Assembly (NCBI GenBank): GCA_963711915.1
Contig: CAVQGA010000022.1
Span: 232,943 to 296,942, forward strand
From: an uncultured Gemmatimonadales bacterium
Lineage (GTDB): Bacteria > Gemmatimonadota > Gemmatimonadetes > Gemmatimonadales > GWC2-71-9
Reading direction: 5' to 3'
DNA length: 64,000 nt
This document shows, piece after piece, positions 1 through 64,000 of this stretch (positions are counted from its first letter, which is position 1; each line of letters starts with the position of its first letter). Made by a program: the position numbers and the translations under genes. The notes below the pieces were generated by a model. It ran no database searches. It saw only the letters and a program-made list of their open reading frames with translations, and was not told the DNA's origin.

Positions 1-1
1 C

Positions 2-721
2 GGGTACGTGGTGGCGATGGCGCTCGGCGGCATCGCCGCGCGCGGGATCGCGCGGCGCGAGCTGGAGGCGCTCGGTGGCGCTCCAGTCGAGCGCCTGATG
101 GTCGCGCCGAGTCCGGTGACGCCGTTCACCCGGCGCGTGGTCGCCCTGCAGGGCGGCGCCTACCGCGTCGGCACGTTTCGCTGGTTCCGGCGGCCGCACG
201 TGGATGGCACGGGGCTTCGCACCTTTCCCGCGGCGCGACCGGGAGACCCGCCGGTCCTCGCGGCTGGAGCGACGGTGGCGGGCCGCCGGTTTCTCGGCTG
301 GACCCGGTTCCTCACCGTCCAGGTCGAGCGCGACCCCGCGGGAGGCTCGCTCGTCCACCTGATCGACCTGCGCTATGCCGATCGGCCGAACGCCGGCTTC
401 GGCAGCCTGACGGTCGCGGGAGCCACGCTCAGCCCGCCGCCAGCTTCCGCGCCACCTCGAGATACCCTCGCACCATCACCGCCAGCCGGCCCTGGCGGTC
501 GGCGTCGGTCAGGCGCCCGCCGGGACCGAAGGCCTTGTCCGCCCAGGGCAGCGCGTACATGTCGGGATACAGCAGGACTCCCAACCCTTCGAGCGGGATG
601 CGAAGCTGCCATAGCCCCCGGACGCCGCCGACCTGGCTGTTCGACGCCGACAGCAGCAGCCCCGACTTGCCGCGGAGCGGCATCGGCTGCATGCGCGAGA
701 CCCAGTCGATGGCGTTCTTGA
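2..721 (+). CDS. membrane-bound metal-dependent hydrolase (YdjM/COG1988-like), C-terminal part; 5' end outside window
   Basis: Frame is open from the window edge. ...RRFLGWTRFLTVQVE...LVHLIDLRYADRP resembles the conserved C-terminal region of this family. Codons after ~429 are P/R/A-rich low complexity and run antisense through the convergent FMN reductase gene, so the 3' end (first stop at 721) is doubtful. Confidence 0.5.
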   Translation, partial: GYVVAMALGGIAARGIARRELEALGGAPVERLMVAPSPVTPFTRRVVALQGGAYRVGTFRWFRRPHVDGTGLRTFPAARPGDPPVLAAGATVAGRRFLGWTRFLTVQVERDPAGGSLVHLIDLRYADRPNAGFGSLTVAGATLSPPPASAPPRDTLAPSPPAGPGGRRRSGARRDRRPCPPRAARTCRDTAGLPTLRAGCEAAIAPGRRRPGCSTPTAAAPTCRGAASAACARPSRWRS

Positions 722-995
722 GCGTGCCTGGTAGCGAAAAATTGTACTCGGGCGAGGCGATCATGAGGCCGTCCGCCGCGGCGATCCGGCGCCCCAGCTC
801 GGTGGCGCCAGGAGGAAACCCGGACTCCGCGCGGAGATCGGCATCGTACAGCGGCATGTCGAACGCGCGAAACTCGGCCAGATCCACCTCGGCCCCGGCC
901 TCGCGCGCCAGGTCGGCCGCCAGCTGCACGAGCTTCCGATTCCAGGAGTCGCGCCGGAGCGACGCCGCGAAGACGAGCAGCCTCGGCGCGGTCAA
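429..995 (-). CDS. NADPH-dependent FMN reductase (flavodoxin-like fold)
   Basis: LLVFAASLRRDSWNRKL...MIASPEYNFSLPGTLKNAIDWVSR is typical of NADPH-dependent FMN reductases. The TTG start at 995 overlaps the stop of the upstream gene (TTGA). Confidence 0.8.
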   Translation of the reverse strand: MTAPRLLVFAASLRRDSWNRKLVQLAADLAREAGAEVDLAEFRAFDMPLYDADLRAESGFPPGATELGRRIAAADGLMIASPEYNFSLPGTLKNAIDWVSRMQPMPLRGKSGLLLSASNSQVGGVRGLWQLRIPLEGLGVLLYPDMYALPWADKAFGPGGRLTDADRQGRLAVMVRGYLEVARKLAAG

Positions 996-1894
996 TTCGA
1001 AGTCATGGTGTAGCGGATGAGGACCCCCTCGACGAACTCGGCGGTCACCTGGCCCTTGTCGGTCGAGTAGACCCGGGTGGTGACCTTGAGCCGACCCTCC
1101 ATCCGGTCGACGCTCTTGCTCGCCGTTCCCAGCAGCCGGTCCACGTCGGCCAGGAGCATGCCCTTGGACGGGAGCCCGCTCGCGGCGGGGCGCGGCGCCG
1201 GGTCGTTCGAGGCGATCGGCATCGGCGAGGGCGGCGCGGCCTCCGCCTCGGGGAACGTGACGTAGGCCGCCAGCGCCTCTTTCACGGCCTCTGGCGTGAG
1301 CGCCGACGCGGGCACGCCGTTCTTGTAGCGGATGTTGAACCGGGAGCCGCCCTCGAGCCGCCGCTGGCGGATGTTGGACTTCTTGGACTCCTCCGCTTCG
1401 GCGACCGACGCCCGGTTCCGCGAATTCTCCCGCTCCCGCTCGGCCTTGAGGTCGTCGAGCTCTTCCTTCATGTCCCGCCGCCGGGCGGGGTCCTGCTCCC
1501 GCTTGAGCTCCGCCTCGAGATTCTGCTCGCGCTTGGTCTTGGGGGCCTGCGTGACGCTGACGCTCGAGGAGGTCTCGTCGCCCATCGTCCCGTAGCCGCC
1601 GCCGTCGAGCTGGAACTCGATCAGGTTCGACTTGACCTTGACCTTGGTGACAAGGGCATCGTCCCCGGCCCTGAGCGCGGTCCCGTTGCTCTTGAGCCGG
1701 CCGGCGTGCCGGGGGAAGTCGAGCGGCTTCGCGGTGCCCGGATAGATGTCGACGCCGTCCTCGGTGCCGGGCATCGCGAGTTTGACCGTGACGGTTCGGC
1801 CCTCGAAGTACTCTCTGAGCGCGGCTTCGGACTGGGCCTGCCCGGAGGCTGGGGCGAGGATGAGCAGCAGCGCGGCCATCGAACGGAAGGGCAT
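992..1894 (-). CDS. secreted protein of unknown function with charged coiled-coil segment
   Basis: ATG at 1894 gives the signal peptide MPFRSMAALLLILAPASGQAQS. It contains the charged stretch KTKREQNLEAELKREQDPARRRDMKEELDDLKAERERE. It is co-oriented with, and overlaps, the FMN reductase gene. Confidence 0.6.
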   Translation of the reverse strand: MPFRSMAALLLILAPASGQAQSEAALREYFEGRTVTVKLAMPGTEDGVDIYPGTAKPLDFPRHAGRLKSNGTALRAGDDALVTKVKVKSNLIEFQLDGGGYGTMGDETSSSVSVTQAPKTKREQNLEAELKREQDPARRRDMKEELDDLKAERERENSRNRASVAEAEESKKSNIRQRRLEGGSRFNIRYKNGVPASALTPEAVKEALAAYVTFPEAEAAPPSPMPIASNDPAPRPAASGLPSKGMLLADVDRLLGTASKSVDRMEGRLKVTTRVYSTDKGQVTAEFVEGVLIRYTMTSN

Positions 1895-1927
1895 GGGCAC
1901 TCCGGGATACGGTGGTTGCGGAAATAG

Positions 1928-1947
1928 ATATATTGTATACAATATAT
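1928..1947. promoter_or_regulatory. 20-bp perfect AT-rich palindrome ATATATTGTATACAATATAT; candidate GntR-family operator in a divergent promoter gap
   Basis: Perfect inverted repeat read directly. Its core TTGTATACAA fits the generic GntR GT-Nx-AC operator pattern. It lies in the 82-bp gap between divergent genes starting at 1894 (-) and 1977 (+), and is the only AT-rich patch there. Confidence 0.6.
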
Positions 1948-1976
1948 TGAACTTCGTATTCCGAAAGGCTTCGACC

Positions 1977-2633
1977 ATGATCGCCAGAAGCCCGCTCCGC
2001 GACTTGGCCTATCAACAGATCGTCGATCGCGTCCAACTCGGCCAGCTACCTGCCGGCTCGCGCGTGCGCGACATCGAACTCGCCGCCCAACTGGGCGTCA
2101 GCCGGACTCCGGTCCGGGAGGCCCTGCTGCGGCTGGCCCGCGAGGGCGTCCTCGAAACCAGCATGGGGCGCGGCTTCACGGTAAGGCGCCTCGACCCGGC
2201 GGAGATTCGGGAGGTGGGCGCCATCCTCGGCGCACTCGAGGCGCTCGCCCTCCGCCTTTCGCCGCCGGCTTCGCCCGCCCGCCTCGATCGTTTGCGGGAG
2301 ATCGATCGGCGCCTCGACCGGACCCGCGGCGATGTCTCGGCTTGTCTGGACCTGGAGGACGAGTGGCACCGCGTGCTGCTCGAGGAATGCCCCAACCGCC
2401 GGTTGATCGACCTGATTACGGCGCTCCGGCAGGTGCCGCGCCGGTACCTGGCGGCCTATCTGCGTGACGCGGGCACGATCAGCCTGTCGACCCAGCCCCA
2501 CGCGAAGATTCTCCACGCCCTCAGCTCGGGCACTGGCGACAGCGTCGCGGCGGTGTTCGACCAGCAATGGCGTCGGGCCGTCGCCGAGCTTGACGCATGG
2601 GCCTCCCGGGCCGCCGCTGGCTCCTCCTCGTGA
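1977..2633 (+). CDS. GntR family transcriptional regulator (FadR/FCD-type C-terminal domain)
   Basis: N-terminal winged helix LPAGSRVRDIELAAQLGVSRTPVREALLRLAREGVLE. ATG at 1977 is in frame with ORF 1746-2633. Confidence 0.85.
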   Translation: MIARSPLRDLAYQQIVDRVQLGQLPAGSRVRDIELAAQLGVSRTPVREALLRLAREGVLETSMGRGFTVRRLDPAEIREVGAILGALEALALRLSPPASPARLDRLREIDRRLDRTRGDVSACLDLEDEWHRVLLEECPNRRLIDLITALRQVPRRYLAAYLRDAGTISLSTQPHAKILHALSSGTGDSVAAVFDQQWRRAVAELDAWASRAAAGSSS

Positions 2634-3844
2634 CACCGCCGGCGGGTCACCCGGATCTCGGTCGCTGGCGGGACGACACGCCGGGGTGCGAGCGTATCGT
2701 GCACCTCAACAACGCCGGGGCGTCGCTCACCCCGCGGCCGGTCCGTCAGGCAATTCGCGCCCACCTCGATCTCGAGGATGAGATCGGCGGCTATGAAGCC
2801 GCCGACGCCCGGATGGAAGCCACTGCGCAAGCAGTGGACGACGTGGCCCAACTGGTCGGCGCCCGGCGCCGCAACATCGCCCTCGTACAGAGCTCCACCG
2901 CGGGCTTCGCCCTGGCCCTGGCGACTTTCGACTTCGCTCCCGGTGACCTGATCGTCACCAGTCGAGCCGACTACGCCTCCAATCAGATCATGTACCTGTC
3001 CCTGGCCCGGCGACTGGGGGCCGAGATCATCCGGGCGCCCGACCTCGCCGAAGGCGGCGTCGACCCGGCCGCCGTTCGCGATCTCATCCGTCGCCGCCGC
3101 CCAAAGCTGGTCGCGATCACTTGGGTCCCCACCAACTCCGGATTGGTCCAAGCGGTGGCCGAGGTCGGGGACGCCTGTCGTGCGGCGGAGGTACCGTACC
3201 TGGTGGATGCCTGCCAGGCGGTCGGACAGATCCCGATCGACGCGGCGCAGATCGGCTGCGACTACCTGGCGGCCACGTCGCGGAAATTTCTCCGCGGACC
3301 CCGTGGCATCGGCTTTCTCTACGTCGCCGACGGCGCCCTGGCGCGTGGTGCTCATCCCCTGCTGCCGGACATGCACGGTGCCACCTGGACCGATCCCGAA
3401 CGCTACCAGCTCGCGCCGGATGCCCGTCGATTCGAGCAGTTCGAGATCTCGTGCGCGCTCGTGCTGGGACTCGGCGCGGCAGCGCGCTACGCCGCGGACG
3501 TGGGACTCGAGTCGGCTCGCGACCGGGCCCGGGCTCTCGCCGCCTACGCCCGTGCCCGGCTCGCGGAACTGCCCGGGGTTCGCGTGTTGGATCGGGGACC
3601 CGAGCTCTGCGCCATCGTCACCGCCGAGACCATGGGTCGGCCGGGCGCCGAAATCAAGCTGGCACTTCGCGCGCGGGGGATCAACACCAGCTCACCATCC
3701 AGGGAGGATGCGGTCATCGACATGGACGCCAAGGGCGCCTCCTCGGCCATCCGCTTCTCGCCGCACTACTACAACACCGCCGCGGAGATCGATACGGGGG
3801 TCGAGGCGGTTCGGGAAGTGCTCGCTCCGCGGGCCGCCCGGTGA
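2597..3844 (+). CDS. class V aminotransferase-fold PLP-dependent enzyme (cysteine desulfurase / epimerase-like)
   Basis: HLNNAGASL..., VDACQAVGQIPID and ATSRKFLRGPRGIGFLY (PLP-lysine region) motifs. An alternative GTG start at 2630 overlaps the GntR stop (GTGA). Confidence 0.8.
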   Translation: MGLPGRRWLLLVTPPAGHPDLGRWRDDTPGCERIVHLNNAGASLTPRPVRQAIRAHLDLEDEIGGYEAADARMEATAQAVDDVAQLVGARRRNIALVQSSTAGFALALATFDFAPGDLIVTSRADYASNQIMYLSLARRLGAEIIRAPDLAEGGVDPAAVRDLIRRRRPKLVAITWVPTNSGLVQAVAEVGDACRAAEVPYLVDACQAVGQIPIDAAQIGCDYLAATSRKFLRGPRGIGFLYVADGALARGAHPLLPDMHGATWTDPERYQLAPDARRFEQFEISCALVLGLGAAARYAADVGLESARDRARALAAYARARLAELPGVRVLDRGPELCAIVTAETMGRPGAEIKLALRARGINTSSPSREDAVIDMDAKGASSAIRFSPHYYNTAAEIDTGVEAVREVLAPRAAR

Positions 3845-3848
3845 CTCC

Positions 3849-3952
3849 CGCGTCATCCTGAGCGGAGCGAAGGATCGGGTCGCTCATGGGAGTGAATCTC
3901 GGGGATCACTCACACCACCGACCCGATCCTTCGCTCCGCTCAGGATGACGCG
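3849..3952. repeat. palindromic intergenic repeat, variant subfamily: perfect 34-bp inverted repeat with 36-nt loop
   Basis: CGCGTCATCCTGAGCGGAGCGAAGGATCGGGTCG (3849-3882) is exactly complementary to 3919-3952. It fills the gap between convergent genes ending at 3844 and 3959. Confidence 0.9.
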
Positions 3953-3958
3953 CGCCCC

Positions 3959-4639
3959 CTACCCTCTCCCCCGCAGCACCTTGTCCAGCACCGGCCAGAC
4001 CGTCTCCGCCACGCGCCGCTGTCCCGCCGCCGTCGGGTGCATCATGTCGTCCTGATTGAGCGACGCTCGCCCCGCCACACCTTCCAGCAGGAACGGCACG
4101 AGGGCGAGCCGGTTGCGCTTGGCCAGCTCGGGATAGACCTGGCTGAATCGCCGGGCGTAGGTCAGCCCGTAGTTGGGGAGGGCCCGCATGCCGACGAGCA
4201 CGATTCGCGGGGGCGGCGTCTGGCGCCGCGCCCGGTCGATGATCGCCTGGATGTTGGCCTCCATCGAGTCCACGTCGAGCCCGCGGAGCCCGTCGTTCGC
4301 GCCGGTCTCGATCACGAGCACGGCGGCCGGCTGGCTCAGGATCCAGTCGATGCGGTGGAGCGCGCCCGACGAGGTCTCGCCGCTGACGCCGGCGTTGACG
4401 GCGGTGAAACGGAGCCCGGCCGAGTCCATCTTCTGCTGCAGCAGCGCGGGATAGGCCTCGGACGGGTCGACCCCAAGCCCCGCGGTGAGGCTCGTACCGA
4501 GAAAAACGACGCGGCCGCGTTCGCCGTCGGCCGGCACCGGCGGCGGACCGGCATCGGCCGGTGCCGGACCCCGATCGCAGGCGCCGATCGCGAGCAGCAC
4601 CAAACCGATCCACCCCCACCGGGGTATCATTGACACCAT
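3959..4639 (-). CDS. tesA: SGNH/GDSL arylesterase / lysophospholipase (TesA-like), lipoprotein signal
   Basis: FLGTSLTAG (GDS-like block), ETGANDGLRG and the DDMMHPT (DxxH) block. Lipobox LLAIGAC. Divergent from a ybbA/ybbP-like pair, as in E. coli. Alternative starts at 4630 (ATG) and 4663 (TTG). Confidence 0.8.
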   Translation of the reverse strand: MVSMIPRWGWIGLVLLAIGACDRGPAPADAGPPPVPADGERGRVVFLGTSLTAGLGVDPSEAYPALLQQKMDSAGLRFTAVNAGVSGETSSGALHRIDWILSQPAAVLVIETGANDGLRGLDVDSMEANIQAIIDRARRQTPPPRIVLVGMRALPNYGLTYARRFSQVYPELAKRNRLALVPFLLEGVAGRASLNQDDMMHPTAAGQRRVAETVWPVLDKVLRGRG

Positions 4640-5306
4640 GCTGCGTTGCGCCTCGCTGACCAAGATCTATCTCTCCGGCGGCCGCCGGCTCACGGTGTTG
4701 AAGGATATCACGTTCGCCGTGGAGCCGGGCGCGTTCGTCGCCATCGTGGGGCCCTCGGGCAGCGGCAAGACGACGCTGCTCGGCCTGCTCGCCGGACTCG
4801 ACCGCCCGACGGCGGGGACCGTGCATCTCGACGGCGAGGAGCTCGGCGCCCTGGACGAGGACCGCCGCGCGCGGCTCCGAGTGGAGAAGGTCGGCTTCGT
4901 GTTCCAGTCGTTCCAGCTCATTCCCACGCTCACCGCCCGCGAGAACGTGCAGGTCCCGCTCGAGCTCCGCGGCGAGGCCGCCGGCGCCCGTGCCACCGAG
5001 CTGCTCGAGCGCGTGGGCCTCGCCGACCGGGGGCACCACTATCCCGCGCAGCTCTCGGGCGGCGAGCAGCAGCGCGTCGCCCTCGCCCGCGCGTTCAGCA
5101 CCCGGCCGCGGGTGCTCTTCGCCGACGAGCCCACCGGCAACCTCGACGCCGGCACCGGCGCCACCATCATCGATCTGATGACGGAGCTCAACCGCGACCT
5201 CGGCACGACGCTGGTCCTGGTAACGCACGACCTCGATCTCGCGGCCCGCGCCCGGCGGACCATCCGCCTGGCCGACGGCGAGATCGTGGCCGATACCGCC
5301 GCGTGA
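4638..5306 (+). CDS. ybbA: ABC transporter ATP-binding protein (YbbA/LolD-like)
   Basis: Walker A GPSGSGKTT, signature LSGGEQQRVALARA, Walker B VLFADEPT. ATG at 4638. Confidence 0.9.
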   Translation: MLRCASLTKIYLSGGRRLTVLKDITFAVEPGAFVAIVGPSGSGKTTLLGLLAGLDRPTAGTVHLDGEELGALDEDRRARLRVEKVGFVFQSFQLIPTLTARENVQVPLELRGEAAGARATELLERVGLADRGHHYPAQLSGGEQQRVALARAFSTRPRVLFADEPTGNLDAGTGATIIDLMTELNRDLGTTLVLVTHDLDLAARARRTIRLADGEIVADTAA

Positions 5307-5345
5307 GCGGGCGCGCACGCGAACCGGGCGCCTGAGCGTCGGCGC

Positions 5346-7898
5346 ATGAGCGGGCCGGCGTTCGTGTTGCGGATGGCCGCGCGCGAGATCAGGGCGGCCC
5401 CACGGCGGCTGCTCCTCCTCACCGCGTCGATCGCGATCGGCGTCGCGGCGCTCGTCGCGATCGACTCCTTCGCCGACAACCTGCGCGACTCGGTCCGGGG
5501 CCAGGCCCGGGCCCTGCTCGGCGCCGACCTGGCGCTCTCCAGCCGGCGCCCGCTGCCGGGCGCCGCGGAGCGGGTGCTCGACACGCTCGCCGCGGCGGGC
5601 GGTCGCGTCGCCCGGCTCACGAGCTTCTCCGGAATGGCGTACGTGCCGCGCACCAACGGCACCCGGCTGGTGCAGGTGGCGGCCGTCGAGGCGGGCTACC
5701 CGTTCTATGGCGAGATCCGGACGGCGCCCGCCGCCGCGTGGTCCGAGCTGCCGCGGGGCGGCCGCGTCGTCGTGGATCCCTCGCTCCTCACGGCACTCCT
5801 CGCGCGCGTCGGCGACACGCTGGCCCTGGGCGAGACCCGCTTCGTCATCAGCGGCACGATCGTGAGCGCTCCGGGCAACGTCGGCGTCCGCGCCGCGTTC
5901 GGACCGCGGATCTACATCTTCGCCGGCAACCTCCCGGCGACGCGCCTCCTGGGCTTCGGCTCGCGCGCCGAGTACGAGGCATACGTGCGGCTGCCCTCGA
6001 CCGCGTCGCCTCAGACGCTCGCGGATCGCTTCCGGCCGCAGCTCGTGCCCGAGCGGGTGCGGGTCCGGACCGTAGCCGAAGACCAGGAGAATCTGAACGA
6101 CGCCCTCGGACGGCTCACCGGATACCTCGGGCTCGTCGCCCTGATCGCGCTGCTCCTGGGCGGGATCGGGGTGAGCAGTGGGGTGGTCGTCTTCATCCGG
6201 CAGCGGCTCGAGACCATCGCGGTGCTTCGCTGCCTCGGTGCGACCGCGGGCCGGGTACTCGCGGTGTACGCCACCGAAGCGGCGGCGATGGGGCTCACCG
6301 GCAGCGTCGCCGGGGCGGCGCTCGGTGTCGTCATGCAGCGGCTGCTGCCGGGCCTGCTGGCGGGATTGCTGCCGGTCGACGTCCGGACAGTGGTGTCGCC
6401 CCGGGCGCTGGCGCTCGGCGTGGGCATGGGGCTCTGGGTCGCGCTCGTCTTCGCGCTGCTGCCGCTGCTCGCGGTGCGGCGGGTGCCGCCGCTCGCGGCG
6501 CTGCGCCGCGAGGTCGAGCCCGAGCCGGAGCGCCGGCTGGACCCGTGGCGGCTCGCCGCCGTTGCCGCGCTCGGGGCGAGCACCGTCGCGCTGGCCGCGC
6601 TCCAGGTGGGAAGCTGGCGCCAGGGGGCCATCTTTTCGGGCGCCGTCGCCACCGCGCTGCTGGTGCTCTGGGGTGCCTCCTGGGCGATGGTCCGCGCCGT
6701 GCGCCGGTGGCTTCCGCGCAGGTGGCCCTATGTCTGGCGGCAGGGCGTCGCCAACCTGCAGCGGCCCTCGAATCAGACGGCCACCGTGGTGCTCGCCATC
6801 GGGTTCGGCGCGTTTCTGCTCGGGACCCTGTTCCTGGTGCAGTACAACCTGCTCCGGACGCTCCGGATCAGCGGCGGACCGGCGCGGCCCAACCTGGTGC
6901 TGTTCGACATTCAGCCCGACCAGCTCGCCACCGTCGACCGGGAGCTCGCCGCCGCGGGCTACCGCGCGGCCGGACCGGTCCCCATCGTCCCGATGCGCAT
7001 TCAGTCCATCAACGGCCGGCCGGTGACGCTCGCGCTGGCCGATAGCGCCCGGGACGAGGACGGCGGCCGCGGGCCGCGGAACGGCTGGGCGCTCCGCCGG
7101 GAATACCGCTCCACCTACCGCGACACGCTGGTGGCCTCCGAGCGGCTCGTGGGCGGGCGGTGGTGGGCGCGCGGCGGGGCGGCGGGCGCGGTCTCGGTCG
7201 AGCGCGACCTTGCGCGCGAGCTCGGCGTCGGCGTGGGCGACCGGATCGTGTGGGACGTGCAGGGCGTGCCGCTCGCCACCCGGGTGGCGAGCCTGCGGGA
7301 GGTGGACTGGGCGCGGTTCGAGCCCAACTTCTTCGTCGTGTTCGCGCCGGGGATGCTCGAGCGGGCGCCGCAGACCTACGTCACGCTCACGCGCATCGCC
7401 GGGCCGGCGGACCGGGGCACGTTTCAGCGGCGCATCGCCGAGCGGCTGCCCAACGTCACCAGCGTGGACCTGTCGTCGGTGCAGGAGACGCTCGAGCGCC
7501 TCATCGACCGGGTGACGCTCGCGATCCGGTTCATGGCGCTCTTCACCCTCGGCACCGGCACGCTGGTGCTGGTCGGAGCGCTCGCCACCAGCCGGTTTCA
7601 GCGGATCCGCGAGGGGGCGCTCCTCAGGACCCTCGGAGCCACGCGCGCCCAGCTGCTCCGGATCGTGCTGTCAGAGTACCTCTCGCTGGGAGCGCTGGCC
7701 GCGGCCGTGGCGCTGGGCCTGGCGGGCGTGGCCGGCTGGGCGCTCGCCCGTTTCGTGTTCGACGGGACGTTCGACCTGCCACTGCTCCCCTTCACCGGTC
7801 TCGGCGCCGCGGTCGTCGCGCTCACGGTGGCGGTGGGCCTCGCCAACAGCCGCGAGGTGCTGCGCCGGCCGCCGCTCGAGGTCCTGCGGTCGGAATGA
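5346..7898 (+). CDS. ybbP: ABC transporter permease with duplicated FtsX-type domains (YbbP-like)
   Basis: 850 aa with two blocks of TM helices separated by large extracytoplasmic domains. It immediately follows the ATPase, matching the E. coli tesA/ybbA/ybbP arrangement. Confidence 0.8.
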   Translation: MSGPAFVLRMAAREIRAAPRRLLLLTASIAIGVAALVAIDSFADNLRDSVRGQARALLGADLALSSRRPLPGAAERVLDTLAAAGGRVARLTSFSGMAYVPRTNGTRLVQVAAVEAGYPFYGEIRTAPAAAWSELPRGGRVVVDPSLLTALLARVGDTLALGETRFVISGTIVSAPGNVGVRAAFGPRIYIFAGNLPATRLLGFGSRAEYEAYVRLPSTASPQTLADRFRPQLVPERVRVRTVAEDQENLNDALGRLTGYLGLVALIALLLGGIGVSSGVVVFIRQRLETIAVLRCLGATAGRVLAVYATEAAAMGLTGSVAGAALGVVMQRLLPGLLAGLLPVDVRTVVSPRALALGVGMGLWVALVFALLPLLAVRRVPPLAALRREVEPEPERRLDPWRLAAVAALGASTVALAALQVGSWRQGAIFSGAVATALLVLWGASWAMVRAVRRWLPRRWPYVWRQGVANLQRPSNQTATVVLAIGFGAFLLGTLFLVQYNLLRTLRISGGPARPNLVLFDIQPDQLATVDRELAAAGYRAAGPVPIVPMRIQSINGRPVTLALADSARDEDGGRGPRNGWALRREYRSTYRDTLVASERLVGGRWWARGGAAGAVSVERDLARELGVGVGDRIVWDVQGVPLATRVASLREVDWARFEPNFFVVFAPGMLERAPQTYVTLTRIAGPADRGTFQRRIAERLPNVTSVDLSSVQETLERLIDRVTLAIRFMALFTLGTGTLVLVGALATSRFQRIREGALLRTLGATRAQLLRIVLSEYLSLGALAAAVALGLAGVAGWALARFVFDGTFDLPLLPFTGLGAAVVALTVAVGLANSREVLRRPPLEVLRSE

Positions 7899-7918
7899 GC
7901 GGCGGCTATACTTCCCCG

Positions 7919-8075
7919 CACCGTCATCCCGAGCCCGCACCGTCATCCCGGGCCCGCATCGTCATCCCGAGCGGAGCGAGGGACCTTGCCCGTCTGCTCC
8001 GGACCCGTAGCGTAGGTCCGATACGGCGAGCAGATCCCTCGCTCCGGTCGGGATGACGGCCGCTCCGCTCGGGAG
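7919..8075. repeat. palindromic intergenic repeat cluster (three 19-nt phased GTCATCC left arms plus a complex hairpin)
   Basis: GTCATCCCG occurs at 7923, 7942 and 7961. The arm GTCATCCCGAGCGGAGCGAGGGA pairs with TCCCTCGCTCCGGTCGGGATGAC (ending 8057) with one mismatch. Inner pairings are TCTGCTC/GAGCAGA and CGGACC/GGTCCG. Confidence 0.85.
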
Positions 8076-8140
8076 ACGGCATCCTCGGCACGCCTCGGCC
8101 GGAGCACACCTCAACCACTTCACGCGAGGGTTTCCACCCC

Positions 8141-9043
8141 ATGCTCGCGATCGATCTGACCGGCAAGCGCGCCCTGGTGGCCGGCGTCTCCGACGACGGC
8201 GGCTTCGGCTTCGCCATCGCCAAGTCGCTGGCGGAGGCCGGAGCGACGATCTGCCTCGGGAGCTGGCCGCCCGCCCTGGGCATCTTCACCAAGTTGCTCG
8301 AGCGCGGGAAGATGGACGACTCGATGCGGCTGAGCGACGGACGGAAGCTGGAGTTCGAGCGGATCTATCCGCTCGACGCGGCGTTCGACGTGCTCGACGA
8401 CGCGCCGGCGGAGGTTCGGGAGAACAAGCGCTACAAGGAGCAGGGCGACTTCAGCGTGCAGGGAATGGCCGACCGCATCCGCGGCGATTTCGGCGACGCC
8501 GCGCTCGACATCGTCGTGCACAGCCTGGCCAACGGCCCCGAGGTGAAGTCGCCGCTGGTGGACACCAGCCGGCGCGGCTACCTCGCGGCCGTCAGCGTGA
8601 GCGCCTACAGCAACATCAGCCTCGTGAGCCGGCTGGCGCCGCTGATGCGGCCCGGGGGCGCGTTTCTCTCGCTCACCTACATGGCCGGCGAGCGCGTGAT
8701 CCCGGGGTACGGTGGCGGCATGTCGTCGGCCAAGGCCGCGCTGGAGGCCGACACGCGCACCCTGGCGTACGAGGCCGGCCGACGCTGGGGCGTCCGCATC
8801 AACGCGATCTCCGCCGGCCCCTGGGCCTCGCGCGCGGCCTCGGCCATCGGGTTCATCGATACGATGATCAAGTACGCCGCTGCGAACTCGCCCGTGCCGC
8901 GGGCCATCGACGCCACCGAAGTCGGGAACACCGCCGCCTTTCTCGCCAGCCCGCTCGCGTCGGGCATCACCGGCAGCGTGGTCTACGTGGACAACGGGTT
9001 TCACGCGATGGGCATGGCGGTGCCGGCGCCGGGCGCAGGCTGA
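8141..9043 (+). CDS. fabI: enoyl-[acyl-carrier-protein] reductase, NADH-dependent, long form with internal insertion
   Basis: [21 protein letters not shown]..., [25 protein letters not shown] (Y-x6-K region) and INAISAGP. The ~60-aa insertion after the first beta-alpha unit resembles plant/chlamydial-type FabI. Confidence 0.85.
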
Positions 9044-9047
9044 GCGG

Positions 9048-11465
9048 TCATGTTTCGCCGTCGCCCGTCACCCGCTTCACCATCGCCGTCAGCGCGCTCA
9101 GCTCGAACGGTTTCTCCAGCACCGGTCTCGGCGTGCGCTGGATGAATTCCCGCGCCATCGGGGAGGCCACATCGCCAGTCGCGATGATGAGCCGGGCGAA
9201 GAGGGCCGGCCGCCGTTGGGCCAGCCAGTCGTGCACGTCGAACCCGCTGCGACCCGGCATGCGGAGATCGCTCATCACGAGCGCGTAGTCCGGCGCGTCC
9301 GGCCGCTCCAGCATCCGCAGCGCGGCGGCACCGTCTTCGGCCTCGTCCACGTCCCACCCCGTGCGCTCGAAATAGCGTCTCAGCGCCACGCGAACCGAGC
9401 GCTCGTCGTCGATGATGAGCGCCCGGTGGCGTCCGTTCGAGCCCGCGCCGGCGGTGTCAGCCGGGGCCGGCCGCGCACCGGCCGGGCGGCTCTCGACGGC
9501 GACCGCCCCGGGGATGACCACGGTGAACCGCGCGCCGGCGATCTCACTGCCGCCGCTCTCGGCCTGCAGCGTTCCGCCGTGGCGCTGCACGATCCCGAGC
9601 GAGACGGCGAGCCCGAGCCCGGTGCCCTGCCCCTCGGCGCGCGTGGTGAAAAACGGCTCGAAGATCCGCGGCAGGACGTCAGGCGGAATACCCGGTCCGG
9701 TGTCCTCCACCACGATCCTCCACCCGCCCCCATCCGACTGGCCGCGCACATGCACCCGGCCGCCCGGCCCCGCCGCCTGCGCCCCGTTCACGATCAGATT
9801 CGTCAGCACCTGCTCCAGCCCCAGCCGGTCCACCGGCAGCATCGGCGCGGCGGCATCGGCGTCCACCGCCAGCTCCACGCCCATCGTCTTCAGGATGGGA
9901 TCCACCCCACGCCGGGTGCTCGCCGCCAGCTCGGCCAGGGCCGTGGGCTCGGGACGGCGCTCGCGGCCCCGCGCGAAGGACAGGAGGTCCTGCACGATCG
10001 ACCGGCACCGGCGGGCCTGATTCCCGATGAGCTCGAGCGCCTCCCGGTCGGCCGCCGGCACCGAGGGCCCTTGCTGCAGGTCATCCGCGAGATGCAGCAC
10101 CGCGGTGAGCGGATTGTTCAGCTCGTGGGCCACGCCGGACGCGAGCCGGCCGATCGCCGACAGCCGTTCGTGCTGGACCAACTGCGCCTGCGTCCGCTGG
10201 AGCTGCCGGTATGCCCGTCGGAGATCGGCCTCGTCGGCCCGGACGCGGGCCGCCATCCGGTCGAAGGCACCGGCCAGCGCGGCCACCTCGTCGCCCCGGA
10301 CCAGGGCCACCGGCTCGACCGCGAGGTCGCCGTTGGCCATCTGCACGGCGGCCGCCCGGAGCCGCTCGATGGGCGCGACGATGCTCCGCGCGAGCATCGC
10401 CGCGAGGCCGAGGGCGATGGCCAGCGCGCCACCGACCACGATCGCCGCCGGCTTGGCCGCGGCCACCAGCTCGCGGCTGTAGTCGCGGAACGGCGAGACC
10501 GCCACGAGCACCACGCCGTCCCCGTCGGGCAGCACCGCGGGGCGGTACTGGTACGCGACGACCTTGTGCTCCCCGTCCCGGCTCGCGAACCACCCGCGGT
10601 CGTTGCGCTGGATCGGCTGGAAATCCCTCCGCCCGTCGGCGAACAGCACCAGGCCGCGGCCGTGCCCCGCGACGACGAAGCCGTTCGAGCGCCGGACGAT
10701 GAATCCCTCGGTGTGGGGGCCGAACTGGCTGAGCGGATTCTGGAGCTCGAGCTGGCCGGAGACGCCGTCGAGCGCCTGCAGCATCGCCTCGGCCAGCGTC
10801 TGCTCCCGCAGCCGCTGCCACTGGGTCAGGCCGTAGAGGAACACCGGCACCGCGACCCCCACGGCCACGGCGAGCGTGATCGACAGCACCTTGCCGTAGA
10901 GCGGCTGAATGAGCGGCGACTCCGGCGCGGCCGGCGGCGTCCGCGGCAGGCCGAGGCGTTGCACCGCCCGCTCGGCCATGAGATAGGCCGCCACGGCGAA
11001 CAGGCCACCGAGCACCGGTCCCTGCAGCGTGATCTTGGCGAACTCGAGCGTGGGGAGATGGGCGAAGTGATCGATCTGGATCGCGCCCAGGAGATAGCCC
11101 ACGCTGCTCGTGGTGATGACCAGGAGGGCCACCAGCATCGGGTACGTGGCGAGGGCGCTCCCGATGTCGGGGTCCCCGGCGGCGAGCCGGCGCTGGAGCC
11201 GGCGGAAGGCGAGGTGCGGGAGCAGCACCGCGCCGGTCCACCCGACGGCGGGCACCTCCCAGCCATAGCAGATGAAAATCCACCGCAGCTGGCTGGCGTT
11301 GACGAGCCACCAGAGGCGCGAGAACGAGATGCCGATGACCCACCAGCACAGGATGGAGGTCAGCCACAGCTGCAGGGCCAGCAGCCGGGCCGCGTCCAGC
11401 GGGACGCGCGAGGAGCGAGGCGGAGCGACGTCGTTCGCCGCCCGGTCGGTGCCGGTGAGTGTCAC
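9048..11465 (-). CDS. hybrid sensor histidine kinase (multi-TM sensor, HAMP, HisKA, HATPase_c, C-terminal receiver)
   Basis: H-box ASGVAHELNNPLT, G-boxes DTGPGIP and GTGLGLAV, receiver ALIIDDE...MSDLRMPG. The GTG start at 11465 is the first plausible start in frame. The rest of the 1477-aa ORF is antisense read-through. Confidence 0.85.
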   Translation of the reverse strand: MTLTGTDRAANDVAPPRSSRVPLDAARLLALQLWLTSILCWWVIGISFSRLWWLVNASQLRWIFICYGWEVPAVGWTGAVLLPHLAFRRLQRRLAAGDPDIGSALATYPMLVALLVITTSSVGYLLGAIQIDHFAHLPTLEFAKITLQGPVLGGLFAVAAYLMAERAVQRLGLPRTPPAAPESPLIQPLYGKVLSITLAVAVGVAVPVFLYGLTQWQRLREQTLAEAMLQALDGVSGQLELQNPLSQFGPHTEGFIVRRSNGFVVAGHGRGLVLFADGRRDFQPIQRNDRGWFASRDGEHKVVAYQYRPAVLPDGDGVVLVAVSPFRDYSRELVAAAKPAAIVVGGALAIALGLAAMLARSIVAPIERLRAAAVQMANGDLAVEPVALVRGDEVAALAGAFDRMAARVRADEADLRRAYRQLQRTQAQLVQHERLSAIGRLASGVAHELNNPLTAVLHLADDLQQGPSVPAADREALELIGNQARRCRSIVQDLLSFARGRERRPEPTALAELAASTRRGVDPILKTMGVELAVDADAAAPMLPVDRLGLEQVLTNLIVNGAQAAGPGGRVHVRGQSDGGGWRIVVEDTGPGIPPDVLPRIFEPFFTTRAEGQGTGLGLAVSLGIVQRHGGTLQAESGGSEIAGARFTVVIPGAVAVESRPAGARPAPADTAGAGSNGRHRALIIDDERSVRVALRRYFERTGWDVDEAEDGAAALRMLERPDAPDYALVMSDLRMPGRSGFDVHDWLAQRRPALFARLIIATGDVASPMAREFIQRTPRPVLEKPFELSALTAMVKRVTGDGET

Positions 11466-11537
11466 GTGTTCAGTTCGCTCTTCAGAAGGCCCGGCGAATG
11501 GGGGGGGTGCCGCGCGGCAGGATCCCGAGCTCCGGCA

Positions 11538-11543
11538 TATAAT
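11538..11543 (+). promoter_or_regulatory. consensus TATAAT hexamer in divergent promoter gap (possible -10 for the enoyl-CoA hydratase operon)
   Basis: CATATAATAC is the only AT-rich patch in the 130-bp gap between genes starting at 11465 (-) and 11596 (+). No good -35 was found. Confidence 0.3.
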
Positions 11544-11595
11544 ACACGCCTGTCCGATCCCGCTGGTAGCGCGCAGCCACCCTGAAGAGCCGACC

Positions 11596-12384
11596 ATGCC
11601 CGACGAGTTGCTGTCCCACGCCGACCGGGCCGTCCAGTTCCTCACCATCAACCGGCCGGTCCGCCGCAATGCGCTCACGCCCGAGCTGGCGCGCGGGATC
11701 GCCGAGGCTCTCGACGGCGTGGCGGAGTCGGGCCAGGCGGAGCTGGTCGTGCTGCGCGGCGCCGCGGGCCACTTCTCGGCCGGGCTCGATCTGCACTGGC
11801 TGCGGGGGCTGGGGGACGCGCCCACGGTGGCGGCGCTGCAGCACGGCCTGGCCGACTTCCAGGCCGCGGTGCTCGCGGTCGTGCGCTGCCCGGTGCCCGT
11901 GCTGGCGGTCGTCGAAGGCACCGCCGCCGGGTACGGCCTGGACCTCGCGCTGGCGTGCGACCTCCGGCTCGCGTCCACCACCGCCGCCTTCACCTCGGCG
12001 TTCGCCCGGATGGGACTGGTTCCGGACGGCGGCTCGACCTTCACCCTGCCGAGGCTGGTGGGCATCGGCCCCGCGCTGCGCCTGCTGCTGGCCGGCGAGA
12101 CCATCGGCGCCGCCCGCGCCCAGGCGATCGGTCTGGTGGACGAGGTCGTGGACGTCGCCCGGATCGACTCCGAGGTGGCGGCCCTGGCCGGCCGCCTCAC
12201 GGCCGGGGCCACTTCGAGCGTCCGGGCCATCAAGCGCCTGGTACGGGCGCAGGAGGTCGGAGCCCTGGAGCAGGTGCTCGCCGCCGAAGGGGCGGCCCAG
12301 ATCCAGGCGCTCCAGAGTCCCGAGTTCCGCCAACGGCTGGAGGCGTTCGCCTCGCGCCTCGCCGGCCGCGCCGAGGGTGGGTGA
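11596..12384 (+). CDS. enoyl-CoA hydratase/isomerase (crotonase fold)
   Basis: LTINRPVRRNAL, FSAGLDL and VEGTAAGYGLDLALACDLR motifs. Confidence 0.85.
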   Translation: MPDELLSHADRAVQFLTINRPVRRNALTPELARGIAEALDGVAESGQAELVVLRGAAGHFSAGLDLHWLRGLGDAPTVAALQHGLADFQAAVLAVVRCPVPVLAVVEGTAAGYGLDLALACDLRLASTTAAFTSAFARMGLVPDGGSTFTLPRLVGIGPALRLLLAGETIGAARAQAIGLVDEVVDVARIDSEVAALAGRLTAGATSSVRAIKRLVRAQEVGALEQVLAAEGAAQIQALQSPEFRQRLEAFASRLAGRAEGG

Positions 12385-13199
12385 GCGGGCCGGCCGCGGG
12401 CATCTTCCGGCCCGACCTGCTCGCCGGCAAGGTGGCGCTGGTGACGGGCGGCGGGACCGGCATCGGTCTCGGCATCGCCTCCTGTCTCGCGGGCGCGGGG
12501 GCCGCCGTGGCCATCGCGAGCCGGAAGCCCGAGCATCTCGAGCCCGCGGCGGCCGGGCTTCGCCAGCGCGGCGCCCGCGTGAGCACGGTGGAGGCCAACG
12601 TGCGGGAGCCCGAGTCCGTGGGGCGCATGGTGGAGCGCGTCGTCGCCGAGCATGGCCGGCTCGACATCCTGGTCAACAACGCCGCGGGCAACTTCTACGC
12701 GCCGTCGGCCACGCTCTCGCCCAATGCCTGGCGCGCGGTGGTCGAGACCGATCTCTACGGCAGCTTCTACTGCGCCCAAGCGGCCTACCCGGCCATGAAG
12801 TCGCGGGGCGGCGGCCGCATCGTCTCGATCTCGATGACGCTGCACTACCGCGGGTGGCCGCTCATGGCGCACGCGACGGCGGCCAAGGCCGGCGTGGATG
12901 CGCTGACCCGGACACTGGCGCTCGAGTGGGCGGCCGATCACATCACGGTAAACGCGGTAGCACCCGGCCCGATCCCGACCGAAGGGGTACAGCGGGCGTT
13001 CACGCCGCCCGACGCACGCGCTCCCGACCTGTTCCGGATGGATGAGTACGCCACACGCGCCATTCCGCTCGGACGGTGGGGCACGCCGGAGGATGTGGGC
13101 CAGCTGGTGACCTTCCTCGCCGGCCCCGCCGGCGAATGGATCACCGGTGCGATCTTCGTGGTGGACGGCGGCTCGTGGCTCGCTGGCGGGAGGCCCTGA
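12381..13199 (+). CDS. short-chain dehydrogenase, 2,4-dienoyl-CoA reductase-like
   Basis: GKVALVTGGGTGIG, LVNNAAGNF and HATAAKAGVDALTR motifs. The GTG start overlaps the upstream stop (GTGA). Confidence 0.8.
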   Translation: MSGPAAGIFRPDLLAGKVALVTGGGTGIGLGIASCLAGAGAAVAIASRKPEHLEPAAAGLRQRGARVSTVEANVREPESVGRMVERVVAEHGRLDILVNNAAGNFYAPSATLSPNAWRAVVETDLYGSFYCAQAAYPAMKSRGGGRIVSISMTLHYRGWPLMAHATAAKAGVDALTRTLALEWAADHITVNAVAPGPIPTEGVQRAFTPPDARAPDLFRMDEYATRAIPLGRWGTPEDVGQLVTFLAGPAGEWITGAIFVVDGGSWLAGGRP

Positions 13200-13898
13200 A
13201 TGTTCCTCGGACACTACGGCGTGGCGCTGGCGCTCAAGCGGGCGGAGCCCAAGCTCTCGCTCGGCACCCTGTTCGTGGCCACCCAGGCCGCCGACCTGCT
13301 GTGGGGGATCTTCCTGCTGCTGGGCTGGGAGCACGTGCGCATCTTGCCCGACGACAACCCCCTGCTCACGCTGCAGTTCTACGACTACCCGATCTCCCAC
13401 AGCCTGGTGGCGGCGGTGGCCTGGGGGCTCGCCGCCGCCACGCTGTACTACTCCTGGCCGACGCGGGACACGACCCGCCATTGGCAGGCGGCCGCGCTGG
13501 TCGGCGCGGCCGTGGCCTCACACTGGCTGCTGGATCTGGTGGTGCACATCCCCGACCTGCCGCTCGCCGGCAATGATTCGCCCAAGGTCGGTCTCGGGCT
13601 GTGGCGGCATTTCGGCGTGAGCGTGGCGCTCGAGCTCGTGGTCCTCGCCGCCGGGACCGCCATCTACGTGGCCCGGCGCTCACGGCGGCACCCGGTCCGC
13701 CCGATCCGGCTGGGCGTCGTCCTGCTCGTGCTGCTGGCGACCTACGCCGCCTCGCTGCTCGGGCCACCGCCGGAGCGCGTCGCCCTCATCGGCGTGGGCG
13801 ACATCGTCTTCATGCTCGGGATGGGTGCGCTCGCCGCGTGGGCCGATAGAGCCGCGTCGCCGGCCGAGCTCGCGCGTGGCGGACCGGCCGCGAGGTGA
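13200..13898 (+). CDS. polytopic membrane protein with conserved His motifs (possible membrane-bound hydrolase)
   Basis: MFLGHYG..., ISHSLV and ASHWLLDLVVH motifs with about 6 hydrophobic helices. The ATG directly abuts the upstream stop (TGAATG). Confidence 0.6.
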   Translation: MFLGHYGVALALKRAEPKLSLGTLFVATQAADLLWGIFLLLGWEHVRILPDDNPLLTLQFYDYPISHSLVAAVAWGLAAATLYYSWPTRDTTRHWQAAALVGAAVASHWLLDLVVHIPDLPLAGNDSPKVGLGLWRHFGVSVALELVVLAAGTAIYVARRSRRHPVRPIRLGVVLLVLLATYAASLLGPPPERVALIGVGDIVFMLGMGALAAWADRAASPAELARGGPAAR

Positions 13899-14272
13899 GC
13901 CGCATGGACCGCCTGTTCTTCACGCTGGGGGCCTGGTCCGCGTTCCTCGCGGTGGCAGCGGGAGCGTTCGGCGCGCACGCGCTCCGGGCGCGGCTTTCTC
14001 CTGAGCTGCTGGGAGTGTTCGAGACCGGCGCGCGTTACCAGATGTACCACGCTCTCGCCCTGCTGGCGGTCGGCTGGGCCGTGGCACAGTGGCCCGGCGC
14101 GCTGCCGCGGGCGGCGGGGTGGCTGTTCGTGCTGGGCACGGTGCTGTTCTCGGGCAGCCTCTACGCCCTCGCACTCAGCGGCGCGCGCTGGCTCGGCGCC
14201 ATCACGCCGCTCGGCGGGGTCGCGTTGCTGGCGGGGTGGGTCTGTCTCGCGCTCTCGGCGCAGCGGGGATAG
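13895..14272 (+). CDS. DUF423 family membrane protein (YgdD-like)
   Basis: AFGAHAL...ARYQMYHALALL...GSLYALAL pattern over four TM helices. The GTG start overlaps the upstream stop; an alternative ATG is at 13904. Confidence 0.75.
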   Translation: MSRMDRLFFTLGAWSAFLAVAAGAFGAHALRARLSPELLGVFETGARYQMYHALALLAVGWAVAQWPGALPRAAGWLFVLGTVLFSGSLYALALSGARWLGAITPLGGVALLAGWVCLALSAQRG

Positions 14273-14307
14273 GGATGCACGTGGAGTGGAACGCGCTGGG
14301 GAACACC

Positions 14308-14570
14308 GCGCGTCATCCTGACCACGTTCGCTGCGCTCAGGGTAAATTCCCCGAAGGATCGGCTGGGTGGTGCGTGTGACGCTCGTGCCTCACCCTCATG
14401 CCCAAGCCGATCCTTCGCGATCATGTGTCATCCCGAGCGCAGCGAGGGATCTTGCCGGGGAATGGTTCGAGCCCGGCCCGGCAAGATCCCTCGCTGCGCT
14501 CGGGATGACCGTGCCCTTCTCGGGATGACCGTGCCCTCCTCAGAATGACGTCGCCCTTCTCGGGATGACA
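14308..14570. repeat. palindromic intergenic repeat cluster containing the canonical 32-bp perfect hairpin plus four 20-nt phased right arms
   Basis: GTCATCCCGAGCGCAGCGAGGGATCTTGCCGG (14427-14458) is perfectly complementary to 14478-14509. GATGAC-type arms end at 14509, 14529, 14549 and 14569. An upstream sub-element has GAAGGATCGGCT (14353-14364) paired with AGCCGATCCTTC (14405-14416). Confidence 0.9.
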
Positions 14571-14572
14571 AG

Positions 14573-15316
14573 ATGACAGCCGCGGCCTACCGCCATCTCC
14601 TGTCCGAGCTCGACGCCTGGTTCGCGCGCGGCGCGGCCGCCGCCGGCGGGCTGGTGCCGTGCCGTGGCGGCTGCAGCGCCTGCTGCCACGGCCCGTTCGA
14701 CATCTCGGTGGCCGACGCGGAGCTGATCAGGGAGGCGCTCGACGCGCTGCCCACACCGGCGCAAGCGGAGGTTGCGCGACGGGCCCGCGTCCTGCTGGAC
14801 CAGATGCGCGCCCTCGAGCCCGGGTGGGCCCCGCCCTACGCCGTGGACGCGCTCGGAGAGGACCGCTTCGATCGCCTCACGGACGCCCTCGCCCGCGAGC
14901 CCTGTCCCCTGCTGGACGACACCGGCCGCTGCCGCATCTACGCCAGCCGGCCGCTGGTCTGCCGCCTGATCGGCCTCGGAATGCGCACGCCAACCGGCCG
15001 CCTCGTCGAAAACGCCTGCCCGATCCAGGATCGCTTCCCAGGCTACGCCGAGCTCGCGCCGGCGCCGTTCGATCTGGAGGCGTTCGAGGAAGCCGAGGCC
15101 GGGTGCTTGCAGGCGGCGGCGATGCGCCGGTTCGGAACGGCCGAGCGGCACGGGTTCGAGACCACGATCGCCGCGACGATCGTGGAACGCACACCTGTCA
15201 TCTCGAGCGGCAGCGGCATCCCGAACGCGGGGACGTCATCCCGAGCGCAGCGAGGGATCTTGCCGGGAAATGGTTCGAGCTCGACCCAGCAAGATCCCTC
15301 ACTGCGCTCGGGATGA
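14573..15316 (+). CDS. YkgJ/UPF0153 family zinc/iron-sulfur cluster protein (CxxxCxxCC)
   Basis: CRGGCSACCHGPF motif plus a second Cys cluster CPLLDDTGRCRIYASRPLVCR. The last ~40 codons (...VISSGSGIPNAGTSSRAQRGILPGNG...SLRSG) and the stop codon lie inside the repeat element at 15197-15352. Confidence 0.7.
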   Translation: MTAAAYRHLLSELDAWFARGAAAAGGLVPCRGGCSACCHGPFDISVADAELIREALDALPTPAQAEVARRARVLLDQMRALEPGWAPPYAVDALGEDRFDRLTDALAREPCPLLDDTGRCRIYASRPLVCRLIGLGMRTPTGRLVENACPIQDRFPGYAELAPAPFDLEAFEEAEAGCLQAAAMRRFGTAERHGFETTIAATIVERTPVISSGSGIPNAGTSSRAQRGILPGNGSSSTQQDPSLRSG

Positions 15317-15352
15317 CGTTGCCTTCTCGGGAGGATAGGGTGGCAGGATGAC
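15197..15352. repeat. palindromic intergenic repeat (canonical family)
   Basis: The left arm at 15235-15266 is identical to the canonical 32-mer. The right arm ends at 15317 and has a few mismatches. Outer GTCATCT (15197) and GGATGAC (15352) arms flank it. Confidence 0.9.
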
Positions 15353-15381
15353 AAACCGCCTGCACGCCACCCTCCAGGTCC

Positions 15382-16203
15382 CTACCGATTCTCCCTCGCC
15401 CAGACGAAGAACAGGAGCCCGATCGCTCCGAACATGTAGAGGTTCCCCGGCACCCACATGAGCAGTCCGCCGAGCTGCTGGTCGTCGAGCGGCGAGAGCC
15501 CCCAGGTGCGCGGGGCGGCGACGTACCACGGGTAGAGCACGTGGTCGCTCAGCGTGATCAGCGCGGCCACGAGCTGCATCGGGATGCCCACCAGGAAGAG
15601 GTAGAGCATCGCCAGGCCGTAGCCGAGGCGCGGGAGCTCGGGCACCGAACTCACCACCGGCCACCAGAGCAGCGTGGCCGTCGCCATGAACATGAGATGG
15701 GTCACGATGTGCACATCGTGATCGCGCATCATCAGGTCGTAGAACGGCGCCAGGTGCCAGACGGCGATGGTCAGGCTGTAGAGGATCGCCGCCGTCACCG
15801 GATGCGTGAGGAAGCGCGCGATCCGGCGCACGGGCGGCGGGCGCAAGAGCGGCGCCAGCAGCCAGCCCGGCGTCCCGAGCAGGAGCAGCGGCGGGAAGAC
15901 CAGGGTCAGCAGCAGGTGCTGCACCATGTGCACGGAGAACAGGTAGTAATCGCTGAGGTCGTGCATCGGCCCGTTGAGGGAGCCGAGCAGCACGAGCAGC
16001 GCCCCGCAGAACGACGCCACCCGCCACCGCGACACCGGCGGCAGCCCGCGCCGCCGGCGCCAGGGACCGATCCCGTAAAAATAGAGGGCACCGAGAAGCC
16101 CGGTGCCCAGGAGAACGCTGGGGTGCAGCGCCCAGCTCCACTCGTACGGCCCCGTGGGCCGCGGCCGCTCGTCGAAGAGCGGCGCGAACGGCAGCAGGCT
16201 CAC
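15382..16203 (-). CDS. ctaG: cytochrome c oxidase assembly factor CtaG (Bacillus/caa3 type membrane protein)
   Basis: MVQHLLL, HLMFMA and LMWVPG motifs, multi-TM. Last gene of the oxidase operon; it overlaps the subunit IV stop. Confidence 0.8.
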   Translation of the reverse strand: MSLLPFAPLFDERPRPTGPYEWSWALHPSVLLGTGLLGALYFYGIGPWRRRRGLPPVSRWRVASFCGALLVLLGSLNGPMHDLSDYYLFSVHMVQHLLLTLVFPPLLLLGTPGWLLAPLLRPPPVRRIARFLTHPVTAAILYSLTIAVWHLAPFYDLMMRDHDVHIVTHLMFMATATLLWWPVVSSVPELPRLGYGLAMLYLFLVGIPMQLVAALITLSDHVLYPWYVAAPRTWGLSPLDDQQLGGLLMWVPGNLYMFGAIGLLFFVWARENR

Positions 16204-16562
16204 CCCGAGGCCGCGAACGAGAAGTGGTACGCCTCGAGCACGATCAGTGCCAAGATGACCACGATGGCGATGATGAGCGGAAAGACGAAGACGCCGCTGA
16301 ACAGGCGGCTATCCTGCTTGAGGTGCATGTAGTACATGGCCACGAGCGCGAACTTGGCGGCCGAGAGCGCCAGCAGCAGCGGGACGAAGAAGGGCTGGAG
16401 CGCGGCGCCGGTCGCGCCGGCATGCTCGCCGTAGGTGAATTCGTACAGTCCCACCTCCAGGGCGGTGAGCACGAAGAGCACGAGGCCGATCTTGACGTAC
16501 ACGCCGGAGGATGGGTGCGAATGCTCGGGCTCGGCGGCGGTGCCGGTGGCGTGGGCAGCCAT
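16200..16562 (-). CDS. ctaF: cytochrome c oxidase subunit IV (caa3 type)
   Basis: Small three-TM protein (FALVAMYYMHLK motif) placed between subunit III and CtaG. Confidence 0.75.
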   Translation of the reverse strand: MAAHATGTAAEPEHSHPSSGVYVKIGLVLFVLTALEVGLYEFTYGEHAGATGAALQPFFVPLLLALSAAKFALVAMYYMHLKQDSRLFSGVFVFPLIIAIVVILALIVLEAYHFSFAASG

Positions 16563-16575
16563 GCGTTTCGACCCC

Positions 16576-17208
16576 TTACTTGATCAGGTAGACGACGGGG
16601 AAGATCACGATCCAGACCACGTCCACGAAGTGCCAGTAGAGCGCGGCGATCTCGAGGTTGAGCGACTTCTCCGGCGGCAGCTTCCCCCGCCAGGCCTCGA
16701 TCCAGACCGTGAACAGCCAGATGACGCCCAGGGTCACGTGGGTGCCGTGGAAGCCGGTGAGGGTGAAGAAGCTGGCCCCGAACAGGTTGGTCTTGAGCGT
16801 CAGGCCCTTGTGCACGAAGTGGGTGAACTCGTACACCTGCATCCCGACGAAGAACACTCCGCACAGCAGCGTGGCGCCGAGCCAGACGAGCAGCCCTTTC
16901 CGGTTGCCGCGCTGCGCGTTGGCCAGCGCCATCACCACGAACAGGGAGCTGAACAGCAGCAGCGCCGTGCCCAGCGTGACGAGCGGGATCTCGATGACCG
17001 GCTCGAACACCTGGCCCGCCGGCGACTTCCACACCTCGTGCGGGAACGGTCCCGGGCCGGTGAGCCAGGTCTGCTTGTGCACCAGGTAGTTCGAGATCAG
17101 CGTGGCGAAGAACAGGCACTCGGACCCGATGAAGGTCCAGATGGCCAGCTTGCGGCTGTCGAGCCCGGTCGAGGTCTCGAGGTGCATCGCGTGCGCGTGG
17201 TCGGACAA
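16576..17208 (-). CDS. ctaE: cytochrome c oxidase subunit III
   Basis: FFATLISNY..., FFTLTGFHGTHVTLG and YWHFVDVVWI motifs. Confidence 0.9.
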   Translation of the reverse strand: MSDHAHAMHLETSTGLDSRKLAIWTFIGSECLFFATLISNYLVHKQTWLTGPGPFPHEVWKSPAGQVFEPVIEIPLVTLGTALLLFSSLFVVMALANAQRGNRKGLLVWLGATLLCGVFFVGMQVYEFTHFVHKGLTLKTNLFGASFFTLTGFHGTHVTLGVIWLFTVWIEAWRGKLPPEKSLNLEIAALYWHFVDVVWIVIFPVVYLIK

Positions 17209-17220
17209 GATCGCTCTCCC

Positions 17221-19062
17221 TCAGCCCGCGGGCTCGAAGGCCCAGTTGAACACCCCGACGAACAGGATCGCTACGCCCGCGATGATGCCCCACGGTCCGA
17301 CGTGGTGGGAGGCCATCAGCCCGACCATCATGCTGGCGAGGCCGATCGCGGCCACCAGCGGCCAGAACGAGGGATTCGGCAGGTGGATGCCCTGCCCGCT
17401 CACCCGCGGCGGCTCCGGCAGCGGCCCACCGCGCTCACGCTTGGCCTCCCACACCGGATCCCGTCCGTGGACCACCGGGACCTCCGCGAAGTTCCATTCC
17501 TGGGGCGGCGAGGGAATCGACCACTCCAGCGTGGCGCCGTTCCACGGATCGGCCGGCGCGTTCCGCGGGCCGCGCCAGGTCTTGAAGATGTTGACCAGGA
17601 ACACCAGGAACGAGAGCGCCAGGATGAACGCCCCGGCCGTCTCCAGCCGGTTCAGGGTCTCGAACCCGAGCCCCTCGGGGTAGGTGTACACCCGGCGCGG
17701 CATCCCGTTGAGCCCGAGAATGTGCATCGGGAAGAACGTCACGTTGAAGCCGATCAGCATCAGCCAGAAGTGCACCTTGCCGAGCGTCTCGTCGAGCATC
17801 CGGCCGAACATCTTGGGCCACCAGTAGTACGCGCCGGCCGTGAGCGCGAAGATGCTGCCGCCGAACAGCACGTAGTGGAAGTGCGCCACGATGAAGTAGC
17901 TGTCGTTCTGCTGCATGTCGGCCGGGGGCGAGGCGTGCATCACGCCCGACAGCCCGCCGATGATGAACATCGCGATGAAGCCCAGCGCGAAGTACATCGG
18001 CGTCCGGTACTGGATCGACCCGCCCCAGATCGTGCCGAGCCAGTTGAAGATCTTCACCCCCGTGGGCACCGCGATCAGCATCGTCGTCAGCGAGAAGAAC
18101 GTGTCCGCGATCGGGCCCATGCCGGTCGTGAACATGTGGTGGCTCCAGACACCGAAGCCGAGGAACGCGATGAACGCGCCCGAGAACACCATGGCTGCGT
18201 AGCCGAACAGCGGCTTCCGCGAGAACACCGGCAGGATCTCGCTGATGATGCCGAACGCCGGCAGCACCAGGATGTAGACCTCGGGGTGGCCGAAGATCCA
18301 GAAGAAATGCTGCCACAGCAGCGGGTCGCCCCCGCCGGCGGGGACGAAGAAGCTGGTGCCGAAGAAGCGGTCGAACATGAGCAGGATGAGCGCGACCGTG
18401 ATGACCGGGAAGGCCAGCAGCAGCAGCACCTGGGTGATGAAGCTCATCCAGACGAACATGGGCATGCGCATGAGCTTCATGCCCGGGGCGCGCATGTTGA
18501 GGACGGTGACGAAGAAGTTCACCGCCGCCGCCAGCGAGGCGATGCCGAGGATCTGGAGGCCCAGCATCCAGAAGTCCACGTTGAGCCCGGGCGAGTACTG
18601 ACGGGACGTGAGGTTGGCGTAGCCGTACCACCCCTGGTTCGGCGCCGCGCCGAACAGGAAGCTCGAGTTGAGGAACAGCCCGCCCGCCAGGAACACCCAG
18701 TAGCTGAAGGCGTTGAGCCGGGGAAAGGCCACGTCCCGCGCCCCGATCAGAAGCGGGATCATGAAGTTGAAGAACATGGCACTGAGCGGCATGATCGCGA
18801 GGAAGATCATGGTCGTGCCGTGCATCGTGAACAGCTGGTTGTACGTGTCCGGCGCCAGGAAGGTGTTGTTCGGCGACCCCAGCTGCAGCCGGAGCAGTAG
18901 GGCCTCGACCCCACCCATCAGGAAGAAGAAGAACGCGGTCCCCCCGTAGAGGATGCCGATGCGCTTGTGGTCGACCGTGGTCAGCCAGCTCCACAGGCCG
19001 GTCGGCTCCGCGTGGCCCGCGGCGGCGTGCGCCCGTTGCTGGTCGAATGCGGTGGTTGCCAT
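17221..19062 (-). CDS. ctaD: cytochrome c oxidase subunit I
   Basis: TTVDHKRIGILYG, GHPEVYILVLPAFG and HHMFTTG motifs. ATG at 19062 (MATTAFDQQ). The upstream part of the 1001-aa ORF is read-through across ctaC. Confidence 0.95.
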   Translation of the reverse strand: MATTAFDQQRAHAAAGHAEPTGLWSWLTTVDHKRIGILYGGTAFFFFLMGGVEALLLRLQLGSPNNTFLAPDTYNQLFTMHGTTMIFLAIMPLSAMFFNFMIPLLIGARDVAFPRLNAFSYWVFLAGGLFLNSSFLFGAAPNQGWYGYANLTSRQYSPGLNVDFWMLGLQILGIASLAAAVNFFVTVLNMRAPGMKLMRMPMFVWMSFITQVLLLLAFPVITVALILLMFDRFFGTSFFVPAGGGDPLLWQHFFWIFGHPEVYILVLPAFGIISEILPVFSRKPLFGYAAMVFSGAFIAFLGFGVWSHHMFTTGMGPIADTFFSLTTMLIAVPTGVKIFNWLGTIWGGSIQYRTPMYFALGFIAMFIIGGLSGVMHASPPADMQQNDSYFIVAHFHYVLFGGSIFALTAGAYYWWPKMFGRMLDETLGKVHFWLMLIGFNVTFFPMHILGLNGMPRRVYTYPEGLGFETLNRLETAGAFILALSFLVFLVNIFKTWRGPRNAPADPWNGATLEWSIPSPPQEWNFAEVPVVHGRDPVWEAKRERGGPLPEPPRVSGQGIHLPNPSFWPLVAAIGLASMMVGLMASHHVGPWGIIAGVAILFVGVFNWAFEPAG

Positions 19063-19073
19063 ACGAGCCCTGT

Positions 19074-20267
19074 CTATTGGTGAGCGCGGAGGAAGGCGAC
19101 GAGCGACTTGGCCTCGTCGGGCGTGACACCCAGGTTGGGCATGAGCACGCCCTGCTTCATCGCCTGCGGATTCTGGATCCACCGGGCGAGCGTCTCGTCG
19201 GTATTCTTGAAGCTGCCCGCCCCGATGTACGAGCGCGCGCCGACGTTGGCGAGGTTGGGGCCGATCATCCCCTTGGGCGCGTCCACGGCCACCAGCGAGT
19301 GGCACCCGACGCAGCCCTTGGCCATGAACAGCTTCTCTCCGGCGGCGTAGGCGGGGTCCTGGGGTGGCGCGGCGGCTGCCGCCTTCGCGGCTGCCGCCTT
19401 GGCGGAGTCGGCCGCGGCCTTGGGCGCCTTGTCCCCGGCAGCCGGTCCCTGGGCCGTGGGTGCGACCGCACCCGCGCTGGCCGTCCGGACGGAGTCGGCC
19501 GGCGCCGCCGACGCGGCGGCCGCGGGCTTGGCGGCGAGCGTCTGCATGTGCGCCACCCAGGCCTGGAACTCCTCGGGCGTCTGCGCCTTCACCCGGAAGG
19601 CCATGCGCCCGTGCTGGATGCCGCAGAACTCGGCGCACTGGCCGGGATACTCGCCCGCCGTCTTGGCCTGAAACCAGAGCCGGGTTTCCCGGTTCGGGAA
19701 CACGTCCCGCTTGCCGGCGAACCGCGGCGGCCAGAAGCTGTGCACCACGTCCGCCGTCCCCATCCGGAGCGAGACCGTCTGGCCCACCGGAATGTGGATC
19801 TCGTTGGCGGTGGTGAGGTGGAGGTCCGGATAGCGGAACTCCCACCACCACTGGTGGCCCACCACCTGGACGTTGAGCACGTCGCCGGTGGGAATGGCCG
19901 CCGTCTGGAAGATCCCGCGCACCGTGGGCACGGCGATCGCGGCCAGGATCAGCGCCGGGATCACGGTCCACACGATCTCCACCGTGGTGTTGCCGTGTAC
20001 CTGTCGCGGCTCGGCGTCGTCCGGCTTGCCCCGGAACCGGAAGACGGCGTAGAGCAGCGCCCCCTCGACCAGGATGAAGACACCCAGGGCCCAATAGAAC
20101 GTCGTCGTCTGGATGTCGTCGCCGATCTTGGCGAAATCCGACAGCGGCCGCAGGGCCGTCTGCGGGTAGTGCTCGGGGCTGCACGCGGCCGCCAGCAGCA
20201 CGAGCAGCGGGAGCACGAAAGCCCACCGGCGAAGGCTCCGGAGAGCAGCGGTCCGAAGGAGGAGCAT
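19074..20267 (-). CDS. ctaC: cytochrome c oxidase subunit II with C-terminal cytochrome c domain (caa3 type)
   Basis: CuA site VVHSFW...CAEFCGIQHGRM. A long Ala/Lys/Pro linker is followed by the heme c motif CVGCH. Confidence 0.9.
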   Translation of the reverse strand: MLLLRTAALRSLRRWAFVLPLLVLLAAACSPEHYPQTALRPLSDFAKIGDDIQTTTFYWALGVFILVEGALLYAVFRFRGKPDDAEPRQVHGNTTVEIVWTVIPALILAAIAVPTVRGIFQTAAIPTGDVLNVQVVGHQWWWEFRYPDLHLTTANEIHIPVGQTVSLRMGTADVVHSFWPPRFAGKRDVFPNRETRLWFQAKTAGEYPGQCAEFCGIQHGRMAFRVKAQTPEEFQAWVAHMQTLAAKPAAAASAAPADSVRTASAGAVAPTAQGPAAGDKAPKAAADSAKAAAAKAAAAAPPQDPAYAAGEKLFMAKGCVGCHSLVAVDAPKGMIGPNLANVGARSYIGAGSFKNTDETLARWIQNPQAMKQGVLMPNLGVTPDEAKSLVAFLRAHQ

Positions 20268-20327
20268 TAGCCGGTCATCCTGTGGTCGAGGATCGAATGC
20301 TCATACCATGGGGAGTCGAGCCGCCGC

Positions 20328-20356
20328 AGTTTACGGCTTCGAGGCCCCTAGGTCAA
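20328..20356 (-). promoter_or_regulatory. candidate sigma70-type promoter for the cta operon (TTGACC-N17-TAAACT on minus strand)
   Basis: Read on the reverse strand: TTGACC (20356-20351), 17-nt spacer, TAAACT (20333-20328), about 60 nt upstream of the ctaC start in a locally lower-GC gap. Confidence 0.4.
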
Positions 20357-20453
20357 GGAACTCTTTGCTGTCTGCATTCTTAAAGGTCTGCTTCATGTCG
20401 CGCGCACCGACCCCCAGCTCGTCCGGGAGCAGCAGTAGTAGTTACAGGTCGTA

Positions 20454-21263
20454 CTACCTGCCGGTGATGACGCGGTCGAAGGGTGCTGCACCCGGCACCG
20501 GATAGCTGAAGTGCCACCACTCCTGGTCGTAGTTGGTGAACCCCTCCGACTCCATCGCCCGGACCAGGAGCTGCCGGTAGCGGCGGATCCGGCCGTCGGC
20601 GTTCGCGGTGTGGGCCGCCTCGGTGAACGTGTCGAACGGCGTGCCCATCGGCACCTCCGTCCCGGTCACCAGATCCACCAGCGTCAGGTCGACGGCCACC
20701 CCCAGGTTGTGGCGGCTCCGCCGGGCGATGTATCCGCTGTCGAGCAGCGCCCGCCGGCCGCGGCGCTCGGCCCAGTCCACCATGGCGAGCGTCGCCCGCA
20801 CGGGGCGATACCCGTCGAAGACCCGGAGCCCGAGGCCGCCACTCCGGAGCCGGCGCTGCACTCGGGCCAGTGCGGCCGCCACCTCCCGGCGGAGCAGCGC
20901 GCGCGGGGCTTCGTAGCCGGGGAGCGGCGCGCCCGTGAAGTTGTTCGCGCCGGCGTAGCGAGCATCCACCTCGATGGTCGAGTCGGCCGAGCGGACGTCG
21001 ACCAGCAGCGAGTCGGCGGCGGCGTCGGAGGCGATCGGAAGCGGGGGCGCTTCGACCGAGCTCCCCGCGGGGGCCGCCTCCACGGCGCTGTGGGCTGCCG
21101 GGGACACGGCGGCCGGTCGGGCCGGGCCGGACCCGCCTCCACACGCGGCCACCAGCAGGGCAGGCAGCAGCACCCGGAGACGCGGACCGCCGGGCGCGGC
21201 GGTGCGGGTCCGCTGCCTCGCTACGGCTAACGTTTCACCCGACAACGGCTTGGGGGCCTTCAC
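20454..21263 (-). CDS. D-alanyl-D-alanine dipeptidase (VanX/DdpX, peptidase M15D), lipoprotein
   Basis: FDGYRP, SRHNLGVAVDLTL and DQEWWHF motifs. Lipobox LLVAAC. The start is uncertain (GTG 21263 or TTG 21245); no ATG lies downstream of greA. Confidence 0.8.
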   Translation of the reverse strand: MKAPKPLSGETLAVARQRTRTAAPGGPRLRVLLPALLVAACGGGSGPARPAAVSPAAHSAVEAAPAGSSVEAPPLPIASDAAADSLLVDVRSADSTIEVDARYAGANNFTGAPLPGYEAPRALLRREVAAALARVQRRLRSGGLGLRVFDGYRPVRATLAMVDWAERRGRRALLDSGYIARRSRHNLGVAVDLTLVDLVTGTEVPMGTPFDTFTEAAHTANADGRIRRYRQLLVRAMESEGFTNYDQEWWHFSYPVPGAAPFDRVITGR

Positions 21264-21369
21264 ATTCCCGAGGCGCAAACTTGGTGGTATCTTGGAGGAG
21301 CCTTCTTCCTCCCCAGTCGCCCTGAGCAGCCAGCTCGGGGCCGACTTCTCTTTATCATATGGTTGCACC

Positions 21370-21861
21370 ATGATCCGTGAAATGCGGGAAAAGCTGAGTC
21401 GGGAGATCGACCAGCTCAGCCATGAGTTGAATATCCTGCTGCCGCAGGCGATCGCCCAGGCCGTCGAGCTGGGCGACCTGCGGGAGAACTCCGAGTACAA
21501 GGCGGCCCTCGAGCGGCAGCAGTTCGTGCAGGCGCGGCTGGGGCAGCTCCACCAGCGCCTGAACCAGCTCAGTCAGCTCGCCAACACGGAGGCTCCCACG
21601 GATCGCGTCGGACTCGGCTCCCGCGTGACGGTCCTGGACCTAGAGACCAACGATACCGACACCTACATGGTGGTGCTCGCGGAGATGATGGACATCGACG
21701 CGGGCCACATCTCGCTCGCCTCGCCGCTGGGCCGGGCGCTCTCGAACGGCCGGGTCGGCGACGAGATCAGCCTTCGCCTCCCGACCACGAAGCGGCGTCT
21801 CCGGATCCTCGAGCTGGTGACCGTCCACCAGACCGAGGGGACGGTCACCGGCAACGGCTGA
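21370..21861 (+). CDS. greA: transcription elongation factor GreA
   Basis: The N-terminal coiled coil carries the GDLRENSEYKAA motif. C-terminal domain has LASPLGRALSNGRVGDEI. Confidence 0.9.
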   Translation: MIREMREKLSREIDQLSHELNILLPQAIAQAVELGDLRENSEYKAALERQQFVQARLGQLHQRLNQLSQLANTEAPTDRVGLGSRVTVLDLETNDTDTYMVVLAEMMDIDAGHISLASPLGRALSNGRVGDEISLRLPTTKRRLRILELVTVHQTEGTVTGNG

Positions 21862-22229
21862 TGGAGTTTCCCCGCAGGCAGTTGCTCGTCGTCGGCGACC
21901 GGGTGTTGATCACGCCCGAGGAGGGAGATGATCGGACCCGGGTCGGGCTCTATCTGCCGGCCACGGCGCTCGACGCGCAGCAGGTGCAGACCGGCCTGAT
22001 CGTCGCGACCGGCCCGGGCACCCCCGTCGCCGACCTGAGCTCGATCGACGAAGAGCCCTGGAAGGTCGACACCCGCGAGGGCCGCAGTCGCGGGATGCAG
22101 GCGCGCGTCGGCGACCACGCCATCTTCTTCCGGAAGGCGGCGGTCGAGATCTCGTTCGAGGAGAAAAAATACCTGGTGGTGCCGCAGGCCGCGATCCTCG
22201 TGCTCATCCGCGACGACCTCCCGATCTGA
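21861..22229 (+). CDS. GroES/Cpn10-fold protein with internal insertion (not followed by groEL)
   Basis: VGDRVLI...GLYLP...TGLIVATGPG...RVGDHAIF...LVVPQAAILVLI follows the Cpn10 beta-barrel pattern. The ATG overlaps the greA stop (TGATG). Confidence 0.6.
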   Translation: MEFPRRQLLVVGDRVLITPEEGDDRTRVGLYLPATALDAQQVQTGLIVATGPGTPVADLSSIDEEPWKVDTREGRSRGMQARVGDHAIFFRKAAVEISFEEKKYLVVPQAAILVLIRDDLPI

Positions 22230-22286
22230 CCTCTGTGCTACGTCCTCTTCGCCGCGAGCCCGCTCACCCTCGGTGAGGTCCGGGCG

Positions 22287-22742
22287 ATGCTGCCGCCGGG
22301 GCTGGTGGCTCACGTGGCGGATCGCCCCGAGCTCGAGCTCCTCCGCGGCCTGCATCCCGCCGCTCGCACCGTGCTACGGCTGGCCGTCGGCGACTGCGCC
22401 TGCGACCTGGTGCGCGCGCGCCACTCGGACCCGCGCGAGGACGAGCGCGACCACCGGGCTCGCTGGCGCCGCGCCGGCGGGCCGCGCGCCGCGCTCATCG
22501 CCGCGATCGAGCGGCACCGGCGCGGCGCCGGCGTTCGGGCCCCGGCCGGCGGCTGGCCCCATGCGCTCGCGGCGTTCGTCGCCGAGCACGCCCGGAACGC
22601 GGGCGAGACGCTCTACCTGCTCCGCCACGACGCCGGCCCCGCGGCACCCGACCGCTCCGTCCGCCGGCGTTCGGCCGCCGAGGTCGTCGCCCGCCCCGAG
22701 GCGTGGCTGGAGGAGGGCGTGCCGGTGCTGGTCCGGCCCTAG
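22287..22742 (+). CDS. hypothetical protein
   Basis: 151-aa ORF with high GC3 and no family I recognise. The frame is open upstream to the groES-like stop, so a non-ATG start near 22233 is possible. Confidence 0.4.
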   Translation: MLPPGLVAHVADRPELELLRGLHPAARTVLRLAVGDCACDLVRARHSDPREDERDHRARWRRAGGPRAALIAAIERHRRGAGVRAPAGGWPHALAAFVAEHARNAGETLYLLRHDAGPAAPDRSVRRRSAAEVVARPEAWLEEGVPVLVRP

Positions 22743-23320
22743 TCCGTGTCCGCCGTCTTCGCGGCCGCTTCCGACTGCTCCATGTGATCGAGCACCCGTT
22801 CGGGCTCGACCTGGCGGCCGAGCTCGGCGAGCTCGGGGTCGCGCGCCGACTCGATCCCCATGCGCTCCGCGACCTCGCTCAACAGCGTGATGACCCGGGT
22901 GATCTCATGCTCGGCGAGGAGGCTCACCTGGAGGTCGAGGTCCGCCCGCTTGTCGGCGGCGGCGGCCATCCTGTTCTGGGTGATGAGCACGATGGTCGAG
23001 AGGAAGATGGCCTCGACCGACGCCACCGTGGCCAGCAGCCCGAACGAGTGATCGAACCGGGGCAGCGGCACCAGCCCCAGATTGATCGCGATCCAGAGCC
23101 CGAAGATCGCCACGTGCAGATAGATGAATCGCATGCTCCCGGTGAACCGCGAGATCCCTTCCACCGCCCGTTCGTGGCCGGTGCGGTTCCGTTCGTCGGC
23201 GCGGCGGCGCTCGATCAGGGTGGCGATGTTGCGCTCGACCACGCTGGCGAGCTCGGACGGCGGGGGAGTCGGGGACGCTGGCTCGGCGGTCATGGGCATG
23301 GGTCTCCTGGATGCGCTCAT
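22739..23320 (-). CDS. DUF1003 family membrane protein
   Basis: FTGSMRFIYLHVAIFGLWI...ATVASVEAIFLSTIVLITQNR pattern (two TM helices) followed by a charged C-terminal helix. Confidence 0.75.
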   Translation of the reverse strand: MSASRRPMPMTAEPASPTPPPSELASVVERNIATLIERRRADERNRTGHERAVEGISRFTGSMRFIYLHVAIFGLWIAINLGLVPLPRFDHSFGLLATVASVEAIFLSTIVLITQNRMAAAADKRADLDLQVSLLAEHEITRVITLLSEVAERMGIESARDPELAELGRQVEPERVLDHMEQSEAAAKTADTD

Positions 23321-23360
23321 CCAGGGTAGCGGGATCCCTCGCCCTCCGGTGTGCCCGCGG

Positions 23361-25232
23361 TCACCGGCCGCCGGTCAGCGCCCGCTCGTAGGCGGCCAGA
23401 ATGTGTTCGCGGCCGATCATGCCGAGCAATCGGCGCCCGCGGCCCTCGATCACCGGCAAGGCGGAGACGCCCCGCACTCCCATCCGCCTGGTGGCCTCGA
23501 GCAGGGAGTCGGACGGCGTCACGGTCTCGGTCGGCTCCGCCACATCCGCAGCGACGAGCGCCGCCTCCGGGTGCAGGTCATCGCGGGCCAGGCGGTCGAG
23601 GTCGGCCATCGTCACGACGCCGAGCAGGGCGCCATCACGGCTCACGACGGGGAACGCCGTCTGCACGCCCGGCCGGAAATGGCGCAGGAGTGTGGCCAGC
23701 GGTGCATCGGCCCGGAACAAGAGCGGCGCGCGCTCGTAGGCGTCGCGCACGCAGAGGTCGGTGAGCAGCGTCCGGTCGGCGCCGTGCTCGATCTGTTCCC
23801 CCCGCCGCCGGAGCCAGCCACTGTAGAGCGAGTCGGGCTCGAGCCGGCGGGCGATCTGGTGACAGATGACCGTCGTGAGCATCAGCGGTAGCACGATCGC
23901 GTAGTCGTTCGTCATCTCGAACACGATCAGGATTCCGGTGATCGGCGCGTTCGTCGCCCCGGCTACCAGCGCCCCCATTCCCACCAGCGCGTACGCCCCC
24001 GGGTGGATGTGGAGCGTCGGGAAGAGCTCGCGCAGCCCGACGCCGAAAGCGCCGCCCGTAGCCGCGCCGATGTAGAGCGAGGGCGAGAACAGCCCGCCGG
24101 AGCCGCCGGTCGTGAGCGTCAGCGAGGTCGCGAGAATCTTGCCGATCGCCAGCAGCAGGAGATAGTACCACGCCATGCGCCCGAAGACGTCCAGATGGAC
24201 AGAAAGGTGGCCGTAGCCCACCAGGATTCCGCGCGAGAGATAGACCATCGCCCCGACGAGCGCCCCGCCGAGCCACGGCAAGAGGGCGGCCGACACCGGT
24301 AGCCGACGGGTCCAGTCGTCCATCCGGGAGTAGGTCCAGATGAAGAGCGCCGAGGCCAGGCCGGTGACTGCTCCGAGCAGGGGATAGAAGAGGAAGACCT
24401 CGCGCGCCAGCGTATAGCCGTACTCGACAGGGATCGGAAAGGCGGGGTGGTTGCCGAATACCGCCCGGGAGACCACCGCGGCGAGCACGCTGCTCACGAC
24501 GACCGCGGAGAACGCGCCGGCCGCGAAGGAGCCGAGGATCTCCTCCAGGGCGAAGAACGCCCCGGCCAGCGGGGCGTTGAACGCGGCCGAGATCGCGGCA
24601 GCCGCGCCCGCGCCGACCAGCGTGGAGACTCGGCCGGACTCGAAGCGAAAGATCGCGCCGAGCCAGGAGCCGAAGGCGGACCCCAGCACCGTGACCGGCC
24701 CCTCGCTTCCCGCCGAGCCCCCGGCGCCGATCGTGACCGCGCTCGCCGCCGTCCGCGCGAGCGCCGGCCGCGCGGGAATCCGGCCCCGGCGCCGGGCCAC
24801 GGCGAGCTGCACATCCGGCACGTTGAGCCCGTCGTGTCCCTGTCCGAACCGCCGCATGATGGCCCACGCCGCCGCGAACCCCGCGGCGGTCACCAGCGGC
24901 CGATAGGCCAGGAAATCGGAACGGCTAAGGAAGGTCCCCGGCCAGCGGTAGAACACCGTATAGGCCGCGTCGATCAGCTTGTAGAATCCCACCACGCCGA
25001 GCGCCGCAGCTACCCCGACGGCCACGGCGAACGCCAGAAGAATGGCATTCTCGCTCAGCCCGAGCCCATTGAACCAGTCCACGAACCGGCCCCACATCCC
25101 GCGCGCGGCCACGACCGGCCGGCCCACCACGACGATGGCCCGGCGCCGGGCGGAGCGCGCGTGGCGCCACGTGGTTCCGGCGGTGCCCCAGAGCCGAAGC
25201 AGCCGCCGACGGCTGCGGAAGGACAGCGGCAT
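23361..25232 (-). CDS. ClC family voltage-gated chloride channel/antiporter with C-terminal CBS pair
   Basis: GAGGSAGSEGP, GGSGGLFSPSL and GIL(I)VFEMT motifs. CBS-like C terminus. An alternative ATG at 25097 (MWGRF...) is plausible. Confidence 0.85.
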   Translation of the reverse strand: MPLSFRSRRRLLRLWGTAGTTWRHARSARRRAIVVVGRPVVAARGMWGRFVDWFNGLGLSENAILLAFAVAVGVAAALGVVGFYKLIDAAYTVFYRWPGTFLSRSDFLAYRPLVTAAGFAAAWAIMRRFGQGHDGLNVPDVQLAVARRRGRIPARPALARTAASAVTIGAGGSAGSEGPVTVLGSAFGSWLGAIFRFESGRVSTLVGAGAAAAISAAFNAPLAGAFFALEEILGSFAAGAFSAVVVSSVLAAVVSRAVFGNHPAFPIPVEYGYTLAREVFLFYPLLGAVTGLASALFIWTYSRMDDWTRRLPVSAALLPWLGGALVGAMVYLSRGILVGYGHLSVHLDVFGRMAWYYLLLLAIGKILATSLTLTTGGSGGLFSPSLYIGAATGGAFGVGLRELFPTLHIHPGAYALVGMGALVAGATNAPITGILIVFEMTNDYAIVLPLMLTTVICHQIARRLEPDSLYSGWLRRRGEQIEHGADRTLLTDLCVRDAYERAPLLFRADAPLATLLRHFRPGVQTAFPVVSRDGALLGVVTMADLDRLARDDLHPEAALVAADVAEPTETVTPSDSLLEATRRMGVRGVSALPVIEGRGRRLLGMIGREHILAAYERALTGGR

Positions 25233-25274
25233 CGGCGAATTCTAGCCGGATCAAGCCGCGCGCAGAGGCCAGCT

Positions 25275-25303
25275 TTGCGGCCTCCACTGCCGGGGGGTAT
25301 ACT
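25275..25303 (+). promoter_or_regulatory. candidate sigma70-type promoter for the rsb-like operon (TTGCGG-N17-TATACT)
   Basis: Hexamers at 25275-25280 and 25298-25303 with a 17-nt spacer, about 115 nt upstream of the GTG start at 25421. Confidence 0.4.
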
Positions 25304-25420
25304 CCAGCGGCTTACCGATGGCGAAGGCCGTTGCCGCCGCGGTTCCACCCCGTTCGTTTCGGCTCGCCCGACCCCGCCGAAGAGCCCGACCCGCCCCTTT
25401 GGCCCTGAGAGGAAACCCCC

Positions 25421-26290
25421 GTGCCAGCCGACCGCCCGAGCCGCCTTCCCGACATCCTGCGCAAGCATGAAAGCCAGCTGCTCACCGACTGGCTGCGGGA
25501 ACAGCAGACCAACTTGGGACGCCGTCGGGATATGCTCTCCGACCGCGAGCTCGAGGCCCAGTCTCGCGAGCTGCTCGGCCTGCTGCGCACGGCCGTCCAG
25601 ACGGGCTCACCCGATGGGGTCCGGTCCGCGCCGGAGTGGGCCCCCGTGCGGGACATGCTTGGCGGCGTCTCCCGGAGCCGCGGGCTCCAGGGCTTCACGC
25701 CCGCCGAGACGGCCGGCTTCGTGTTCTCGCTCCGGGGGCCGCTCTCGCTCAAGATCCGGGACGAGCTTGGCGCCGATTCGAACCAGCTGTTCGAGGAGCT
25801 CCGGCAGACCGGCGACATGATCGACCGGCTCGGGCTCTACACCACGGAGGTGTTCCAGAAGAGCCGCGAAGACGTCATCCAGCGCCAGCAGCAGGACATG
25901 CTCGAGCTGTCCACGCCGGTCGTGAAACTGTGGGAAGGCGTGCTCGCCCTACCGATGATCGGCACCCTCGACAGCTCGCGGACCCAGGTCGTGATGGAGT
26001 CCCTGCTCCAGCGAATCGTCGAGACCGGCGCCCAGGTCGCCATCCTCGACATCACCGGCGTCCCGACCGTGGATACCCTCACCGCCCAGCACCTCATCAA
26101 GACGGTTACCGCCGCCCGGCTCATGGGGGCCGACTGCATCATCAGCGGCATCCGGCCGCAGATCGCGCAGACGATCGTGCATCTGGGCGTCGACCTCGGC
26201 GACGTCGTCACCAAGGCCACGCTCGCCGACGCGTTCGCCGTGGCGATGAAGCGGCTCGGCATGGCGGTCGTGCGCTCGACCGCGGGCTGA
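25421..26290 (+). CDS. rsbR: stressosome scaffold protein RsbR-like (RsbRD_N-type sensor domain + STAS)
   Basis: N-terminal helical domain (ILRKHESQLLTDWL...). C-terminal STAS with ILDITGVPTVDT and IISGIRPQIAQTIVHLG, as in Bacillus RsbR paralogues. Confidence 0.8.
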   Translation: MPADRPSRLPDILRKHESQLLTDWLREQQTNLGRRRDMLSDRELEAQSRELLGLLRTAVQTGSPDGVRSAPEWAPVRDMLGGVSRSRGLQGFTPAETAGFVFSLRGPLSLKIRDELGADSNQLFEELRQTGDMIDRLGLYTTEVFQKSREDVIQRQQQDMLELSTPVVKLWEGVLALPMIGTLDSSRTQVVMESLLQRIVETGAQVAILDITGVPTVDTLTAQHLIKTVTAARLMGADCIISGIRPQIAQTIVHLGVDLGDVVTKATLADAFAVAMKRLGMAVVRSTAG

Positions 26291-26300
26291 GGGCCCCACC

Positions 26301-26696
26301 GTGGACCGAATCCCGATTCTCAAGATGGGCGACCTCCTCCTGGTGACGATTCAGGTGGACATGCACGACCAGCTCGCCCTGACCCTGCAGGACGACCTCA
26401 CCGACCGGATCTCGCGCACCGGCGCCAAGGGCGTGCTGATCGACATCAGCTCGCTCGAGGTCGTCGACTCGTTCATCGGGCGGATGCTGGCCAACATCGC
26501 CGGCATGGCCCGGGTGCTCGATGCGACCACGGTCGTCGTCGGCATGCAGCCGGCGGTGGCGATCACGCTCGTCGAGCTCGGCCTGTCTCTGCCTGGCGTG
26601 CGCACGGCGCTCAACGTGGAGCGCGGCATGGCCCTGCTGCGCGGCGCCGTCAACGGCCCACCGGGCGGGACGGGCGATGCACGTTCAGCGGAATGA
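26301..26696 (+). CDS. rsbS: stressosome STAS protein RsbS-like
   Basis: Single STAS domain, IPILKMGDLLLVTIQ...LIDISSLEVVDS...VVVGMQPAVAITLVELG. Confidence 0.8.
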   Translation: MDRIPILKMGDLLLVTIQVDMHDQLALTLQDDLTDRISRTGAKGVLIDISSLEVVDSFIGRMLANIAGMARVLDATTVVVGMQPAVAITLVELGLSLPGVRTALNVERGMALLRGAVNGPPGGTGDARSAE

Positions 26697-27081
26697 GTCG
26701 GTCGAGATCCGGCTCTCGAACGACATCGTGCGGGTGCGCCAAGTGGTACGGGAGTGGTCGATCGAGGCCGGGTTCACGCTGGTGGACCAGACCAAGATGG
26801 TCACTGCCGCGAGCGAGCTGGCCCGCAACACGCTCGAGCACGGCGGAGGCGGCGTGGCGCGGGTCGAGCTTCTACAGGACGGCGTGCGCCGCGGCGTCCG
26901 GCTCGTGTGCGAGGACCACGGGCCGGGCATCCCGGACGTGGAGCTCGCGCTCCGCGACGGCTACACCAGCCGGAACGGCCTCGGTCTCGGCCTGGGCGGC
27001 GCCCGCCGGCTGGTGAACGAGTTCGCGCTCGACTCCCGCCCGGGTGAGGGCACCAGGGTTACCATCACGCGGTGGAAGTAG
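26677..27081 (+). CDS. rsbT: RsbT-like serine kinase / switch protein (HATPase_c_2)
   Basis: ASELARNTLEHGGGG...EDHGPGIPD...GLGLGLGGARRL. Overlaps rsbS by 20 nt. Confidence 0.8.
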   Translation: MHVQRNESVEIRLSNDIVRVRQVVREWSIEAGFTLVDQTKMVTAASELARNTLEHGGGGVARVELLQDGVRRGVRLVCEDHGPGIPDVELALRDGYTSRNGLGLGLGGARRLVNEFALDSRPGEGTRVTITRWK

Positions 27082-27090
27082 CGGGCGCTC

Positions 27091-28095
27091 GTGGAGCCGA
27101 CGACCCTGACCCTGCCGGTGCAGGACGCCACCCAGATCGGCGCGGCCCGCCGGCTGGCCGTCACCGCGGCGGGGGCGCTCGGCATTTCAGAGGTCGAGGC
27201 CGGCGAGGTCGCCCTGGTGGCGACCGAACTCGCCACCAACCTGGTGCGGCACGGCGGCGGTGGCGAGCTGCTCGTCCGTCCGTTGACCCGCGGCGGCGAT
27301 GCGGGCCTCGAGATCGTCGCGCTCGATCGCGGTCCCGGCATGGCCGATGTCGGCGAAGCGCTGCGCGACGGGTACTCTACGGCCGGCACCAAAGGCGCAG
27401 GCTTGGGGGCGGTGCGTCGCTTGTCGGACAGGTTCGAAGTGTTCTCGACACCGGGCGTGGGCACCGCGGTCGTCGCCCGGCTCGCCTTCGCCGATGGGGC
27501 TGGTCCAGGCCGGCTGGTGAACGGCGTTTCCGTGGCCAAGCCGGGCGAGACCGCCTGTGGCGACGCCTGGTGCTGGACGGCGACGACGGACGGCTGGACC
27601 GTCGTCGTCGCCGACGGACTCGGCCACGGCCCGGACGCCGCCGTGGCCGCCTCGGAGGCGGTGCGGGTATTCCTTCGGTACCAGGGGGCCGGACTCCCCG
27701 ACATCGTTTCCGCGATGCATGCCGCCATGCGCCATACCCGGGGCGCGGCGGTTGGACTCGCCAGGCTGAGCCTGGGACGCCGGGAGCTCGCCTTCGCGGG
27801 CGTCGGAAACATCAGCGGGACGATCCTCGCGACCGGCAGGAGCCGCAGCCTGGTCTCCCTGCCTGGCATCGTGGGGCACGAATGCCGGAAGATCCAGGAA
27901 TTTCTCTATCCGTGGACCGAGCAGGCGATTGTGGTATTGTACTCGGACGGGTTGCAGAGCCGCTGGACCCTGGACCGTTACCCGGTGCTCGCCTCGCGGG
28001 ATCCCGCGCTGGTGGCCGCCCTGCTCTACCGGGATTTCGCTCGCGGACGCGACGACGTGACCGTGGTCGTCGGCCGCGGAGAGGTCGTTTCGTGA
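27091..28095 (+). CDS. fusion of an RsbT/RsbW-like HATPase_c_2 domain and a PP2C (SpoIIE-type) phosphatase
   Basis: N-terminal ATELATNLVRHGGGG...LDRGPGM...GAGLGAVRRL. C-terminal GDAW...VADGLGHGPDAA...LYSDGL, which are PP2C metal-binding motifs. Confidence 0.8.
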   Translation: MEPTTLTLPVQDATQIGAARRLAVTAAGALGISEVEAGEVALVATELATNLVRHGGGGELLVRPLTRGGDAGLEIVALDRGPGMADVGEALRDGYSTAGTKGAGLGAVRRLSDRFEVFSTPGVGTAVVARLAFADGAGPGRLVNGVSVAKPGETACGDAWCWTATTDGWTVVVADGLGHGPDAAVAASEAVRVFLRYQGAGLPDIVSAMHAAMRHTRGAAVGLARLSLGRRELAFAGVGNISGTILATGRSRSLVSLPGIVGHECRKIQEFLYPWTEQAIVVLYSDGLQSRWTLDRYPVLASRDPALVAALLYRDFARGRDDVTVVVGRGEVVS

Positions 28096-29474
28096 CTGCC
28101 CCGATCCTCACGACCGAGCTTCGCACCGAGCACGACGTCGTGCTCGCACGGCAGCGCGCGCGGCAGGTGGCGCGGCTGCTGGGCTTCGACGCCCAGGAGC
28201 AGACCCGGATCGCCACTGCCGTGTCGGAGGTCGCGCGCAACGCCCACCAGTACGCCAAGGGCGGCCGGGTGGTGTTCGAGCTCGCCTCGGCGCCCCCCAG
28301 ACTCGATATCACTATCAGCGACGCCGGTCCCGGCATCGGCCGCCTGCCCGATGTGCTCGAGGGGCGCTATCGCTCCTCCACCGGCCTCGGGCTCGGACTG
28401 CTCGCCGCCCGCCGCCTGTCCGACCTGTTCGACGCCGCCTCGGAGCCGGGCAGCACGGTCATCCGGCTCGGCAAGCTGCTCCCGCGCGGCACCTCCGCCG
28501 ACTCGGAGACGGTCGCCCGGGTGAGCGCCGCGCTCGCGCAGCTCGCGCCACACGACCCGATCGCCGAGCTCCGGGAGCAGAACCGGGAGCTGGTCCGGGC
28601 CCTCGACGAGGTGCGCGAGCGGCAGACCGAAGTGGAGCGCCTGAACCAGGAGCTGGCGGAGACCAACCGCGGCGTGATGGCGCTCTACGCCGAGCTGGAC
28701 GAGAAGGCGGCCGACCTGGCCCGCGCCTCGGAGCTCAAGTCGCGCTTTCTGTCGAACATCAGCCACGAGCTCCGCACGCCGCTCAACGCGATCCTCAACA
28801 TCAGCAACCTCCTGCTCGCCCACGTGGACGGTCCGCTCGCCGAGGAGCAGCACCGCCAGGTGGGCTTCATCCGGAGCGCCGCCACCAACTTGTCCGAGAT
28901 GGTGAACGACCTGCTGGACCTGGCCCGGATCGAGGCCGGCCGGAGCGTGGTCCGCACGAGCGCGTTCACTGCGGTCGACCTCTTCGCAGCGCTCCGCGGC
29001 ATGTTCCGCGCGCTGGCGGCGTCGGACGCCGTCGCCGTGGTGGTCGAGGAGCCGGACGGCATCCCTGGACTCGTGACCGACGAGGGCAAGCTGTCGCAGA
29101 TCCTGCGCAACTTCATCGCCAACGCCCTCAAGTTCACCGAGCGCGGCGAGGTCCGGGTGTCCGCGCGGATGGAGCCCGATGGCCGCGTGACGTTTGCAGT
29201 CGCGGACACCGGCATCGGCATCGCGCCGCAGGACCAGGAGCGCATCTTCGAGGAGTTCCACCAGCTCGACAGCGCGCTCCAGCGCCGGTCGACCGGCACG
29301 GGCCTCGGCCTGCCGCTCTCGCGCAGGCTGGCCGAGCTGCTGGGAGGGGGCGTGTCGGTGCAGAGCACGCCGGGTTCGGGCTCGGTGTTCAGCGTGACGA
29401 TCCCGCCCTCGTGGTCTCCGCCGCCGCGCCTCTCGAGTCCGGGCCAGCCGGCCATCGAGGTGCAGCATGCCTGA
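28092..29474 (+). CDS. histidine kinase with N-terminal RsbT/RsbW-like domain, coiled coil, HisKA and HATPase_c
   Basis: N-terminal VSEVARNAHQYAKGG...SDAGPGIG...GLGLGLLAARRL. H-box SNISHELRTPLNAI. G-boxes DTGIGIA and GTGLGLPLS. The GTG start overlaps the upstream stop (GTGA at 28092-28095). Confidence 0.85.
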   Translation: MTAPILTTELRTEHDVVLARQRARQVARLLGFDAQEQTRIATAVSEVARNAHQYAKGGRVVFELASAPPRLDITISDAGPGIGRLPDVLEGRYRSSTGLGLGLLAARRLSDLFDAASEPGSTVIRLGKLLPRGTSADSETVARVSAALAQLAPHDPIAELREQNRELVRALDEVRERQTEVERLNQELAETNRGVMALYAELDEKAADLARASELKSRFLSNISHELRTPLNAILNISNLLLAHVDGPLAEEQHRQVGFIRSAATNLSEMVNDLLDLARIEAGRSVVRTSAFTAVDLFAALRGMFRALAASDAVAVVVEEPDGIPGLVTDEGKLSQILRNFIANALKFTERGEVRVSARMEPDGRVTFAVADTGIGIAPQDQERIFEEFHQLDSALQRRSTGTGLGLPLSRRLAELLGGGVSVQSTPGSGSVFSVTIPPSWSPPPRLSSPGQPAIEVQHA

Positions 29475-31740
29475 GACCGGCCTGACGATCCTGGTCGTGG
29501 ACGACAACGAGGCCGAGCGCTACTACGTGGCGCGGGTGCTCCGGAAGGCGGGCTTCGAGGTCGCCGAGGCCGGCACCGGCCAGGAAGCGCTCGCGCGGGC
29601 GGGCGACGGCCCCGACCTGGTCACCCTGGACGTCCGGCTGCCCGACCTCAGCGGCTTCGAGGTGTGCCGCCGGCTCAAGAGCGACTCCGCGACGCGCGAT
29701 ATTCCGGTCCTGCACATCTCGGCGAGTTACACCACGCCCGACGCCAAGGCCGAAGGGCTCGACGGAGGGGCCGACGGCTACCTCACCCACCCGGTGAACC
29801 CGACCGAGCTCGTCGCCACGGTGCGCTCCCTGCTCCGGGCCCGGGAGGCGGAGGTCCGGGTGCGCGCCGCCGCCCGGGAATGGACCACCACGTTCGACCT
29901 CATCAGCGACGCGGTCTGCCTCACCGGCGCCGACGGCGCGGTCATCCGCTGCAACAACGCGTTCGCCAGGCTGCTCCAGCGTCCGTTCGCGGACGTGATC
30001 GGGTGCCCGCTGGGCACGCTACTGCCTCAGCTCACGCCCGCCGCCGGCACGGCGGCGGGCGTCCCGTCGCACATCCAGATCGCCGACCGGCACTTTCGCG
30101 TGAACGTCGATCCGGGGCCCGCGGTGGGCGCCGGTTCGGCCGTGCGGGCCTGGGTGTTCGGCGACGTGACCGAGCAGGAGCGGCAGCAGGCGGCCGTCCG
30201 GCGCAGCGAGGAGGAGGCGCAGGCGCGGCTGGCCGAGATCGAGGCGGTCTACCGCGCGGCGCCGGTGGGGCTCTGCGTCCTCGACACCCAGCTCCGCTAT
30301 GTGCGCATCAACCAGCGGCTCGCCGAGATCAACGGCCCCTCGGTAGAAGCGCACATAGGACGAACGGTGCGGGAGATCGCCCCCCAGCTGGCCGACTTCA
30401 TCGAACCCAAGCTCCGGGAGCTGCTGGCCACCGGGCATCCGGTGCTGGACCTCGAGCTGCGGGGCGAGACGCCGGCGCAGCCCGGCGTCGAGCACAGCTG
30501 GATTGCGACGTGGTATCCCCTGGCCGCCCCGGACGGACAGATCATCGGCATCAACATCGCGGTGGAGGATGTGACGGAGCGGCGCCAGTTGCAGGATCGG
30601 CTGCTCGAGGCGCAGCGGCTCGAGGCGGTGGGGCGCCTGGCGGGAGGTGTGGCGCACGAGACCAACAACCAGATGACGGTGGTCCTCGGCTGCGCGAACT
30701 TCGCGCTCCGTCACATCAACACGCCCGAGGCGATGCGCTCCGACCTCGAGCAGATCCGGCGCGCCGCCGAGCGCACGGCCGAGATCACCGCCCAGCTCCT
30801 CGCCTTCGGCCGCCGGCAGCACCTCCGGCCCGAGGTGGTGGGGCCGGACGAGGTGCTCGAGCGGCTGCAGCCCGTCCTCGCCCGCACGCTCGGCGACGGC
30901 TCCCTGGTGCTCGGCCTGCAGGCGCAGGCCGAGCAGGTGCGGGCGGACGTCGGGCAGCTCGAGCAGGTGCTGCTCAACCTCACGTTCAACGCGCGCGACG
31001 CGATGCCGGACGGCGGCACGCTCGCCATCCGGACGGCCCCGGTCGTGCTCGACGCTCCGCTTGCCCCGGGACACCCGGCCGACGAGGTCCCCCCTGGCCG
31101 CTACGTTCTCCTCGAGGTGACGGACAGCGGTTACGGCATGGACCCCGCCACGCTCAAGCGCGCCTTCGAGCCGTTCTTCACCACGAAGGGCGTGGGCAAG
31201 GGGACGGGCCTCGGCCTCTCGATGGTGTATGGGTTCGTCAAGCAGAGCGGCGGGTACATCCGCGCCTTCAGCACGCCCGGCCGGGGGACGCGGTTCGAGA
31301 TCTACCTGCCGAGCGTGAGCGCGCTCGAGGTCGCGCTGGAGGACGACGCGCCAGTACGGCAGGTCACGGCTTCGGGCCGTGTCCTGCTGGTGGAGGACGA
31401 TCCGCTCGTGCGCGCGGTGCTCGCGCGGGAGCTGTCGGATCAGGGCTACGTGGTCACCGAGGCGGCGGACGGCCGGACGGCGCTCGAGCTCGCGCGGAGC
31501 GCGGCGAGATCGTTCGACATCGTGGTTACCGACGTCGCCCTCCCCCGCATGGGTGGCCGGGAGCTGGCCGAGCGGCTGGCCGACCTCCCGAAGCCGGTCC
31601 CGGTGCTCTTCATCTCGGGGCATCCCCACGAGCAGGCCGCGGGCCAGCTCGTGGAGACCGGACGGGCGGTGCTCCAGAAGCCGTTCAGCGCCGAGGAGCT
31701 GCTGATTCGGGTGGAGGGTCTGCTACGAGGCGTCCCGTGA
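29467..31740 (+). CDS. hybrid sensor kinase: receiver, 2 PAS-like domains, HisKA, HATPase_c, receiver
   Basis: ILVVDDNEAE...LDVRLPDLSG receiver. H-box GGVAHETNNQMTVV. DSGYGMD and GTGLGLS. C-terminal receiver VLLVEDDP...TDVALPRMGG. Overlaps the upstream gene by 8 nt. Confidence 0.85.
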   Translation: MPETGLTILVVDDNEAERYYVARVLRKAGFEVAEAGTGQEALARAGDGPDLVTLDVRLPDLSGFEVCRRLKSDSATRDIPVLHISASYTTPDAKAEGLDGGADGYLTHPVNPTELVATVRSLLRAREAEVRVRAAAREWTTTFDLISDAVCLTGADGAVIRCNNAFARLLQRPFADVIGCPLGTLLPQLTPAAGTAAGVPSHIQIADRHFRVNVDPGPAVGAGSAVRAWVFGDVTEQERQQAAVRRSEEEAQARLAEIEAVYRAAPVGLCVLDTQLRYVRINQRLAEINGPSVEAHIGRTVREIAPQLADFIEPKLRELLATGHPVLDLELRGETPAQPGVEHSWIATWYPLAAPDGQIIGINIAVEDVTERRQLQDRLLEAQRLEAVGRLAGGVAHETNNQMTVVLGCANFALRHINTPEAMRSDLEQIRRAAERTAEITAQLLAFGRRQHLRPEVVGPDEVLERLQPVLARTLGDGSLVLGLQAQAEQVRADVGQLEQVLLNLTFNARDAMPDGGTLAIRTAPVVLDAPLAPGHPADEVPPGRYVLLEVTDSGYGMDPATLKRAFEPFFTTKGVGKGTGLGLSMVYGFVKQSGGYIRAFSTPGRGTRFEIYLPSVSALEVALEDDAPVRQVTASGRVLLVEDDPLVRAVLARELSDQGYVVTEAADGRTALELARSAARSFDIVVTDVALPRMGGRELAERLADLPKPVPVLFISGHPHEQAAGQLVETGRAVLQKPFSAEELLIRVEGLLRGVP

Positions 31741-32139
31741 GGAGCGGCGACCGAGCCGCGCCTGCTCGTGCGGGGCCGCGAAGTCCTCCTCGCCGGGTGG
31801 CCGCACCAGCAGATCGAAGGCGAGGAACAGCATCTTGGAGAACGGGAAGAAGATGAACGGGAACACCACCATCAGGACGATGGTGCTGATCTGAAACAGG
31901 TCCCACGGCGGGTCGGGCCAGGTCGCGAGCAGGAAGCCCGCGACCCAGACGCTGAAGACGGTCTCGACCGCCATCAGGTTCACGAAGTAGGCCCCCAGCC
32001 AGTAGCCCTGCTCCCCCCGCTCGAGCCCCAGCCCACACACCGGACACGCCGGCAGCAGGCGCGACCAGCTGGTGAAGATCGGCCCGCCCCCGCAGTGCGG
32101 GCACCTCAGGCGCAGGGCGCGCGCGAAGTGGGACAGCAT
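31723..32139 (-). CDS. DUF983 family membrane protein with N-terminal CxxC...CxxC zinc ribbon
   Basis: RCPHCGGGPIF...CPVCGL followed by two TM helices. ATG at 32139. Confidence 0.7.
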   Translation of the reverse strand: MLSHFARALRLRCPHCGGGPIFTSWSRLLPACPVCGLGLERGEQGYWLGAYFVNLMAVETVFSVWVAGFLLATWPDPPWDLFQISTIVLMVVFPFIFFPFSKMLFLAFDLLVRPPGEEDFAAPHEQARLGRRSSRDAS

Positions 32140-32237
32140 ATGCGTGGACGGTAGTGATCCGTCCCGCTTCGCGCGAGGCTCCAGATCACACCCGCCGGCG
32201 GAAGTGGCTGCTCGCGGGCAGCTCCCGCGATGCGGAC

Positions 32238-32345
32238 TCAGCTCTTGACCAGCTCGACCCGGCGGTTGCTCTGCCGGCCTTCGAGCGTGTCGTTGGAGGC
32301 GGAGGGCTTGGTCTGCCCGAGGCTCTTCGCATGTACTTGCCATCG
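32238..32345 (-). pseudogene. remnant of an OmpA-family C-terminal (peptidoglycan-binding) domain
   Basis: The reverse strand reads ...AKSLGQTKPSASNDTLEGRQSNRRVELVKS*, matching the OmpA_C tail pattern (G.G...P.A.N.T.EGR..NRRVE). There is no intact upstream reading frame or start. Confidence 0.35.
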
Positions 32346-32458
32346 CCCATGACGCGGGCGCGCCGCACCCGGTCTGGGGAGTGGTCGGCCGTCTCACGCG
32401 CCCATTCAGCCCGGCCTGGGGGTTCCGGAACCCCGGTATCGGCTAACGTAGGAGATTG

Positions 32459-33325
32459 ATGATCGAAGGCCGTTTCGCCGGCCACGACGGAGCGCCGCTC
32501 TTCCGCCGGACGTGGCCGGCCACCGGCCGGCCGCGGGGCGTGCTCGTCAACGTCCACGGGCTCGGCGATCACTCGGGACTCTATCCCACGGTGGCCGAGC
32601 ACTTCACGGCGCGGGGCTTCGCGGTGCACGCGCCCGACCTGCGCGGCAACGGGCGCTCGCCTGGCGCGCGGGGACACGTGGACTCGTGGGGCGAGTACCG
32701 GGAGGACCTCCGTCGCTTCCTGGACGTGGTGCGCGCCGAGGAGGCCGGCCTTCCACTCTTCCTCCTGGGTCACAGCCTCGGCGGCCTCGTCGTCCTCGAC
32801 TACGCCATGCGCTACGCCGAGGGACTCCGCGGCGTCATCGCGTCGGCGCCGCCGCTCGGGCGCCTCGGTGTGCCGGCGACGCTGCTGCTCCTCGGCAGGG
32901 TCGTCTCTCGCGTGTGGCCCGGCTTCTCGCTCGAGACCGGCATGGACCTCTCCGGCCTGGCCCGCGATCCGGCGATCGCGGCCGAGGTGCTGGCGGACCC
33001 GCGCTTCCATCGCCGGGGCTCCGCCCGGCTCTCGACCGAGGTGCAGGCCACGATCGCGCGGGTCCAGGCGGACGCGCATCGGTTTCCGCTGCCGTTGCTC
33101 GTGCTGCACGGCTCGGCGGACCGGATGGTCCCGCCGGACGGGAGCCGGGAGTTCGCGGCCCGGGCACGCGGGCGCGACGTGACGTTCATCGAGTATGAGG
33201 GGGCCTACCACGCGCTGTTCGCCGATCAAGGACGGGAACGGGTGCTGGCGGATGTCGAGGAGTGGATACGGGCGCGCATGAGCCCGCCCCGCGGCACTGG
33301 CCACGGCAGCGGGCCCGCAAGCTAG
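32459..33325 (+). CDS. alpha/beta hydrolase (lysophospholipase / monoacylglycerol lipase-like)
   Basis: VHGLGDHSG and the nucleophile elbow GHSLGG. C-terminal LHGSADRMV...YHALF. RBS GGAGA is upstream; an alternative TTG start is at 32456. Confidence 0.8.
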   Translation: MIEGRFAGHDGAPLFRRTWPATGRPRGVLVNVHGLGDHSGLYPTVAEHFTARGFAVHAPDLRGNGRSPGARGHVDSWGEYREDLRRFLDVVRAEEAGLPLFLLGHSLGGLVVLDYAMRYAEGLRGVIASAPPLGRLGVPATLLLLGRVVSRVWPGFSLETGMDLSGLARDPAIAAEVLADPRFHRRGSARLSTEVQATIARVQADAHRFPLPLLVLHGSADRMVPPDGSREFAARARGRDVTFIEYEGAYHALFADQGRERVLADVEEWIRARMSPPRGTGHGSGPAS

Positions 33326-33897
33326 TGGAGGTGGACGTTTGCCGTGCCGCACCCCACGCCCTGGACCCACAGATTCTGGACGCCGGGGATGTCCGGGGCG
33401 ATGTCCCTGTCCGCGACGATCATCTGCGCGGTGAACGATTCGTCGTTCCCGTCGCCTGCGCGGTAGAAGTCGGCGAGCAGCACAGCCGTGTGGTCGTCGG
33501 TCGTGGCCGGCTTCAGCGCGTCGCTCCCGGTGCACTTGAAGCCGGTAGACGCGAGCAGCTGGGCCGTATCCCACCGCACGCCCTCGCCGGCCGCGCAGCC
33601 CGTGAGCGGACCCTGGCCCACCGACGCGATGCAGCTGAAGCTGCCACTCGTGGATGCGACCGCCGCTTCGGTCGGCACCGTGTTCGACGCGGTGGTCGGG
33701 TCGAAGGAACCACCGCCCGTGAGCCGGACCGCGCCGGTGGGAAAGCCGCTGGCGTCTCCGTGCAGGCTGAAGCCGCTCCGCCCGCCGGCCTGGAAGGCCG
33801 GCCGCAGGGCATCGGTCGGGTTGGCTCCATCACTGCAGGCGAGCGCGAGCGCCAGGCCCAGCAGCGGGAGCAGGGACAGGGAAGCAAATGGTCTCAT
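33322..33897 (-). CDS. Cys-rich lipoprotein of unknown function
   Basis: Signal/lipobox MRPFASLSLLPLLGLALALAC. Five further Cys residues. Third gene downstream of the sigma54 promoter. Confidence 0.6.
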   Translation of the reverse strand: MRPFASLSLLPLLGLALALACSDGANPTDALRPAFQAGGRSGFSLHGDASGFPTGAVRLTGGGSFDPTTASNTVPTEAAVASTSGSFSCIASVGQGPLTGCAAGEGVRWDTAQLLASTGFKCTGSDALKPATTDDHTAVLLADFYRAGDGNDESFTAQMIVADRDIAPDIPGVQNLWVQGVGCGTANVHLH

Positions 33898-33968
33898 GGC
33901 GTCCTCCTGGTTCATCGTTTGAGTGTGGTTTGACGCGAGCCGCCTCTCGGCGGCCCTCGTCGGCTCGC

Positions 33969-34418
33969 TTACCGGACGACGAGCGTCCCTGACATGATCG
34001 TGCCGTGAACGGCGCAATCGTACCGGTACGTCCCGGGCGCGGAGAACACGACCTGATACGTTTTCCCGTCACCAGTCTGGACGGCGCTGCTGGCAAAGCT
34101 CGGCGAGCCCAGCGACTGGACGCTGTGGGGAATGCTGCCCGTTCCCGCCCAGGTCCATGTGACGGTGCCGCCCGCGGCGACGGTGTCGACGGCCGAGTTG
34201 GTCGTCCCGTTGTGTCCACTCCTGAAGAAGATGTTGCCGACGGTGATGGCCGCCGTGGTCGGCGCGGCGCCGCCCCCGGTATCGCCCCCCGTCGAGCCGC
34301 CGCCCGTCCCGCCACCCGTCCCACCGCCGGCGCCACCTGCTGACGGCGCCATCGGTGAATTGCCGGAGCACCCGGCGAGCACTGCCAGGGCCAGCGCGGT
34401 CACAAAACGCCTGCTCAT
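33969..34418 (-). CDS. cupredoxin (plastocyanin/azurin-like type 1 copper) lipoprotein
   Basis: Lipobox LAVLAGC and a Gly-rich linker. Putative T1Cu ligands are H (GSIPHSV) and C-x2-H-x3-M (YDCAVHGTIM). Confidence 0.7.
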   Translation of the reverse strand: MSRRFVTALALAVLAGCSGNSPMAPSAGGAGGGTGGGTGGGSTGGDTGGGAAPTTAAITVGNIFFRSGHNGTTNSAVDTVAAGGTVTWTWAGTGSIPHSVQSLGSPSFASSAVQTGDGKTYQVVFSAPGTYRYDCAVHGTIMSGTLVVR

Positions 34419-34467
34419 GAGATCCCCCGTTTGGTTTGCGGTTTTCGTATAAGGAGCCAGATCCACT

Positions 34468-34740
34468 TCATGACATGCCACTCCGGCCCAGCAGGGCGTT
34501 CACCAGGGGACTCGCGCCGATCAGGTTGACCCCCCTGGCAATCAGGCCTCGCACCATCGCCGCACCGTTCCGATCGGCGAAGCTCACGCCCGCCAGGTCC
34601 AGCTCGACTGAGCTCCGGGCATCGAGGTGGCGGACACATTCCGCCTCGAGCAGCGGCACCCAGTCGCCGACGAGGGTTCCTTCGGCTGTAAGCGTTACCC
34701 GAGAGCCGGCCTCGGCCGCGCTGGAGATCCGAAGCACCAA
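34468..34740 (-). CDS. single-domain STAS-like protein
   Basis: VELDLAGVSFADRNGAAMVRGLIARGVNLIGASPLVNALL fits the STAS pattern. A strong RBS GGAAGGAGGG lies just upstream of TTG 34740 / GTG 34737. The longer ORF start at 34794 would lie upstream of the predicted transcription start. Confidence 0.6.
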   Translation of the reverse strand: MVLRISSAAEAGSRVTLTAEGTLVGDWVPLLEAECVRHLDARSSVELDLAGVSFADRNGAAMVRGLIARGVNLIGASPLVNALLGRSGMS

Positions 34741-34798
34741 GTCACCCTCCTTCCTTCCCACCACGTCGCGCACGCGAGAACCTTTGCGTCTCACTTAA

Positions 34799-34816
34799 AA
34801 GCAGGTCGCGTGCCGT
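34799..34816 (-). promoter_or_regulatory. sigma54 (-24/-12) promoter
   Basis: The reverse strand reads ACGGCACGCGACCTGCTT: GGCACG-N4-CTGCT with exact GG-N10-GC spacing, versus consensus TGGCACG-N4-TTGCW. It lies ~60 nt upstream of the STAS start and directly downstream of the sigma54 activator gene. Confidence 0.7.
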
Positions 34817-34942
34817 ATGCGAAATCGTGAAGGCCTTCGGTCTATGCGGCTGGCACAGCGGGGGTTGCGACGAGGGGAGAAGAATTGTCCTGGAACGGGC
34901 CCACGATCCTCGGTAGCCCCCCGAAGATGTTGTGGGAGGAGA

Positions 34943-37111
34943 CTACGACGGGTGGGGGGTGGAGCGGCTGATTCCCAGCTTGTCCATTCGGTGGCGCAGA
35001 GTGTTCGGGTGGAGGTTCAGCATTCTTGCCGCTCCCTTCGGACCCTCGACCACGCCGGCGGTCTGCTTCAAGGCAGCGAGGATGTGGTCACGCTCGACCT
35101 CTTTCAGAGTGGCGAACGTGGATGCCGCCGGCTTGGCCGCCTGCCCGGATTCAGCCGCGCCTCGGGACGGCAGGCGGAACTCGCCGGTGGACAGCATGGA
35201 GGCCAGATCGGGCTCCGACCCGAGCATGGGGGTCCGGGCCAGGATGACCGCCCGCTCCATGACGTTTTGGAGCTCCCGCACGTTGCCGGGCCACGCGTAG
35301 CCGGCGAGCTGGTCCATGGCGTCCTGGGAGATCCCCTCCATGTGCTTGCCGAGCTTCTTGGCGTAGTGGAACAGGAAAAACATCGCCAGCTGTGGGATAT
35401 CGGAGCGTCGGTCGCGCAGGGGCGGCACCTCGAGCGGGAACACGTTCAATCGGTAGAACAGGTCGGAGCGAAACCCGCCGGTCGCGACCGCCTCCTTCAG
35501 TCGGCGGTTCGTCGCCGCGATCACCCGCACGTCCACGCGCAGCGGCCGGCTGGTGCCGACGGGCTCGAACTCGTGTTCCTGAAGTACACGCAGCAGCTTG
35601 ACCTGCGTCTCCAACGGCAGCTCTCCGACTTCGTCAAGGAAGATGGTGCCCCCGTCGGCGAGCTCGAACCGGCCGATGCGGCGCTCGATCGCGCCCGTGA
35701 ACGCCCCCTTCACGTGACCGAAGAGCTCGCTCTCCACCAGGCCCGCCGAGATGGCGCTGCAGTTCACCTTCACCAGGGGCCGGTTCTTGCGGGGGCTCCG
35801 GGCGTGTATCGCCCGCGCGATCAATTCCTTCCCGGTCCCCGTCTCCCCGGAGATGAGCACCGTGGAGTCGGTCGGGGCGACCTGTTCGAGCTTCCGGAGC
35901 ACCGCCAACAGCGCTGGGCTGCCGCCGACGACCTCTTCGAAATTGTGCTCGGTGCGGATCTCCTCTTGAAGGTACAGGTTCTCTTTTTCCAGCCTGGCCT
36001 TCAACGCCGCGATTTCTTCATACGACTGCATGTTCTCCACGGCCAGCGCGATCTGATTCGCGAGCTCCTGCAACAGCTCCATATCCTCTTCCGCATACTG
36101 GCCCCTCGTCCTGCTCGCGACGTTGAGCGTCCCGATGCTTCTCCCTCCGACGATCAACGGCACCAGGCAGTCGGCCTTGAAGCCCTCGGCCACGAGACGA
36201 CGATCGTTCGGATACTGCTGCTCGTTCTCGAGATCGCGTCGGAGCACAGGGCACTGCTCATCGAAGACCCGGGCCGCGATCGTTTCCGTGCGGTGGAACT
36301 CCAGCCCCGCCCGGAAATATTCGGAGGGTAGCGGGCCTTCCATGGCGAGGTAACGGAACGTTTCTCTCGCCGGGTTGTACAGCGTAAAGGCTGCTCGGTC
36401 GAAGGGGACGATGCGGCGCAGCGTCTCGGACACGGAGTGAAGTAGGGCGTCCCGGGTGAGGTGGGTGATGATGGCGTTGTTGATCTCGAGCAGCGTGCGA
36501 TAGCGCTCCGCCGTGCGCTCCACCCTCATGTTGAGCGCGCCGATCTCCTCGTACGACGTCATGTTGGCGACCGCGAGCGCGACCTGGTTCGCGACGTCCC
36601 GCAGGAACTCCGCATCCGCTTCGGAGTATTGATTCCGGTTCTCACTCGCGATGTTGAGCGTGCCGAGGCTCTTGCCGCCGAGAATCAAGGGGACCACACA
36701 GAACGATCGGACCCCTTCAGCCAGGAGCCGACGCTCGACCGGAGTTTGCCACTCGGTTTCCAGATCGTGACGAAGGAGAGGTCGCTGCTGGTCGAAGACC
36801 CGGCCCGAGTGACTGTCGTCGCGGGCCATCTCCGCTCCGACCTGGAAATAGTCCGATGACCACTGCCGTGACACCGCGAGGATGCGGAGGGTGTCTCTCG
36901 CAGGGTCATACAGCGTCAAGGCCGCCCGATATATGGGGAGCACCCGCTGCAAGGCCTCGCAGATCGCGTTGAGGAGGCCCTCCTGGGTGAGATTGGTGAT
37001 GATGGCGTTGTTGATCTCGAGGAGAGTGCGCCACCGCTCCTCGCTTCTGCGCGGCGCCTCCGGCGCGTCACCGCCGTGCCCTTCCCCCGGCTGGTCCACA
37101 TCACCCGGCAT
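34943..37111 (-). CDS. sigma54-dependent transcriptional activator with two N-terminal GAF domains (FhlA-like architecture)
   Basis: Duplicated GAF-like segments ([12 protein letters not shown]... occurs twice). AAA+ motifs [14 protein letters not shown] and the ESELFGH loop. C-terminal Fis-type HTH. ATG at 37111. Confidence 0.9.
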
Positions 37112-37479
37112 GACGACTCCCCGGCTGCTCACACGCGAAAGCAGATGCCACCGGTGGTTGTGGGAGCCAGGCCGGATTTCTGGCGCAGCGTCCCGACGGT
37201 GAACTGCACGCTTCCACGGTGAGTACCGCAAAGTCTGCTGCCTGAGTACCACGACGTCAAGAATTACAAGGGACTTACGGAGGCGAACCTGGTCTCGGGG
37301 TCGCTCGGTTTCCGGGCTCGACCGCGCTCTGATCGATGCTGGGAGGGTGCACGGAACATGGCGTGGGGTCACCCCGGAAGGGACGGCGGCTACGCCAGGC
37401 GCCAGGTACCGCGCCACCTGGCCGAGGGTGTGGTGAAGCGGTGTGGGGCGTGCCCATCTACCAAGCCCGAAAATGCCGA

Positions 37480-37522
37480 TTGACGCCACTGGGCTTCGGT
37501 TTATATTCGGGTACGACGTGCC
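37480..37522 (+). promoter_or_regulatory. strong sigma70-type promoter (TTGACG-N16-TATATT) with abutting imperfect palindrome GGTACGACGTGCC (candidate operator)
   Basis: -35 at 37480-37485 and -10 at 37502-37507. The 13-mer at 37510-37522 pairs at 5 of 6 positions around a central A. It is also flanked by TTCGG...CCGAA (37505-37524). Confidence 0.55.
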
Positions 37523-37548
37523 GAATGGAACCGAACCGCGGAGCCGCC

Positions 37549-37722
37549 ATGCCTTCCTCTCACCCCTGCCGCCCCTCGCTGTCTCCGACACGGTACCTCC
37601 CGGCCCAGCGCGGCTCCGCTCCCGAAACCACGCTCCGCGTCTGCCCCGAATGCGCCAACCCGCTCGTCCGCGCGTCCGGCTGCGTGAGCTGCCGCCACTG
37701 CGGCTGGGCCCGCTGCGGGTGA
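37549..37722 (+). CDS. small zinc-ribbon protein (CPEC...CRHC), 57 aa
   Basis: GGAG lies 5 nt upstream of ATG 37549. C-terminal VCPECANPLVRASGCVSCRHCGW. The stop overlaps the next gene's GTG (GTGA at 37719-37722). An alternative ATG is at 37525. Confidence 0.55.
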   Translation: MPSSHPCRPSLSPTRYLPAQRGSAPETTLRVCPECANPLVRASGCVSCRHCGWARCG

Positions 37723-38750
37723 CGGCCCGGCAGCTCGACCTCCTGCCGTCGTCCGGGACGGCGGAGCCGAGGTGGCAGGTGCTGGACGAGCGCGGTCGCG
37801 GCACCCGGTTTCTCGCGCTCTCGGTGCGGTCGGTGCTCAACACCTCCGCCACGACGGGCATGGGCTTCTGGTCCATCAACCCCTACGTCGGCTGCGAGTT
37901 CGGCTGCACGTACTGCTACGCGCGGGACACCCATCGCTACGCGATGGAGCGGAGTGGCGTCCCGGCCGAGCCGCTGCCGGCGTGGCAGGCGTTCGAGCAG
38001 CGGATTCTGGTCAAGACCGGGGTCGCGGACGTGCTGGCGCGGACGCTCGACCCCTCCCGGCTCGGCGAGCACTCGCTGGTCATCGGCACCGCCACCGATC
38101 CCTACCAGCCCGCTGAGCGGCGGTTCCGGCTCACGCGCCGGGTGCTGGAGGTGCTGCTGCAGCATCGCGGGCTGGCGCTCGGCGTCATCACCAAGTCGCC
38201 GCTCGTGACGCGCGACATCGACCTGCTCGGCCGGCTCGGCGAGCGGCACGAGGTGACGGTCAACATCTCGCTCGCCACGCTGGACCGGCGTCTCGCCCGC
38301 CGGCTCGAGCTCCGCTCGCCGGTGCCGGAGGCGCGGATCCGGGCACTCGGCCGGCTCACCGCCGCGGGCATCCACGCGGGGCTCCTGGTAGCGCCGATCC
38401 TCCCCGGCATCACCGACGACCGCGCGGGGCTCGACCGCCTGATGGGCGCGGCGAAGGAGGCGGGTGCCCGCTACGTGGTCGGGTCGGCGCTCCGGCTCGG
38501 CCCCGCGGCGCGGCAGCGCTTCCTTCCCATGCTCGCCCGGGAGTTTCCGGGGCTCGCCGAGCGCTACGCCCGGCACTACGCCCGGAGCGAGGGCGTGAGC
38601 GCGGCCTACCAGCGCGCGCTGTCGGAACGCCTGCACCAACTGCAACGGCACCATGGCTTCCCGGTGGAGGAAGGCCGCCGCCGGCGGCAGCAGCTCGAAG
38701 GGCGGGAGCACCGGCTGCCGGCGTCGGAGCAGCAGCCGCGGCTGCTGTGA
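37719..38750 (+). CDS. radical SAM protein, Rv2578c / SplB-like (COG1533 DNA repair photolyase family)
   Basis: INPYVGCEFGCTYCYARDTH contains the CxxxCxxC radical SAM cluster in the sequence context typical of this family. Confidence 0.8.
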   Translation: MTARQLDLLPSSGTAEPRWQVLDERGRGTRFLALSVRSVLNTSATTGMGFWSINPYVGCEFGCTYCYARDTHRYAMERSGVPAEPLPAWQAFEQRILVKTGVADVLARTLDPSRLGEHSLVIGTATDPYQPAERRFRLTRRVLEVLLQHRGLALGVITKSPLVTRDIDLLGRLGERHEVTVNISLATLDRRLARRLELRSPVPEARIRALGRLTAAGIHAGLLVAPILPGITDDRAGLDRLMGAAKEAGARYVVGSALRLGPAARQRFLPMLAREFPGLAERYARHYARSEGVSAAYQRALSERLHQLQRHHGFPVEEGRRRRQQLEGREHRLPASEQQPRLL

Positions 38751-39991
38751 TGCGCTCCGTCCTCTTCGTCGACCCGCCCGCCTTCTGCACCACCGTCGAA
38801 GGCCTCGTGGCGCCGGCCCTCCGGACGCGGCCCGTCGCGGTGGCGCCGCCGGGGGCCGACCGCGCCACCATCCTCGCGCTCTCGGCGGAGGCGCGGCTGG
38901 CGGGAATCGAGCGGGGCATGCCGGTGCGGCAGGCGCTCAAGCGCTGTCCCGATCTCGTGCTGCTGCCGCCCAATCCGCAGCTCTACGCCCGGGCCTCGCG
39001 CGCGCTCCACGAGGTGCTCCGGATCTACGCGCCGGTCATCGAGCCTCACGGCTACGGCCACGCCTTCCTCGACCTCACCGGCACCGGGCGGCTCTTCGGC
39101 CCGGCGGTGGACGTGGCCGCGCGAGTGCAGCGCGAGATCCGCGAGCGGCTCCGGCTGCCGGTCTCGGTGGGTGTGGCCGCCAACAAGCTGGTGAGCCAGG
39201 CCGCCACGACGGTGGTCAAGCCCGAGCCGCTGCTCGAGGTGCCGGGTGGCTCGGAGGCGAGCTTCCTCGCGCCCCATCCGCTCGACGTGCTGCCCGAGCT
39301 GCATCCCCGGATGCGGCAGCGGCTCGACGACTATCAGCTCGACCTCATCGGGGAGGTCGCCGCCATCACCGAGAGCGCGCTGTGCGCGGTCTTCGGCGGC
39401 GCGGGGCGCATGCTCCGGGCGCAGGCGCGCGGCATCGATCCGCGTCCGGTGCTGCCGCCCGAGCGGCAGGCCGAGTTCCACGTCGCCCACGCGCTGGCCA
39501 CCGACACCAACGACCTCGGCGTGCTGCACCCGCTGCTCCGGGTGCTCGGCGAGCGGCTCGGCCGCCGGCTCCGCCGGCGCGGGCTCGTGGCGCGGCGGCT
39601 CCGGGTCGCGCTCACCTACGCCGACCACACCGCCGCCACCCGCGCCGTGGCGCTCCGCGGGGCGGCGCTCGACGCCGAGCTGTGGGACGCGGCGCGCCGC
39701 GCGTTCACCCAGGCCAACGCCCGGCGGCTCGCGGTCCGGAGGGTATCGCTCACGCTGGACCGGCTGGAGGAAGCGGAGGGGCAACTGGATCTGTGGGGGA
39801 TGGTCATGGCGGGAGGGGCGGAGACGGGAACAGGCAACGAGCTGCCCGGCGCGGAGTCCGGCTCCGGCCTTGGCGCGGGATTCCCCGCGCGCTCCCGCCC
39901 CCGCGCCCTGCAGCAGGCCCTCGACCGCATCACCACCCGCTACGGCGCGCGCGCGGTCGCCAGCGCGGCCGTGCACGCGCTCACCAGGTGA
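38747..39991 (+). CDS. Y-family DNA polymerase-fold protein lacking catalytic acidic residues (ImuB-like)
   Basis: VLFVDPPAFCTTVE (versus the D-x-D of active DinB/Dpo4) and YGHAFLDLTG (versus SIDEAYLD). VGVAANKLVSQAA is conserved. QLDLWG at 39782-39799 resembles a beta-clamp-binding motif. GTG 38747 / ATG 38750 overlap the upstream stop. Confidence 0.75.
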   Translation: MMRSVLFVDPPAFCTTVEGLVAPALRTRPVAVAPPGADRATILALSAEARLAGIERGMPVRQALKRCPDLVLLPPNPQLYARASRALHEVLRIYAPVIEPHGYGHAFLDLTGTGRLFGPAVDVAARVQREIRERLRLPVSVGVAANKLVSQAATTVVKPEPLLEVPGGSEASFLAPHPLDVLPELHPRMRQRLDDYQLDLIGEVAAITESALCAVFGGAGRMLRAQARGIDPRPVLPPERQAEFHVAHALATDTNDLGVLHPLLRVLGERLGRRLRRRGLVARRLRVALTYADHTAATRAVALRGAALDAELWDAARRAFTQANARRLAVRRVSLTLDRLEEAEGQLDLWGMVMAGGAETGTGNELPGAESGSGLGAGFPARSRPRALQQALDRITTRYGARAVASAAVHALTR

Positions 39992-40045
39992 CGATCACTT
40001 TGCCGAAGGCCTCGTTCGCCTCGCGCGCCCGCTGGCCTCCGAAAT
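39953..40045. repeat. copy A of a ~100-bp imperfect direct repeat (3' end of the ImuB-like gene plus a 22-codon fragment of the qor 3' end on the opposite strand)
   Basis: GCGGTCGCCAGCGCGG...ACGCGCTCACCAGGTGAC...TTGCCGAAGG.CTCGTTCGCCTCG is shared with 40746-40855. The reverse strand reads MDFGGQRAREANEAFGKVIVTW*, versus the true Qor C terminus ...HRALEANETFGKVVVTW*. Confidence 0.8.
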
Positions 40046-40152
40046 CCATGACGACGGAGTAAGGTGTGAGGCACGTCACCGTGAGAAGCGCTCCAGCCGT
40101 ACAATGTCCTGTCGCTGCCCCTGGATTCAGTCCTTCACAGCGGGAGGGAACC

Positions 40153-40686
40153 ATGACACGCTGGACCGCCGCGGCCATGATGCTGCTGGTCTGCGCCTGT
40201 AACGAGAAGAACCGGGGCACCGTGAGCGGTGCCGTGTCGTCTGCCCGGGAAACGTCCGACTCGGCGCTGGCGGGGGTGCGGGCGAACGCCGACACCGCGC
40301 TCACCGGTGCCCGCGCCAATGCTGACTCAGCGCTCGCCGGCGCTCGCGGCACCGCCGAGAAGGCCTTGCGTGGCGATACGTCTGCGACGCCGAACGCGGC
40401 GTCCGAGTCAGGCGCCGCCGCTGCGGGCACGCCAGCGAAGCCCAGTGGCGAGGCGGCGATGAGCCCGGCGCGGGGGGCCAATTTCGATTTGTCCGCCCTC
40501 TCGAGCGATAACGTGAAGGAGCTGCAGGCCGCCCTCAACGGCGCCGGCTGCAAGGCCGGACCGGAGGACGGGATCGCGGGCCCACGCACCCAGCAAGGGA
40601 TCGCCTGCGGCATGCAGAAGGAGAACATTTCGGGGCAGGATCTCAACGCCCTCTATAAGGCGCTGCACCTCAATTTCGGCGGCTAG
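40153..40686 (+). CDS. lipoprotein with Ala-rich 11-mer repeats and C-terminal peptidoglycan-binding-like domain
   Basis: RBS GGGAGGG. Lipobox MMLLVCAC. Repeats ALAGVRANADTALTGARANADSALAGARG. C-terminal LQAALNGAGCKAGPEDGIAGPRTQQGI follows the PG_binding_1 pattern. Confidence 0.7.
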   Translation: MTRWTAAAMMLLVCACNEKNRGTVSGAVSSARETSDSALAGVRANADTALTGARANADSALAGARGTAEKALRGDTSATPNAASESGAAAAGTPAKPSGEAAMSPARGANFDLSALSSDNVKELQAALNGAGCKAGPEDGIAGPRTQQGIACGMQKENISGQDLNALYKALHLNFGG

Positions 40687-40745
40687 CGGCGCCGAGCTTC
40701 GATCCTCACGGCCCGCCGGGGACTTCCCCGGCGCGGCTGAGGGCG

Positions 40746-40855
40746 GCGGTCGCCAGCGCGGTCGCGCCCGCTCACGGTGTACGCGCTCTCACCAGGTGAC
40801 CACCACCTTGCCGAAGGTCTCGTTCGCCTCGAGCGCGCGGTGGGCCTCGACCAGC
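40746..40855. repeat. copy B of the ~100-bp imperfect direct repeat (true qor 3' end plus a relic of the ImuB-like C terminus)
   Basis: Same shared blocks as copy A, with a ~13-15-nt extra segment. The + strand reads ...AAVASAVAPAHGVRALTR*, echoing the ImuB-like C terminus ...ARAVASAAVHALTR*. Confidence 0.8.
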
Positions 40856-41766
40856 TCCGCCATGGGATAGCTGCGCTCCAGCACCGGCCGGAGCGGCGCC
40901 GCGTGCTCGATACGACGGTCGAACAGCGGCAGCATCCGCTCGGCGAAGCCTCGCACCAGCGCCGCGCGCTCCTCCGACCCCCGCGTTCGCATCACCGTGC
41001 CGATCACCTCGAGCCGCTTCCGGAGGATTGGTCCCAGGTCCGCGGTCGCCCGGCTCCCGGCCAGGAAGCCCAGCAGGATCAGCCGCCCGCGCGGCGCCAG
41101 CACCGCGAGGTTGTCGGCGAAGGCGGGACCGCCGAGCACGTCGAGCACGACATCCACCGGGTCACCCACGACGTCGCGGAACCCCGCCCGGCTGGTGTCG
41201 ATCCCGACGTCGAGCCCGTAGACGGTGGCCCGCGCGAGCTTGTCGGCGCTCCGGGAGGTGCCGAGGACGGTGGCGCCGAGGTGCTTGGCGATCTGCGCCG
41301 CCGCGGTGCCGACGCCGCTCCCCACCGCGTGGATCAGCACCCGCTCGCCCGAGGCCAGCCGCGCGCGGGTGACCAGCGCATCGTACGCGGTGAGAAACAC
41401 CTCCGGGATCGCCGCCGCTTCGGCGAAGGAGAGGTCCGCCGGCACCGCCAGCACCTCGTCCTCGTGCGCCGTCAGCAGCTCCGCCTGCGCGCCGCCGCCT
41501 ACCAGGCCCATGACCCGGTCGCCCACCTTCCACTTCGAGACCCCGCGCACCGCCTCGACCTCGCCGGCGTACTCCATGCCGGGGATGTCGGCCGGCCAGC
41601 CGGGGGGCGCCGCGTACTGGCCGCGCCGCTGGATCAGGTCGGCCCGGTTGAGCCCGGCGGCGTGAACGCGCACGCGAATGTGCCCCGGCCGCACCTCGGG
41701 CTTCGGGACGTCGCCCATCGAGATGACCTCGGGGCCGCCGGCACCGGTATAGATCACCGCGCGCAT
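40789..41766 (-). CDS. NADPH:quinone oxidoreductase (zeta-crystallin-like medium-chain dehydrogenase)
   Basis: HAAGLNRADL, GERVLIHAVGSGVGTAAAQIAK and C-terminal FGKVVVTW. Confidence 0.85.
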   Translation of the reverse strand: MRAVIYTGAGGPEVISMGDVPKPEVRPGHIRVRVHAAGLNRADLIQRRGQYAAPPGWPADIPGMEYAGEVEAVRGVSKWKVGDRVMGLVGGGAQAELLTAHEDEVLAVPADLSFAEAAAIPEVFLTAYDALVTRARLASGERVLIHAVGSGVGTAAAQIAKHLGATVLGTSRSADKLARATVYGLDVGIDTSRAGFRDVVGDPVDVVLDVLGGPAFADNLAVLAPRGRLILLGFLAGSRATADLGPILRKRLEVIGTVMRTRGSEERAALVRGFAERMLPLFDRRIEHAAPLRPVLERSYPMAELVEAHRALEANETFGKVVVTW

Positions 41767-41773
41767 GGGCCGC

Positions 41774-42142
41774 TCAATACATGAACTCCTCGTGCACGAT
41801 CTTTCCGTTCGCGACGGTGTAGACCGCCACTTCCTCCATCGTCGTCCGCTTCCCGCTCTCGGGCCCCATTTTCGGGGTCAGGTCGTAGTGATACACCACA
41901 GCGAAGCGATCCCCCAGCACGTACGGGCCGCGGGCATTGGCGGCGTGGACGTCGTTGTGCTGCACCCACCACTCGCCCTTCCGCCGGCTCGCCTCGATGC
42001 CCCTGCTCTCCGCCGACATGCCCGGCGGGGCGAAGGCTTCGATGCTCACGATGTCGGGGCTGTAGAGCTCGGTCTTGGCCTCGTCGTTCTTGCCCTCGCG
42101 GCAGAGCTCCACCAGCCGCTCGGCGACCTGCTTGGTATCCAT
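41774..42142 (-). CDS. SnoaL/NTF2-like fold protein
   Basis: 122 aa, RBS GGGAGGA. LYSPDIVSIE...W.....ANGKIVHEEF pattern is typical of SnoaL-like small proteins. Confidence 0.6.
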   Translation of the reverse strand: MDTKQVAERLVELCREGKNDEAKTELYSPDIVSIEAFAPPGMSAESRGIEASRRKGEWWVQHNDVHAANARGPYVLGDRFAVVYHYDLTPKMGPESGKRTTMEEVAVYTVANGKIVHEEFMY

Positions 42143-42217
42143 TGCCTTGTCCTCCCGTCCTGGGTTTCGCGCCTTCCTGCAGACCCGCAATCTAGCCCGA
42201 CCGATATCCTTAGTCGT

Positions 42218-42237
42218 CTTGATACCGCCTTGATACC
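42218..42237 (+). promoter_or_regulatory. candidate KdpE binding site: direct repeat CTTGATACC-N2-CTTGATACC (11-bp phasing) followed by CCCCGCCCC
   Basis: Repeats at 42218-42226 and 42229-42237, ~70-90 nt upstream of the first kdp-operon ORF. From memory it closely resembles the E. coli kdpFABC operator TTTATAC-N4-TTTACACCCCGCCCG. Confidence 0.6.
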
Positions 42238-42306
42238 CCCGCCCCGCTTTCTGACCTCGCCCTGACACCCCGCGCCCTACGTTCCCATCCAGACACCGGA
42301 GGAACC

Positions 42307-42420
42307 ATGGGCGACCTGCTCTACCTGCTCGGCACGATCGGCTTCTTCGTCGCGATGCTGCTGTACGTCCGGGCGATCCGCCGGCTGGGCGAACGCTCCT
42401 CGCACCAGCAGCCGCGATGA
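42307..42420 (+). CDS. small hydrophobic peptide (37 aa) preceding kdpF
   Basis: GGAGG lies 4-5 nt upstream of ATG 42307. MGDLLYLLGTIGFFVAMLLYVRAIRRLGERSSHQQPR has one TM helix. Its stop overlaps the kdpF start (ATGA). Too short for the ORF track. Confidence 0.5.
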   Translation: MGDLLYLLGTIGFFVAMLLYVRAIRRLGERSSHQQPR

Positions 42421-42506
42421 GCCCCGAATCGCTCATCGGTCTGGGCGTGGCGATCGCCGTGCTCGGATACCTGCTGTACACGCTGCTGCGCCCGGAACGG
42501 TTCTGA
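42417..42506 (+). CDS. kdpF: K+-transporting ATPase subunit F
   Basis: MSPESLIGLGVAIAVLGYLLYTLLRPERF has the KdpF hallmark YLxYxLLRPExF. It ends 1 nt before the kdpA ATG. Confidence 0.8.
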   Translation: MSPESLIGLGVAIAVLGYLLYTLLRPERF

Positions 42507-42507
42507 C

Positions 42508-44223
42508 ATGACCGCCGACGGCTGGCTCCAGATCGCCTGGTTCACGCTCGCGGTGCTGCTCGTGACCAAGCCGCTCGGAGTGTATCTCGTCGCGGTGTAC
42601 GAGGGCCGCGTGCGCTGGCTCGCGCCGCTCGAGCGCCTCTGCTACCGCGTCGCCGGCATCGATCCCGACGCCGAGCAGCACTGGACCGCCTATGCCGCCG
42701 CCATGCTGCTGTTCAGCGCGGCGAGCATGCTCCTCACCTACGCCGCCCTCCGCCTTCAGGCGCGGCTGCCGCTCAACCCGCAGGGATTCGGCCCGCTTCC
42801 CGACCGCCAGGCATTCGAGACCGCCGCCTCGTTCACGAGCAACACCAACTGGCAGTCGTACGCGGGCGAATCGACGATGTCGTATCTCTCGCAGATGAGC
42901 CAGCTCGCGTTCCACAACTTCGTGTCGGCGGCCGTCGGAATGGCGCTGGCCGTGGCGCTCGTCCGCGGCATCGCGCGGCGCTCGGCGGGCACGCTGGGCA
43001 ACTTCTGGGCCGATCTCGTCCGCGGCACGCTGTACGTGCTGCTGCCCCTCTCGCTCGTCCTCGCGCTTCTCATGATCCAGCAGGGCGTGATCCAGAACTT
43101 CGACGGCTACCGTCAGGTCATCACGCTCGAAGGGGCCAAGCAGACGATCGCCATGGGGCCGGTGGCGAGCCAGGAGGCCATCAAGCAGATCGGCACCAAC
43201 GGAGGCGGCTTCTTCAATGCCAACGCGGCCCACCCGTTCGAGAACCCGACCCCGTGGACCAACTTCTGGTCGATGCTCGCGATCTTCGCGATCCCCTCCG
43301 CCATGACCTACCTCCTGGGCCGCATGGTCCGGAACCAGCGCCACGGATGGGCGCTCTGGTCCGCCATGTTCATGCTGTTCCTCGCCGGTGTCACGACCGC
43401 CTACCGGGCCGAGGCGCTCGGCAACCCCATCCACGCGGCGCGCGGGGTGGACGTGGCCGCCTCGGCCGGCAACCCCGGCGGCAACATGGAAGGCAAGGAG
43501 GTGCGGTTCGGGATCGCCAACTCCGCGCTGTACGCCACCGTGACCACCGACGCCTCGTGCGGCGCCGTCAACGCGATGCACGACTCCTTCACCCCGGTCG
43601 GCGGCCTGGTGCCGCTGCTCGACATCCAGCTCGGTGAGCTGATCTTCGGCGGCGTGGGCGCCGGGCTCTACGGCATGCTCGTGATGGTGATCCTGACCGT
43701 CTTCATCGCCGGCCTCATGGTCGGACGGACGCCCGAGTACCTCGGGAAGAAGCTCCGGGCGCGCGAGATCCAGGCGGCGATGCTGTACGTGCTGGTCTTC
43801 CCGGCCGCAATCCTCACGCTCACCGCCGTTTCCGTCCTGCTCCCGTCCGGGCTCGCCGGCCTCAATAACGCCGGCCCCCACGGGCTGTCGGAGATCCTGT
43901 ACGCGTTCAGCTCCACCACTGGCAACAATGGGAGCGCGTTCGCCGGCCTCACGGGGACCACGTACTACTACAACACGCTGTTCGGTGCGGCCATGCTGAT
44001 CGGGCGCTTCGCCATGATCGTGCCGATGGTCGCGCTGGGCGGGTTCCTCAGCGAACAGCAGCCGGCGAGCGAGACGGCCAGCACGTTTCCGATCACGACG
44101 CCGCTGTTCGTGGCGCTCCTGATCGGCGTGATCGTCATCGTCGGCGCGCTCACGTTCTTTCCGGCGCTCTCGCTCGGGCCGATCGTCGAGCAGCTGATGA
44201 TGGGCGCGGGGCGGGTGGGGTGA
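42508..44223 (+). CDS. kdpA: K+-transporting ATPase subunit A
   Basis: NTNWQSYAGE, IKQIGTNGGGFF and SSTTGNNGSAFAG selectivity-filter-like motifs. Confidence 0.95.
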   Translation: MTADGWLQIAWFTLAVLLVTKPLGVYLVAVYEGRVRWLAPLERLCYRVAGIDPDAEQHWTAYAAAMLLFSAASMLLTYAALRLQARLPLNPQGFGPLPDRQAFETAASFTSNTNWQSYAGESTMSYLSQMSQLAFHNFVSAAVGMALAVALVRGIARRSAGTLGNFWADLVRGTLYVLLPLSLVLALLMIQQGVIQNFDGYRQVITLEGAKQTIAMGPVASQEAIKQIGTNGGGFFNANAAHPFENPTPWTNFWSMLAIFAIPSAMTYLLGRMVRNQRHGWALWSAMFMLFLAGVTTAYRAEALGNPIHAARGVDVAASAGNPGGNMEGKEVRFGIANSALYATVTTDASCGAVNAMHDSFTPVGGLVPLLDIQLGELIFGGVGAGLYGMLVMVILTVFIAGLMVGRTPEYLGKKLRAREIQAAMLYVLVFPAAILTLTAVSVLLPSGLAGLNNAGPHGLSEILYAFSSTTGNNGSAFAGLTGTTYYYNTLFGAAMLIGRFAMIVPMVALGGFLSEQQPASETASTFPITTPLFVALLIGVIVIVGALTFFPALSLGPIVEQLMMGAGRVG

Positions 44224-44247
44224 TGAGCGTTCGTGCTGGACGCCGCC

Positions 44248-44467
44248 GTCATCTCGAGCGGGGCCGCGGTCATCTCGAGCGGAGCCGCCGTCATCCCGGC
44301 TCCGGCGAGGGAGCCCGCCGCTGTCATCCCGAGCGCAGCGAGGGATCTGCTCCTCGGGGGTTCGAGCTCGGCCCGGCAAGATCCCTCGCTGCGCTCGGGA
44401 TGACGGCGGCTGCGCCCGGGATGACGGCGGCTGCGCTCGGGATGACAGGGCCTGCCCTCGGGATGAC
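44248..44467. repeat. nested palindromic repeat cluster between kdpA and kdpB (4 left + 4 right arms)
   Basis: GTCATC arms start at 44248, 44269, 44290 and 44323. GATGAC arms end at 44404, 44425, 44446 and 44467 (21-nt phasing). The central arms are near-identical to the canonical element at 14427-14509. Confidence 0.9.
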
Positions 44468-44511
44468 GACGCGTCCGCGCCGGCGCATCAATGCCTCGGA
44501 GCCCTCCTGAC

Positions 44512-46581
44512 ATGCCCCTCTCCCACCGCCCCCTCTTCGATCCCCCGATCGTCCGGCGCGCCGCGTACGAAGCCGTGTACAAGCTCGATCCGCGGCACAT
44601 GCTCCGGAACCCGGTGATGTTCGTGGTGCTCGTCGGGAGCGCGCTCACCACGGTCGCCTTGGGGTGGGATGCGGCGACCGGCCGGGGCGACCTGGGCTTT
44701 ACGCTCCAGCTCGCGCTCTGGCTCTGGTTCACGGTGCTGTTCGCCAACTTCGCCGAAGCGATGGCGGAGGGACGGGGCAAGGCCCAGGCGGACGCGCTCC
44801 GCGGCACCCGGCACCAGACCCGCGCCAAGCGGCTCACGACCCCAGGCGACCATCTCGATTTCCTGTCGGTGTTCGCCACCGAGCTTCGGACCGGCGACCA
44901 CGTCCTGGTCAAGGCCGGCGACCTGATCCCTTCCGACGGCGACGTCGTAGAAGGCGTCGCATCGGTGGACGAGTCGGCCATCACCGGCGAGAGCGCGCCC
45001 GTCATCCGCGAGTCCGGCGGCGACCGCTCGGCCGTGACCGGCGGGACCCGCGTGCTCTCCGACTGGCTCGTCGTCAAGGTGACGGCCAATCCGGGCGAGA
45101 CCTTCATCGACCGAATGATCGCGCTGGTCGAGGGCGCGAGCCGGCAGAAGACCCCGAACGAGATCGCGCTCACGATTCTGCTCTCGGGGCTCACGGTCGT
45201 CTTCCTGCTCGCCGTGGTGACGCTCGCGCCGTTCGCGGTCTACAGCGGTGGCTCGGTGGCGGTGCCGGTGCTCATCGCGCTCCTCGTCTGCCTCATCCCG
45301 ACCACCATCGGCGGGCTGCTGTCGGCCATCGGCATCGCGGGCATGGACCGGCTCATTCAGCAGAACGTGATCGCGATGAGCGGCCGCGCCGTCGAAGCCG
45401 CGGGCGATGTGGACACGCTGCTGCTCGACAAAACCGGCACGATCACGCTCGGCAACCGGCAGGCGGTGGCGTTCCTGCCGGTCGGCAACGTCCGCGTCGA
45501 GGACCTGGCCGAGCGCTCGCAGCTCGCCTCGCTGCCGGACGAGACGCCCGAGGGCCGGAGCATCGTGGTGCTGGCCAAGGAGCGGTTCGGGCTCCGCGGC
45601 CGGAGCACGGCGGGCGAGGATGGCCGGCCGGCCATGACGTTCGTCCCCTTCTCCGCGGCCACGCGGATGAGCGGCGTCAACCTCGGCCCGGCACAGCTCC
45701 GGAAGGGCGCCGCCGACGCGATCGCGCGCTGGGTGACCGAGAGCGGCGGCACGATCCCTCCCGAGACCAACGCCGTCGTCGAGTCGATCGCCCGGCAGGG
45801 CGGGACCCCGCTGGTCGTGGCCGAGCGCGAGAACGGCGGGACCCGCGTCCTCGGCGCGGTCCACCTCAAGGACGTGGTCAAGGGCGGGATGCGCGAGCGG
45901 TTCGTCCGTCTCCGCGCGATGGGCATCCGCACCGTCATGATCACCGGCGACAACCCGCTGACCGCCGCCGCCATCGCCGCCGAGGCCGGGGTGGATGACT
46001 TCCTGGCCGAAGCGCGGCCCGAGGACAAGCTCGCGCTCATACGGGGGGAGCAGGCGGGGGGACGGCTCGTCGCCATGGCCGGCGACGGCACCAACGACGC
46101 CCCGGCGCTCGCCCAGGCGGACGTGGGCGTGGCAATGAATACCGGCACCCAGGCGGCCCGGGAGGCCGGCAACATGGTGGACCTCGACTCCAACCCCACC
46201 AAGCTGATCGAGATCGTGGAGATCGGGAAGCAGCTCCTGATGACCCGCGGCTCGCTCACCACATTCTCGATCTCCAATGACGTGGCCAAGTACTTCGCCA
46301 TCATTCCCGCGATGTTCGCCGCCACGTATCCCGCCTTGGGCGCGCTCAACCTCATGCGGCTCGCGTCGCCCAAGTCGGCGATCCTGAGCAGCGTGATCTT
46401 CAATGCACTGGTCATCGTGGCCCTCATCCCGCTGGCGCTCCGCGGCGTGACCTACCGGCCGGCCGCGGCCGGCCTGATCCTGCGGCGCAACCTCCTGATC
46501 TACGGCCTCGGCGGCCTCGTCGTGCCGTTCGCGGGCATCAAGCTGATCGATGTCTTCCTCACCGCCGTCGGACTGGTCTGA
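44512..46581 (+). CDS. kdpB: K+-transporting ATPase subunit B (P-type ATPase)
   Basis: [11 protein letters not shown]...LRNPVMFVV aligns with the E. coli KdpB N terminus. DKTGTIT phosphorylation site and [13 protein letters not shown]. An upstream in-frame ATG at 44491 is less likely. Confidence 0.95.
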
Positions 46582-46584
46582 GCC

Positions 46585-47184
46585 ATGTCTTCCATGCTGC
46601 GTACCCATCTCCGTCCGGCGATCGTGCTCACACTCCTGCTCTGCGCGCTCACCGGCCTGGCCTATCCCGCCCTGGTCACCGGGCTCGCGCAGGCGCTGTT
46701 CCCGTGGCAGGCCCACGGCAGCCTGGTCTCGGCGAAGGGCCGGGTGGTCGGCAGCGCGCTCATCGGGCAGCCGTTCACGCGGGCCGAGTACTTCCGCCCG
46801 CGCCCTTCCGCCGCCGGCCAGGGGTACGACGCCGCAGCGTCGGGCGGCACCAACAAGGGCCCGACGGACCGGAAGCTGGCCGACACTCTCGTTGCAGGCG
46901 CGGTCGCGGCCGCTATGGCGGAGGATGGCGCCGTCCGCGGCCATGTCCCCTCCGACATGGCGACCTCATCCGCCTCCGGCCTCGACCCGCACATCAGCCC
47001 CGCCAATGCCGAGCTCCAGGTCGCCCGCGTGGCGCGGGCGCGAGGCGTTTCGGTGGATTCCGTCAGAGCGGTGCTCCGGCGCCACACCGAAGGACGGCAG
47101 TTCGGCTTCTTCGGTGAGCCGCGCGTCAACGTGCTGTTGCTCAACCTGGCGCTCGACAGTCTGGTACCCCGGGACTCGCCCTGA
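46585..47184 (+). CDS. kdpC: K+-transporting ATPase subunit C
   Basis: Single N-terminal TM helix. SGLDPHISPANAELQVARVA motif. The stop codon lies within the first arm of the next repeat. Confidence 0.9.
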   Translation: MSSMLRTHLRPAIVLTLLLCALTGLAYPALVTGLAQALFPWQAHGSLVSAKGRVVGSALIGQPFTRAEYFRPRPSAAGQGYDAAASGGTNKGPTDRKLADTLVAGAVAAAMAEDGAVRGHVPSDMATSSASGLDPHISPANAELQVARVARARGVSVDSVRAVLRRHTEGRQFGFFGEPRVNVLLLNLALDSLVPRDSP

Positions 47185-47284
47185 GCGAAGCGAAGGGGCA
47201 TGCCGCCGGTGATGGTCCCCTTCGCGTCGCTCTTGCGCGACTCCCGGCGAGTATGTTTGAGGTCATCATGACGCCCTTCGTCCC
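47175..47284. repeat. palindromic repeat, divergent member, between kdpC and kdpD
   Basis: GAGCGAAGCGAAGGGG (47183-47198) pairs with CCCCTTCGCGTCGCTC (47217-47232) with one mismatch. A GGTCATCATGACG motif follows downstream. Confidence 0.7.
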
Positions 47285-50005
47285 ATGACCGCCAGGCGCC
47301 CCGATCCGGACGCGCTGCTGCGCCGCGTCCAGGCGGCATCGGACCGCGCCCGGCGCGGGCAGCTCAAGGTCTTCCTCGGCGCCTCGCCCGGCGTGGGGAA
47401 GACCTTCACCATGCTCGAGGCCGCGCGCGCGCAGCGGACCGAAGGCCTCGACGTGGTGGTGGGCGTCGTCGAGACTCACGGCCGCGCCGAGACCGCCCGG
47501 CTGCTCGAAGATCTGGAGGTACTGCCGCGTCAGCCGCTCGACTACCGCGGCACGGTGCTCCAGGAGTTCGATCTCGACGGCGCCCTGGCCCGCGCCCCCG
47601 CGCTGCTCCTGGTGGACGAGCTGGCCCACTCCAACGCCCCCGGGTCGCGTCACGCCAAGCGCTGGCAGGACGTCGAGGAGCTGCTCGCCGCCGGCATCAA
47701 CGTCTACACCGCGATCAACATTCAGCACATCGAGAGCCTGAACGACGTGGTCGCCTCGATCACCGGCGTGAAGGTGCGCGAGACCATTCCCGACGTGGTA
47801 CTGGAGCGGGCCGACGAGGTGGAGCTGGTGGACGTCTCGCCCGACATCCTCCAGCAGCGGCTCCGCGAGGGCAAGGTCTACATCCCCGAGCAGGCCGGCC
47901 GCGCGATCGAACGGTTCTTCCGCAAGGGGAACCTGATCGCGCTCCGCGAGCTCGCGCTCCGCCGCACCGCCGAGCGGGTCGATGCCCAGATGCGCGGCTA
48001 CATGGCCGAGCAGGGCATCCGCGAGACCTGGGCGGCGGGCGAGCGCCTCCTGGTCTGCATCGGGCCGAGCGCGCGGGCGGGGCGGCTGGTCCGAGCCACG
48101 CGGCGGATGGCGGCGCGGGCCCACGCGGAATGGTTCGCGGTGCACGTCGAGTCGCCGCGCGACCAGCGGCTCACGCGCGAGGAGCGGGAGGATATCCTGC
48201 GGGCGCTGGAGCTCACCGAGCAGCTCGGCGGCCGGGCGGTGACGCTGAGCGGGCAGAGCGTCGCCGACGAGCTCCTGGCCTGGGCGCGCGAGCACAACAT
48301 CACCCGCATCGTCACCGGCAAGACCCGCCGTCCCCGCTGGCGCGAGCGGTTCGGGAGCGCGCTGCTCGATACCCTGGTCCGCGGGAGTGGCGGCATCGAG
48401 ATCCTCGCCATCACCGGCGCCGAGGAAGACGAGGGGCAGCCGCGACCGTCGGCGCCCCCGCCACCGCGCCCTTCGTCGGGCCGCGAGTACCTGGCCGCGG
48501 CCGGCATCGCCGTCATTCCCACGGTGATCGGCATGCTGGTCCGGCGCGCCGGCGTGGCCGTGCCGCCGATCGACGCGGCGATGCTCTACCTGCTGGCCGT
48601 CGTCGTCGCCGCGTCGCGCTTCAGGCGGGGGCCGGCGCTCGTGGCGTCACTGGTCGGCATCGCCTCGTTCGACTTCTTCTTCGTGCATCCCTTCTTCACC
48701 TTCTCGGTGGCGGACGTCCGCTACGTGCTGACCTTCGGCGTCATGCTGGTCGTGGCGCTGGTGATGGGCAACCTCACCGGCCGGATCCGGAATCAGGCCG
48801 AGGCCGCGCGCGCGCGGGAGCAGCGGACCTCGGCGCTGTACGGGTTGAGCCGCGAGCTGGCGACGGCCCGGGACCGCGACGCGGTCGCCGCCGCCGCGCT
48901 CCGGAGCCTGAGGGACACGTTCGCGCTGGAGGCGGCGGTGCTGCTCCCGGGCGAGGCCGACGCGGTGGCCGCCGTCGGCACGCCGCCCTACCCGCTCGAC
49001 GAGCGCGAGCGGGCGGTGGCACAGTGGAGCTTCGACCACACTCAGGCGGCGGGGCGCGGCACTCCTACGCTTCCGGCCGCGCGCGCGCTGTACGTGCCGC
49101 TTGTGGCGGCGGGTGGAACGGTGGGCATCCTCGGCCTCCCGCTGCCCGACCCGGCCGACTTCCGCGACCCCGCGCGCCGCCGGCTGCTCGACTCGCTCGC
49201 GGGTCAGACCGCGGTGGCCATCGAGCGGCTGGCGCTGGCCGAGCGGAATCGTGAGTCCGAGGTGGAGGTGGAGGCCGAGCGGCTGCGCACGGCGCTCCTG
49301 AGCTCGCTCTCGCACGACATGCGGACGCCGCTCGCCTCGATCGAGGGCGCGGCGAGCACGCTGCTGCAGGATGCCGAGCCCGATCCGGCCGCGCGGCGCG
49401 AGCTCGCGACCACGATCGTCCAGGAATCGCACCGGATGGGGCGGCTGGTGGCCAACCTGCTCGACATGATCCGGGTCGAGGCCGGCTCGCTCCAGGTACA
49501 GAAGGAGTGGCAGCTCCTGCCCGACGCGATCGGCGTGGCGCTGCTCCGGACCGAAGAGCAGCTCCGCGACCATCCCGTCACCACGCACTTCCGGGCCGAC
49601 CTGCCGCTGGTGCCGATGGACGAGATCCTGCTGGAGCAGGTGTTCGTCAACCTGCTCGAGAACGCGGCCAAGCACACGCCGGCCGGCACCGCGATCGAGG
49701 TCGGCGCCGAGAGCCGCGCGGGCGAGGTCGTGGCGTACGTGGCCGACCGCGGGCCCGGGCTCGCGCCCGGCGAGGAGGAGACCGTCTTTCACAAGTTCTA
49801 TCGCGGCGGCACCGGCGCGGGGGGCGTGGGCCTCGGCCTCACCATCTGCCGCGGCATCGTCACCGCGCACGGCGGCCGCATCTGGGCGGAGCGGCGTCCG
49901 GGAGGGGGAACGGTCTTTCGGGTGGCGCTCCCCATCACCGGCACCCCGCCGGAGCTCGTCACCGAGGAGGCCGGATGGACGGCGCTGCCCCCCTCGTCCT
50001 CCTGA
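47285..50005 (+). CDS. kdpD: sensor histidine kinase KdpD
   Basis: N-terminal KdpD domain GASPGVGKTFTML, Usp-like region, 4 TM helices, H-box SLSHDMRTPLASI, and the DRGPGL / GVGLGLTIC boxes. Confidence 0.95.
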   Translation: MTARRPDPDALLRRVQAASDRARRGQLKVFLGASPGVGKTFTMLEAARAQRTEGLDVVVGVVETHGRAETARLLEDLEVLPRQPLDYRGTVLQEFDLDGALARAPALLLVDELAHSNAPGSRHAKRWQDVEELLAAGINVYTAINIQHIESLNDVVASITGVKVRETIPDVVLERADEVELVDVSPDILQQRLREGKVYIPEQAGRAIERFFRKGNLIALRELALRRTAERVDAQMRGYMAEQGIRETWAAGERLLVCIGPSARAGRLVRATRRMAARAHAEWFAVHVESPRDQRLTREEREDILRALELTEQLGGRAVTLSGQSVADELLAWAREHNITRIVTGKTRRPRWRERFGSALLDTLVRGSGGIEILAITGAEEDEGQPRPSAPPPPRPSSGREYLAAAGIAVIPTVIGMLVRRAGVAVPPIDAAMLYLLAVVVAASRFRRGPALVASLVGIASFDFFFVHPFFTFSVADVRYVLTFGVMLVVALVMGNLTGRIRNQAEAARAREQRTSALYGLSRELATARDRDAVAAAALRSLRDTFALEAAVLLPGEADAVAAVGTPPYPLDERERAVAQWSFDHTQAAGRGTPTLPAARALYVPLVAAGGTVGILGLPLPDPADFRDPARRRLLDSLAGQTAVAIERLALAERNRESEVEVEAERLRTALLSSLSHDMRTPLASIEGAASTLLQDAEPDPAARRELATTIVQESHRMGRLVANLLDMIRVEAGSLQVQKEWQLLPDAIGVALLRTEEQLRDHPVTTHFRADLPLVPMDEILLEQVFVNLLENAAKHTPAGTAIEVGAESRAGEVVAYVADRGPGLAPGEEETVFHKFYRGGTGAGGVGLGLTICRGIVTAHGGRIWAERRPGGGTVFRVALPITGTPPELVTEEAGWTALPPSSS

Positions 50006-50673
50006 TCGAGGACGAGCCGCAGATGCGGCGCTTCCTCCGGACGGCGCTGTCGTCCAACGACTACCGACTGGTCGAGGCGGGGACGGCCAAGGAAGGGCTG
50101 GCGCACGCGGCTGCCCGGAATCCCGACGTCATCCTGCTCGACCTGGGCCTGCCCGACCGCGACGGCCTCGAGGTGGCGAAGGAGCTCCGCGAGTGGAGCA
50201 CCACGCCGATCATCGTGCTGTCGGCGCGCGGCCGCGAGGAGGACAAGGTGGCGGCTCTCGACCTCGGCGCCGACGACTACCTCACCAAGCCGTTCGGCGT
50301 GGACGAGCTGCTCGCCCGGATCCGGGTGGCGCTCCGGCACGCGGCGCGCCCGGCGGGCGCCGCGCCCGAGCCGATCTTCCAGGCAGGCGAGCTCAAGGTG
50401 GACCTGGCCGCGCGGCGCGTGTGGCGGGCGGGGGAAGAGGTGCGCCTGACGCCCACCGAGTACAAGCTGCTGGGCGTGCTGGTGCGGAACGCCGGCAAGG
50501 TCTTGACCCACCGGCACCTGCTCAAGGAGGTGTGGGGCATCAACTACGTGAACCAGTCGCACTACGTGCGGGTGTATCTGGCGCAGCTCCGGCAGAAGCT
50601 CGAGGCCGATCCGGCGCGGCCGAGGCTGCTGGTGACGGAGCCGGGGGTGGGGTATCGACTGAAGGACGAGTGA
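49975..50673 (+). CDS. kdpE: response regulator KdpE (OmpR family)
   Basis: LIEDEPQMRR...LLDLGLPDRDG receiver domain. Winged-helix LTPTEYKLLGVL...GVGYRL. Overlaps kdpD by 31 nt. Confidence 0.9.
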   Translation: MDGAAPLVLLIEDEPQMRRFLRTALSSNDYRLVEAGTAKEGLAHAAARNPDVILLDLGLPDRDGLEVAKELREWSTTPIIVLSARGREEDKVAALDLGADDYLTKPFGVDELLARIRVALRHAARPAGAAPEPIFQAGELKVDLAARRVWRAGEEVRLTPTEYKLLGVLVRNAGKVLTHRHLLKEVWGINYVNQSHYVRVYLAQLRQKLEADPARPRLLVTEPGVGYRLKDE

Positions 50674-50698
50674 CGGTCGGAGGGGGGGATGGAACGGC

Positions 50699-50990
50699 GC
50701 GCGTCATCCCGATCGAAGCGAAGGATGACCGCCGGGGCGAGCCACCATCAGCCTTTGTCATCGTCGGTCTTGCCCGGATCCCTCCACCGCCGGCTGTTGG
50801 GAGCTGTCCGCGGCCCCGGAGCCCGCATCGCATTGCCCTTCCTCCGCGCACTCGCCAGCGTGGTCCTGCTCCAGGCGCCGCCGGCCCGGACGGCCGCTAC
50901 CGTCTCGCCGGCCGCCGGGCCCGCACCAGGTCACCGTCCGCTTTCTCGGCTATGCGTCCCACGATGACCGGCTCCGCCGGAGATGACCAG
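50699..50990. repeat. degenerate remnants of the GTCATCC/GGATGAC repeat family
   Basis: GCGTCATCCCGATCGAAGCGAAGGATGAC at 50701-50729, TTGTCATCG near 50755, CTTGCCCGGATCCCTC near 50769, and CACGATGACC...GAGATGACC near 50960-50990. Confidence 0.45.
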
Positions 50991-51030
50991 CCAGCGCCCG
51001 AGATGGCCCCAGACCTTCCCGATCCCCCCG

Positions 51031-52776
51031 TCACCCCCGCATCGCAGCCGCAACCACGCCCGGCACCTTCGCCCAGCGTGCCCGCTCATCCAGGGAAGTC
51101 AGACGCCGCATCAGCGTGTCCGCGGTCCGGTGGCTGGGGAAGGTGGCTGGTTTCGGCACGATCGTCAGCGGGTGCCGCAGCACGGCCTTTTCGATCCCCT
51201 CGAGCATCGTGGTGTTGTGGACCCACCCCGTTCCGCTCTGGATGTCCTCGGGCACCGAGCCGGGATAAGCTCCCCACGGCGGAGTCGCATAGGCGAACAC
51301 GAACCCGGCCCAGCTGTTCACCCCGACGGCGCCGTAATTCAACCGCGCAATCGCGCGCTCTGCCGCCTCCGCAATGCGGGGGTCCTTCATGGTCCTGGGG
51401 TGAATCACGAGGTCGGCCGACAAGGTTCCCCACAGCCGGTTGTTGGCGAAATCCACAGCCCGCTCCAGGAATTCCACCGGATCGTCGCTTCCCACTTCGG
51501 TCTCGGAGAGGATCGAGCAGAAGGGCTCCGTGGAGAACGCCCGCTCACGGGAATCCGTGGCGTCCAGACCGGGAAGGATGGTCCACGGCAACCGGCCGGG
51601 ACCCGCACGGCCGATGGTTCGCGCTTGCGGCCGCCCGCCCGCGAGCTCGTGCCACCGGGCCTCAGCGCCCGGGTAATACGCTCGGCGCACCGGCGCCTGA
51701 GCAAAGGCTCGCTCGAGTGCGGTCATGAAGGCGGCGCGACCGCTCCAGCCCTTCGGCAGGATGAGCATCTTGGGAGAGTTGCACAGGAATGAAGCGTTCA
51801 TCACCACCGCTCCCACGATGCTCTCCGCCTGGAACGCCAGTTCCCGGGCGCTGTAGCGCCCGGGCACCACCAGCACCGGGGACACGTTGCCGAGCTCGGC
51901 GCTCACGGGCTTCGCGATCAGCGGGGCGTGCCCGGCCTTCCGCGCGTCCCGCTCGGGGCCCGGCGGCCCCCAGACCATCTGGTCGTACGTCCGGTCGGAG
52001 CCGGTGAGGTGGATCTCGTCGATCCCCGAGTGCTGCGCCAGGTAGGCGCCTTCCTCCGCCCCGCCGTACACCACCGTCAGATAGCCCCGCCGGATCGGCT
52101 CCGCGAAGGCCTCTTCCAGGAACGGCCCCAGATAGGCGTTGACCGGATTCATCTTGAGCAGGCACACCTTGCCTTCGTTGAAGAGCTTGGTGATGACATC
52201 CATGGCGGGGATGGCCGCGATGTTGCCTGCGCCGAGCACCAGCACGGTCCGGCCCGGGCGGGGCGAGCCCCTGTAGTAGCCGGCGCGAGTGGCGTGCATG
52301 CTCGCCTCGTCGATGCCGGCCTGGAAGCGCACCTCGACCACGATGCCCGAGAAGAGCACGCCGTCGATCCGGTTCGCCGGGAAGACGCGCGCGGTGAGCC
52401 GCCCGTCAGGGGATTGTCCGACCGGCCCGACCGGCGTGTTTCCGGTGCGCGCGAGCGCATCGAGCGACTCCGCCACCAAACGCAACTGGCGGACGACACT
52501 CCAGGGACCCGTGGCCCATTCCTCCCCCTCCATCGGCGTTCCAATCGGGATTCCCTTGGCCTCGCAGGCGGCCCGCACGCTTCGCTCCGCGATCCGCAGA
52601 TAGCCCGCCTGCATCGCGCGGGCGAGTGCGATGCGATCGGGGAGGGAAAGGCGGGCGAACGCCGCACCACCCTCCTGCAGTCGGGCGACGGCCTGGTCGA
52701 GCTCGCGCCGTGCCGTTGGCCTATGCGGCGCGGCCGACGCCGTTCGGGCACCTCCAACAACTGGCTGGGCAGTCAT
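51031..52776 (-). CDS. aldehyde dehydrogenase superfamily protein (long, ~580-aa subgroup)
   Basis: ELGNVSPVLVV (the ALDH catalytic Glu region), LCNSPK (Cys region) and LTGSDRTYD. RBS GGAGGG precedes ATG 52776. Confidence 0.7.
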   Translation of the reverse strand: MTAQPVVGGARTASAAPHRPTARRELDQAVARLQEGGAAFARLSLPDRIALARAMQAGYLRIAERSVRAACEAKGIPIGTPMEGEEWATGPWSVVRQLRLVAESLDALARTGNTPVGPVGQSPDGRLTARVFPANRIDGVLFSGIVVEVRFQAGIDEASMHATRAGYYRGSPRPGRTVLVLGAGNIAAIPAMDVITKLFNEGKVCLLKMNPVNAYLGPFLEEAFAEPIRRGYLTVVYGGAEEGAYLAQHSGIDEIHLTGSDRTYDQMVWGPPGPERDARKAGHAPLIAKPVSAELGNVSPVLVVPGRYSARELAFQAESIVGAVVMNASFLCNSPKMLILPKGWSGRAAFMTALERAFAQAPVRRAYYPGAEARWHELAGGRPQARTIGRAGPGRLPWTILPGLDATDSRERAFSTEPFCSILSETEVGSDDPVEFLERAVDFANNRLWGTLSADLVIHPRTMKDPRIAEAAERAIARLNYGAVGVNSWAGFVFAYATPPWGAYPGSVPEDIQSGTGWVHNTTMLEGIEKAVLRHPLTIVPKPATFPSHRTADTLMRRLTSLDERARWAKVPGVVAAAMRG

Positions 52777-52879
52777 ACTCACCCTCCTTCTGCCTGCAAT
52801 GGGGTGAAGCCCGGGGGAGACGAAAAGCCGGATGACCCGCGACTCCCCCCTGGCGAGTGCCGTCCGGGAGGCCGGCAGC

Positions 52880-53386
52880 TTACTTGACGTCCACTTCGCC
52901 AGCCCACTCGACCGTATACGTGTCCGGCCCCGTGATCCGACCTTCATAGGTGCCGTGGCCCGCGGGGCCCTTCGTCGAGGTCCAGGTTCCCTTGAAGCTG
53001 GTGGCCGGCTGATGATCCGGGCCCAGGACGGTCGTGAGCTTTCCGCTCCAGCGTGTTACTCTGACGTTTCCGCTCAATGATGTGACGGCATAGCCCTGGT
53101 GAGGTCCGGTCCCCTGCGTCATGTCCGCGGACTCGATGATCGTCACCTGGGCGCCGTCCTCGAAGGGAGAGGGCCCGGTGCTTCGGTTGGCGCCCGTGGC
53201 CTCGGTGGCGATGACCACGTGGCCGTCGGCGTCGGGCACTGGAATCGGATGCCGCTGGCTGTAGGTCATCGTGTAGGTGCCCGCCACGCGGGTCATGTGA
53301 CCCGAGGGGCGCGCGGCGAGAAGCAGGAGGGGGACGAGCGGGGCCGCGGCGAACAGGACCAGGCGGCGATTGGCAAAGGACGACAT
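52880..53386 (-). CDS. secreted hypothetical protein
   Basis: Signal peptide MSSFANRRLVLFAAAPLVPLLLLAA, followed by a beta-rich T/G-rich sequence with good GC3. Confidence 0.55.
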   Translation of the reverse strand: MSSFANRRLVLFAAAPLVPLLLLAARPSGHMTRVAGTYTMTYSQRHPIPVPDADGHVVIATEATGANRSTGPSPFEDGAQVTIIESADMTQGTGPHQGYAVTSLSGNVRVTRWSGKLTTVLGPDHQPATSFKGTWTSTKGPAGHGTYEGRITGPDTYTVEWAGEVDVK

Positions 53387-53499
53387 GGGGCGATCCTCCG
53401 TGAGGGTTGCTTGCCATCTTCGGTGTCGCGGCCTACACTAGCGCCGAGGGCTCAGGCGCCCGTCAGACGGGTGTCATACGGGCCTCAAACGGAGATGTG

Positions 53500-55619
53500 A
53501 TGCGGCTGTTGATGCTCGGGGGCCTGTCGGTGGACCACGGGAAGACGACCCGCCCGGGAGCCGCCTCGCAGCGGAAGGCGCTCGCCCTGCTCGCCCTGCT
53601 CGGCGGGGCCGGCGGGCGCGGGGTGAGCCGCGACAAGCTCATCGCGCTATCTCTGGCCGGACAGTCCCACCGATCACGCCCTCCACAGTTTGACCCAACT
53701 GCTCTACAGCCTGCGCCGTGACATCGGCGCCGAGAGCCTGTTCCTCGGCACCACCGAGCTGTCGCTCAATCCGGAGCTCCTGGCGGTCGATCTGGTAGAG
53801 TTCACGTCGGCGCTCGAAGCGGGCAACTTCGCGCGCGCGGTCGATGTGTACCGCGGGCCGTTCCTCGACGGGTTCTTCCTGGCCGGTGCGCCGGAGTTCG
53901 AGCGTTGGGTCGAGGGAGAGCGGAGCCGGCTCGCTCAGCGTCATCTCGGCGCACTGCAGTCCCTGGCGGAGGCGGCGAGCCGCCACGGTCACCCGGCCGC
54001 GGCAGCGGAGTGGTGGTGCCAACTGGCACGGGCGGACCCGCTCAACGCGCGGATCGCGATCGGCTGCATGGAGGCGATGGGGGCCGCCGGCGATCGGGCC
54101 GGGGCGCTGAAGATCGCGCTGGCGTACGACAGCCTCGATCCGCGCGGAGCTCGACACCGAGCCGGACCCCGCGGTCGCCGCCGCCGCCGATCGGCTGCGG
54201 AACCCACCCGTCCCGGCGGCCGCGGCGCCCGCCACGCCGGCGATCGCCGTCCTCCCCTTCGTCAACTTGACGCCCGATCGGGAGAACGAGTACTTCAGCG
54301 ACGGGATGACCGAAGAGGTCTCCAACACGCTCGCACGGGTGCCGGGACTGCGGGTCGCCGCGCGGACCTCCGCCTTCGCATTCAAGGGCAAGGACGTCGA
54401 CGCGCGCGAGATCGCCGCCCGCCTCGGTGTGAGTACGCTGGTGGCAGGCAGCGTGCGCAAGATCGGCAACCGTATCCGCCTGACGGCGCAGCTCATCGAC
54501 GGCGCGGACGGCTGCCATCTCTGGTCCGAGACCTACGAACGCGCCATGGACGACGTCTTCGCGCTCCAGGAGGAGCTCGCGCGCGCGATCGTGAGCGCGC
54601 TTCCGGTGTCGGCGCAAGTGGCGCCGCCGGGCCCGGCCCCGGCGCCCACCCAGGCGCTCGACGCCTACACCCTCTACCTCCGGGGCCGGTACGCCGCCCT
54701 GAAGCGCACCGTGGAAGGACTTTCCGTCGGCATCGAGTACTTCGAGCAGGCGATCGAGAAGGACCCGCACTACGTCCTGGCATACGCAAGCCTGGCGGAA
54801 TGCTGGGCACTGCGGGGGTTCGGGGAGTTCGGCGATCTCGATCCGAACCTGGCGATGCCGAGAGCGCGGGCCGCGGCGCTCGAAGCCCTGCGTCTCGACC
54901 CGAATTCGTCACAGGCTCACACCTGGCTCGGCGTCGTCCACTTTCTGTCTGATTGGGACTGGGCCGCGGCCGAAAGCGAGTTGCGGGAGGCACTGCGGCT
55001 CCAACGGGATAACGCCTACGCGCACGTCTGGTACGCGATCCTGCTTGCCCAGTTGCGCCGACACGGCGAGAGCCTGCGGGAAATCCACCTCGCCGAGGGG
55101 CTCGAACCGCTCTCGCCCGCGGTGCGGCTCTCGATCGGGCGGTGCTACTACTTTGCCCGGCGCTACCAGGAGGCGCTGGAATGCCTTCAGGGCATGCAGC
55201 GGGCCCAGCCGCGGGACCGGCTCCTCGCGATGTGGATCGCCCGGGCGCTGACCTGCACCGGGCGCCACGGCGAGGCGCTCGAGGAGTTGGAAAACGTCAC
55301 CGCCGCGGGCCCGCAGCTCCTTGCCCTGCGGGCGCTCCGGAGTGTCCTGCTCGTCGGCGCGGGGCGCCGGCAGGAAGCGCTGACGCTCGCCCGGGAGGCG
55401 GAGCAGGAGACGAAACGGGGACAGGCACCTTACTCCTTCACGTTCTCGGCCGTCACCCTCTTCCGGCTGGGCGAGTCTGCTGCGGCCTTCGAGGTCCTGG
55501 AGCACGGCGTACGCACCCGCTCGGCCTACATGCCGTTCCTGGGTGAGCCGCTGTCCGAGCCACTCCGGGCTGATCCACGCTTCGGCAAGCTGCTGGAACG
55601 GCTCGGACTTCCGATGTGA
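53500..55619 (+). pseudogene. SARP/BTAD-type transcriptional regulator fused to a TolB-like module and TPR repeats, interrupted by two +1 frameshifts
   Basis: A continuous homologous reading needs frame changes near 53650 (..RDKLIAL|LWPDSPTDHALHSLTQLLYSLRR..) and near 54137 (..ALAYDSL|IRAELDTEPDP..AIAVLPFVNLTPDRENEYFSDGMTEEV..). All three frames are open across the junctions. Confidence 0.7.
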
Positions 55620-55659
55620 GTCCGACCGGATCGCCGGATCCCGGTCCCCGGCTGCGGCC

Positions 55660-56547
55660 TCAGGGACGAGTGGCCGGCGCCGCTCCCTCCCGCTCTACCA
55701 CCGCCTCCACCACCAGCTTGACCAGCCGCTCCGCGCCCTCGTAGGCCGCGACCTCCGACCGGTCCCATTCGATCCGCGCCCGTCCGCTGAGCTGGAGGGT
55801 GCCGCCGTCCTCGAAATTCACCACGAGCAGGCCGGCACGCGGATCGGCGGCGAGGTTGCCGAGGGTGTTGAACATCATGTTGCCCGAATAGTCCGGGATG
55901 ACCAGCCGGTCGGGCGCCGTCACACGCACGAACCCGGGCGCGCCGCCGCGATGCGACACGTCGGCGCCGGCGCGCGGGTGGCGGCTCGCCAGGAACAGGG
56001 TGTCGGCCTGGGCCAGTCGGCGCATGTGCTCGGCGGTGAGGCGCGTGCCGCTCCGGACCGGCGGCGGAGCGGAGCCGTCCGAACCAGGGAGCGCGACCTC
56101 ACGCGGCCGGATGTACTTCGGGCAGTTGGCATACACCTCGCGCGTCGTGACCTCCAGGCCAGCCGCGCCGTCGGGCCGAGCGCGGCCGTTCACGCGCATG
56201 CGCCGCCGGGTGGCGGGGTCGATCAGCAGCAGGCCGATGTCCGCCTCGCCTGTGAGCGCCTTAGCCAGCGGGTCGTCGTGGTCGAGCCGCGCGGCAATGT
56301 GCAGGCGGTCCTCCGCCGGCACCGTCAGGAACCCGGGCGCGCCTCGGAGCAGGCTCGCCCACACGCGCCCTTCGGCGTCGCCCGCGCCGACCACGGCGAA
56401 CGGGCGCTCCAGCGCGAATTGCCGGGCCAGCGGAGGGATTGCCGCGTGGATGCCCCGCCCGATCCGCGCCGCGTTTGCCTCGACTCCGGCCCGGCGCTGA
56501 ACCGCCAGCTCACCCTCGTGGTACGGTCCCATCAAAAGAACCCGCAC
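55660..56547 (-). CDS. pyridoxamine 5'-phosphate oxidase-like FMN-binding split-barrel protein (two-domain)
   Basis: HEGELAVQRRAG..., VYANCPKYI and SHRGGAPGFVRV...IPDYSGNMMFNTLGNL motifs. An alternative ATG is at 56532. Confidence 0.7.
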   Translation of the reverse strand: MRVLLMGPYHEGELAVQRRAGVEANAARIGRGIHAAIPPLARQFALERPFAVVGAGDAEGRVWASLLRGAPGFLTVPAEDRLHIAARLDHDDPLAKALTGEADIGLLLIDPATRRRMRVNGRARPDGAAGLEVTTREVYANCPKYIRPREVALPGSDGSAPPPVRSGTRLTAEHMRRLAQADTLFLASRHPRAGADVSHRGGAPGFVRVTAPDRLVIPDYSGNMMFNTLGNLAADPRAGLLVVNFEDGGTLQLSGRARIEWDRSEVAAYEGAERLVKLVVEAVVEREGAAPATRP

Positions 56548-56996
56548 GACGGCGCGCCGGCCACGGGCGCCGCCAGGCCGGCCGCGCCGGTCGGGCTGTA
56601 GACCTCGAGCCGGATCCCGTCGGGATCGGTGAAGAAGAGCGCGGCAGACTCGGCGCCTTCGCGATGCGGCACGACCCCGTCGTAGCGGGGCGTCACACCG
56701 CGCGCGCGGAGCTTGGCCTCGATCGCCTGCACTGCATCGAGCGTCGGGAGCTGGAGCGCCAGGTGGTGGAGCCCCGAATGCCGCGGCTCGAACCCCGCCC
56801 GGCTCTGCTGCCAGAGTGTCAGGAACAACCGGCCGCCGGTGCCGAGGAACGCAAACCGTTGCCCATCGTGGTCGGCGGCCTGGATGAGGTCCAGGTCGAG
56901 GACCTCCTGGTAAAACGCGAGCGACCGGTCGAGGTCGGTGACGGAGAGGCCGACATGGCCGGGAGCGATCACGGACGTGGGGGCGGGCACGGGCAT
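56532..56996 (-). CDS. VOC (glyoxalase/bleomycin resistance/dioxygenase) family protein
   Basis: GHVGLSVTDLDRSLAFYQEVL...GLHHLAL...FFTDPDGIRLEV. Confidence 0.8.
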   Translation of the reverse strand: MPVPAPTSVIAPGHVGLSVTDLDRSLAFYQEVLDLDLIQAADHDGQRFAFLGTGGRLFLTLWQQSRAGFEPRHSGLHHLALQLPTLDAVQAIEAKLRARGVTPRYDGVVPHREGAESAALFFTDPDGIRLEVYSPTGAAGLAAPVAGAPSCGFF

Positions 56997-57070
56997 GGCG
57001 ATCTCCTGGTGAACGGGACGGGAACGGCCGGTCCGTGCGCGGGTGCAGCCAACCGGCGACTATCAGTGGT

Positions 57071-57138
57071 CAAAAGTACTTTTGGTAGTGATAAGTTCCA
57101 ACCCTTCATTTGTCAATCGAGCTTTTGCCGCTTATACT
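57071..57138 (+). promoter_or_regulatory. 14-bp perfect palindrome CAAAAGTACTTTTG plus sigma70-type promoter TTGTCA-N17-TATACT ending 8 nt before the CGNR gene ATG
   Basis: Palindrome at 57071-57084. -35 at 57110-57115 and -10 at 57133-57138. ATG at 57147 implies a leaderless or near-leaderless mRNA. The region is an AT-rich island in the divergent gap. Confidence 0.5.
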
Positions 57139-57146
57139 CCCCGCCC

Positions 57147-57776
57147 ATGCGTATCGCCGACCCGCCCCCGTTCGTCTTCGTGGGCAATCACCGGGCCCTC
57201 GACTTCGTCAACACCGAAGTCGCGGTCGAAGGCGTCCCGCGCGATCTGCTCGGCGAGCTCGACGATGTGACCGCCTGGCTCGTCCAGGCGGGCGCGCTCG
57301 ATCGCGCCTCGGCGCGGACGGCACTGGCCCGGTGGGGCGGCCGGCGCCGGCGAAGGACGGCCGTCGAGACGGCCCGGGAGCTTCGCACCGCGCTCCGCCG
57401 GCTGGCCGACGCGTGGGCGGCGGGAAGGCCGGCGCCGCGCGCCACCGTGGGATTGGTGAACGAGCTGCTGGCGCGCGGAGGGAGCACGTCGAAGCTCGTC
57501 CCGGCAGGTGACGGCCCGGGCTTCGCGGTCGAGCGGGGTGTGCGCCTGGAAGCGCCGGAGGATCTGCTGGTGCCGATCGCCGAGGCGGCGGCCGACTTGC
57601 TGTGCCACGCCGACCCTGCCCGGGTGCGCCGCTGCGCGCACCCGGCGTGCGTGCTTTACTTCCTCGATGGCACCAAGAACGGCACCCGACGTTGGTGCGA
57701 CATGCGGACCTGCGGCAACCGCACGAACGCCGCCGCCTACTACCGCCGCCGCCGGGCCGAGCCGCCGGCGGCCTGA
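57147..57776 (+). CDS. CGNR zinc-finger (ABATE domain) putative regulator
   Basis: ALDFVNT N-terminal motif. C-terminal CAHPACVLYFLDGTKNGTRRWCDMRTCGNRTNAAAY. Confidence 0.85.
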   Translation: MRIADPPPFVFVGNHRALDFVNTEVAVEGVPRDLLGELDDVTAWLVQAGALDRASARTALARWGGRRRRRTAVETARELRTALRRLADAWAAGRPAPRATVGLVNELLARGGSTSKLVPAGDGPGFAVERGVRLEAPEDLLVPIAEAAADLLCHADPARVRRCAHPACVLYFLDGTKNGTRRWCDMRTCGNRTNAAAYYRRRRAEPPAA

Positions 57777-57797
57777 CGCGTCCCCTTCCCTTCCGCT

Positions 57798-58355
57798 ATG
57801 GCACTGACCTACTGCGACGTCGCCCCGGGCCACGAGTGGCACGGGCCGTACCACGACCGGGAGTACGGCTTCCCACTGGCCGGTGACGCCGAGTTGTTCG
57901 AGCGGCTGGTGCTGGAGATCAACCAGGCGGGCCTCTCGTGGCTGACGGTGCTCAAGAAGCGGGAGGCCTTCCGCCGGGCCTACGGCAACTTCGATCCGGC
58001 GGTCGTGGCCGTCTACGGCGCGCGCGACCGGCGGCGGCTCCTGGCCGACGCGGGCATCATCCGGAACCGGCTCAAGGTGGACGCGGCGATCGCCAACGCG
58101 GCGACCATCCTCGAGCTGCGCGAGTCGCACGGCTCGTTCGCCGGCTGGCTCGACGCGCACCACCCGCGGAGCAAGCCGGAGTGGGTGCAGCTGTTCAAGC
58201 GGACGTTCCGGTTCACGGGCGGGGAGATCGTCGGGGAGTTCCTGATGAGCACCGGCTACCTGCCCGGGGCGCACGCGGCGAGCTGCCCGGTGTATCGGCG
58301 GGTGGCTGCGCGGCGGCCGGCGTGGATGCGGAAGGTCAGTGCTCGGTCGCCCTGA
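57798..58355 (+). CDS. tag: DNA-3-methyladenine glycosylase I
   Basis: YHDREYGFP, LEINQAGLSWLTVLKKR and FTGGEIVGEFLMSTG motifs. Confidence 0.9.
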   Translation: MALTYCDVAPGHEWHGPYHDREYGFPLAGDAELFERLVLEINQAGLSWLTVLKKREAFRRAYGNFDPAVVAVYGARDRRRLLADAGIIRNRLKVDAAIANAATILELRESHGSFAGWLDAHHPRSKPEWVQLFKRTFRFTGGEIVGEFLMSTGYLPGAHAASCPVYRRVAARRPAWMRKVSARSP

Positions 58356-58608
58356 AACAGCGTGCGCGGTGGGTCGACGCCCGAATGGCATCGGCCCGCC
58401 AGTCGCCAAGGGTCTTGCCCGTTTCGGCCCGCGGCCCCACTCATGGATGCCATGACCGCTGATCATCCGCCGCTCCGGGAGCGGGCCCACGCCTGTCTCG
58501 CGCGCTCGGTCTACATCCTGTCCCTCTCGCATCGCCGGCGTTGCCGGTTGCGCGATCCACCACCTCGACTGCGACGGCCCCAAACGGCGGATTGGGGGCC
58601 GTAGCGGG

Positions 58609-59181
58609 TTACATGTGGCCCGTCTTGCCGCCCGCCACCGGATGCCAATCGGCGGAAGCCGCGGCCTGCTTCTCTTTCTTCGACCAGACCAGCAGCTTGG
58701 TGAACTTGCTCAGGTCCTTGCCCTTGGGCAGGTCATACGCCTGTGCCCCGCTCGCGCTCTTGAGCTTGCCGAGCCAGAGGGCGCCCTTCGCGGGGGTATC
58801 ACCATTGGCGAGCACGAGATAGAGGTCGGCGCGCGGGGCCACGGCGAAGTCGTCGGTCAGGGCGAGCTGCTGCTTGCCGCCGGTGTCGGTGATGGCGTAG
58901 TCCCCGGCGGCCTTCTGGCCGGCGGCGCCCATGAACATCATGCTCGAGCCCATGTCGCCGCCCATGGCGCCGCCCATGGCGCTGTCGTGATTCATCATCT
59001 GATCCTTGGCCATCGAGCCCTTGTCCATCATGGCCGAGTCGTGCGACATCATCATCGAGTCGTGCTGCATCATGGCCGAGTCGTGCGACATCATGGTCGT
59101 GTCCTGCTGGGCGGCGAGCGGTCCCGCGACGACGGTAGACGCCAGCAGCACGACGGCGGTGAGGTTGGTGCGGTACGACAT
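58609..59181 (-). CDS. secreted DM13-domain protein with Met/His-rich N-terminal repeats
   Basis: Signal peptide, then MMSHDSAMMQHDSMMMSHDSAMMDKGSMAKDQMMNHDSAMGGAMGGDMGSSMMFM. C-terminal FAVAPRADLYLVL...YDLPKG...LLVWSKK fits the DM13 pattern. Confidence 0.7.
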   Translation of the reverse strand: MSYRTNLTAVVLLASTVVAGPLAAQQDTTMMSHDSAMMQHDSMMMSHDSAMMDKGSMAKDQMMNHDSAMGGAMGGDMGSSMMFMGAAGQKAAGDYAITDTGGKQQLALTDDFAVAPRADLYLVLANGDTPAKGALWLGKLKSASGAQAYDLPKGKDLSKFTKLLVWSKKEKQAAASADWHPVAGGKTGHM

Positions 59182-59367
59182 GAGCGCTCCTGTGGTGTGC
59201 GGAATGGTGAGGCTGAGCTAGCAACGCCCGTGCGGGCGGATCGGATCTCTCGGACCCGGTACTCGCGCGTCGGATGCGCGGCTGAGCCGATCGGTTGCGC
59301 GACCGCCGCGCCGGCTCGGGCGGGAATTCACGCTCGACTACTCGCCACCTAGGGCCTACGGGGATTC

Positions 59368-59928
59368 TTGGTTACGATACAGACGCCCACCCCGGAACCT
59401 CGGACGGGTACGCCATCTTCCGCGCCGGAGCAGCCGCGGGTGGCGTTCCTCCGACCACATCCACAGGCACGACGCGTGTTCGACATCGAATTGCTGGGCG
59501 AACCCGAAGGCGAAGGCGAACGGCTCTTCAGCTGGGGCCGGCTCACGCTCGGGCACTTCCGAGAGGAGTTCCAGGCCCCGCTCTACGAGTGGGCTCCCGG
59601 CGATTACGCCGCGCATTGGCTGGAGTCGGCACAACGCCTGGCCCAGGGGGCGCCGGTGGCCGTCTTCCTGACCCACATGGTTCGGCCGGATGCCCCGTAT
59701 CACCTCGGCTGGTCTGCATGGCGGGAGGGCGACCGCATCATGGTGCAGGAGCGCCTGTTTCTCTGCGAGCAGCTCAACGGGCCGTTCGATCCCGAGTTTC
59801 CCGAGGTGCACGCCGGTTCCCGCCAGGAGCACTCGGTGGAAGGCGTGCGGATCTCGCAGTGGGAGGTCGGCGTGCACGACGTAGCCGCCTTCGTCGAGCG
59901 GCGGCGGCAGTCAAGCATCCCCGCCTAG
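59368..59928 (+). CDS. hypothetical protein
   Basis: 186-aa ORF with a TTG start; the true start may be further downstream. No family assigned with confidence. Confidence 0.45.
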   Translation: MVTIQTPTPEPRTGTPSSAPEQPRVAFLRPHPQARRVFDIELLGEPEGEGERLFSWGRLTLGHFREEFQAPLYEWAPGDYAAHWLESAQRLAQGAPVAVFLTHMVRPDAPYHLGWSAWREGDRIMVQERLFLCEQLNGPFDPEFPEVHAGSRQEHSVEGVRISQWEVGVHDVAAFVERRRQSSIPA

Positions 59929-60031
59929 TTCGCAAGACGCCGCCTCACTCCCGATGGTGCCGCTCGGGCCGGATCGGGACCGGAGCCCGTCACTCGACCG
60001 TCGACCATGACCGAGCCCAGCGAGGCGGCGC

Positions 60032-60796
60032 ATGAGAGAACACAGGATCATTCGGGCCGGCGGTGTCGCCCTGATCGTCGGCGCGGTGGCGTTTCTCACC
60101 GTCTTCTCCTACCTCGCGGCGCGGTTCGACTACCCGGCCATCCTCGACGGCAGCGCGGAGACCGTGCTGCCGAAACTGCTCGCCACGGGGGCCACCGGCC
60201 GCGCGGTCTGGGCCGTCTATGGCTTCCTGCCGATCATCTGGATCCCGGCCGGCGTCGCGGCGTTCCACGCCCTCAGGCCCGTGCGCGAGGGGAGCACGCG
60301 CAGTGGCATGCTGTTCGCCTTGATCGCCGCGCTGAGCATGATGTTGGGCCTCCTCCGGTGGCCGAGCATCCACTGGACGCTGGCCGAGGCCTACGGCCGA
60401 GCCGACCCGTCCGGACGAATGGCGCTCGCCGCGATCTTCAGCGGGCTCAACAGCTACCTCGGCAACTACATCGGCGAATTCCTCGGGGAGCTCAGCGTCA
60501 GCCTGTTCTTCCTGCTGTCGGCGCTGGCCATGCTCGACCGAAACGCCGGGTTTCCCCGCTGGATGGGATATCTCGGTATTGCCACGGCCGTGGCGGGGTT
60601 GGTCGGCATGTTCCGCAACGTCACGGCTGTGGTCGCGCCTATCGCCTCCCTGAACAATTACCTGCTCCCACTGTGGATGATCGTCTTCGGAGGTGGTCTG
60701 CTGCGGTGCAGTGGTCGCATTGCGGGTCGCGACGGACCCGCTTCGCGCACGCCGTCGACCGGCGCGAGTGGGGCCCGGGCCGCGTCCGCCGGCTAG
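60032..60796 (+). CDS. DUF4386-like polytopic membrane protein
   Basis: About 6 TM helices and an IGEFLGELSVSLFFLL motif. Confidence 0.6.
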   Translation: MREHRIIRAGGVALIVGAVAFLTVFSYLAARFDYPAILDGSAETVLPKLLATGATGRAVWAVYGFLPIIWIPAGVAAFHALRPVREGSTRSGMLFALIAALSMMLGLLRWPSIHWTLAEAYGRADPSGRMALAAIFSGLNSYLGNYIGEFLGELSVSLFFLLSALAMLDRNAGFPRWMGYLGIATAVAGLVGMFRNVTAVVAPIASLNNYLLPLWMIVFGGGLLRCSGRIAGRDGPASRTPSTGASGARAASAG

Positions 60797-61044
60797 CCCC
60801 CCCCCCGAGGCATGGATCTTCCCGAGCCGGAATGCCGTATGGAGTGGCACCGCTGAACCGCGGCGGCACGACGGCGACCTCGAACCCGCAGCGAGACCCG
60901 GAGCGCGCGGGCGTGTAGTGCGGACCGGGGAGGGCGGGCTCCGCCCCGCGCGTCGGGCCGCGGAATCTTTTCCGATCGCGAGTCCACCACCCCATCAGCC
61001 CGTCTGGTACGTAGGGCGGGTGTGAGCCTCGAGGGAAATCTCCG

Positions 61045-63108
61045 ATGCATCGCCCATCCTGGTACGCGCTGCTGGTGCTCATCTCCGCCTGCTCGTCCTC
61101 ACCCTCGCACAAGACGGTCAAGCCGCAGTTCGGCGCCTGGGGATTCGACCTGGCGGGGCGAGACACGACGGCTCGGCCGGGCGACGACTTCTTCGGCCAC
61201 GTGAACGGCGGCTGGCTCCAGCGCACCGCCATTCCGGCGGACAAGCCGAGCATCTCGGTTCGGGCCCTGATGAGCGATACGACCGAGGCCCGGCTGCACG
61301 CGATCATGGAAACAGCCGCCGCCAGGGCCGCGCACGAGCCGACCGACCTCGAGGGCAAGATCGGCGCCTACTACAGGGCGTTCATGGACTCGGCCCGCGT
61401 CGAGCGGCTCGGCGCCGCCCCGCTCGCGCCGCATCTCGACCGGGTACGCGCGGCCGGCACCCGGGAGGCTCTCGCCCCGCTCATGGGCCGGTGCGGTTTC
61501 AACGGCGGCATCTTCAACAACTACGTCGATGTCGATCTGAAGGACCCGAAGATCTACACCGTCTACCTCAACCAGGCAGGACTCGGGCTGCCCGACCGGG
61601 ACTACTACCTGAAGCCCGAGCTCGCCGCACCGAGGGCCGCCTACCAGCACTACGCCGCGACGCTGCTCCACCTCATCGACTGGCCCGAGGCCGACGACCG
61701 GGCCAGGGACATCCTCGCGTTCGAGACCGCTGTCGCCCGGGCGAGCTGGACGCGGGTGCAGCAGCGCGACCTCAACGCGGAATACAACCCGATGACGGTC
61801 GCGGAGCTTGCCCGGCTCGCGCCCGGCTTCGACTGGAACGGCTATCTCGCGAGCGCGGGGCTGCCGCATCTCTCGCGGGTCATCGTCGGCGAGAAGAGCG
61901 CCTTTCCGAAGCTGGCGGCCGTGTTCGCGAGCACGCCGCTCGCGACGCTGCAGGCGTGGGAGGCGTTCACCATCGCCGACAACGCCGCGCCATTCCTGTC
62001 GCGGGCCTTCGGCGATGCCTTCTTCGAGATGAGGGGCAAGACCCTGGCCGGCCAGCAGGCGCAGGCCGCGCGTTGGAAGCGCGCGGTGCACGCGGTGGCC
62101 GGCGGAGACTACGGAACCGGCAGCCGGTTCGACCGCTTCGGCAGCGTCGGCTTCGGCGTGGGCGAGCTGTACACGGCGAAATACTTCCCCCCGGCGGCCA
62201 AGGCGAAGATCGAGGCGCTGGTCACGAACCTCAAGGCGGCCTCGCGTGCGCGCATCGAGAAGCTGGACTGGATGAGCCCCGCGACCCGCCAGGAGGCGCT
62301 GAAGAAGCTGGACACCTATACGATCAAGGTCGGCTATCCCGACCACCCGCGCGACTACGCCAAACTCGTCATCCGCGACGATGATCTGCTGGGAGACGCG
62401 GAGCGGGCCGGCGCGCTCGACTGCCGGTTCTATGTCGATCGGTTGAACGGCCCGGTCGACCGCACCGACTGGCTGATGACGCCGCAGACCAACGACGCCT
62501 ACAACGGCTCGCTGCGGGACATCGTGTTCCCGGCCGGCATCCTGCAGCCGCCAGCGTTCGACCCCAACGCCGACATGGCGATCAACTACGGCGCCGCGGG
62601 CGGCGTGATCGGCCACGAGCTGACGCACGGCTTCGACGACCAGGGGCGGAAGATCGACGCCGACGGAAAACTCCGCGACTGGTGGCAGCCGGCCGATGCC
62701 AAGACCTTCGAGACCCGGGCCAAGGCGCTCGCGGACCAGTACTCCGCCTTCGAGCCTCTCGCCGGCCTGCACGTGAACGGCGCCCTGACCCTGGGCGAGA
62801 ACATCGCCGATCTCGGCGGGGTGACCCTGGCGCTCGACGCGTACCGCGCGTCGCTCCAGGGCCGGCCGGCGCCGGTGCTCGACGGGCTCACCGGCGACCA
62901 GCGGGTCTTCATCGGCTGGGCGCAGGTGTGGCGCGGCAAGTCGACCGACGACGCCGTGCGGCAGCAGGTCGTGAGCGATCCGCACAGCCCGCGGCGATTC
63001 CGCGTGAACGGACCACTCCGGAACATCGACGCCTGGTACACCGCCTTCGACGTCAAGCCTGGCGATCGGCTGTACGTCTCGCCCGAGAACCGGGTGCGGA
63101 TCTGGTAG
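61045..63108 (+). CDS. M13 family zinc metallopeptidase (PepO / endothelin-converting enzyme-like), lipoprotein
   Basis: Lipobox LVLISAC. NAYY-like NDAYN, zinc motif VIGHELTHGFDD, and GENIADLGG. Confidence 0.9.
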   Translation: MHRPSWYALLVLISACSSSPSHKTVKPQFGAWGFDLAGRDTTARPGDDFFGHVNGGWLQRTAIPADKPSISVRALMSDTTEARLHAIMETAAARAAHEPTDLEGKIGAYYRAFMDSARVERLGAAPLAPHLDRVRAAGTREALAPLMGRCGFNGGIFNNYVDVDLKDPKIYTVYLNQAGLGLPDRDYYLKPELAAPRAAYQHYAATLLHLIDWPEADDRARDILAFETAVARASWTRVQQRDLNAEYNPMTVAELARLAPGFDWNGYLASAGLPHLSRVIVGEKSAFPKLAAVFASTPLATLQAWEAFTIADNAAPFLSRAFGDAFFEMRGKTLAGQQAQAARWKRAVHAVAGGDYGTGSRFDRFGSVGFGVGELYTAKYFPPAAKAKIEALVTNLKAASRARIEKLDWMSPATRQEALKKLDTYTIKVGYPDHPRDYAKLVIRDDDLLGDAERAGALDCRFYVDRLNGPVDRTDWLMTPQTNDAYNGSLRDIVFPAGILQPPAFDPNADMAINYGAAGGVIGHELTHGFDDQGRKIDADGKLRDWWQPADAKTFETRAKALADQYSAFEPLAGLHVNGALTLGENIADLGGVTLALDAYRASLQGRPAPVLDGLTGDQRVFIGWAQVWRGKSTDDAVRQQVVSDPHSPRRFRVNGPLRNIDAWYTAFDVKPGDRLYVSPENRVRIW

Positions 63109-63382
63109 CCGCCGCGACGGGCGCCGCCGATCCGCGCGATGTCGCGCCTGAGCAGGTTCAGCGCTCGGTCGCGACCGATTTCCCCGCCGCGCTCATCGAT
63201 TTCATGAGCTCAACAGCCGCGTGAGCGCGGAAACTCCCCACACGCAGATCGCCGCAGGACCTCCCCCCACGGGCGCATGGGTGACGGCGCGCACGGCACG
63301 TGCGGCGCGGCGGCGCGAAACTGATGTTAATGCCCTCGGTGGCAGGCGGTTCCGGCGTGCCCCTCATAGCCCGGGAGGGCCT

Positions 63383-63778
63383 GTGGCAGCGAAAATCCTG
63401 GTAGTGGACGACGAGCCGTCGGTGCTGGCCGTGGTGTCGCGGGCGCTTCGTGATGAAGGGCATGAGGTGATCGCCGTCTCGAACGGGCAGACCGCCTACG
63501 ACGTGACCCTGGAGGAGACCGTCGACGTGGTCGTCACCAACAACTGCATGCCCGGCCTCAATGGGGCCGAGCTGGTGAAGGCCTTGAGGAAGCGCCTGCC
63601 CGACATCCCCATTCTGCACCTCGACGATCACTCCAAGGGCACCACCGCCGCCTTTCAGGTGCCGGCCGATGTGCCCACGCTGTTCAAGCCGTTCGACCTC
63701 GTCGCCCTGAAGGCGGCGGTTCGCCGGCTCCTGAAGCCACCTCGACCGTCTCAACCCGGGTTCGCGACGGCGCTCTAG
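63383..63778 (+). CDS. stand-alone response regulator receiver domain protein
   Basis: RBS GGGAGGG, then GTG 63383. KILVVDDEPSVL...VVTNNCMPGLNG...LFKPFD. Confidence 0.75.
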   Translation: MAAKILVVDDEPSVLAVVSRALRDEGHEVIAVSNGQTAYDVTLEETVDVVVTNNCMPGLNGAELVKALRKRLPDIPILHLDDHSKGTTAAFQVPADVPTLFKPFDLVALKAAVRRLLKPPRPSQPGFATAL

Positions 63779-64000
63779 CTTCGGCGGTTCGTACCTGGGA
63801 CCATGGACGCGCCGGTGGCCAGCACGGGCCGCCGAAGCCCTGTCCGGCCCGGCGGCGGAGCGAGAGGTTCGCACATCGCGACCCGCGAGCCGCCCTGATG
63901 TGCCTATCTAATCCGCCGGCTTCAGGGTAGCTTGTAGATGCCTCACCGTTGGATCTCCCGCCGTCACCGGCTGTCTTCGCCGGACCTAAGGACCCACATG

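Follow-up and report, generated by a model that had tools for sequence, protein, structure and literature searches.

Ssn-related hairpin motifs very probably account for a family of palindromic intergenic repeats in a Gemmatimonadota genome

The palindromic repeats dispersed through a 64-kb stretch of Gemmatimonadota DNA (~70% GC; the whole stretch analysed is called the window) are very probably Ssn-related motifs (SRM, NTS-like), that is, oriented DNA hairpins that an Ssn-family nuclease would bind, and cut upstream of, when they are single-stranded. The class was described, as the Ssn/SRM (NTS-like) system, by Chenal et al. (2025, Nat Commun 16:2388, PMC11893778). No new category is opened here, since the system and its likely logic were already published in 2025; the window arms are a sequence version of that class lying outside the published search pattern. 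A first-pass annotation of the window had found no named family for the repeats, looked for a RAYT as their partner and took the 32-nt arm of a long stem-loop as their unit. Our analyses instead point to a named class, to a ~95-aa GIY-YIG single-strand DNA nuclease as the partner enzyme, and to an oriented arm of 25-29 nt, a hairpin by itself, as the meaningful unit. The functional unit is each oriented single-strand arm hairpin and not the long palindrome.

A fuzzy search of the window with the 25-nt arm GTCATCCYGAGCGNAGCGARGGATC recovered five intact inverted pairs, together with one disrupted copy and two degenerate or solo copies, and the first half of the arm is also present as tandem copies of 19-21 nt. 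The copy number per 64 kb is thus 8 loci, 12 good arms and ~17 first-half copies, all of them intergenic or at ORF ends. The 32-mer GTCATCCCGAGCGCAGCGAGGGATCTTGCCGG occurs exactly at 14427(+), 14478(-), 15235(+) and 44373(-), and with 2 and 3 mismatches, respectively, at 15286(-) and 7961(+); chance predicts none, and shuffled sequences gave zero matches. GTCATCC was observed 36 times against 10.7 expected. Given these exact and near-exact arms, the heptamer excess and the absence of chance matches, the repeat family proposed earlier is genuine, and its REP/BIME-like and MITE-like character, as a dispersed, intergenic family, is borne out. The features are as follows.

3852-3949, unstranded: intact inverted pair with SRM-like arms (T..A version, GTCATCCTGAGCGGAGCGAAGGATC on each strand, 0 mismatches in both) and a 48-nt interior, preceded by a class-V aminotransferase gene.
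7923-7960, + strand: two tandem first-half copies, GTCATCCCGAGC and GTCATCCCGGGC, period 19, outside the left arm of the next pair (fuzzy search).
7961-8057, unstranded: inverted arm pair with 1 mismatch per arm and its own interior, after an FtsX/MacB permease gene (fuzzy search); a degenerate stutter follows, reaching ~8077.
14312-14426, unstranded: older element, disrupted, that shares its subfamily with 3852-3949 (interiors 72% alike).
14427-14509, unstranded: canonical element with perfect 33-nt arms, each beginning with the 25-nt GTCATCCCGAGCGCAGCGAGGGATC, and a 17-nt loop.
14510-14569, - strand: three tandem first-half copies, period 20, outside the right arm (14518-14569 in the fuzzy search).
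15197-15234, + strand: two degenerate first-half copies (15197 and 15215) within the read-through tail of the ykgJ-like ORF.
15235-15317, unstranded: element 92% identical to 14427-14515, interior included, in the convergent gap with ctaG.
44248-44322, + strand: three first-half or degenerate copies (44248, 44269, 44290), period 21, left of the next element, in the kdpA-kdpB gap.
44323-44404, unstranded: inverted arm pair with 0 mismatches to the 25-mer; its interior is related to those at 14427 and 15235.
44405-44467, - strand: three first-half copies, period 21, mirroring the left array (44414-44467 in the fuzzy search).
47175-47242, unstranded: degenerate second-subfamily pair (..CCCTGAGCGAAGCGAAGGGGC ... 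CCCCTTCGCGTCGCTC..) that lacks GTCAT and shows 5 mismatches.
50703-50729, + strand: solo arm GTCATCCCGATCGAAGCGAAGGATG with 2 mismatches, after a kdpE-like response regulator gene (fuzzy search).

The left-arm starts and right-arm ends given in the first-pass annotation agree with this inventory, as does the identity of the arm at 15235-15266. The canonical unit, described there as a 32-nt arm with a 19-nt loop, is corrected to the 33-nt arms and 17-nt loop listed above; its predicted DNA fold reaches -48.6 kcal/mol (z -12.9). At 44323-44404, the right arm is indeed exact, but the left arm departs from the 32-mer after 27 nt. The view that whole clusters form giant nested palindromes holds for 44240-44475, whose predicted DNA structure over its entire length is a single nested hairpin (-112 kcal/mol, z -12), holds in part for 7915-8085, and fails for the asymmetric 14308-14570. 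In this last cluster, the left arm of the older element is interrupted and its right arm is truncated at the start of the canonical element, while the array at 14510-14569 stops 3 nt short of the ykgJ-like start codon. The ykgJ-like gene is bracketed by repeats on both sides; the GGATGAC of the 15235-15317 element is the source of its stop codon, and an additional GGATGAC lies at 15346-15352. The degenerate pair at 47175-47242 overlaps the kdpC stop in the kdpC-kdpD gap, and its subfamily is intact in locus L207. The solo arm at 50703-50729 is followed directly by AC and so closes on itself. Nothing repeat-like supports the extents to 47284 and 50990 proposed for these two loci. A T-loop-like GGTTCGAGCCC found in three interiors was considered as a tRNA-like feature and dropped, as it is the shared interior of one subfamily.

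Each arm is laid out as GTC, the stem ATCCY-GA-GC, the loop GNA, the stem GC-GA-RGGAT and then C. In single-stranded form, a motif would leave GTC unpaired; A-T-C-C-Y would form the stem, followed by two conserved G.A mismatches and a G-C/C-G mini-stem that the GNA loop closes, with the C directly after the stem. This fold was examined in 81 unique arms adjoining GIY-YIG genes that were picked by protein only. G, T, C and A of GTCA are conserved in 79-81 of the 81 arms, and the C after the stem (position 25) in 68. Of the 12 window arms that have no more than 2 mismatches, only 50703 lacks C at position 25, and every intact window arm has CGTCAT upstream of the stem. Positions 6-22 (CG 35, TA 22, GC 4), 8-20, 11-17 (GC 61, AT 9) and 5-23 covary, and in partner-shuffle controls the observed covariation was reached only 0-1 times in 500 at the four stem pairs. 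These compensatory changes support the arm fold. We considered mere GC bias for positions 8 and 20 and rejected it; they are kept as a real pair because the other pairs covary too, including a change from G-C to A-T at 11-17. In the same 81 arms, the mismatches G9.A19 and A10.G18 are conserved, and the loop reads G-N-A. The d(GCGNAGC) DNA mini-hairpins of the biophysical literature share this centre, GCGNAGC, with its conserved G and A around a free N, although they are a structural motif and not a genetic element; from this likeness we infer that they may be relevant to Ssn recognition. DNA folding places the arm hairpin in register with the NTS hairpin, and a single arm is predicted to fold weakly (-3.5 kcal/mol, z -0.3) under a model that ignores sheared G.A pairs and GNA loops. 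Were a whole element single-stranded, pairing between its two arms (-48.6 kcal/mol) would rival the individual arm hairpins, and duplex DNA is not cut by Ssn (Chenal et al. 2025, PMC11893778).

The assignment to the Ssn system draws on linkage to the nuclease gene in other genomes. Among 80 metagenome loci encoding GIY-YIG relatives, chosen by protein alone, the motif lies within 300 nt of the gene in 50 and on both sides in 18 (200-nt window); the remaining 30 carry mostly insertion variants of the same motif theme. The paper, which includes a set of 29 curated genomes, elsewhere gives a motif near 71% of ssn genes and on both sides of 42% (PMC11893778). In other genomes, an inverted motif bracket encloses ssn to form motif-ssn-motif units of ~375-400 bp, as in loci L162 (374 bp, with an exact window-type arm), L073, L071 and L110. 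The motif-flanked proteins (92-100 aa) contain PF01541 as their single domain and are 47-48% identical to the 94-aa N. gonorrhoeae SsnA orthologue (pairwise E 3e-26), within the paper's homology limit of E < 1e-10 to SsnA; the link between these GIY-YIG proteins and the gonococcal one gave E 2e-16 by tblastn against 7.3 Gb. Solved UPF0213 proteins are more distant (E 4e-8), and NCBIfam has no model for the motif-flanked proteins. The gene of the gonococcal orthologue is itself surrounded by 9 canonical NTS repeats in inverted pairs. Conversely, when 120 loci were selected by the motif, tblastn with the gonococcal orthologue matched five of them (E 1e-11 to 9e-21), and in four of the five the ssn homologue touches or adjoins the motif or its palindromes. 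HMM and tblastn searches found no ssn-type GIY-YIG gene in the 64-kb window, and ~88 kb of additional Gemmatimonadota sequence yielded none either; when a high-GC Ssn served as query in a homology search, no match named as Gemmatimonadota was among the best 120. The GIY-YIG protein of the Gemmatimonadales locus L015 was rejected as an Ssn, being UPF0213/YhbQ-like. The window copies, with no ssn gene among them, would therefore be orphan targets of a MITE-like kind.

The published degenerate SRM pattern, HGTCWYN(0-2)YYVSBRHN(0-5)WNVSBRGN(0-2)RNCYNB, is a search heuristic and not a definition of the class. In the window, where chance alone would give ~1 match, it found 0, and it also matched 0 of the 80 Ssn loci, while the same regex recovered all 9 NTS of the gonococcal locus. 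The window arms are 2-4 substitutions off the pattern, and the failure is due to their G.A mismatches. The family is therefore an instance of a described class, in a sequence version off the published consensus pattern. Several features that characterise the class are present. The arms have the 5' unpaired flank (H)GTCWY before the palindrome, which gives a motif its orientation and governs cleavage (PMC11893778), and an imperfect palindrome of 20-50 nt that can form a hairpin in single-stranded DNA, if weakly by energy alone. They also have a C directly after the palindrome, the most critical binding base in Neisseria (PMC11893778). In the published system, the Ssn nuclease cuts DNA only when it is single-stranded and on one strand only, a few nt upstream of the hairpin; the three upstream nt are critical for cutting, and binding depends critically on the C that follows the palindrome (PMC11893778). 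The conserved positions of the arms coincide with these. Copies in the window are numerous, intergenic and clustered around genes. Physical linkage to ssn holds for the motif family, though the window itself has no ssn, and the proteins flanked elsewhere are single-domain GIY-YIG proteins of ~94 aa and, by homology to Neisseria SsnA, probable members of the Ssn family (cd10448).

The closest likeness is to the Neisseria NTS CGTCATTCCCGCGMAVGCGGGAATCYRG, with which the arm aligns through the oriented CGTCAT, the imperfect palindrome and the C. Both occur in many intergenic copies, often as inverted pairs around genes, both lie to one side or to each side of a gene for a single-domain GIY-YIG protein of ~94 aa, and both admit loop insertions, a tolerance shown experimentally in the paper (PMC11893778). 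The window family differs in its two conserved G.A mismatches and GNA tri-loop, where NTS has an 8-bp perfect stem; in ssn usually lying inside one inverted pair, where the gonococcal ssn lies between pairs; in having no ssn gene in the window; and in its outer tandem first-half arrays of 19-21 nt. Such arrays were not found in the main text of Chenal et al., where the word 'tandem' is absent (PMC11893778). The dRS3 of Neisseria are likewise short palindromes (ATTCCC-N8-GGGAAT) in inverted pairs ~80-155 nt apart and in intergenic clusters, about half NTS; they differ in sequence and are Neisseria-specific, whereas the window motif occurs in many phyla.

Some REP sequences act on RNA, and the elements might likewise serve chiefly to terminate transcription or to stabilise mRNA 3' ends, but this is unlikely. 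The long hairpins are highly stable, and all seven loci lie past the 3' end of a + strand gene, with none in a divergent gap, as the first-pass annotation had noted; however, with 7 loci among ~33 gaps, this position bias is not significant (P about 0.1). No T-run follows any right arm, a terminator scan of 3500-16000 found none at its four SRM loci, the palindromic elements have no strand relation to the gene, and one cluster sits inside the kdpFABC operon (kdpA-kdpB), where termination would be harmful. The recommended Rfam check yielded no match at gathering thresholds, and with E-values relaxed, the long stem matched nothing but generic microRNA-hairpin models. Moreover, Neisseria SsnA does not bind RNA (PMC11893778). 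Secondary effects of the elements on mRNA are possible.

Terminal inverted repeats around variable interiors, presence/absence differences at orthologous sites and whole-copy duplication within the genome (the 14427 and 15235 elements) would also suit ordinary MITEs, internally deleted copies of a DDE-transposase IS mobilised in trans through the 25-bp repeats. This reading is very unlikely, because direct inspection of the sequence revealed no direct target-site duplication beside any window copy, there is no transposase in the window and no parent DDE IS with matching ends, and the only gene recurrently enclosed encodes a 95-aa nuclease. The supposed terminal repeat is also base-conserved across phyla and is an internally covarying hairpin, which is not expected of DDE ends. 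Bacterial MITEs such as Correia/NEMIS and Nezha do resemble the window elements in being small, noncoding and intergenic, with terminal inverted repeats and occasional ORF read-through; they differ on the same three points of target-site duplications, parent IS, and structured ends conserved across phyla. A 2024 survey of conserved prokaryotic MITEs has no mention of GIY-YIG or of the 25-nt motif. A full-text literature search for arm 13-mers found only an unrelated primer.

In REP/RAYT systems, hairpin repeats are recognised as single-stranded DNA, and the enzyme gene is flanked by its own repeats. REP/BIME maintained by an IS200/IS605-like RAYT, which recognises a hairpin and a 5' conserved tetranucleotide, would look much the same, namely imperfect GC-rich palindromes that lie between genes, are arranged as inverted pairs and mosaic clusters in gene-end gaps, and carry an unpaired conserved 5' sequence. 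The Ssn authors themselves drew the REP analogy (PMC11893778). It is nonetheless highly improbable here. The conserved 5' flank is GTCAT and not GTAG, and the gene inside the inverted pair encodes a GIY-YIG protein, a hydrolytic nuclease, where RAYT is an HUH tyrosine transposase with a covalent intermediate. As the first-pass annotation had stated, the window has no RAYT or transposase: tblastn with E. coli RayT found nothing there and reached only E 0.015 at best in the 120 motif-selected loci, the same loci in which the gonococcal SsnA orthologue has its five matches. With a single distant RAYT query, this negative is only weak to moderate.

The family is far from lineage-specific. The exact 25-mer is present in at least 120 stretches, from genomes labelled as at least 14 phyla, isolates included (Hymenobacter glaciei, Pedobacter sp. 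AK013, Mucilaginibacter sp. SG564 and Reyranella sp. CPCC 100927), and is thus not confined to the window. That the family arose from faulty assembly or binning, or by chance in GC-rich DNA, can practically be dismissed: although most carriers are metagenome-assembled genomes, shuffles gave no match, the motif occurs in the four cultured isolates, and an independent ENA contig has the first cluster (gap 1) base-identical and the same four exact arms of both clusters. ENA ERZ25039569 contig_63787 is a sibling contig of the window. At the orthologous DUF423-ykgJ-ctaG gaps of related Gemmatimonadota, the site is either empty or occupied by a remnant, by a member of another subfamily or by a first half alone. 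The motif also occurs in viral contigs (76 stretches), but with no ssn, and phage as the vehicle is therefore unsupported.

On the Ssn-related reading, the single-stranded motif would be bound, and cut a few nt upstream, by a small GIY-YIG endonuclease from the Ssn family. An inverted motif pair brackets a variable interior, and as the two motifs are inverted, each strand has one motif at its 5' edge. The Ssn of a motif-ssn-motif unit such as that of L162 would bind and cut single-stranded CGCGTCATCCCGAGCGCAGCGAGGGATCTTG. Since the same bracket encloses ssn elsewhere, the gene-less window copies are probably non-autonomous, MITE-like derivatives or orphan targets. By analogy with the Neisseria work, a cognate Ssn encoded elsewhere in the genome may cut such sites in incoming, replicating or repair single-stranded DNA and thereby affect recombination, and the same activity may underlie the spread of the repeats. 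Our data themselves show the motif anatomy, the covariation, the linkage to Ssn homologues, the breadth and the orthologous-site turnover. More tentatively, and with appreciable doubt, the motif-ssn-motif unit (~375-400 bp) might be an autonomous mobile element that moves by a single-stranded DNA route with only its 95-aa GIY-YIG nuclease and host repair, the gene-less palindromes being its MITEs, and the first-half arrays on the outer edges either footprints of repeated cutting and repair or alternative cleavage registers pairing with a single second half. The Ssn authors raised an IS-like architecture as a hypothesis only (PMC11893778). If true, the unit would rank among the smallest mobile elements known and would occur in most bacterial phyla. 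In the first-half arrays, nature offers a parallel to the split-site cleavage engineered by those authors (PMC11893778).

The motif class occurs very widely, has no Rfam entry and escapes the published SRM pattern. Ssn biology would gain from it a distinct, near-invariant candidate recognition sequence with an unusual G.A/GNA hairpin, which points to enzymes with a new single-strand DNA specificity. For annotation, the repeats create false C-terminal extensions and spurious ORFs such as SSRAQRGIL, VIPSAARDL, HPERSEGS and DPSLRSG, and a model for the class would clean many soil and metagenome annotations. Translation confirmed the pseudo-peptides that the first-pass annotation had ascribed to the repeats, and they do occur in protein databases: the ykgJ-like ORF reads ...TSSRAQRGILPGNGSSSTQQDPSLRSG* at its C-terminus, and a 247-aa database protein includes the same tail.

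The repeat family in this Gemmatimonadales window is real and well observed. A fuzzy search recovered the repeats at the positions given by the first-pass annotation; its 32-nt arm of the canonical unit occurs six times at ≤3 mismatches, against zero expected, and the GTCATCC heptamer is enriched 3.4-fold. The arm treated here is a 25-nt oriented hairpin motif. An intact element has two arms inverted around an interior, and the outer sides of pairs carry tandem copies of the arm's first 12–15 nt (first-half copies) with a period of 19–21 nt. With neighbouring genes identified by Pfam assignment, the loci are:

3852–3949, intact inverted pair, 3′ of a class-V aminotransferase gene
7923–8057, first-half copies (7923–7960) and intact inverted pair (7961–8057), 3′ of an FtsX/MacB permease gene
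14308–14570, disrupted copy (14312–14426), intact inverted pair, the canonical unit (14427–14509), and first-half copies (14510–14569), gap between the DUF423 and ykgJ-like CxxCxxCC genes
15197–15317, first-half copies (15197–15234) and intact inverted pair (15235–15317), gap between the ykgJ-like gene and convergent ctaG
220-nt cluster within 44224–44490, intact inverted pair (44323–44404) between first-half copies (44248–44322, 44405–44467), kdpA/kdpB gap inside the kdpFABC operon
47175–47242, degenerate copy of a second subfamily, kdpC/kdpD gap
50703–50729, solo arm, 3′ of a kdpE-like regulator

The canonical unit does have perfectly complementary arms, but these measure 33 nt around a 17-nt loop, not 32 and 19; folded as DNA, it reaches −48.6 kcal/mol (z −12.9). 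Of the giant nested palindromes proposed earlier, 44240–44475 forms a single nested hairpin inside kdpFABC (predicted −112 kcal/mol, z −12), whereas 14308–14570 is asymmetric. None of the seven loci lies in a divergent gap, as had been stated, although as a bias this reaches only P about 0.1, given that about 9 of 33 gaps are divergent on a rough gene map. In a scan of 3500–16000, no T-run terminators coincided with the four loci in that stretch. An assembly artefact is contradicted by an independent ENA contig, which has a base-identical first cluster (the DUF423/ykgJ gap) and the same four exact arms of both clusters. The segments 14427–14515 and 15235–15323 are 92% identical, interior included, and 3868–3934 and 14352–14418 have another interior in common; whole units have therefore been copied inside the genome. 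The window has a GC content of about 70%, and its ykgJ-like protein has named relatives in Gemmatimonadota.

The repeats are not confined to the window: scanning one genome per species for the exact 25-mer GTCATCCYGAGCGNAGCGARGGATC gave at least 120 stretches. By label, the carriers listed include Acidobacteriota, Chloroflexota, Gemmatimonadota, Planctomycetota, Verrucomicrobiota, Bacteroidota, Bacillota, Nitrospirota, Omnitrophota, Patescibacteria/Saccharibacteria, Bdellovibrionota, Synergistota, Alpha- and Gammaproteobacteria and others, cultured isolates among them. Among the matches listed the layout is constant (25-mer, variable interior, reverse-complement 25-mer), which is not what a lineage-specific REP family would show. 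Consistent with the earlier statement that no RAYT-like gene (REP-associated tyrosine transposase) is present, tblastn with E. coli RayT found nothing in the window and nothing significant in the 120 motif loci. An Rfam search with the repeats gave no match. In viral contigs (IMG/VR), 76 stretches carry the exact 25-mer, with no ssn homologue in their 708 kb.

The first-pass annotation likened the repeats to REP/BIME or MITE elements of no named family. A repeat family it is, but the motif and its linkage to a GIY-YIG gene fit the class of Ssn, a small single-strand DNA nuclease, and its Ssn-related motifs (SRMs). In Neisseria meningitidis, the 94-aa protein SsnA, which has a single GIY-YIG domain (CDD cd10448), binds the Neisseria Transformation Sequence (NTS) repeat, CGTCATTCCCGCGMAVGCGGGAATCYRG, solely as single-stranded DNA and on one strand only, and makes its cut a few nucleotides upstream; cutting is governed by the three bases preceding the NTS palindrome, and binding by the C following it (Chenal et al. 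2025, PMC11893778). The system modulates natural transformation in Neisseria; across phyla, 71% of Ssn homologues have SRMs nearby and 42% on both sides, a motif-gene-motif arrangement called IS-like (PMC11893778). The window repeats are best placed as a new sequence version within this known kind, not as an unassigned REP or MITE.

A single-domain ORF of about 95 aa with GIY-YIG signatures (PF01541) lies inside or against the inverted pair in 4 of 120 loci selected by the 25-mer, and an HMM search added a fifth, L110. Two 2.17-Mb Neisseria gonorrhoeae records filed as plasmids in PLSDB (NZ_CP119140.1, NZ_CP119142.1) are evidently chromosomes, a mislabelling that opened the gonococcal SsnA orthologue to comparison. 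This 94-aa protein, encoded amid nine canonical NTS arranged as inverted pairs, matches five of the 120 motif-selected loci (tblastn, E 1e-11 to 9e-21) and is 47–48% identical (E 3e-26) to proteins flanked by the window-type motif. In the reverse test, 80 metagenome loci were picked solely for encoding a relative of the motif-linked protein: 30 had a left arm ≤200 nt upstream, 32 a right arm downstream and 18 both within 200 nt; 50 had a motif copy ≤300 nt from the gene, and the remaining 30 mostly the same motif with a loop insertion. One locus, L162, forms a clean unit of 374 bp: window-type C..G arms stand on both sides, and the right arm provides the stop codon. HMM and tblastn searches found no ssn gene in the 64-kb window, and none of the best 120 matches to a high-GC Ssn was labelled Gemmatimonadota. 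The GIY-YIG gene on one Gemmatimonadales contig (L015, about 2700–2970) is UPF0213/YhbQ-like rather than an ssn and does not count among the partners of the repeats. On a Planktothrix agardhii plasmid (L202, NZ_LR882964.1), an ssn homologue with its repeats (1498–1782) sits in a defence locus, with an MmeI-type restriction-modification gene on one side and DISARM drmA on the other.

The arm is the motif itself, ordered as GTC, an outer stem (A4-T24, T5-A23, C6-G22, C7-G21, Y8-R20), mismatched G9·A19 and A10·G18, a mini-stem (G11-C17, C12-G16) with loop G13-N14-A15, and C25; its predicted DNA hairpin is in the same register as that of the NTS. In 81 unique arms beside Ssn genes, pairs 5-23, 6-22, 8-20 and 11-17 vary on both sides and N14 varies freely, while GTCA, the G·A pairs, the loop G and A, and C25 are conserved; within the window, the T..A (3852) and C..G (14427) versions differ by a compensated pair. 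In single-stranded DNA, pairing of the two arms into a long duplex would compete with hairpin formation within each arm. The published degenerate SRM pattern detects 9/9 gonococcal NTS but no window arm and nothing in the 80 Ssn loci; window arms depart from it by 2–4 substitutions, because of the G·A pairs.

Outer-side first-half copies are general to the motif family: in all sequences compared, 66 of 397 arms have them on the outer (5′) flank and 10 on the inner one, with spacing peaks at 19–21 nt and multiples. Such arrays are also found on the Planktothrix plasmid (about 1830–1900) and at loci L029 and L099; the word 'tandem' is absent from the main text of Chenal et al. 2025. Because a first half annealed to a second half is cleavable (PMC11893778), we infer that the arrays could provide several cutting registers.

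In related Gemmatimonadota, orthologous gaps are empty or hold a 32-nt remnant, an intact second-subfamily element or a lone first half. This shows turnover of the repeats, with no clean insertion junction seen. The second subfamily (GTCACCCTGAGCGAAGCGAAGGGGC, GTCACCC...AGGGGC arms), degenerate in the window's kdpC/kdpD gap, is intact in the DUF423/ykgJ gap of another Gemmatimonadota genome (L207, 566–632). In L204, a relative without hairpin repeats, the orthologous gaps (1490–1666, 2405–2530) instead contain simple runs of (GGCGGGCA)n and (GGCGAGAG)n.

The suspicion that translated repeats reach protein databases was borne out. The ykgJ-like ORF (14573–15316) runs through the repeat to end in ...SSRAQRGILPGNGSSSTQQDPSLRSG*, a tail of about 40 residues that is retained in a public 247-aa protein (P0001), while some orthologues have about 205 aa. 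An 87-aa gene annotated over the repeat cluster on the ENA contig (L203, 1264–1527, minus strand) had no Pfam match.

Two other repeats were noted in the window. A 21-nt unit, unrelated to the hairpin repeats, occurs four times in tandem (59011–59094, 67–88% identity) within a long ORF. Over 72 nt, 39971–40042 and 40779–40850 share 82% identity; they lie at the 3′ ends of two neighbouring minus-strand ORFs, one a zinc-type alcohol dehydrogenase, which are probably tandem paralogues.

Follow-up and report, generated by a model that had tools for sequence, protein, structure and literature searches.

A probable stressosome module with RsbT-like domains tethered to its phosphatase and its histidine kinase in an uncultured Gemmatimonadales bacterium

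In Bacillus subtilis and Listeria the output of the stressosome runs through RsbU, RsbV and RsbW to sigmaB, and the control of an effector by a coiled-coil linker is established for RsbT and RsbU (PMC12143880). Modules of the rsbRSTX type with two-component downstream modules are also established (PMC9237108; PMC10014275). One of them is the rsbRSTX and VvD1/VvD2 locus of Vibrio vulnificus, a minimal RSTX module without a sigma factor; shortly downstream of it come a sensor kinase and another two-component protein (Heinz 2022, PMC9237108; Cutugno 2023, PMC10014275). Other effectors are fused to RsbU_N, among them the diguanylate cyclase MtG of Moorella and proteobacterial RsbU_N histidine kinases (Quin 2012; Heinz 2022; Baral 2025, PMC12143880); their genes adjoin RSTX, and in the proteins a helical linker connects an N-terminal, stressosome-related domain to a dimeric catalytic domain.

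This study focused on a cassette of six genes, g1 to g6 (25421-31740, + strand), within a 64,000-nt stretch of DNA from an uncultured Gemmatimonadales bacterium (GCA_963711915.1 CAVQGA010000022.1:232943-296942), the whole of which is referred to here as the window. The cassette is very probably a stressosome RSTX module plus a phosphorelay. For the locus as a whole we favour, tentatively and at slightly under an even chance, a reading drawn from the sequence in which tethered RsbT paralogues, by docking on the STAS core, would wire the RSTX module to a His-Asp phosphorelay.

Table 1. Positions in the window, with domain assignments, of the cassette genes, their parts and the upstream leader.
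Feature	Position	Strand	Length (aa)	Assignment
Leader between rsbR and the divergent ClC-channel gene	25233-25420	+		intergenic
g1, RsbR-like co-antagonist	25421-26290	+	289	RsbRD_N 1.6e-24 (aa 9-108), linker helix, STAS 2e-13 (aa 169-269)
g2, RsbS-like single STAS protein	26301-26696	+	131	STAS 4.5e-8; predicted phospho-acceptor Ser57 (VVDSF)
g3, RsbT orthologue, free GHKL Ser/Thr switch kinase	26677-27081	+	134	HATPase_c_2 8e-11
g4	27091-28095	+	334	
g4, N-terminal RsbT-like domain (XN clade)	27091-27495	+		HATPase_c_2 1.5e-13; own monophyletic clade
g4, C-terminal RsbX-type PP2C phosphatase domain	27532-28095	+		SpoIIE 3e-11
g5	28092-29474	+	460	
g5, N-terminal RsbT-like domain (HN clade)	28092-28478	+		HATPase_c_2 3e-15
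g5, single long helix from RsbT-like domain to DHp	28557-28817	+		aa 156-242; conserved motif QN.EL...LN.EL..TNRGVxALYAEL
g5, histidine kinase core	28737-29474	+		HisKA 2e-18 (His225, H-box), HATPase_c 1e-38; no receiver domain
g6, hybrid kinase	29467-31740	+	757	REC(D55)-PAS-PAS-HisKA(H397)-HATPase-REC(D689); Pfam two Response_reg, PAS_8/PAS, PAS_4, HisKA, HATPase_c

The junctions between the genes are short. Gaps of 10 nt and 9 nt separate g1 from g2 and g3 from g4, while g2 and g3 overlap by 20 nt, g4 and g5 by 4 nt (GTGA, 28092-28095, where the GTG start of g5 lies over the stop codon of g4), and g5 and g6 by 8 nt (ATGCCTGA, 29467-29474). The preliminary description had reported these overlaps in a row of six close-set + strand genes, and its coordinates for them are exact. 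It had begun the cassette at 25275; here a correction is required, as the frame is closed by a TGA ending at 25408 and no start codon follows this stop before the GTG at 25421, so that 25275-25420 is intergenic. Upstream of this GTG lies a ribosome-binding-like motif (GAGAGGAAA, 25407-25415). A simple scan of the leader (25233-25420) found no sigma-70 consensus promoter, and no terminator-like site was seen across 25000-32500. Pfam searches of g1 to g6 and 30 further large ORFs of the window found no sigma factor, RsbV, RsbW or RsbU_N domain, which bears out for these 36 larger ORFs the earlier remark that none is nearby; the components of a SigmaB-type output (RsbU_N phosphatase, RsbV, RsbW and a linked sigma factor) were not found.

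All Pfam domain calls for g1 to g6 exceed the gathering score, and they support every STAS, RsbRD_N, HATPase_c_2, SpoIIE, HisKA, PAS and Response_reg assignment in Table 1; the motifs quoted in the preliminary description (LDITGVPTVDT, IDISSLEVVDS, GDAW, ADGLGHG, E(L/V)A(R/T)N, D.GPG and G.GLG) are all present. The order of an RsbR-RsbS-RsbT module followed by a PP2C phosphatase is likewise supported. In g1 an N-terminal sensor domain precedes a C-terminal STAS domain with phospho-acceptor threonines, as in RsbR, and its VDT (T219) and IAQT (T251) motifs are conserved (n=68 sequences); we take these threonines to be the counterparts of B. subtilis RsbR T171 and T205. Directly after it, g2 is a single STAS protein with a serine corresponding to B. 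subtilis RsbS S59, kept in at least 95% of 75 sequences. Of the proteins of the cassette, RsbS varies least (median identity across phyla 77%, vs 47-61% for the others), as would be expected if it must fit several partners. The next gene, g3, specifies a GHKL kinase of about 130 aa that is of the RsbT and not the RsbW type, with conserved N-box, G1 and G2 motifs. The PP2C domain of g4 has as its best PDB sequence relatives Moorella MtX (3ZT9, 1e-16) and B. subtilis RsbX (3W40, 1e-9), and its GD, DGxGHG, GxGN, SDG and RDD motifs, which include the metal-binding ones, are conserved. An RsbX-type phosphatase thus adjoins RST, departing from the single-domain form by the RsbT-like domain at its N-terminus, to which it is joined by a short, non-helical linker. 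The module had been thought to feed this phosphatase, but g4 is more likely to be a reset (feedback) phosphatase.

The three RsbT-like domains align with one another, as originally noticed, with pairwise E values of 1e-14 to 1e-24, and a neighbour-joining tree without bootstrap places them in three old, separate clades. Against B. subtilis reference sequences, g3 and the N-terminal domains of g4 and g5 are nearer to RsbT (80-111 bits) than to RsbW (18-30 bits); g3 itself is 43% identical to RsbT (111 bits, vs 18 bits for RsbW), falling in the same clade as its sister in that tree. All three families, across about 70-80 species, keep the N-box E/N, G1 DxGxG and G2 GxGxG motifs, including E46/N50, D.G.G and G.GlGA in the g4 domain (n=73 sequences) and the invariant residues E46, N50, G79, G81, G98, G100 and G102 in that of g5, the AF2 model of which has a pLDDT of at least about 86 throughout and above 93 across most of the domain. 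Also retained in all three is an arginine (g3 R21, g4 R20/R21, g5 R20) that aligns with SpoIIAB R20, a residue that contacts the STAS partner. Given these conserved ATP-binding motifs, the R20-like arginine and the tight constraint on RsbS, the tethered domains of g4 and g5 look functional and not decayed, and the same features make the suggested competition of three domains for the STAS scaffold plausible.

In g5 the position of the sensor is taken by the third RsbT-like domain, which is joined to the phospho-accepting histidine by a helix. This helix is continuous in the AF2 model (pLDDT 83-96), runs into His225, and carries invariant residues along its length. The kinase core superposes on those of GacS, RetS and HK853 (fold matches). 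Its lack of a receiver domain marks it as a minority variant, since the length classes of its homologues show that most have one or two. Together, g5 and g6 supply an H-box HisKA domain, HATPase_c and receivers with acceptor aspartates, and with the scan of the window ORFs this upholds the idea of a two-component output without a nearby sigma factor. No terminal response regulator with an output domain and no Hpt protein was found in the cassette, nor is one conserved in the flanks of homologous loci.

The arrangement is not peculiar to this kind of organism, since proteins in which an RsbT-like domain and coiled coil precede a histidine kinase occur in the reference genomes of at least 591 species, spread over more than 10 phyla. 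This N-terminal module was found on histidine kinase cores only, of either HisKA or HisKA_2/HWE type. Comparison of synteny revealed a near-invariant cassette, with R, S, T, the RsbT-PP2C fusion and the RsbT-kinase fusion collinear in 69 of the 71 loci that have enough flank, again from more than 10 phyla. Free RsbT is also kept in 69 of 71, and this retention, not obviously needed by a pure tethering model, counts against docking. A REC-first gene lies directly 3' of the g5 homologue in 54 of 64 loci, and in one (L076) the g5 and g6 homologues form a single ORF of 1258 aa. These features, along with the short junctions and the lack of a terminator-like site, support an operon whose products would be functionally coupled. 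Co-transcription is not obligatory, since one genome, L078, transcribes its RsbT-kinase gene divergently from its RSTX genes, and the 9 kb of upstream flank searched in another, L066, yielded no R, S or T. A conserved linkage to a sigma factor would have spoken for a conventional output; the flanks of 82 clustered loci share no conserved sigma or anti-sigma family.

In the docking reading, RsbR and RsbS would build the STAS core, and its STAS subunits would be bound by all three RsbT-type domains, as with GHKL serine kinases of the same class. At rest, the RsbT-like domains of dimeric g5 would be docked on the core, with the linker helix locking the kinase into one signalling state. A signal at the RsbRD_N domains would lead RsbT, and possibly the tethered domains too, to phosphorylate RsbS and RsbR; the phosphorylated proteins would have a lower affinity, freeing the RsbT-like domains of g5, shifting the register of the linker and so switching g5 autophosphorylation. 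Phosphate from g5 could then pass to the N-terminal REC of g6, gating this second kinase together with the PAS inputs and C-terminal REC that it carries, while the RsbT-like domain of g4 would carry the PP2C domain to the phosphorylated core for reset.

It is unlikely that free RsbT is instead the messenger, which, once released from the core, would bind g4 as well as the RsbT-like domain and linker helix of g5. This would stiffen the g5 coiled coil and turn the kinase on, the phosphatase would be activated for feedback, and the tethered domains would be RsbT receptors replacing RsbU_N and not STAS binders. GHKL anti-sigma kinases such as SpoIIAB do dimerise, but we are aware of no instance in which RsbT binds a second domain of the RsbT type. 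The retention of free RsbT in 69 of 71 loci would suit such a role, the conservation of the g5 linker goes well beyond what an ordinary coiled coil requires, which suggests a binding surface, and RsbT activates RsbU through the N-domain and linker of the latter (PMC12143880). A mere receptor, however, would have no need of invariant ATP-binding motifs or the SpoIIAB-R20-like arginine, and stiffening cannot apply to g4 with its short, non-helical linker. Intact ATP-binding motifs are as consistent with catalysis as with docking, and the tethered domains could be mainly enzymes that signal via covalent marks and not sequestration, a reading to which we give a rather small chance. Then g4 would be a bifunctional kinase/phosphatase that sets how far RsbS and RsbR are phosphorylated, in the manner of SypE, HsbR and Rv1364c, and g5 a dual Ser/Thr and His kinase acting on the core, on itself or on g6. 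Every family keeps its catalytic motifs intact, g5 has invariant Ser/Thr residues (S95, T97 and T191), and proteins in which an RsbW-type kinase and a PP2C are fused and act on one STAS substrate are known. SypE has been cited in the context of such fusions (PMC3999984). It would seem redundant, however, for three kinases and one phosphatase to share two substrates, and enzymatic action is compatible with docking, since a kinase must bind its STAS substrate.

The presence of a megadalton stressosome, in which RsbR and RsbS would form a pseudo-icosahedral core of ~1.5-1.8 MDa holding RsbT sequestered, could also be doubted, as sequence cannot reveal complex formation and no structural work on an RsbR of the RsbRD_N type was found in the literature searched. 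Unphosphorylated RsbS (with RsbR) might then bind the RsbT-like domain of g5 one-to-one, in a soluble partner-switch like that of SpoIIAA and SpoIIAB. Icosahedral cores are known from Bacillus, Listeria and Vibrio (PMC9237108, PMC9237128), and in M. marinum, the RsbR of which has an N-terminus with poor homology to its B. subtilis counterpart, RsbR and RsbS co-localise in foci (PMC8115616), which speaks against this. The cassette also matches such core-forming modules in its R/S pair, its gene order, its conserved residues and its RsbX-type phosphatase, which makes a purely soluble switch improbable. Least credible of all is a conventional output through an RsbU/RsbV/RsbW/sigma set encoded at another, unlinked site in the genome, with the adjoining kinases as loosely associated passengers. 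Many bacteria encode unlinked partner-switching proteins, and the view taken here is limited to 64 kb of the genome, but the near-invariant collinearity, across phyla, of RSTX and the RsbT-kinase gene (69 of 71 loci), the physical fusion of RsbT-type domains to the kinase, and the flanks of the 82 loci, free of a conserved sigma or anti-sigma family, all argue against it.

The tethered-RsbT wiring is not described in the literature reached, a coverage that excludes the founding survey of 2005, and the literature searched holds no experimental study (binding, phosphorylation or expression) of any member of the cassette. With the stressosomes of B. subtilis and Listeria, it shares the R-S-T order, the STAS phospho-acceptor motifs, the RsbT-type GHKL kinase and the RsbX-type PP2C. 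It differs in having no RsbU_N, RsbV, RsbW or sigma factor, in the RsbRD_N sensor, in an RsbX that directly follows RsbT and has an RsbT-like N-domain, and in an output by a histidine kinase with an RsbT-like domain of its own. In SypE, HsbR, Rv1364c and OsaC, as in g4, a GHKL serine kinase and a PP2C occur in one polypeptide in a partner-switching context, but these are RsbW-like, usually with REC, PAS or GAF regulators, and each has a single soluble STAS protein as its target, whereas g4 is RsbT-type and RsbX-type, has only a short linker, and lies inside a stressosome module. The Vibrio vulnificus RsbR has a haem globin sensor, its RsbX is described as a single-domain PP2C, and VvD1 has no recognised RsbT-binding domain, an RsbT-VvD1 interaction not being demonstrable; in the cassette, RsbX and the kinase both carry RsbT paralogues. 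The RsbU_N effectors are laid out like g5, but the coupling domain of g5 matches HATPase_c_2, with no Pfam match to RsbU_N, and is a copy of RsbT rather than its receptor. The coupling logic is therefore likely to be inverted, with g5 binding the core directly and not waiting for free RsbT. Stressosome-to-two-component coupling is already known from Vibrio and the RsbU_N histidine kinases, and what sets the cassette apart is the use of tethered RsbT paralogues as the putative coupling device.

The predicted products of the six genes of the cassette (g1 to g6) make up the parts list of a stressosome RsbR-RsbS-RsbT-RsbX (RSTX) module and a phosphorelay. All Pfam assignments exceed the curated thresholds: RsbRD_N and STAS for g1 (RsbR-like), STAS for g2 (RsbS-like), HATPase_c_2 for g3 (RsbT), HATPase_c_2 and SpoIIE/PP2C for g4 (T-PP2C, an RsbT-like domain joined to a phosphatase), HATPase_c_2, HisKA and HATPase_c for g5 (T-HK, an RsbT-like domain, a long helix and a kinase), and REC, PAS, PAS_4, HisKA, HATPase_c and REC for the hybrid kinase g6. 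The STAS, HATPase_c_2, PP2C, HisKA, PAS and REC domains named in the preliminary description were all recovered in this way, while NCBIfam gave no specific family for any of the six proteins. The expected acceptor residues are present (RsbS S57; RsbR T219 and T251; g5 H225; g6 D55, H397 and D689), as are the N-box, G1 and G2 motifs in each of the three small GHKL domains and the PP2C motifs GD, DGLGHG, SDG and RDD in g4. By sequence the PP2C half of g4 is specifically RsbX-like, its only PDB sequence relatives being Moorella MtX (3ZT9, 1e-16) and B. subtilis RsbX (3W40, 1e-9).

The genes are tightly packed, with successive junctions from g1 to g6 of +10, -20, +9, -4 (GTGA) and -8 nt (ATGCCTGA), in exact agreement with the overlaps first described. 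The start of the cassette, which had been placed at 25275, was incorrect: the frame is interrupted by a TGA ending at 25408, and g1 can begin no earlier than the GTG at 25421, directly after GAGAGGAAA, so that 25275-25420 is a non-coding leader. A sequence scan of 25000-32500 detected no terminator-like site and no promoter, the latter result saying little for a genome of this kind (GC of the window ~71%), whose host promoter types may differ. The absence of a nearby sigma output also stands, as no sigma factor, anti-sigma factor, RsbV or RsbU_N (the RsbT-receptor domain of RsbU) was found by Pfam among the 30 further ORFs of the window.

Features of the six-gene cassette and of the surrounding DNA
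Feature	Position	Strand	Basis or remarks
g1	25421-26290	+	ORF listing and translation
g2	26301-26696	+	ORF listing and translation
g3	26677-27081	+	ORF listing and translation
g4	27091-28095	+	ORF listing and translation
g5	28092-29474	+	ORF listing and translation
g6	29467-31740	+	ORF listing and translation
ClC channel with CBS domains; DUF1003 protein		opposite to cassette	upstream of cassette
DUF983 protein	31723-32397	-	downstream of cassette, convergent; 3' end overlaps g6 3' end by 18 nt (31723-31740)
alpha/beta hydrolase			downstream of cassette
Sigma-54 activator, 978 aa	34943-37879	-	two GAF domains; 3 kb downstream of cassette
ORF, 456 aa	38606-39976	-	no Pfam match; odd codon-position composition (first-position GC 0.89)
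kdpA-kdpB-kdpC-kdpD	42508-50005	+	potassium-uptake operon including sensor kinase
Hybrid histidine kinase, 1477 aa	9048-13481	-	HAMP-HisKA-HATPase-REC; first ~1030 residues without Pfam match
caa3-type cytochrome oxidase cluster	15382-20267	-	CtaG, COX3, COX2 fused to cytochrome c
Two short ORFs	17915-18202, 18356-18601	opposite to caa3 cluster	very high GC3

Other regulatory genes occur in the window, among them a sigma-54 activator whose adjacency to the cassette is not conserved at other loci. The 456-aa ORF beyond it could be of low complexity, or else not a genuine gene. When the flanking ORFs of 82 homologous loci, fetched from other genomes and metagenomes, were clustered, no conserved seventh gene (sigma factor, Hpt protein or output regulator) emerged, and the only recurrent family was of generic two-component HK/REC proteins, at 20 of the 82 loci. 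The cassette is self-contained.

It is also very widespread. A word-indexed search with residues 1-203 of g5 (the RsbT-like domain and linker) returned 622 relatives, the best 120 of which are 49-74% identical, the exception being a single truncated sequence that is almost the same as the query (99% across 57% of its length); these 120 have HATPase_c_2 in all except the truncated copy, and HisKA in most. Searched exhaustively by phmmer, a set of 1.84 billion representatives yielded 349 clusters with E<1e-30 and 2152 with E<1e-10. For the T-PP2C protein alone, clusters made at 90% identity number at least 7979 with E<1e-10, under source names such as 'anti-sigma regulatory factor' and 'ATP-binding SpoIIE family protein phosphatase'. 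With one genome scanned per GTDB species, a T-CC-HK protein (the g5 type) was found in at least 591 species of more than ten phyla. Carriers include Gemmatimonadota, Acidobacteriota, Cyanobacteria (Microcoleus, Nostoc, Leptolyngbya), Myxococcota, Planctomycetota, Verrucomicrobiota, Nitrospira, Actinomycetota, Spirochaetes, and Alpha-, Beta- and Gammaproteobacteria, and the cassette is present in isolate genomes, for example Bradyrhizobium tropiciagri and Microcoleus. Judging by the closest matches, at 66-77% identity, the window probably derives from one of the Gemmatimonadales. The T-CC module is always attached to a histidine kinase core, either HisKA or HisKA_2/HWE and sometimes with an inserted PAS, in the best 150 representative clusters. 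As these were all histidine kinases, fusions of T-CC to PP2C or GGDEF outputs were ruled out for this set, and actinobacterial T-CC-PP2C versions were not confirmed there and were dropped from consideration.

Gene order is nearly invariant. Upstream sequence extends to 2.8 kb or more in 71 of the 82 loci; tblastn with the window proteins showed RsbR-RsbS-RsbT-(T-PP2C)-(T-HK) to be collinear within 4.5 kb in 69 of these, and a REC-first gene, mostly REC-(PAS)-HK-(REC), lies directly 3' of the g5 homologue in 54/64 loci. In independent gene calls with Pfam labels on two ENA metagenome contigs, L002 shows the full architecture, and L001 has the same gene order with rsbR, rsbS and T-PP2C broken by frameshifts. 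In both, gene calling divides the g5 homologue in two, with products of 275-276 aa and then 374-434 aa; the gene breaks in these contigs look like assembly frameshift errors, and many protein-database matches are likewise truncated. The upstream and downstream halves of the cassette are separable, as seen at L078, where RsbR-S-T-TX (TX being T-PP2C) lies on the opposite strand, divergent from T-HK, and in a Richelia sp. (L066) with T-PP2C and T-HK and no RsbR, RsbS or RsbT within the 9 kb upstream flank. Complete cassettes on short contigs of Bifidobacteriaceae and Propionibacteriaceae MAGs (L004, L015), with g5 N-domains 55-62% identical to that of the window, suggest horizontal transfer or mis-binning. 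Given its near-invariant six-gene form across so many species and phyla, direct plugging of the kinase into the core, as proposed below, could, if real, be among the commonest stressosome wirings in environmental bacteria. The initial interpretation is supported in part: a stressosome module with a two-component output holds. The system is uncharacterised in the literature searched, as had been supposed, and is no oddity of this genome or kind of organism.

The RsbT-like domains of g3, g4 (g4N) and g5 (g5N) align pairwise with E = 1e-14 to 1e-24, as they had by eye, and score 111, 86 and 80 bits against B. subtilis RsbT compared to 18-30 bits against RsbW (both Bacillus references provisional). 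A neighbour-joining tree of the three domains from 36 cassettes, again with provisional Bacillus references, resolved three clean clades, the sole exception being a mis-assigned match in a locus without rsbT, and placed B. subtilis RsbT as sister of the g3 clade. Mean identity is 0.44-0.60 inside clades and 0.25-0.37 across them. The clade separation and identities indicate that g3 is the RsbT orthologue, and that g4N and g5N are old, separately conserved paralogues and not the result of a recent duplication. Conservation was compared in about 68-83 sequences from each family: E and N of the N-box, DxGxG of G1 and GxGxG of G2 persist in all three GHKL families, so the domains are predicted to bind ATP and are unlikely to be decayed docking stubs. 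Also kept in all three is an Arg of helix 1 that aligns with R20 of SpoIIAB, a contact residue for the STAS partner SpoIIAA. In the same comparison the Ser of RsbS and the two Thr motifs of RsbR also proved conserved. Median identity is highest for RsbS (77%), followed by RsbT (61%), RsbR (59%) and T-PP2C (47-49%).

The linker of g5 contains a run of invariant residues (QN.EL...LN.EL..TNRGVxALYAEL). In the AlphaFold2 model of g5 (mean pLDDT 80.7; N-domain about 86 or more, mostly >93) it is a single helix, residues 156-242, running on into the DHp helix with His225. No PDB entry matched residues 1-203 by sequence, and no solved structure has the whole architecture, a fold search finding the kinase core only (GacS, RetS, HK853). 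Among 78 complete homologues, about 45 are T-CC-HK-REC-REC proteins of 703-732 aa, about 17 have one REC (567-620 aa), five from cyanobacteria are 512-519 aa, and eight, from one Holophagales locus and Gemmatimonadota loci including L003, the nearest relative of the window, are 456-470 aa and without REC. The window g5 is thus a stripped-down form of the kinase, and phosphate could reach the N-terminal REC of g6 only by transfer between molecules. In an uncultured Alphaproteobacteria MAG (L076), the g5 and g6 homologues are a single 1258-aa ORF (from 9001) of architecture T-CC-HK-REC-REC-REC-HK-REC, which represents either a natural (Rosetta-stone) fusion, supporting a functional link between g5 and g6, or a lost stop codon or MAG assembly error.

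Quite possibly, and this is the model we tentatively prefer, the three RsbT-type domains all bind the STAS core, gating the dimeric kinase and targeting the phosphatase. Two T-domains would hold the g5 dimer in one state on the core, phosphorylation of RsbS and RsbR would release it, the long helix would relay the change to the DHp of g5, and the T-domain of g4 would target its phosphatase to the core. This is preferred because every characterised kinase of the RsbT class acts, to our knowledge, by binding a STAS protein, and because the domains retain their ATP motifs and R20-like Arg, RsbS is unusually constrained, and the T-domain sits at the sensor position of the kinase. That T-CC-HK plugs into the stressosome core via its built-in RsbT domain, with STAS partner switching gating the phosphorelay without a diffusible messenger and the phosphatase targeted likewise, is a proposition we hold with more reserve.

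The main rival explanation casts RsbT as a diffusible messenger; much as it binds RsbU_N (PMC12143880), it would here bind the tethered domain together with the linker. The retention of a free RsbT and the over-conservation of the g5 linker are consistent with this, but the tethered domains have intact catalytic motifs and the g4 linker is short and non-helical, and we consider it unlikely. A third view, in which the tethered domains are chiefly enzymes and g4 is a bifunctional kinase/phosphatase, overlaps with docking on the STAS core. Docking, if confirmed, would mean that partner switching controls histidine kinases directly, as well as sigma factors and PP2C/GGDEF effectors. It would also explain thousands of proteins that bear no annotation beyond 'anti-sigma regulatory factor' or 'ATP-binding SpoIIE family protein phosphatase'. 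A plug-in kinase, if true, could account quite generally for stressosome signalling in the absence of sigmaB. The cassette offers a concrete, testable alternative for signal output outside the Bacillales, an effector with its own RsbT domain, and a good experimental system, being widespread, strongly conserved, compact and present in isolate genomes, with a kinase that here even lacks receiver domains.

Since 2005, comparative genomics has recognised rsbRSTX modules that lack sigmaB and are associated with two-component proteins, c-di-GMP enzymes or PP2Cs, and such modules have been studied experimentally in Vibrio; in those published, RsbX is a single-domain PP2C and RsbU_N is the sole recognised coupling domain of downstream effectors (PMC9237108, PMC10014275, PMC4976288). 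RsbU_N histidine kinases adjoining stressosome genes have also been noted (PMC12143880). RsbT-like domains fused to RsbX or to an output kinase are not mentioned in the literature searched, although Pane-Farre 2005, Pane-Farre 2017 and Quin 2012 may have drawn them. A stressosome with a two-component output is already known, and the wiring through tethered RsbT paralogues is, in the literature searched, the new part. In VvD1, the Vibrio vulnificus sensor kinase downstream of rsbRSTX, RsbU_N was not detected and interaction with RsbT could not be demonstrated (PMC9237108). Whereas VvD1 is without a recognisable RsbT-binding domain, the kinase of the present cassette carries an RsbT domain of its own and, in contrast to the single-domain RsbX described elsewhere, so does its phosphatase, as the RsbT-like N-domain of g4.

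Follow-up and report, generated by a model that had tools for sequence, protein, structure and literature searches.

A candidate SOS-type operon of Gemmatimonadota encoding a six-cysteine zinc protein, a COG1533 radical-SAM protein, and a predicted inactive Y-family polymerase homologue

Introduction

For about 20 years, radical-SAM proteins of the SplB-like COG1533 type have kept appearing among SOS genes, from Mycobacterium to Pseudomonas, and we know of no biochemical function that has been assigned to them. Rv2578c is a LexA target in ChIP-seq (PMC3381160), PA0069 belongs to the set of 15 SOS genes of P. aeruginosa given in a preprint with reference to Cirz 2006 (bioRxiv 10.1101/2022.03.14.484287), and splB is under SOS regulation in alpha- and beta-proteobacteria and in Bacteroidetes (PMC3323433, PMC8565304); the family is a known SOS member in these other bacteria. 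The 'DNA repair photolyase' label of COG1533 comes from spore photoproduct lyase (SPL, SplB) of B. subtilis, a radical-SAM enzyme that acts on DNA. Dead Y-family polymerase homologues occur in the ImuA-ImuB-DnaE2 cassettes of M. tuberculosis, P. aeruginosa, and C. crescentus and in the predicted iPolY-DnaE2B-RecA modules (Timinskas and Venclovas, PMC6511836; PMC12926913), and an ImuB-derived module has been linked to SplB-like radical-SAM genes (Aravind et al. 2013, PMC3765255). Class II ribonucleotide reductases (RNRs) end in a six-cysteine zinc finger, a tail that acts as a zinc-organised electron shuttle (PMC5704485).

Here, we analysed a locus in a 64-kb stretch of Gemmatimonadales DNA (the window, by which the whole stretch is meant). 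An earlier note, made from the sequence alone, had described the locus as a putative DNA-damage cassette of a zinc-ribbon peptide, an Rv2578c/SplB-like radical-SAM protein, and a catalytically dead ImuB-like protein, without imuA or dnaE2.

Results

Gene structure, active-site loss, motif and operator conservation, and regulon content were established computationally. Three overlapping genes, g1, g2, and g3, span positions 37549-39991 of the plus strand (Table 1), and the coordinates and motifs that had been claimed for the cassette were all found, including INPYVGCEFGCTYCYARDTH, VLFVDPPAF, YGHAFLDL, and QLDLWG (39782-39799). Both overlaps that had been read as translational coupling are present: the TGA stop of g1 sits within the GTG start of g2 (GTGA, 37719-37722), and GTGATG (38747-38752) overlaps the g2 stop at 38748-38750, with the ATG of g3 starting at 38750. 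The order g1-g2-g3 was found again in most of 80 related loci, so the arrangement is more than chance. The promoter, rated by the earlier note among the best sigma-70-type sites of the window, is one of only two that score at least 10/12 when both strands of the 64 kb are considered, and the operon leader gave no Rfam match to an RNA element.

Table 1 Coordinates of the features of the g1-g2-g3 locus, in window positions
Feature	Position	Strand	Evidence or remark
Sigma-70-type promoter, TTGACG-N16-TATATT	37480..37507	+	Scores 10/12; -35 and -10 positions conserved in relatives
Left operator half, TTCGGTTTATATTCGG (reverse complement of CCGAA-N6-CCGAA)	37495..37510	+	Overlaps -10; conserved in relatives
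Imperfect palindrome, GGTACGACGTGCC	37510..37522	+	Variable spacer between operator halves
Right operator half, CCGAATGGAACCGAA	37521..37535	+	CCGAA-N5-CCGAA here; N6 in every relative
g1, 57 aa	37549..37722	+	GGAG upstream at 37540-37543
g2, 343-aa radical-SAM protein	37719..38750	+	N-terminus conserved from residue 1
g3, 413-aa predicted inactive Y-family polymerase homologue (iPolY)	38750..39991	+	IMS and IMS_C; DinB alignment
GYGHAFLD, g3 residues 101-108, in place of the DinB catalytic motif SLDEAYLD	39050..39073	+	DinB alignment and relatives
QLDLW, predicted beta-clamp-binding-type motif, g3 residues 345-349	39782..39796	+	Sequence conservation
ALQQALDRITTRYGARAV, RecA-NT/DUF4113-N-like motif near the g3 C-terminus	39905..39958	+	Preceded in every relative by a low-complexity linker of variable sequence

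A repressor operator had been proposed at the 13-nt palindrome that abuts the -10. The palindrome is there, at 37510-37522, but the operator role was not borne out: it is not conserved, and the TTCGG/CCGAA repeats flanking it are. The full operator consists of TTCGG-N6-TTCGG over the -10 followed by CCGAA-N5/6-CCGAA. It thus holds the direct repeat CCGAA-N6-CCGAA twice, in opposite orientations, and its left half is placed upstream of the likely transcription start. The palindrome is the spacer of this four-repeat operator, and at its edges it shares the final G with the left half and the opening CC with the right half; across 199 complete operators the spacer measures 7-13 nt and is conserved neither in sequence nor in length. 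Within the right half, the N5 found here is unique among the 199 (the other 198 are 1 nt longer), and regulation at this locus may therefore differ.

A genome scan with the pattern TTCGGNNTATATTCGGN{6,14}CCGAA gave at least 120 matching stretches, against about 40 expected by chance on our own estimate, and nearly all of the stretches listed came from Gemmatimonadota. Downstream of the listed matches lie about 70 radical-SAM operons, at least 54 of them led by a zinc-finger ORF, along with 12 dnaE2 genes, two recA genes (L101 and L184), and two COG4277-type radical-SAM genes. Because the composite operator also stands upstream of recA and dnaE2 across the phylum, we propose it as a candidate SOS-type box of Gemmatimonadota; no prior description of an SOS box for this phylum was found in the searchable literature. 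Recurrence before SOS genes, which the earlier note had suggested checking for the palindrome, is thus a property of the surrounding operator, and its sharing by recA, dnaE2, and radical-SAM operons supports the suggestion that the operon is of a damage-inducible type.

The g1 product combines a variable N-terminus with an invariant C-terminal six-cysteine finger, C-x2-C-x9-C-x2-C-x2-CGW-x2-C-G. Its cysteine spacing is kept across 107 distinct sequences, which bears out the small zinc-ribbon ORF as real and conserved, and C-x2-C-x9-C-x2-C-x2-C-x4-C-x ends all of them save one, which has two residues past the last cysteine (106/107). When g1 was searched with phmmer against 1.84 billion representative proteins, the matches were small proteins and the C-terminal tails of class II RNRs, the latter at E-values of 7e-5 to 5e-4, and all 29 g1 tails that were tested matched the last ~31 positions of the class II RNR model NF006417 (best E 1.2e-6). 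Six-cysteine spacing identical to that of g1 is found in the RNR tails P0174, P0175, and P0185, and the NrdJd tail of S. nassauensis has x5 in the last cysteine gap (PMC5704485). Against the PDB, the g1 profile returned generic zinc-finger noise only. By these sequence matches, the C-terminus of g1 and the terminal six-cysteine zinc finger of class II RNRs are homologous.

In g2, the CxxxCxxC motif lies in NPYVGCEFGCTYCYAR, and the Radical_SAM profile was matched at E 1.4e-15 (58 bits against a cut-off of 29.5; Pfam/NCBIfam profile search). Scores of 224.8 bits against the Rv2578c model NF038135 and 213.2 bits against the PA0069 model NF033668, below the curated cut-offs of 430 and 360, respectively, make g2, on profile evidence, a member of the Rv2578c/PA0069 COG1533 superfamily and of neither curated family, in keeping with the Rv2578c/COG1533 assignment of the earlier note. 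The match to the spore photoproduct lyase model TIGR04070 is marginal (16.6 bits against a cut-off of 400, residues 165-228 only), and a search for a solved relative among solved-structure sequences at E<=1 gave only an unrelated formyltransferase and thus no match to an SPL structure, should one have been solved. Given the sub-cut-off family scores, the marginal SPL match, and the failure of that search to find a solved relative, lesion repair by g2 is an analogy and not a result. The protein has no cysteine beyond the cluster motif, a state shared by 70 of 104 homologues in the phylum versus 11 of 91 elsewhere; a conserved extra cysteine is absent throughout the family, so the idea of a hydrogen-donor cysteine supplied in trans is only suggestive. 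An apparent 945-aa radical-SAM fusion in L148 proved to be an artefact of masked N bases.

The g3 product matched IMS (E 7e-38) and IMS_C (E 2e-13) in the Pfam/NCBIfam search and was aligned with HMMER to solved E. coli DinB (E 5e-29). Catalytic residues were called by HMMER against solved DinB structures; an AlphaFold2 model built with 35 close homologues was set aside, its quality being insufficient for a fold search (mean pLDDT 60.7, pTM 0.35, low-confidence palm). P10 falls on D10 of DinB, G103 on D103, and H104 on E104, and D8 aligns with D8 as a retained metal ligand; the claim that the acidic catalytic residues are missing accordingly holds for two of the three metal ligands and fails for D8. 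The steric-gate F13 of DinB is replaced by C13. Relatives share this state, with D8, P9, and G103 kept in 78 of 79 and H104 in 77 of 79, and with P10 and C13 invariant in an alignment of 35 sequences.

After the little finger, Q-[LM]-[DE]-L-W is present in about 73 of 79 relatives, a conservation that agrees with the clamp-type motif noted earlier. Positions 2-24 of Pfam DUF4113 were matched by 18 of 27 g3 tails (best E 1.9e-4, under the gathering score), and hhalign places the tail motif weakly on RecA residues 21-44 (E 0.004, probability 8%). The RecA-NT-like motif is followed by 10-30 non-conserved residues, and the ImuB-C domain (~80 aa, beta-rich, with a conserved C-terminal Trp) is absent; the ImuB-like proteins of sister orders finish in a conserved ...QPWSRIPERRYALIDF segment. 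We conclude that g3 encodes a Y-family protein that is by sequence DinB-like and catalytically inactive, and the name ImuB in its strict sense had to be dropped.

No DnaE homologue was found in the 64-kb window by tblastn, and the description 'without dnaE2' is correct at that scale. It does not extend to the lineage, in which close relatives (L001, L012, L036, L080) carry a 1076-aa DnaE2-like gene 1.8-4.5 kb downstream of g3 with the box directly upstream of it, and 33 of 80 loci have a DnaE-like match downstream of g3. NCBIfam scores leave this Gemmatimonadales gene ambiguous (579 bits for Pol III alpha versus 561 for the error-prone polymerase, both sub-cut-off), and it is termed DnaE2-like because of its SOS box and length. 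In other orders of Gemmatimonadota, the box, g1, the radical-SAM gene, an ImuB-like gene, and dnaE2 form one row, and the DnaE2 of these rows passes the error-prone polymerase cut-off (968 versus 939 bits). No imuA-like ORF was seen in or beside such rows in several orders, and the 1.5-2.5 kb gaps between radical-SAM and ImuB-like genes in L131, L187, and L106 hold no imuA, their ORFs being glyoxalase-like, on the opposite strand, or otherwise unrelated (named from their sequences).

The co-occurrence of radical-SAM and dead Y-family genes proved to be a trait of the phylum. The former is followed by the latter on the same strand in 36 of 42 informative Gemmatimonadota operons, with partners of two very different types, DinB-like and ImuB-like (26-36% identity), but 120 COG1533 loci from other bacteria and phyla contained neither a six-cysteine zinc ORF nor a same-strand Y-family gene. 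Intervening genes of unrelated kinds often separate g1 from g2, g2 from g3, and g3 from dnaE2. Seventeen loci have g3 apart from g2, with its own CCGAA-N6-CCGAA box ~40 nt upstream, and in seven loci the upstream flank of g3 is free of g2 over at least 2.5 kb.

Discussion

Judged by related genomes, the g1-g2-g3 operon forms part of a cassette found across the phylum, which as a whole also includes an error-prone DnaE2. We think it probable, with some reserve, that it is an SOS-type operon of two separable modules, a radical-SAM module (g1 and g2) and an inactive polymerase scaffold (g3) that works with DnaE2. A LexA-like repressor would presumably bind the composite operator, of whose two repeat copies one sits on the -10, and derepression would give a single transcript whose three genes are translated via stop/start overlap. 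By analogy, g2 probably uses a 5'-deoxyadenosyl radical derived from [4Fe-4S]/SAM chemistry to reverse or process a DNA lesion, and g1 is probably its thiol/redox relay, as the shuttling of reducing equivalents by class II RNR tails suggests, or else a docking module. The g3 protein would bind the beta clamp by QLDLW and RecA by its RecA-NT-like tail and would recruit an error-prone polymerase of the DnaE2 type whose gene would lie elsewhere in the genome; such recruitment is the job of ImuB in ImuA-ImuB-DnaE2 mutasomes. We infer who the repressor is, what each protein does biochemically, and that this particular genome has a dnaE2, the partner polymerase being assumed because the window lacks a DnaE homologue. 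Given the tight phylum-wide linkage of radical-SAM and dead Y-family genes, the two modules may not be independent.

That linkage, found with both Y-family types, would also fit the adaptor role that the earlier note had suggested, in which the dead polymerase is tethered to the clamp and brings the radical-SAM and zinc proteins to stalled forks as a self-sufficient module that needs no DnaE2. The stop/start overlaps joining all three genes, the window without dnaE, and the published connection between ImuB-C domains and SplB-like radical-SAM genes (PMC3765255) point the same way; however, g3 has its own box or lacks a neighbouring g2 in a number of loci, dnaE2 shares the regulon and is usually nearby or in the same operon, the RecA-NT-type motif, weakly matched in the g3 tail, is typical of polymerase-recruiting scaffolds, and the COG1533 loci of other phyla lack the Y-family gene, and we consider this reading unlikely. 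Much the same may be said of a four-component mutasome, in which the zinc and radical-SAM proteins fill the ImuA slot, forming a single complex with DnaE2 and the dead Y-family scaffold, and might, for example, act on a lesion or on a blocked 3' end ahead of error-prone extension. The phylum-specific linkage, the imuA-less rows of several orders, and the precedent of DnaE2 systems without ImuA (PMC6511836) argue for it, but unrelated genes often interrupt the row, no fusion proteins were seen, and RecA is predicted to stand in for ImuA in all cases where the RecA-NT motif occurs (PMC6511836), which leaves it improbable. Quite improbable, too, is the combined picture of a radical DNA-repair pair, in which g2, free of extra cysteines, would be fed hydrogen atoms or electrons by the free-standing RNR-type finger of g1 and delivered to the clamp by the dead Y-family scaffold, as the ImuA-replacing part of a Gemmatimonadota-specific four-component DnaE2 mutasome.

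To our knowledge, the composite operator is unlike all known LexA boxes, its nearest and only resemblance being to the alphaproteobacterial GAAC-N7-GAAC direct repeat, and one might accordingly ask whether it serves a damage or stress regulator other than LexA, which would put the operon outside the RecA/LexA SOS response. Regulons of LexA-independent damage regulators exist (bioRxiv 10.1101/2025.02.19.639066), and tblastn with E. coli LexA found no lexA in ~1.4 Mb of fetched Gemmatimonadota loci; this absence means little, however, because only small flanks around queried genes and motifs were sampled, and the regulon content of recA, dnaE2, and splB-type and COG4277-type radical-SAM genes is the classical SOS set (PMC8565304). 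Such a regulator appears very improbable to us.

The pairing of a COG1533 SOS protein with a homologue of the class II RNR redox-shuttle tail provides a testable hint of a thiol-dependent radical reaction, and the joining of the radical-SAM gene to dead-polymerase/DnaE2 machinery could mean that lesion processing is coordinated with error-prone bypass; if the modules are merely co-regulated, this is an ordinary, though neatly conserved, SOS operon. The analysis also yields a candidate SOS box for a major soil phylum and extends the catalogue of ImuA-less DnaE2 cassettes.

Set beside the described systems, the operon is a variation on known SOS mutagenesis and repair modules. From spore photoproduct lyase, g2 differs in its marginal model match and in its lack of cysteines outside the cluster motif. 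With Rv2578c, PA0069, and the SplB-like genes of alpha- and beta-proteobacteria and Bacteroidetes it shares superfamily and, by its predicted operator, kind of regulation, although those are lone SOS genes, as the 0/120 count for both partner ORFs illustrates. The finger of g1 resembles that of class II RNRs (Loderer et al. 2017, PMC5704485) in the position of its six-cysteine array at the very C-terminus, in the CPECG...CGW..CG signature, and in accompanying a 5'-deoxyadenosyl-radical enzyme, which for g1 is the predicted chemistry of g2; unlike the RNR finger, it is free-standing in a protein of ~50-110 aa with a variable N-terminus, adjoins a radical-SAM gene, and is fused to no RNR. The operons of Aravind et al. 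2013 (PMC3765255) likewise link an ImuB-derived module to a SplB-like radical-SAM gene in SOS contexts, with a standalone ImuB-C there as against a Y-family core without ImuB-C here and a full ImuB-like protein in sister orders. The iPolY-DnaE2B-RecA modules have in common with it an inactive PolY-core-like protein, neither ImuA nor ImuB-C, and an associated DnaE2-like polymerase, and they have a RecA-NT motif, of which g3 carries a tentative counterpart; the papers describing them (PMC6511836; PMC12926913) make no mention of a radical-SAM or zinc-finger partner or of Gemmatimonadota, and the iPolY gene here is usually co-transcribed with the radical-SAM gene instead of dnaE2. Compared with the ImuA-ImuB-DnaE2 cassette, g3 is DinB-like and without ImuB-C, dnaE2 is absent from this window, and the upstream slot is taken by a zinc-finger protein and a radical-SAM enzyme instead of imuA, whereas the predicted SOS-type regulation, the dead Y-family protein with a clamp-type motif and, tentatively, a RecA-NT-like one, and a DnaE2-type polymerase that belongs to the regulon and, in sister orders, to the operon itself are common to both.

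Operon structure and operator

The three genes encode a six-cysteine zinc-finger protein (g1), a COG1533 radical-SAM protein (g2) and a dead homologue of the Y-family polymerases (g3). They lie in the sequence where the earlier note had placed them, with its GTGA and GTGATG overlaps, and the start codons of g2 and g3 are supported by N-termini conserved from residue 1 across relatives. The G+C content of the window is about 70%, and every one of its closest relatives is a metagenome-assembled genome (MAG) of Gemmatimonadales. The promoter, which had been called one of the best of the sigma70 type, scores 10/12, and just one other site in the 64 kb reaches at least that score. The neighbouring genes have no connection with DNA repair.

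Table. Features of the operon, its surroundings and the relative L001 (positions are those of the window unless stated)
Feature	Position	Strand	Remarks
Promoter TTGACG-N16-TATATT	37480-37507	+	score 10/12
Candidate SOS box, two inverted CCGAA-Y-A-W-A-NN-CCGAA copies	37495-37535		one copy overlaps the -10; also in loci L081-L199 from related genomes
g1	37549-37722	+	57 aa
g2	37719-38750	+	343 aa; GTG start overlaps g1 stop as GTGA
g3	38750-39991	+	413 aa; ATG overlaps g2 stop within GTGATG
Sigma-54 activator, two GAF domains		divergent	upstream of g1-g3
Peptidoglycan-binding protein			downstream of g1-g3
PIG3-type quinone oxidoreductase	40789-41766	-	downstream of g1-g3; counterpart in L001
SnoaL-like protein			downstream of g1-g3
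kdpA			downstream of g1-g3
Other promoter-like site, TTGTCA-N17-TATACT	57110-57138	+	score at least 10/12
g3-to-dnaE2-like stretch of L001	L001 7277-12339

The operator was defined by aligning upstream sequence from 60 related loci, in which the -35, a TTCGG-NN-TATA-TTCGG repeat pair around the -10 and, 7-13 variable bases further on, a right element CCGAA-Y-A-W-A-NN-CCGAA immediately before the ribosome-binding site are conserved. The two elements are reverse complements of each other, so the operator consists of a direct repeat (period 11 bp) that occurs twice, in opposite orientations. The imperfect palindrome at 37510-37522, previously proposed as the operator, turns out in this alignment to be the variable spacer between the two copies. 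The right copy in the window (37521-37535, CCGAATGGAACCGAA) has an internal spacer of 5 nt, compared with 6 nt in all 198 other complete operators, and this shortening could weaken or alter repression at the window operon.

A scan of 185,579 species genomes with the pattern TTCGGNNTATATTCGGN{6,14}CCGAA, for which we estimated a chance expectation of about 40 matches, returned at least 120 stretches, almost all of which, among the matches listed, came from Gemmatimonadota. Downstream of the matches listed lie about 70 radical-SAM operons, at least 54 of them headed by a g1-type ORF, as well as at least 12 dnaE2 genes, at least two recA genes and at least two COG4277-type radical-SAM genes, the last being known as an SOS pair with UDG (PMC8565304). 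This is the content of a classical SOS regulon, and the COG1533 family is itself a recognised SOS member (PMC3381160, PMC3323433, PMC8565304; bioRxiv 10.1101/2022.03.14.484287). The searchable literature yielded no description of an SOS box for Gemmatimonadota, and no lexA occurs in the sampled flanks of the loci, so the regulator is inferred. Other genes lie directly behind the operator in L096, L125, L108/L180, L178/L190, L116, L102/L149 and L185. Judged by eye from their sequences, they encode radical-SAM proteins of the COG4277 type, an unknown protein of 77 aa, a small helix-hairpin-helix-like protein, a winged-helix-like one, antitoxin- or prophage-like ORFs and an HNH/DUF222-like protein; these are possible further members of the regulon.

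The three proteins

The g3 protein contains IMS and IMS_C domains and aligns with solved structures of E. coli DinB over 320 residues (E 5e-29). The acidic catalytic residues were earlier thought to be lost; in this alignment DinB D10 is replaced by P and D103 and E104 by G and H, but D8 is retained, and the steric-gate F13 is replaced by C. The inactivation is evidently old and fixed: D8, P9, G103 and H104 show little or no variation among 79 relatives, and an alignment of 35 sequences has P10 and C13 throughout. Beyond the little finger, the tail follows one plan in every relative, namely Q-L-[DE]-L-W, which bears out the proposed clamp-type motif QLDLWG, a variable low-complexity linker and the motif ALQxA[LIV]DRIxxR[YW]G. 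With this last motif, 18 of 27 tails matched Pfam DUF4113 in its N-terminal part (best E 1.9e-4). An hhalign comparison aligned it weakly with RecA residues 21-44, and it may correspond to the RecA N-terminus-like (RecA-NT) motif known from many proteins of the Y family (PMC6511836). The label ImuB-like does not apply in the strict sense, as g3 is without an ImuB-C domain; the term that suits it best is inactive, PolY-core-like Y-family homologue ("iPolY"), not ImuB proper. The AlphaFold model of g3 was of too low quality for use.

The g2 protein contains the Radical_SAM domain (E 1.4e-15), and the models nearest to the protein are Rv2578c (225 bits) and PA0069 (213 bits), in agreement with the earlier Rv2578c/COG1533 assignment, though both scores fall under the curated cut-offs. 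The match to the spore photoproduct lyase model is partial and marginal, at 16.6 bits where the cut-off is 400, and no solved structure was detectably related to g2 by sequence. The only cysteines in g2 are the three cluster ligands; non-cluster cysteines are likewise missing from 70 of 104 homologues within the phylum, but in other phyla from only 11 of the 91 COG1533 proteins.

That g1 is a genuine gene, as the earlier note had supposed of its small Zn-ribbon ORF, is evident from the C-terminus C-x2-C-x9-C-x2-C-x2-CGW-x2-C-G, whose cysteine spacing is identical in 107 of 107 distinct sequences; the N-terminus varies freely. Within g1, C45 and C56 are the predicted redox pair. All 29 tails tested matched the last ~31 positions of a class II ribonucleotide reductase (RNR) model, the protein of the window with E 2e-7. 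When 1.84 billion representatives were searched with phmmer (filter stage only), 71 matches emerged, mostly proteins of 40-110 aa ending in the motif. Among the larger ones are RNR proteins with Ribonuc_red_lgC, in some cases together with a TSCPD domain, and fragments that have TSCPD alone; nine of nine checked terminate in the g1 signature (e.g., ...CPECGNEIVATGGCVECKHCGWTKCG). The family has no model of its own in Pfam or NCBIfam, and its few members called in a 5.8-billion-protein collection are all named "hypothetical." In 22 of 115 homologues a PT.Y.P motif (PTRYLP in the window, within 37549-37640) precedes the zinc finger by 13-28 residues, possibly for docking in one subfamily only.

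Linkage and the DnaE2 partner

The arrangement of g2 and g3 was scored in 80 Gemmatimonadales loci. The genes are contiguous (gap of at most 200 nt) in 26 and 200-700 nt apart in 29. Unrelated genes separate the two in 13, and in seven g2 is missing from the 2.5 kb or more examined upstream of g3. The remaining five, in which the available upstream sequence is shorter than 2.5 kb, are uninformative. A separated g3 always has its own CCGAA-N6-CCGAA box about 40 nt upstream (17 loci), which makes g3 an SOS gene in its own right whose linkage to g2 is breakable. Of the box-anchored radical-SAM operons, 36 of 42 with informative downstream sequence have a same-strand Y-family gene. Among 120 COG1533 loci drawn with the motif NPYxGCxxGCxYC from Proteobacteria, Acidobacteriota, Bacteroidota, Planctomycetota and others, there was no six-cysteine ORF and no DnaE gene, and only four loci had a Y-family gene, each 2-2.7 kb off on the opposite strand; in this sample, the g1 partner and the operon with a dead polymerase are thus specific to Gemmatimonadota.

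Further arrangements were seen in individual loci. Unrelated genes, by eye DinB_2/YfiT-like metal-dependent and PEP-mutase-like proteins, lie between g1 and g2 in L054, L062, L065, L077 and L079, and a CGNR zinc-finger protein (by eye) immediately precedes a separately boxed g3 in L032, L035 and L058. The MAG SMAG_U2108 contains g3 twice, once linked to the operon and once alone behind its own box on a different contig (L084, L059); the second gene is either a paralogue or due to a mixture of strains in the bin.

The window contains no DnaE homologue, as had been observed, but relatives encode a boxed DnaE2-like gene close downstream of g3. In L001, whose g3 is 80% identical, g3 is followed by the window's quinone oxidoreductase, then by tag, which encodes 3-methyladenine DNA glycosylase I, and then by an SOS box with a DnaE2-like gene of 1076 aa behind it; synteny with such relatives stops after the oxidoreductase, where SnoaL and kdpA come next in the window. 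A boxed DnaE2-like gene also lies 3-4.5 kb downstream in L012, L036 and L080, and a DnaE-like match follows g3 in 33 of 80 loci. Short dispersed stretches of the window (14428-14490, 15209-15298 and 44341-44415), once translated, match a low-complexity insert (...RGAEKVPRFARDDE...) of the L001 DnaE2-like protein, apparently a small element that is repeated in these genomes. Other Gemmatimonadota lineages (L088, 550-6469; L105, L121, L131, L162, L166, L167 and L183) have the row box, g1, radical-SAM gene, ImuB-like gene and DnaE2. Its Y-family member is a different, ImuB-like dead protein (67 bits on IMS) that has CVWIPLFALRCEE at the N-terminus, the motif QLFA and, at its end, a conserved ...PWSRIPERRYALIDF; the polymerase of the row clears the NCBIfam "error-prone DNA polymerase" cut-off (968 against 939 bits). 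Neither within these rows nor next to them did an imuA-like ORF appear, and the rows are an ImuA-less cassette variant headed by a radical-SAM gene.

Discussion

The best-supported reading is that g1-g2-g3 is an SOS operon joining two separable modules. The first would consist of the radical-SAM enzyme, its chemistry being assigned by analogy, and the RNR-tail-like zinc protein; in the second, the dead polymerase is predicted to bind the clamp and RecA and may serve as a scaffold for a DnaE2-type polymerase encoded elsewhere, which is presumed for this genome. The earlier note had instead suggested that the dead polymerase could be a clamp-tethered adaptor for the radical-SAM enzyme, in a cassette without dnaE2. 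The overlaps joining the three genes and the same-strand Y-family gene in 36 of 42 radical-SAM operons are in keeping with that adaptor; the separately boxed g3 genes and the DnaE2-like genes downstream of g3 fit it poorly, and we consider it unlikely. The L088-type rows, in which all four genes stand together, would suit a single complex of g1, radical-SAM enzyme, dead Y-family scaffold and DnaE2, yet unrelated genes are often inserted between the members, and we consider such a complex as unlikely as the adaptor.

New here are the phylum-wide cassette in which g1 and a radical-SAM gene occupy the usual position of imuA, the g1 family with its homology to an RNR redox tail, and the operator motif. 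A link between ImuB-C domains and SplB-like radical-SAM genes has been published (PMC3765255). The six-cysteine array of g1 resembles that of the class II RNR tail of Stackebrandtia NrdJd, in which the array binds zinc and all six cysteines are required for electrons to reach the active site (PMC5704485); these properties are known for NrdJd. For g3, the model is the scaffold role in the predicted iPolY-DnaE2-RecA systems (PMC6511836, PMC12926913).
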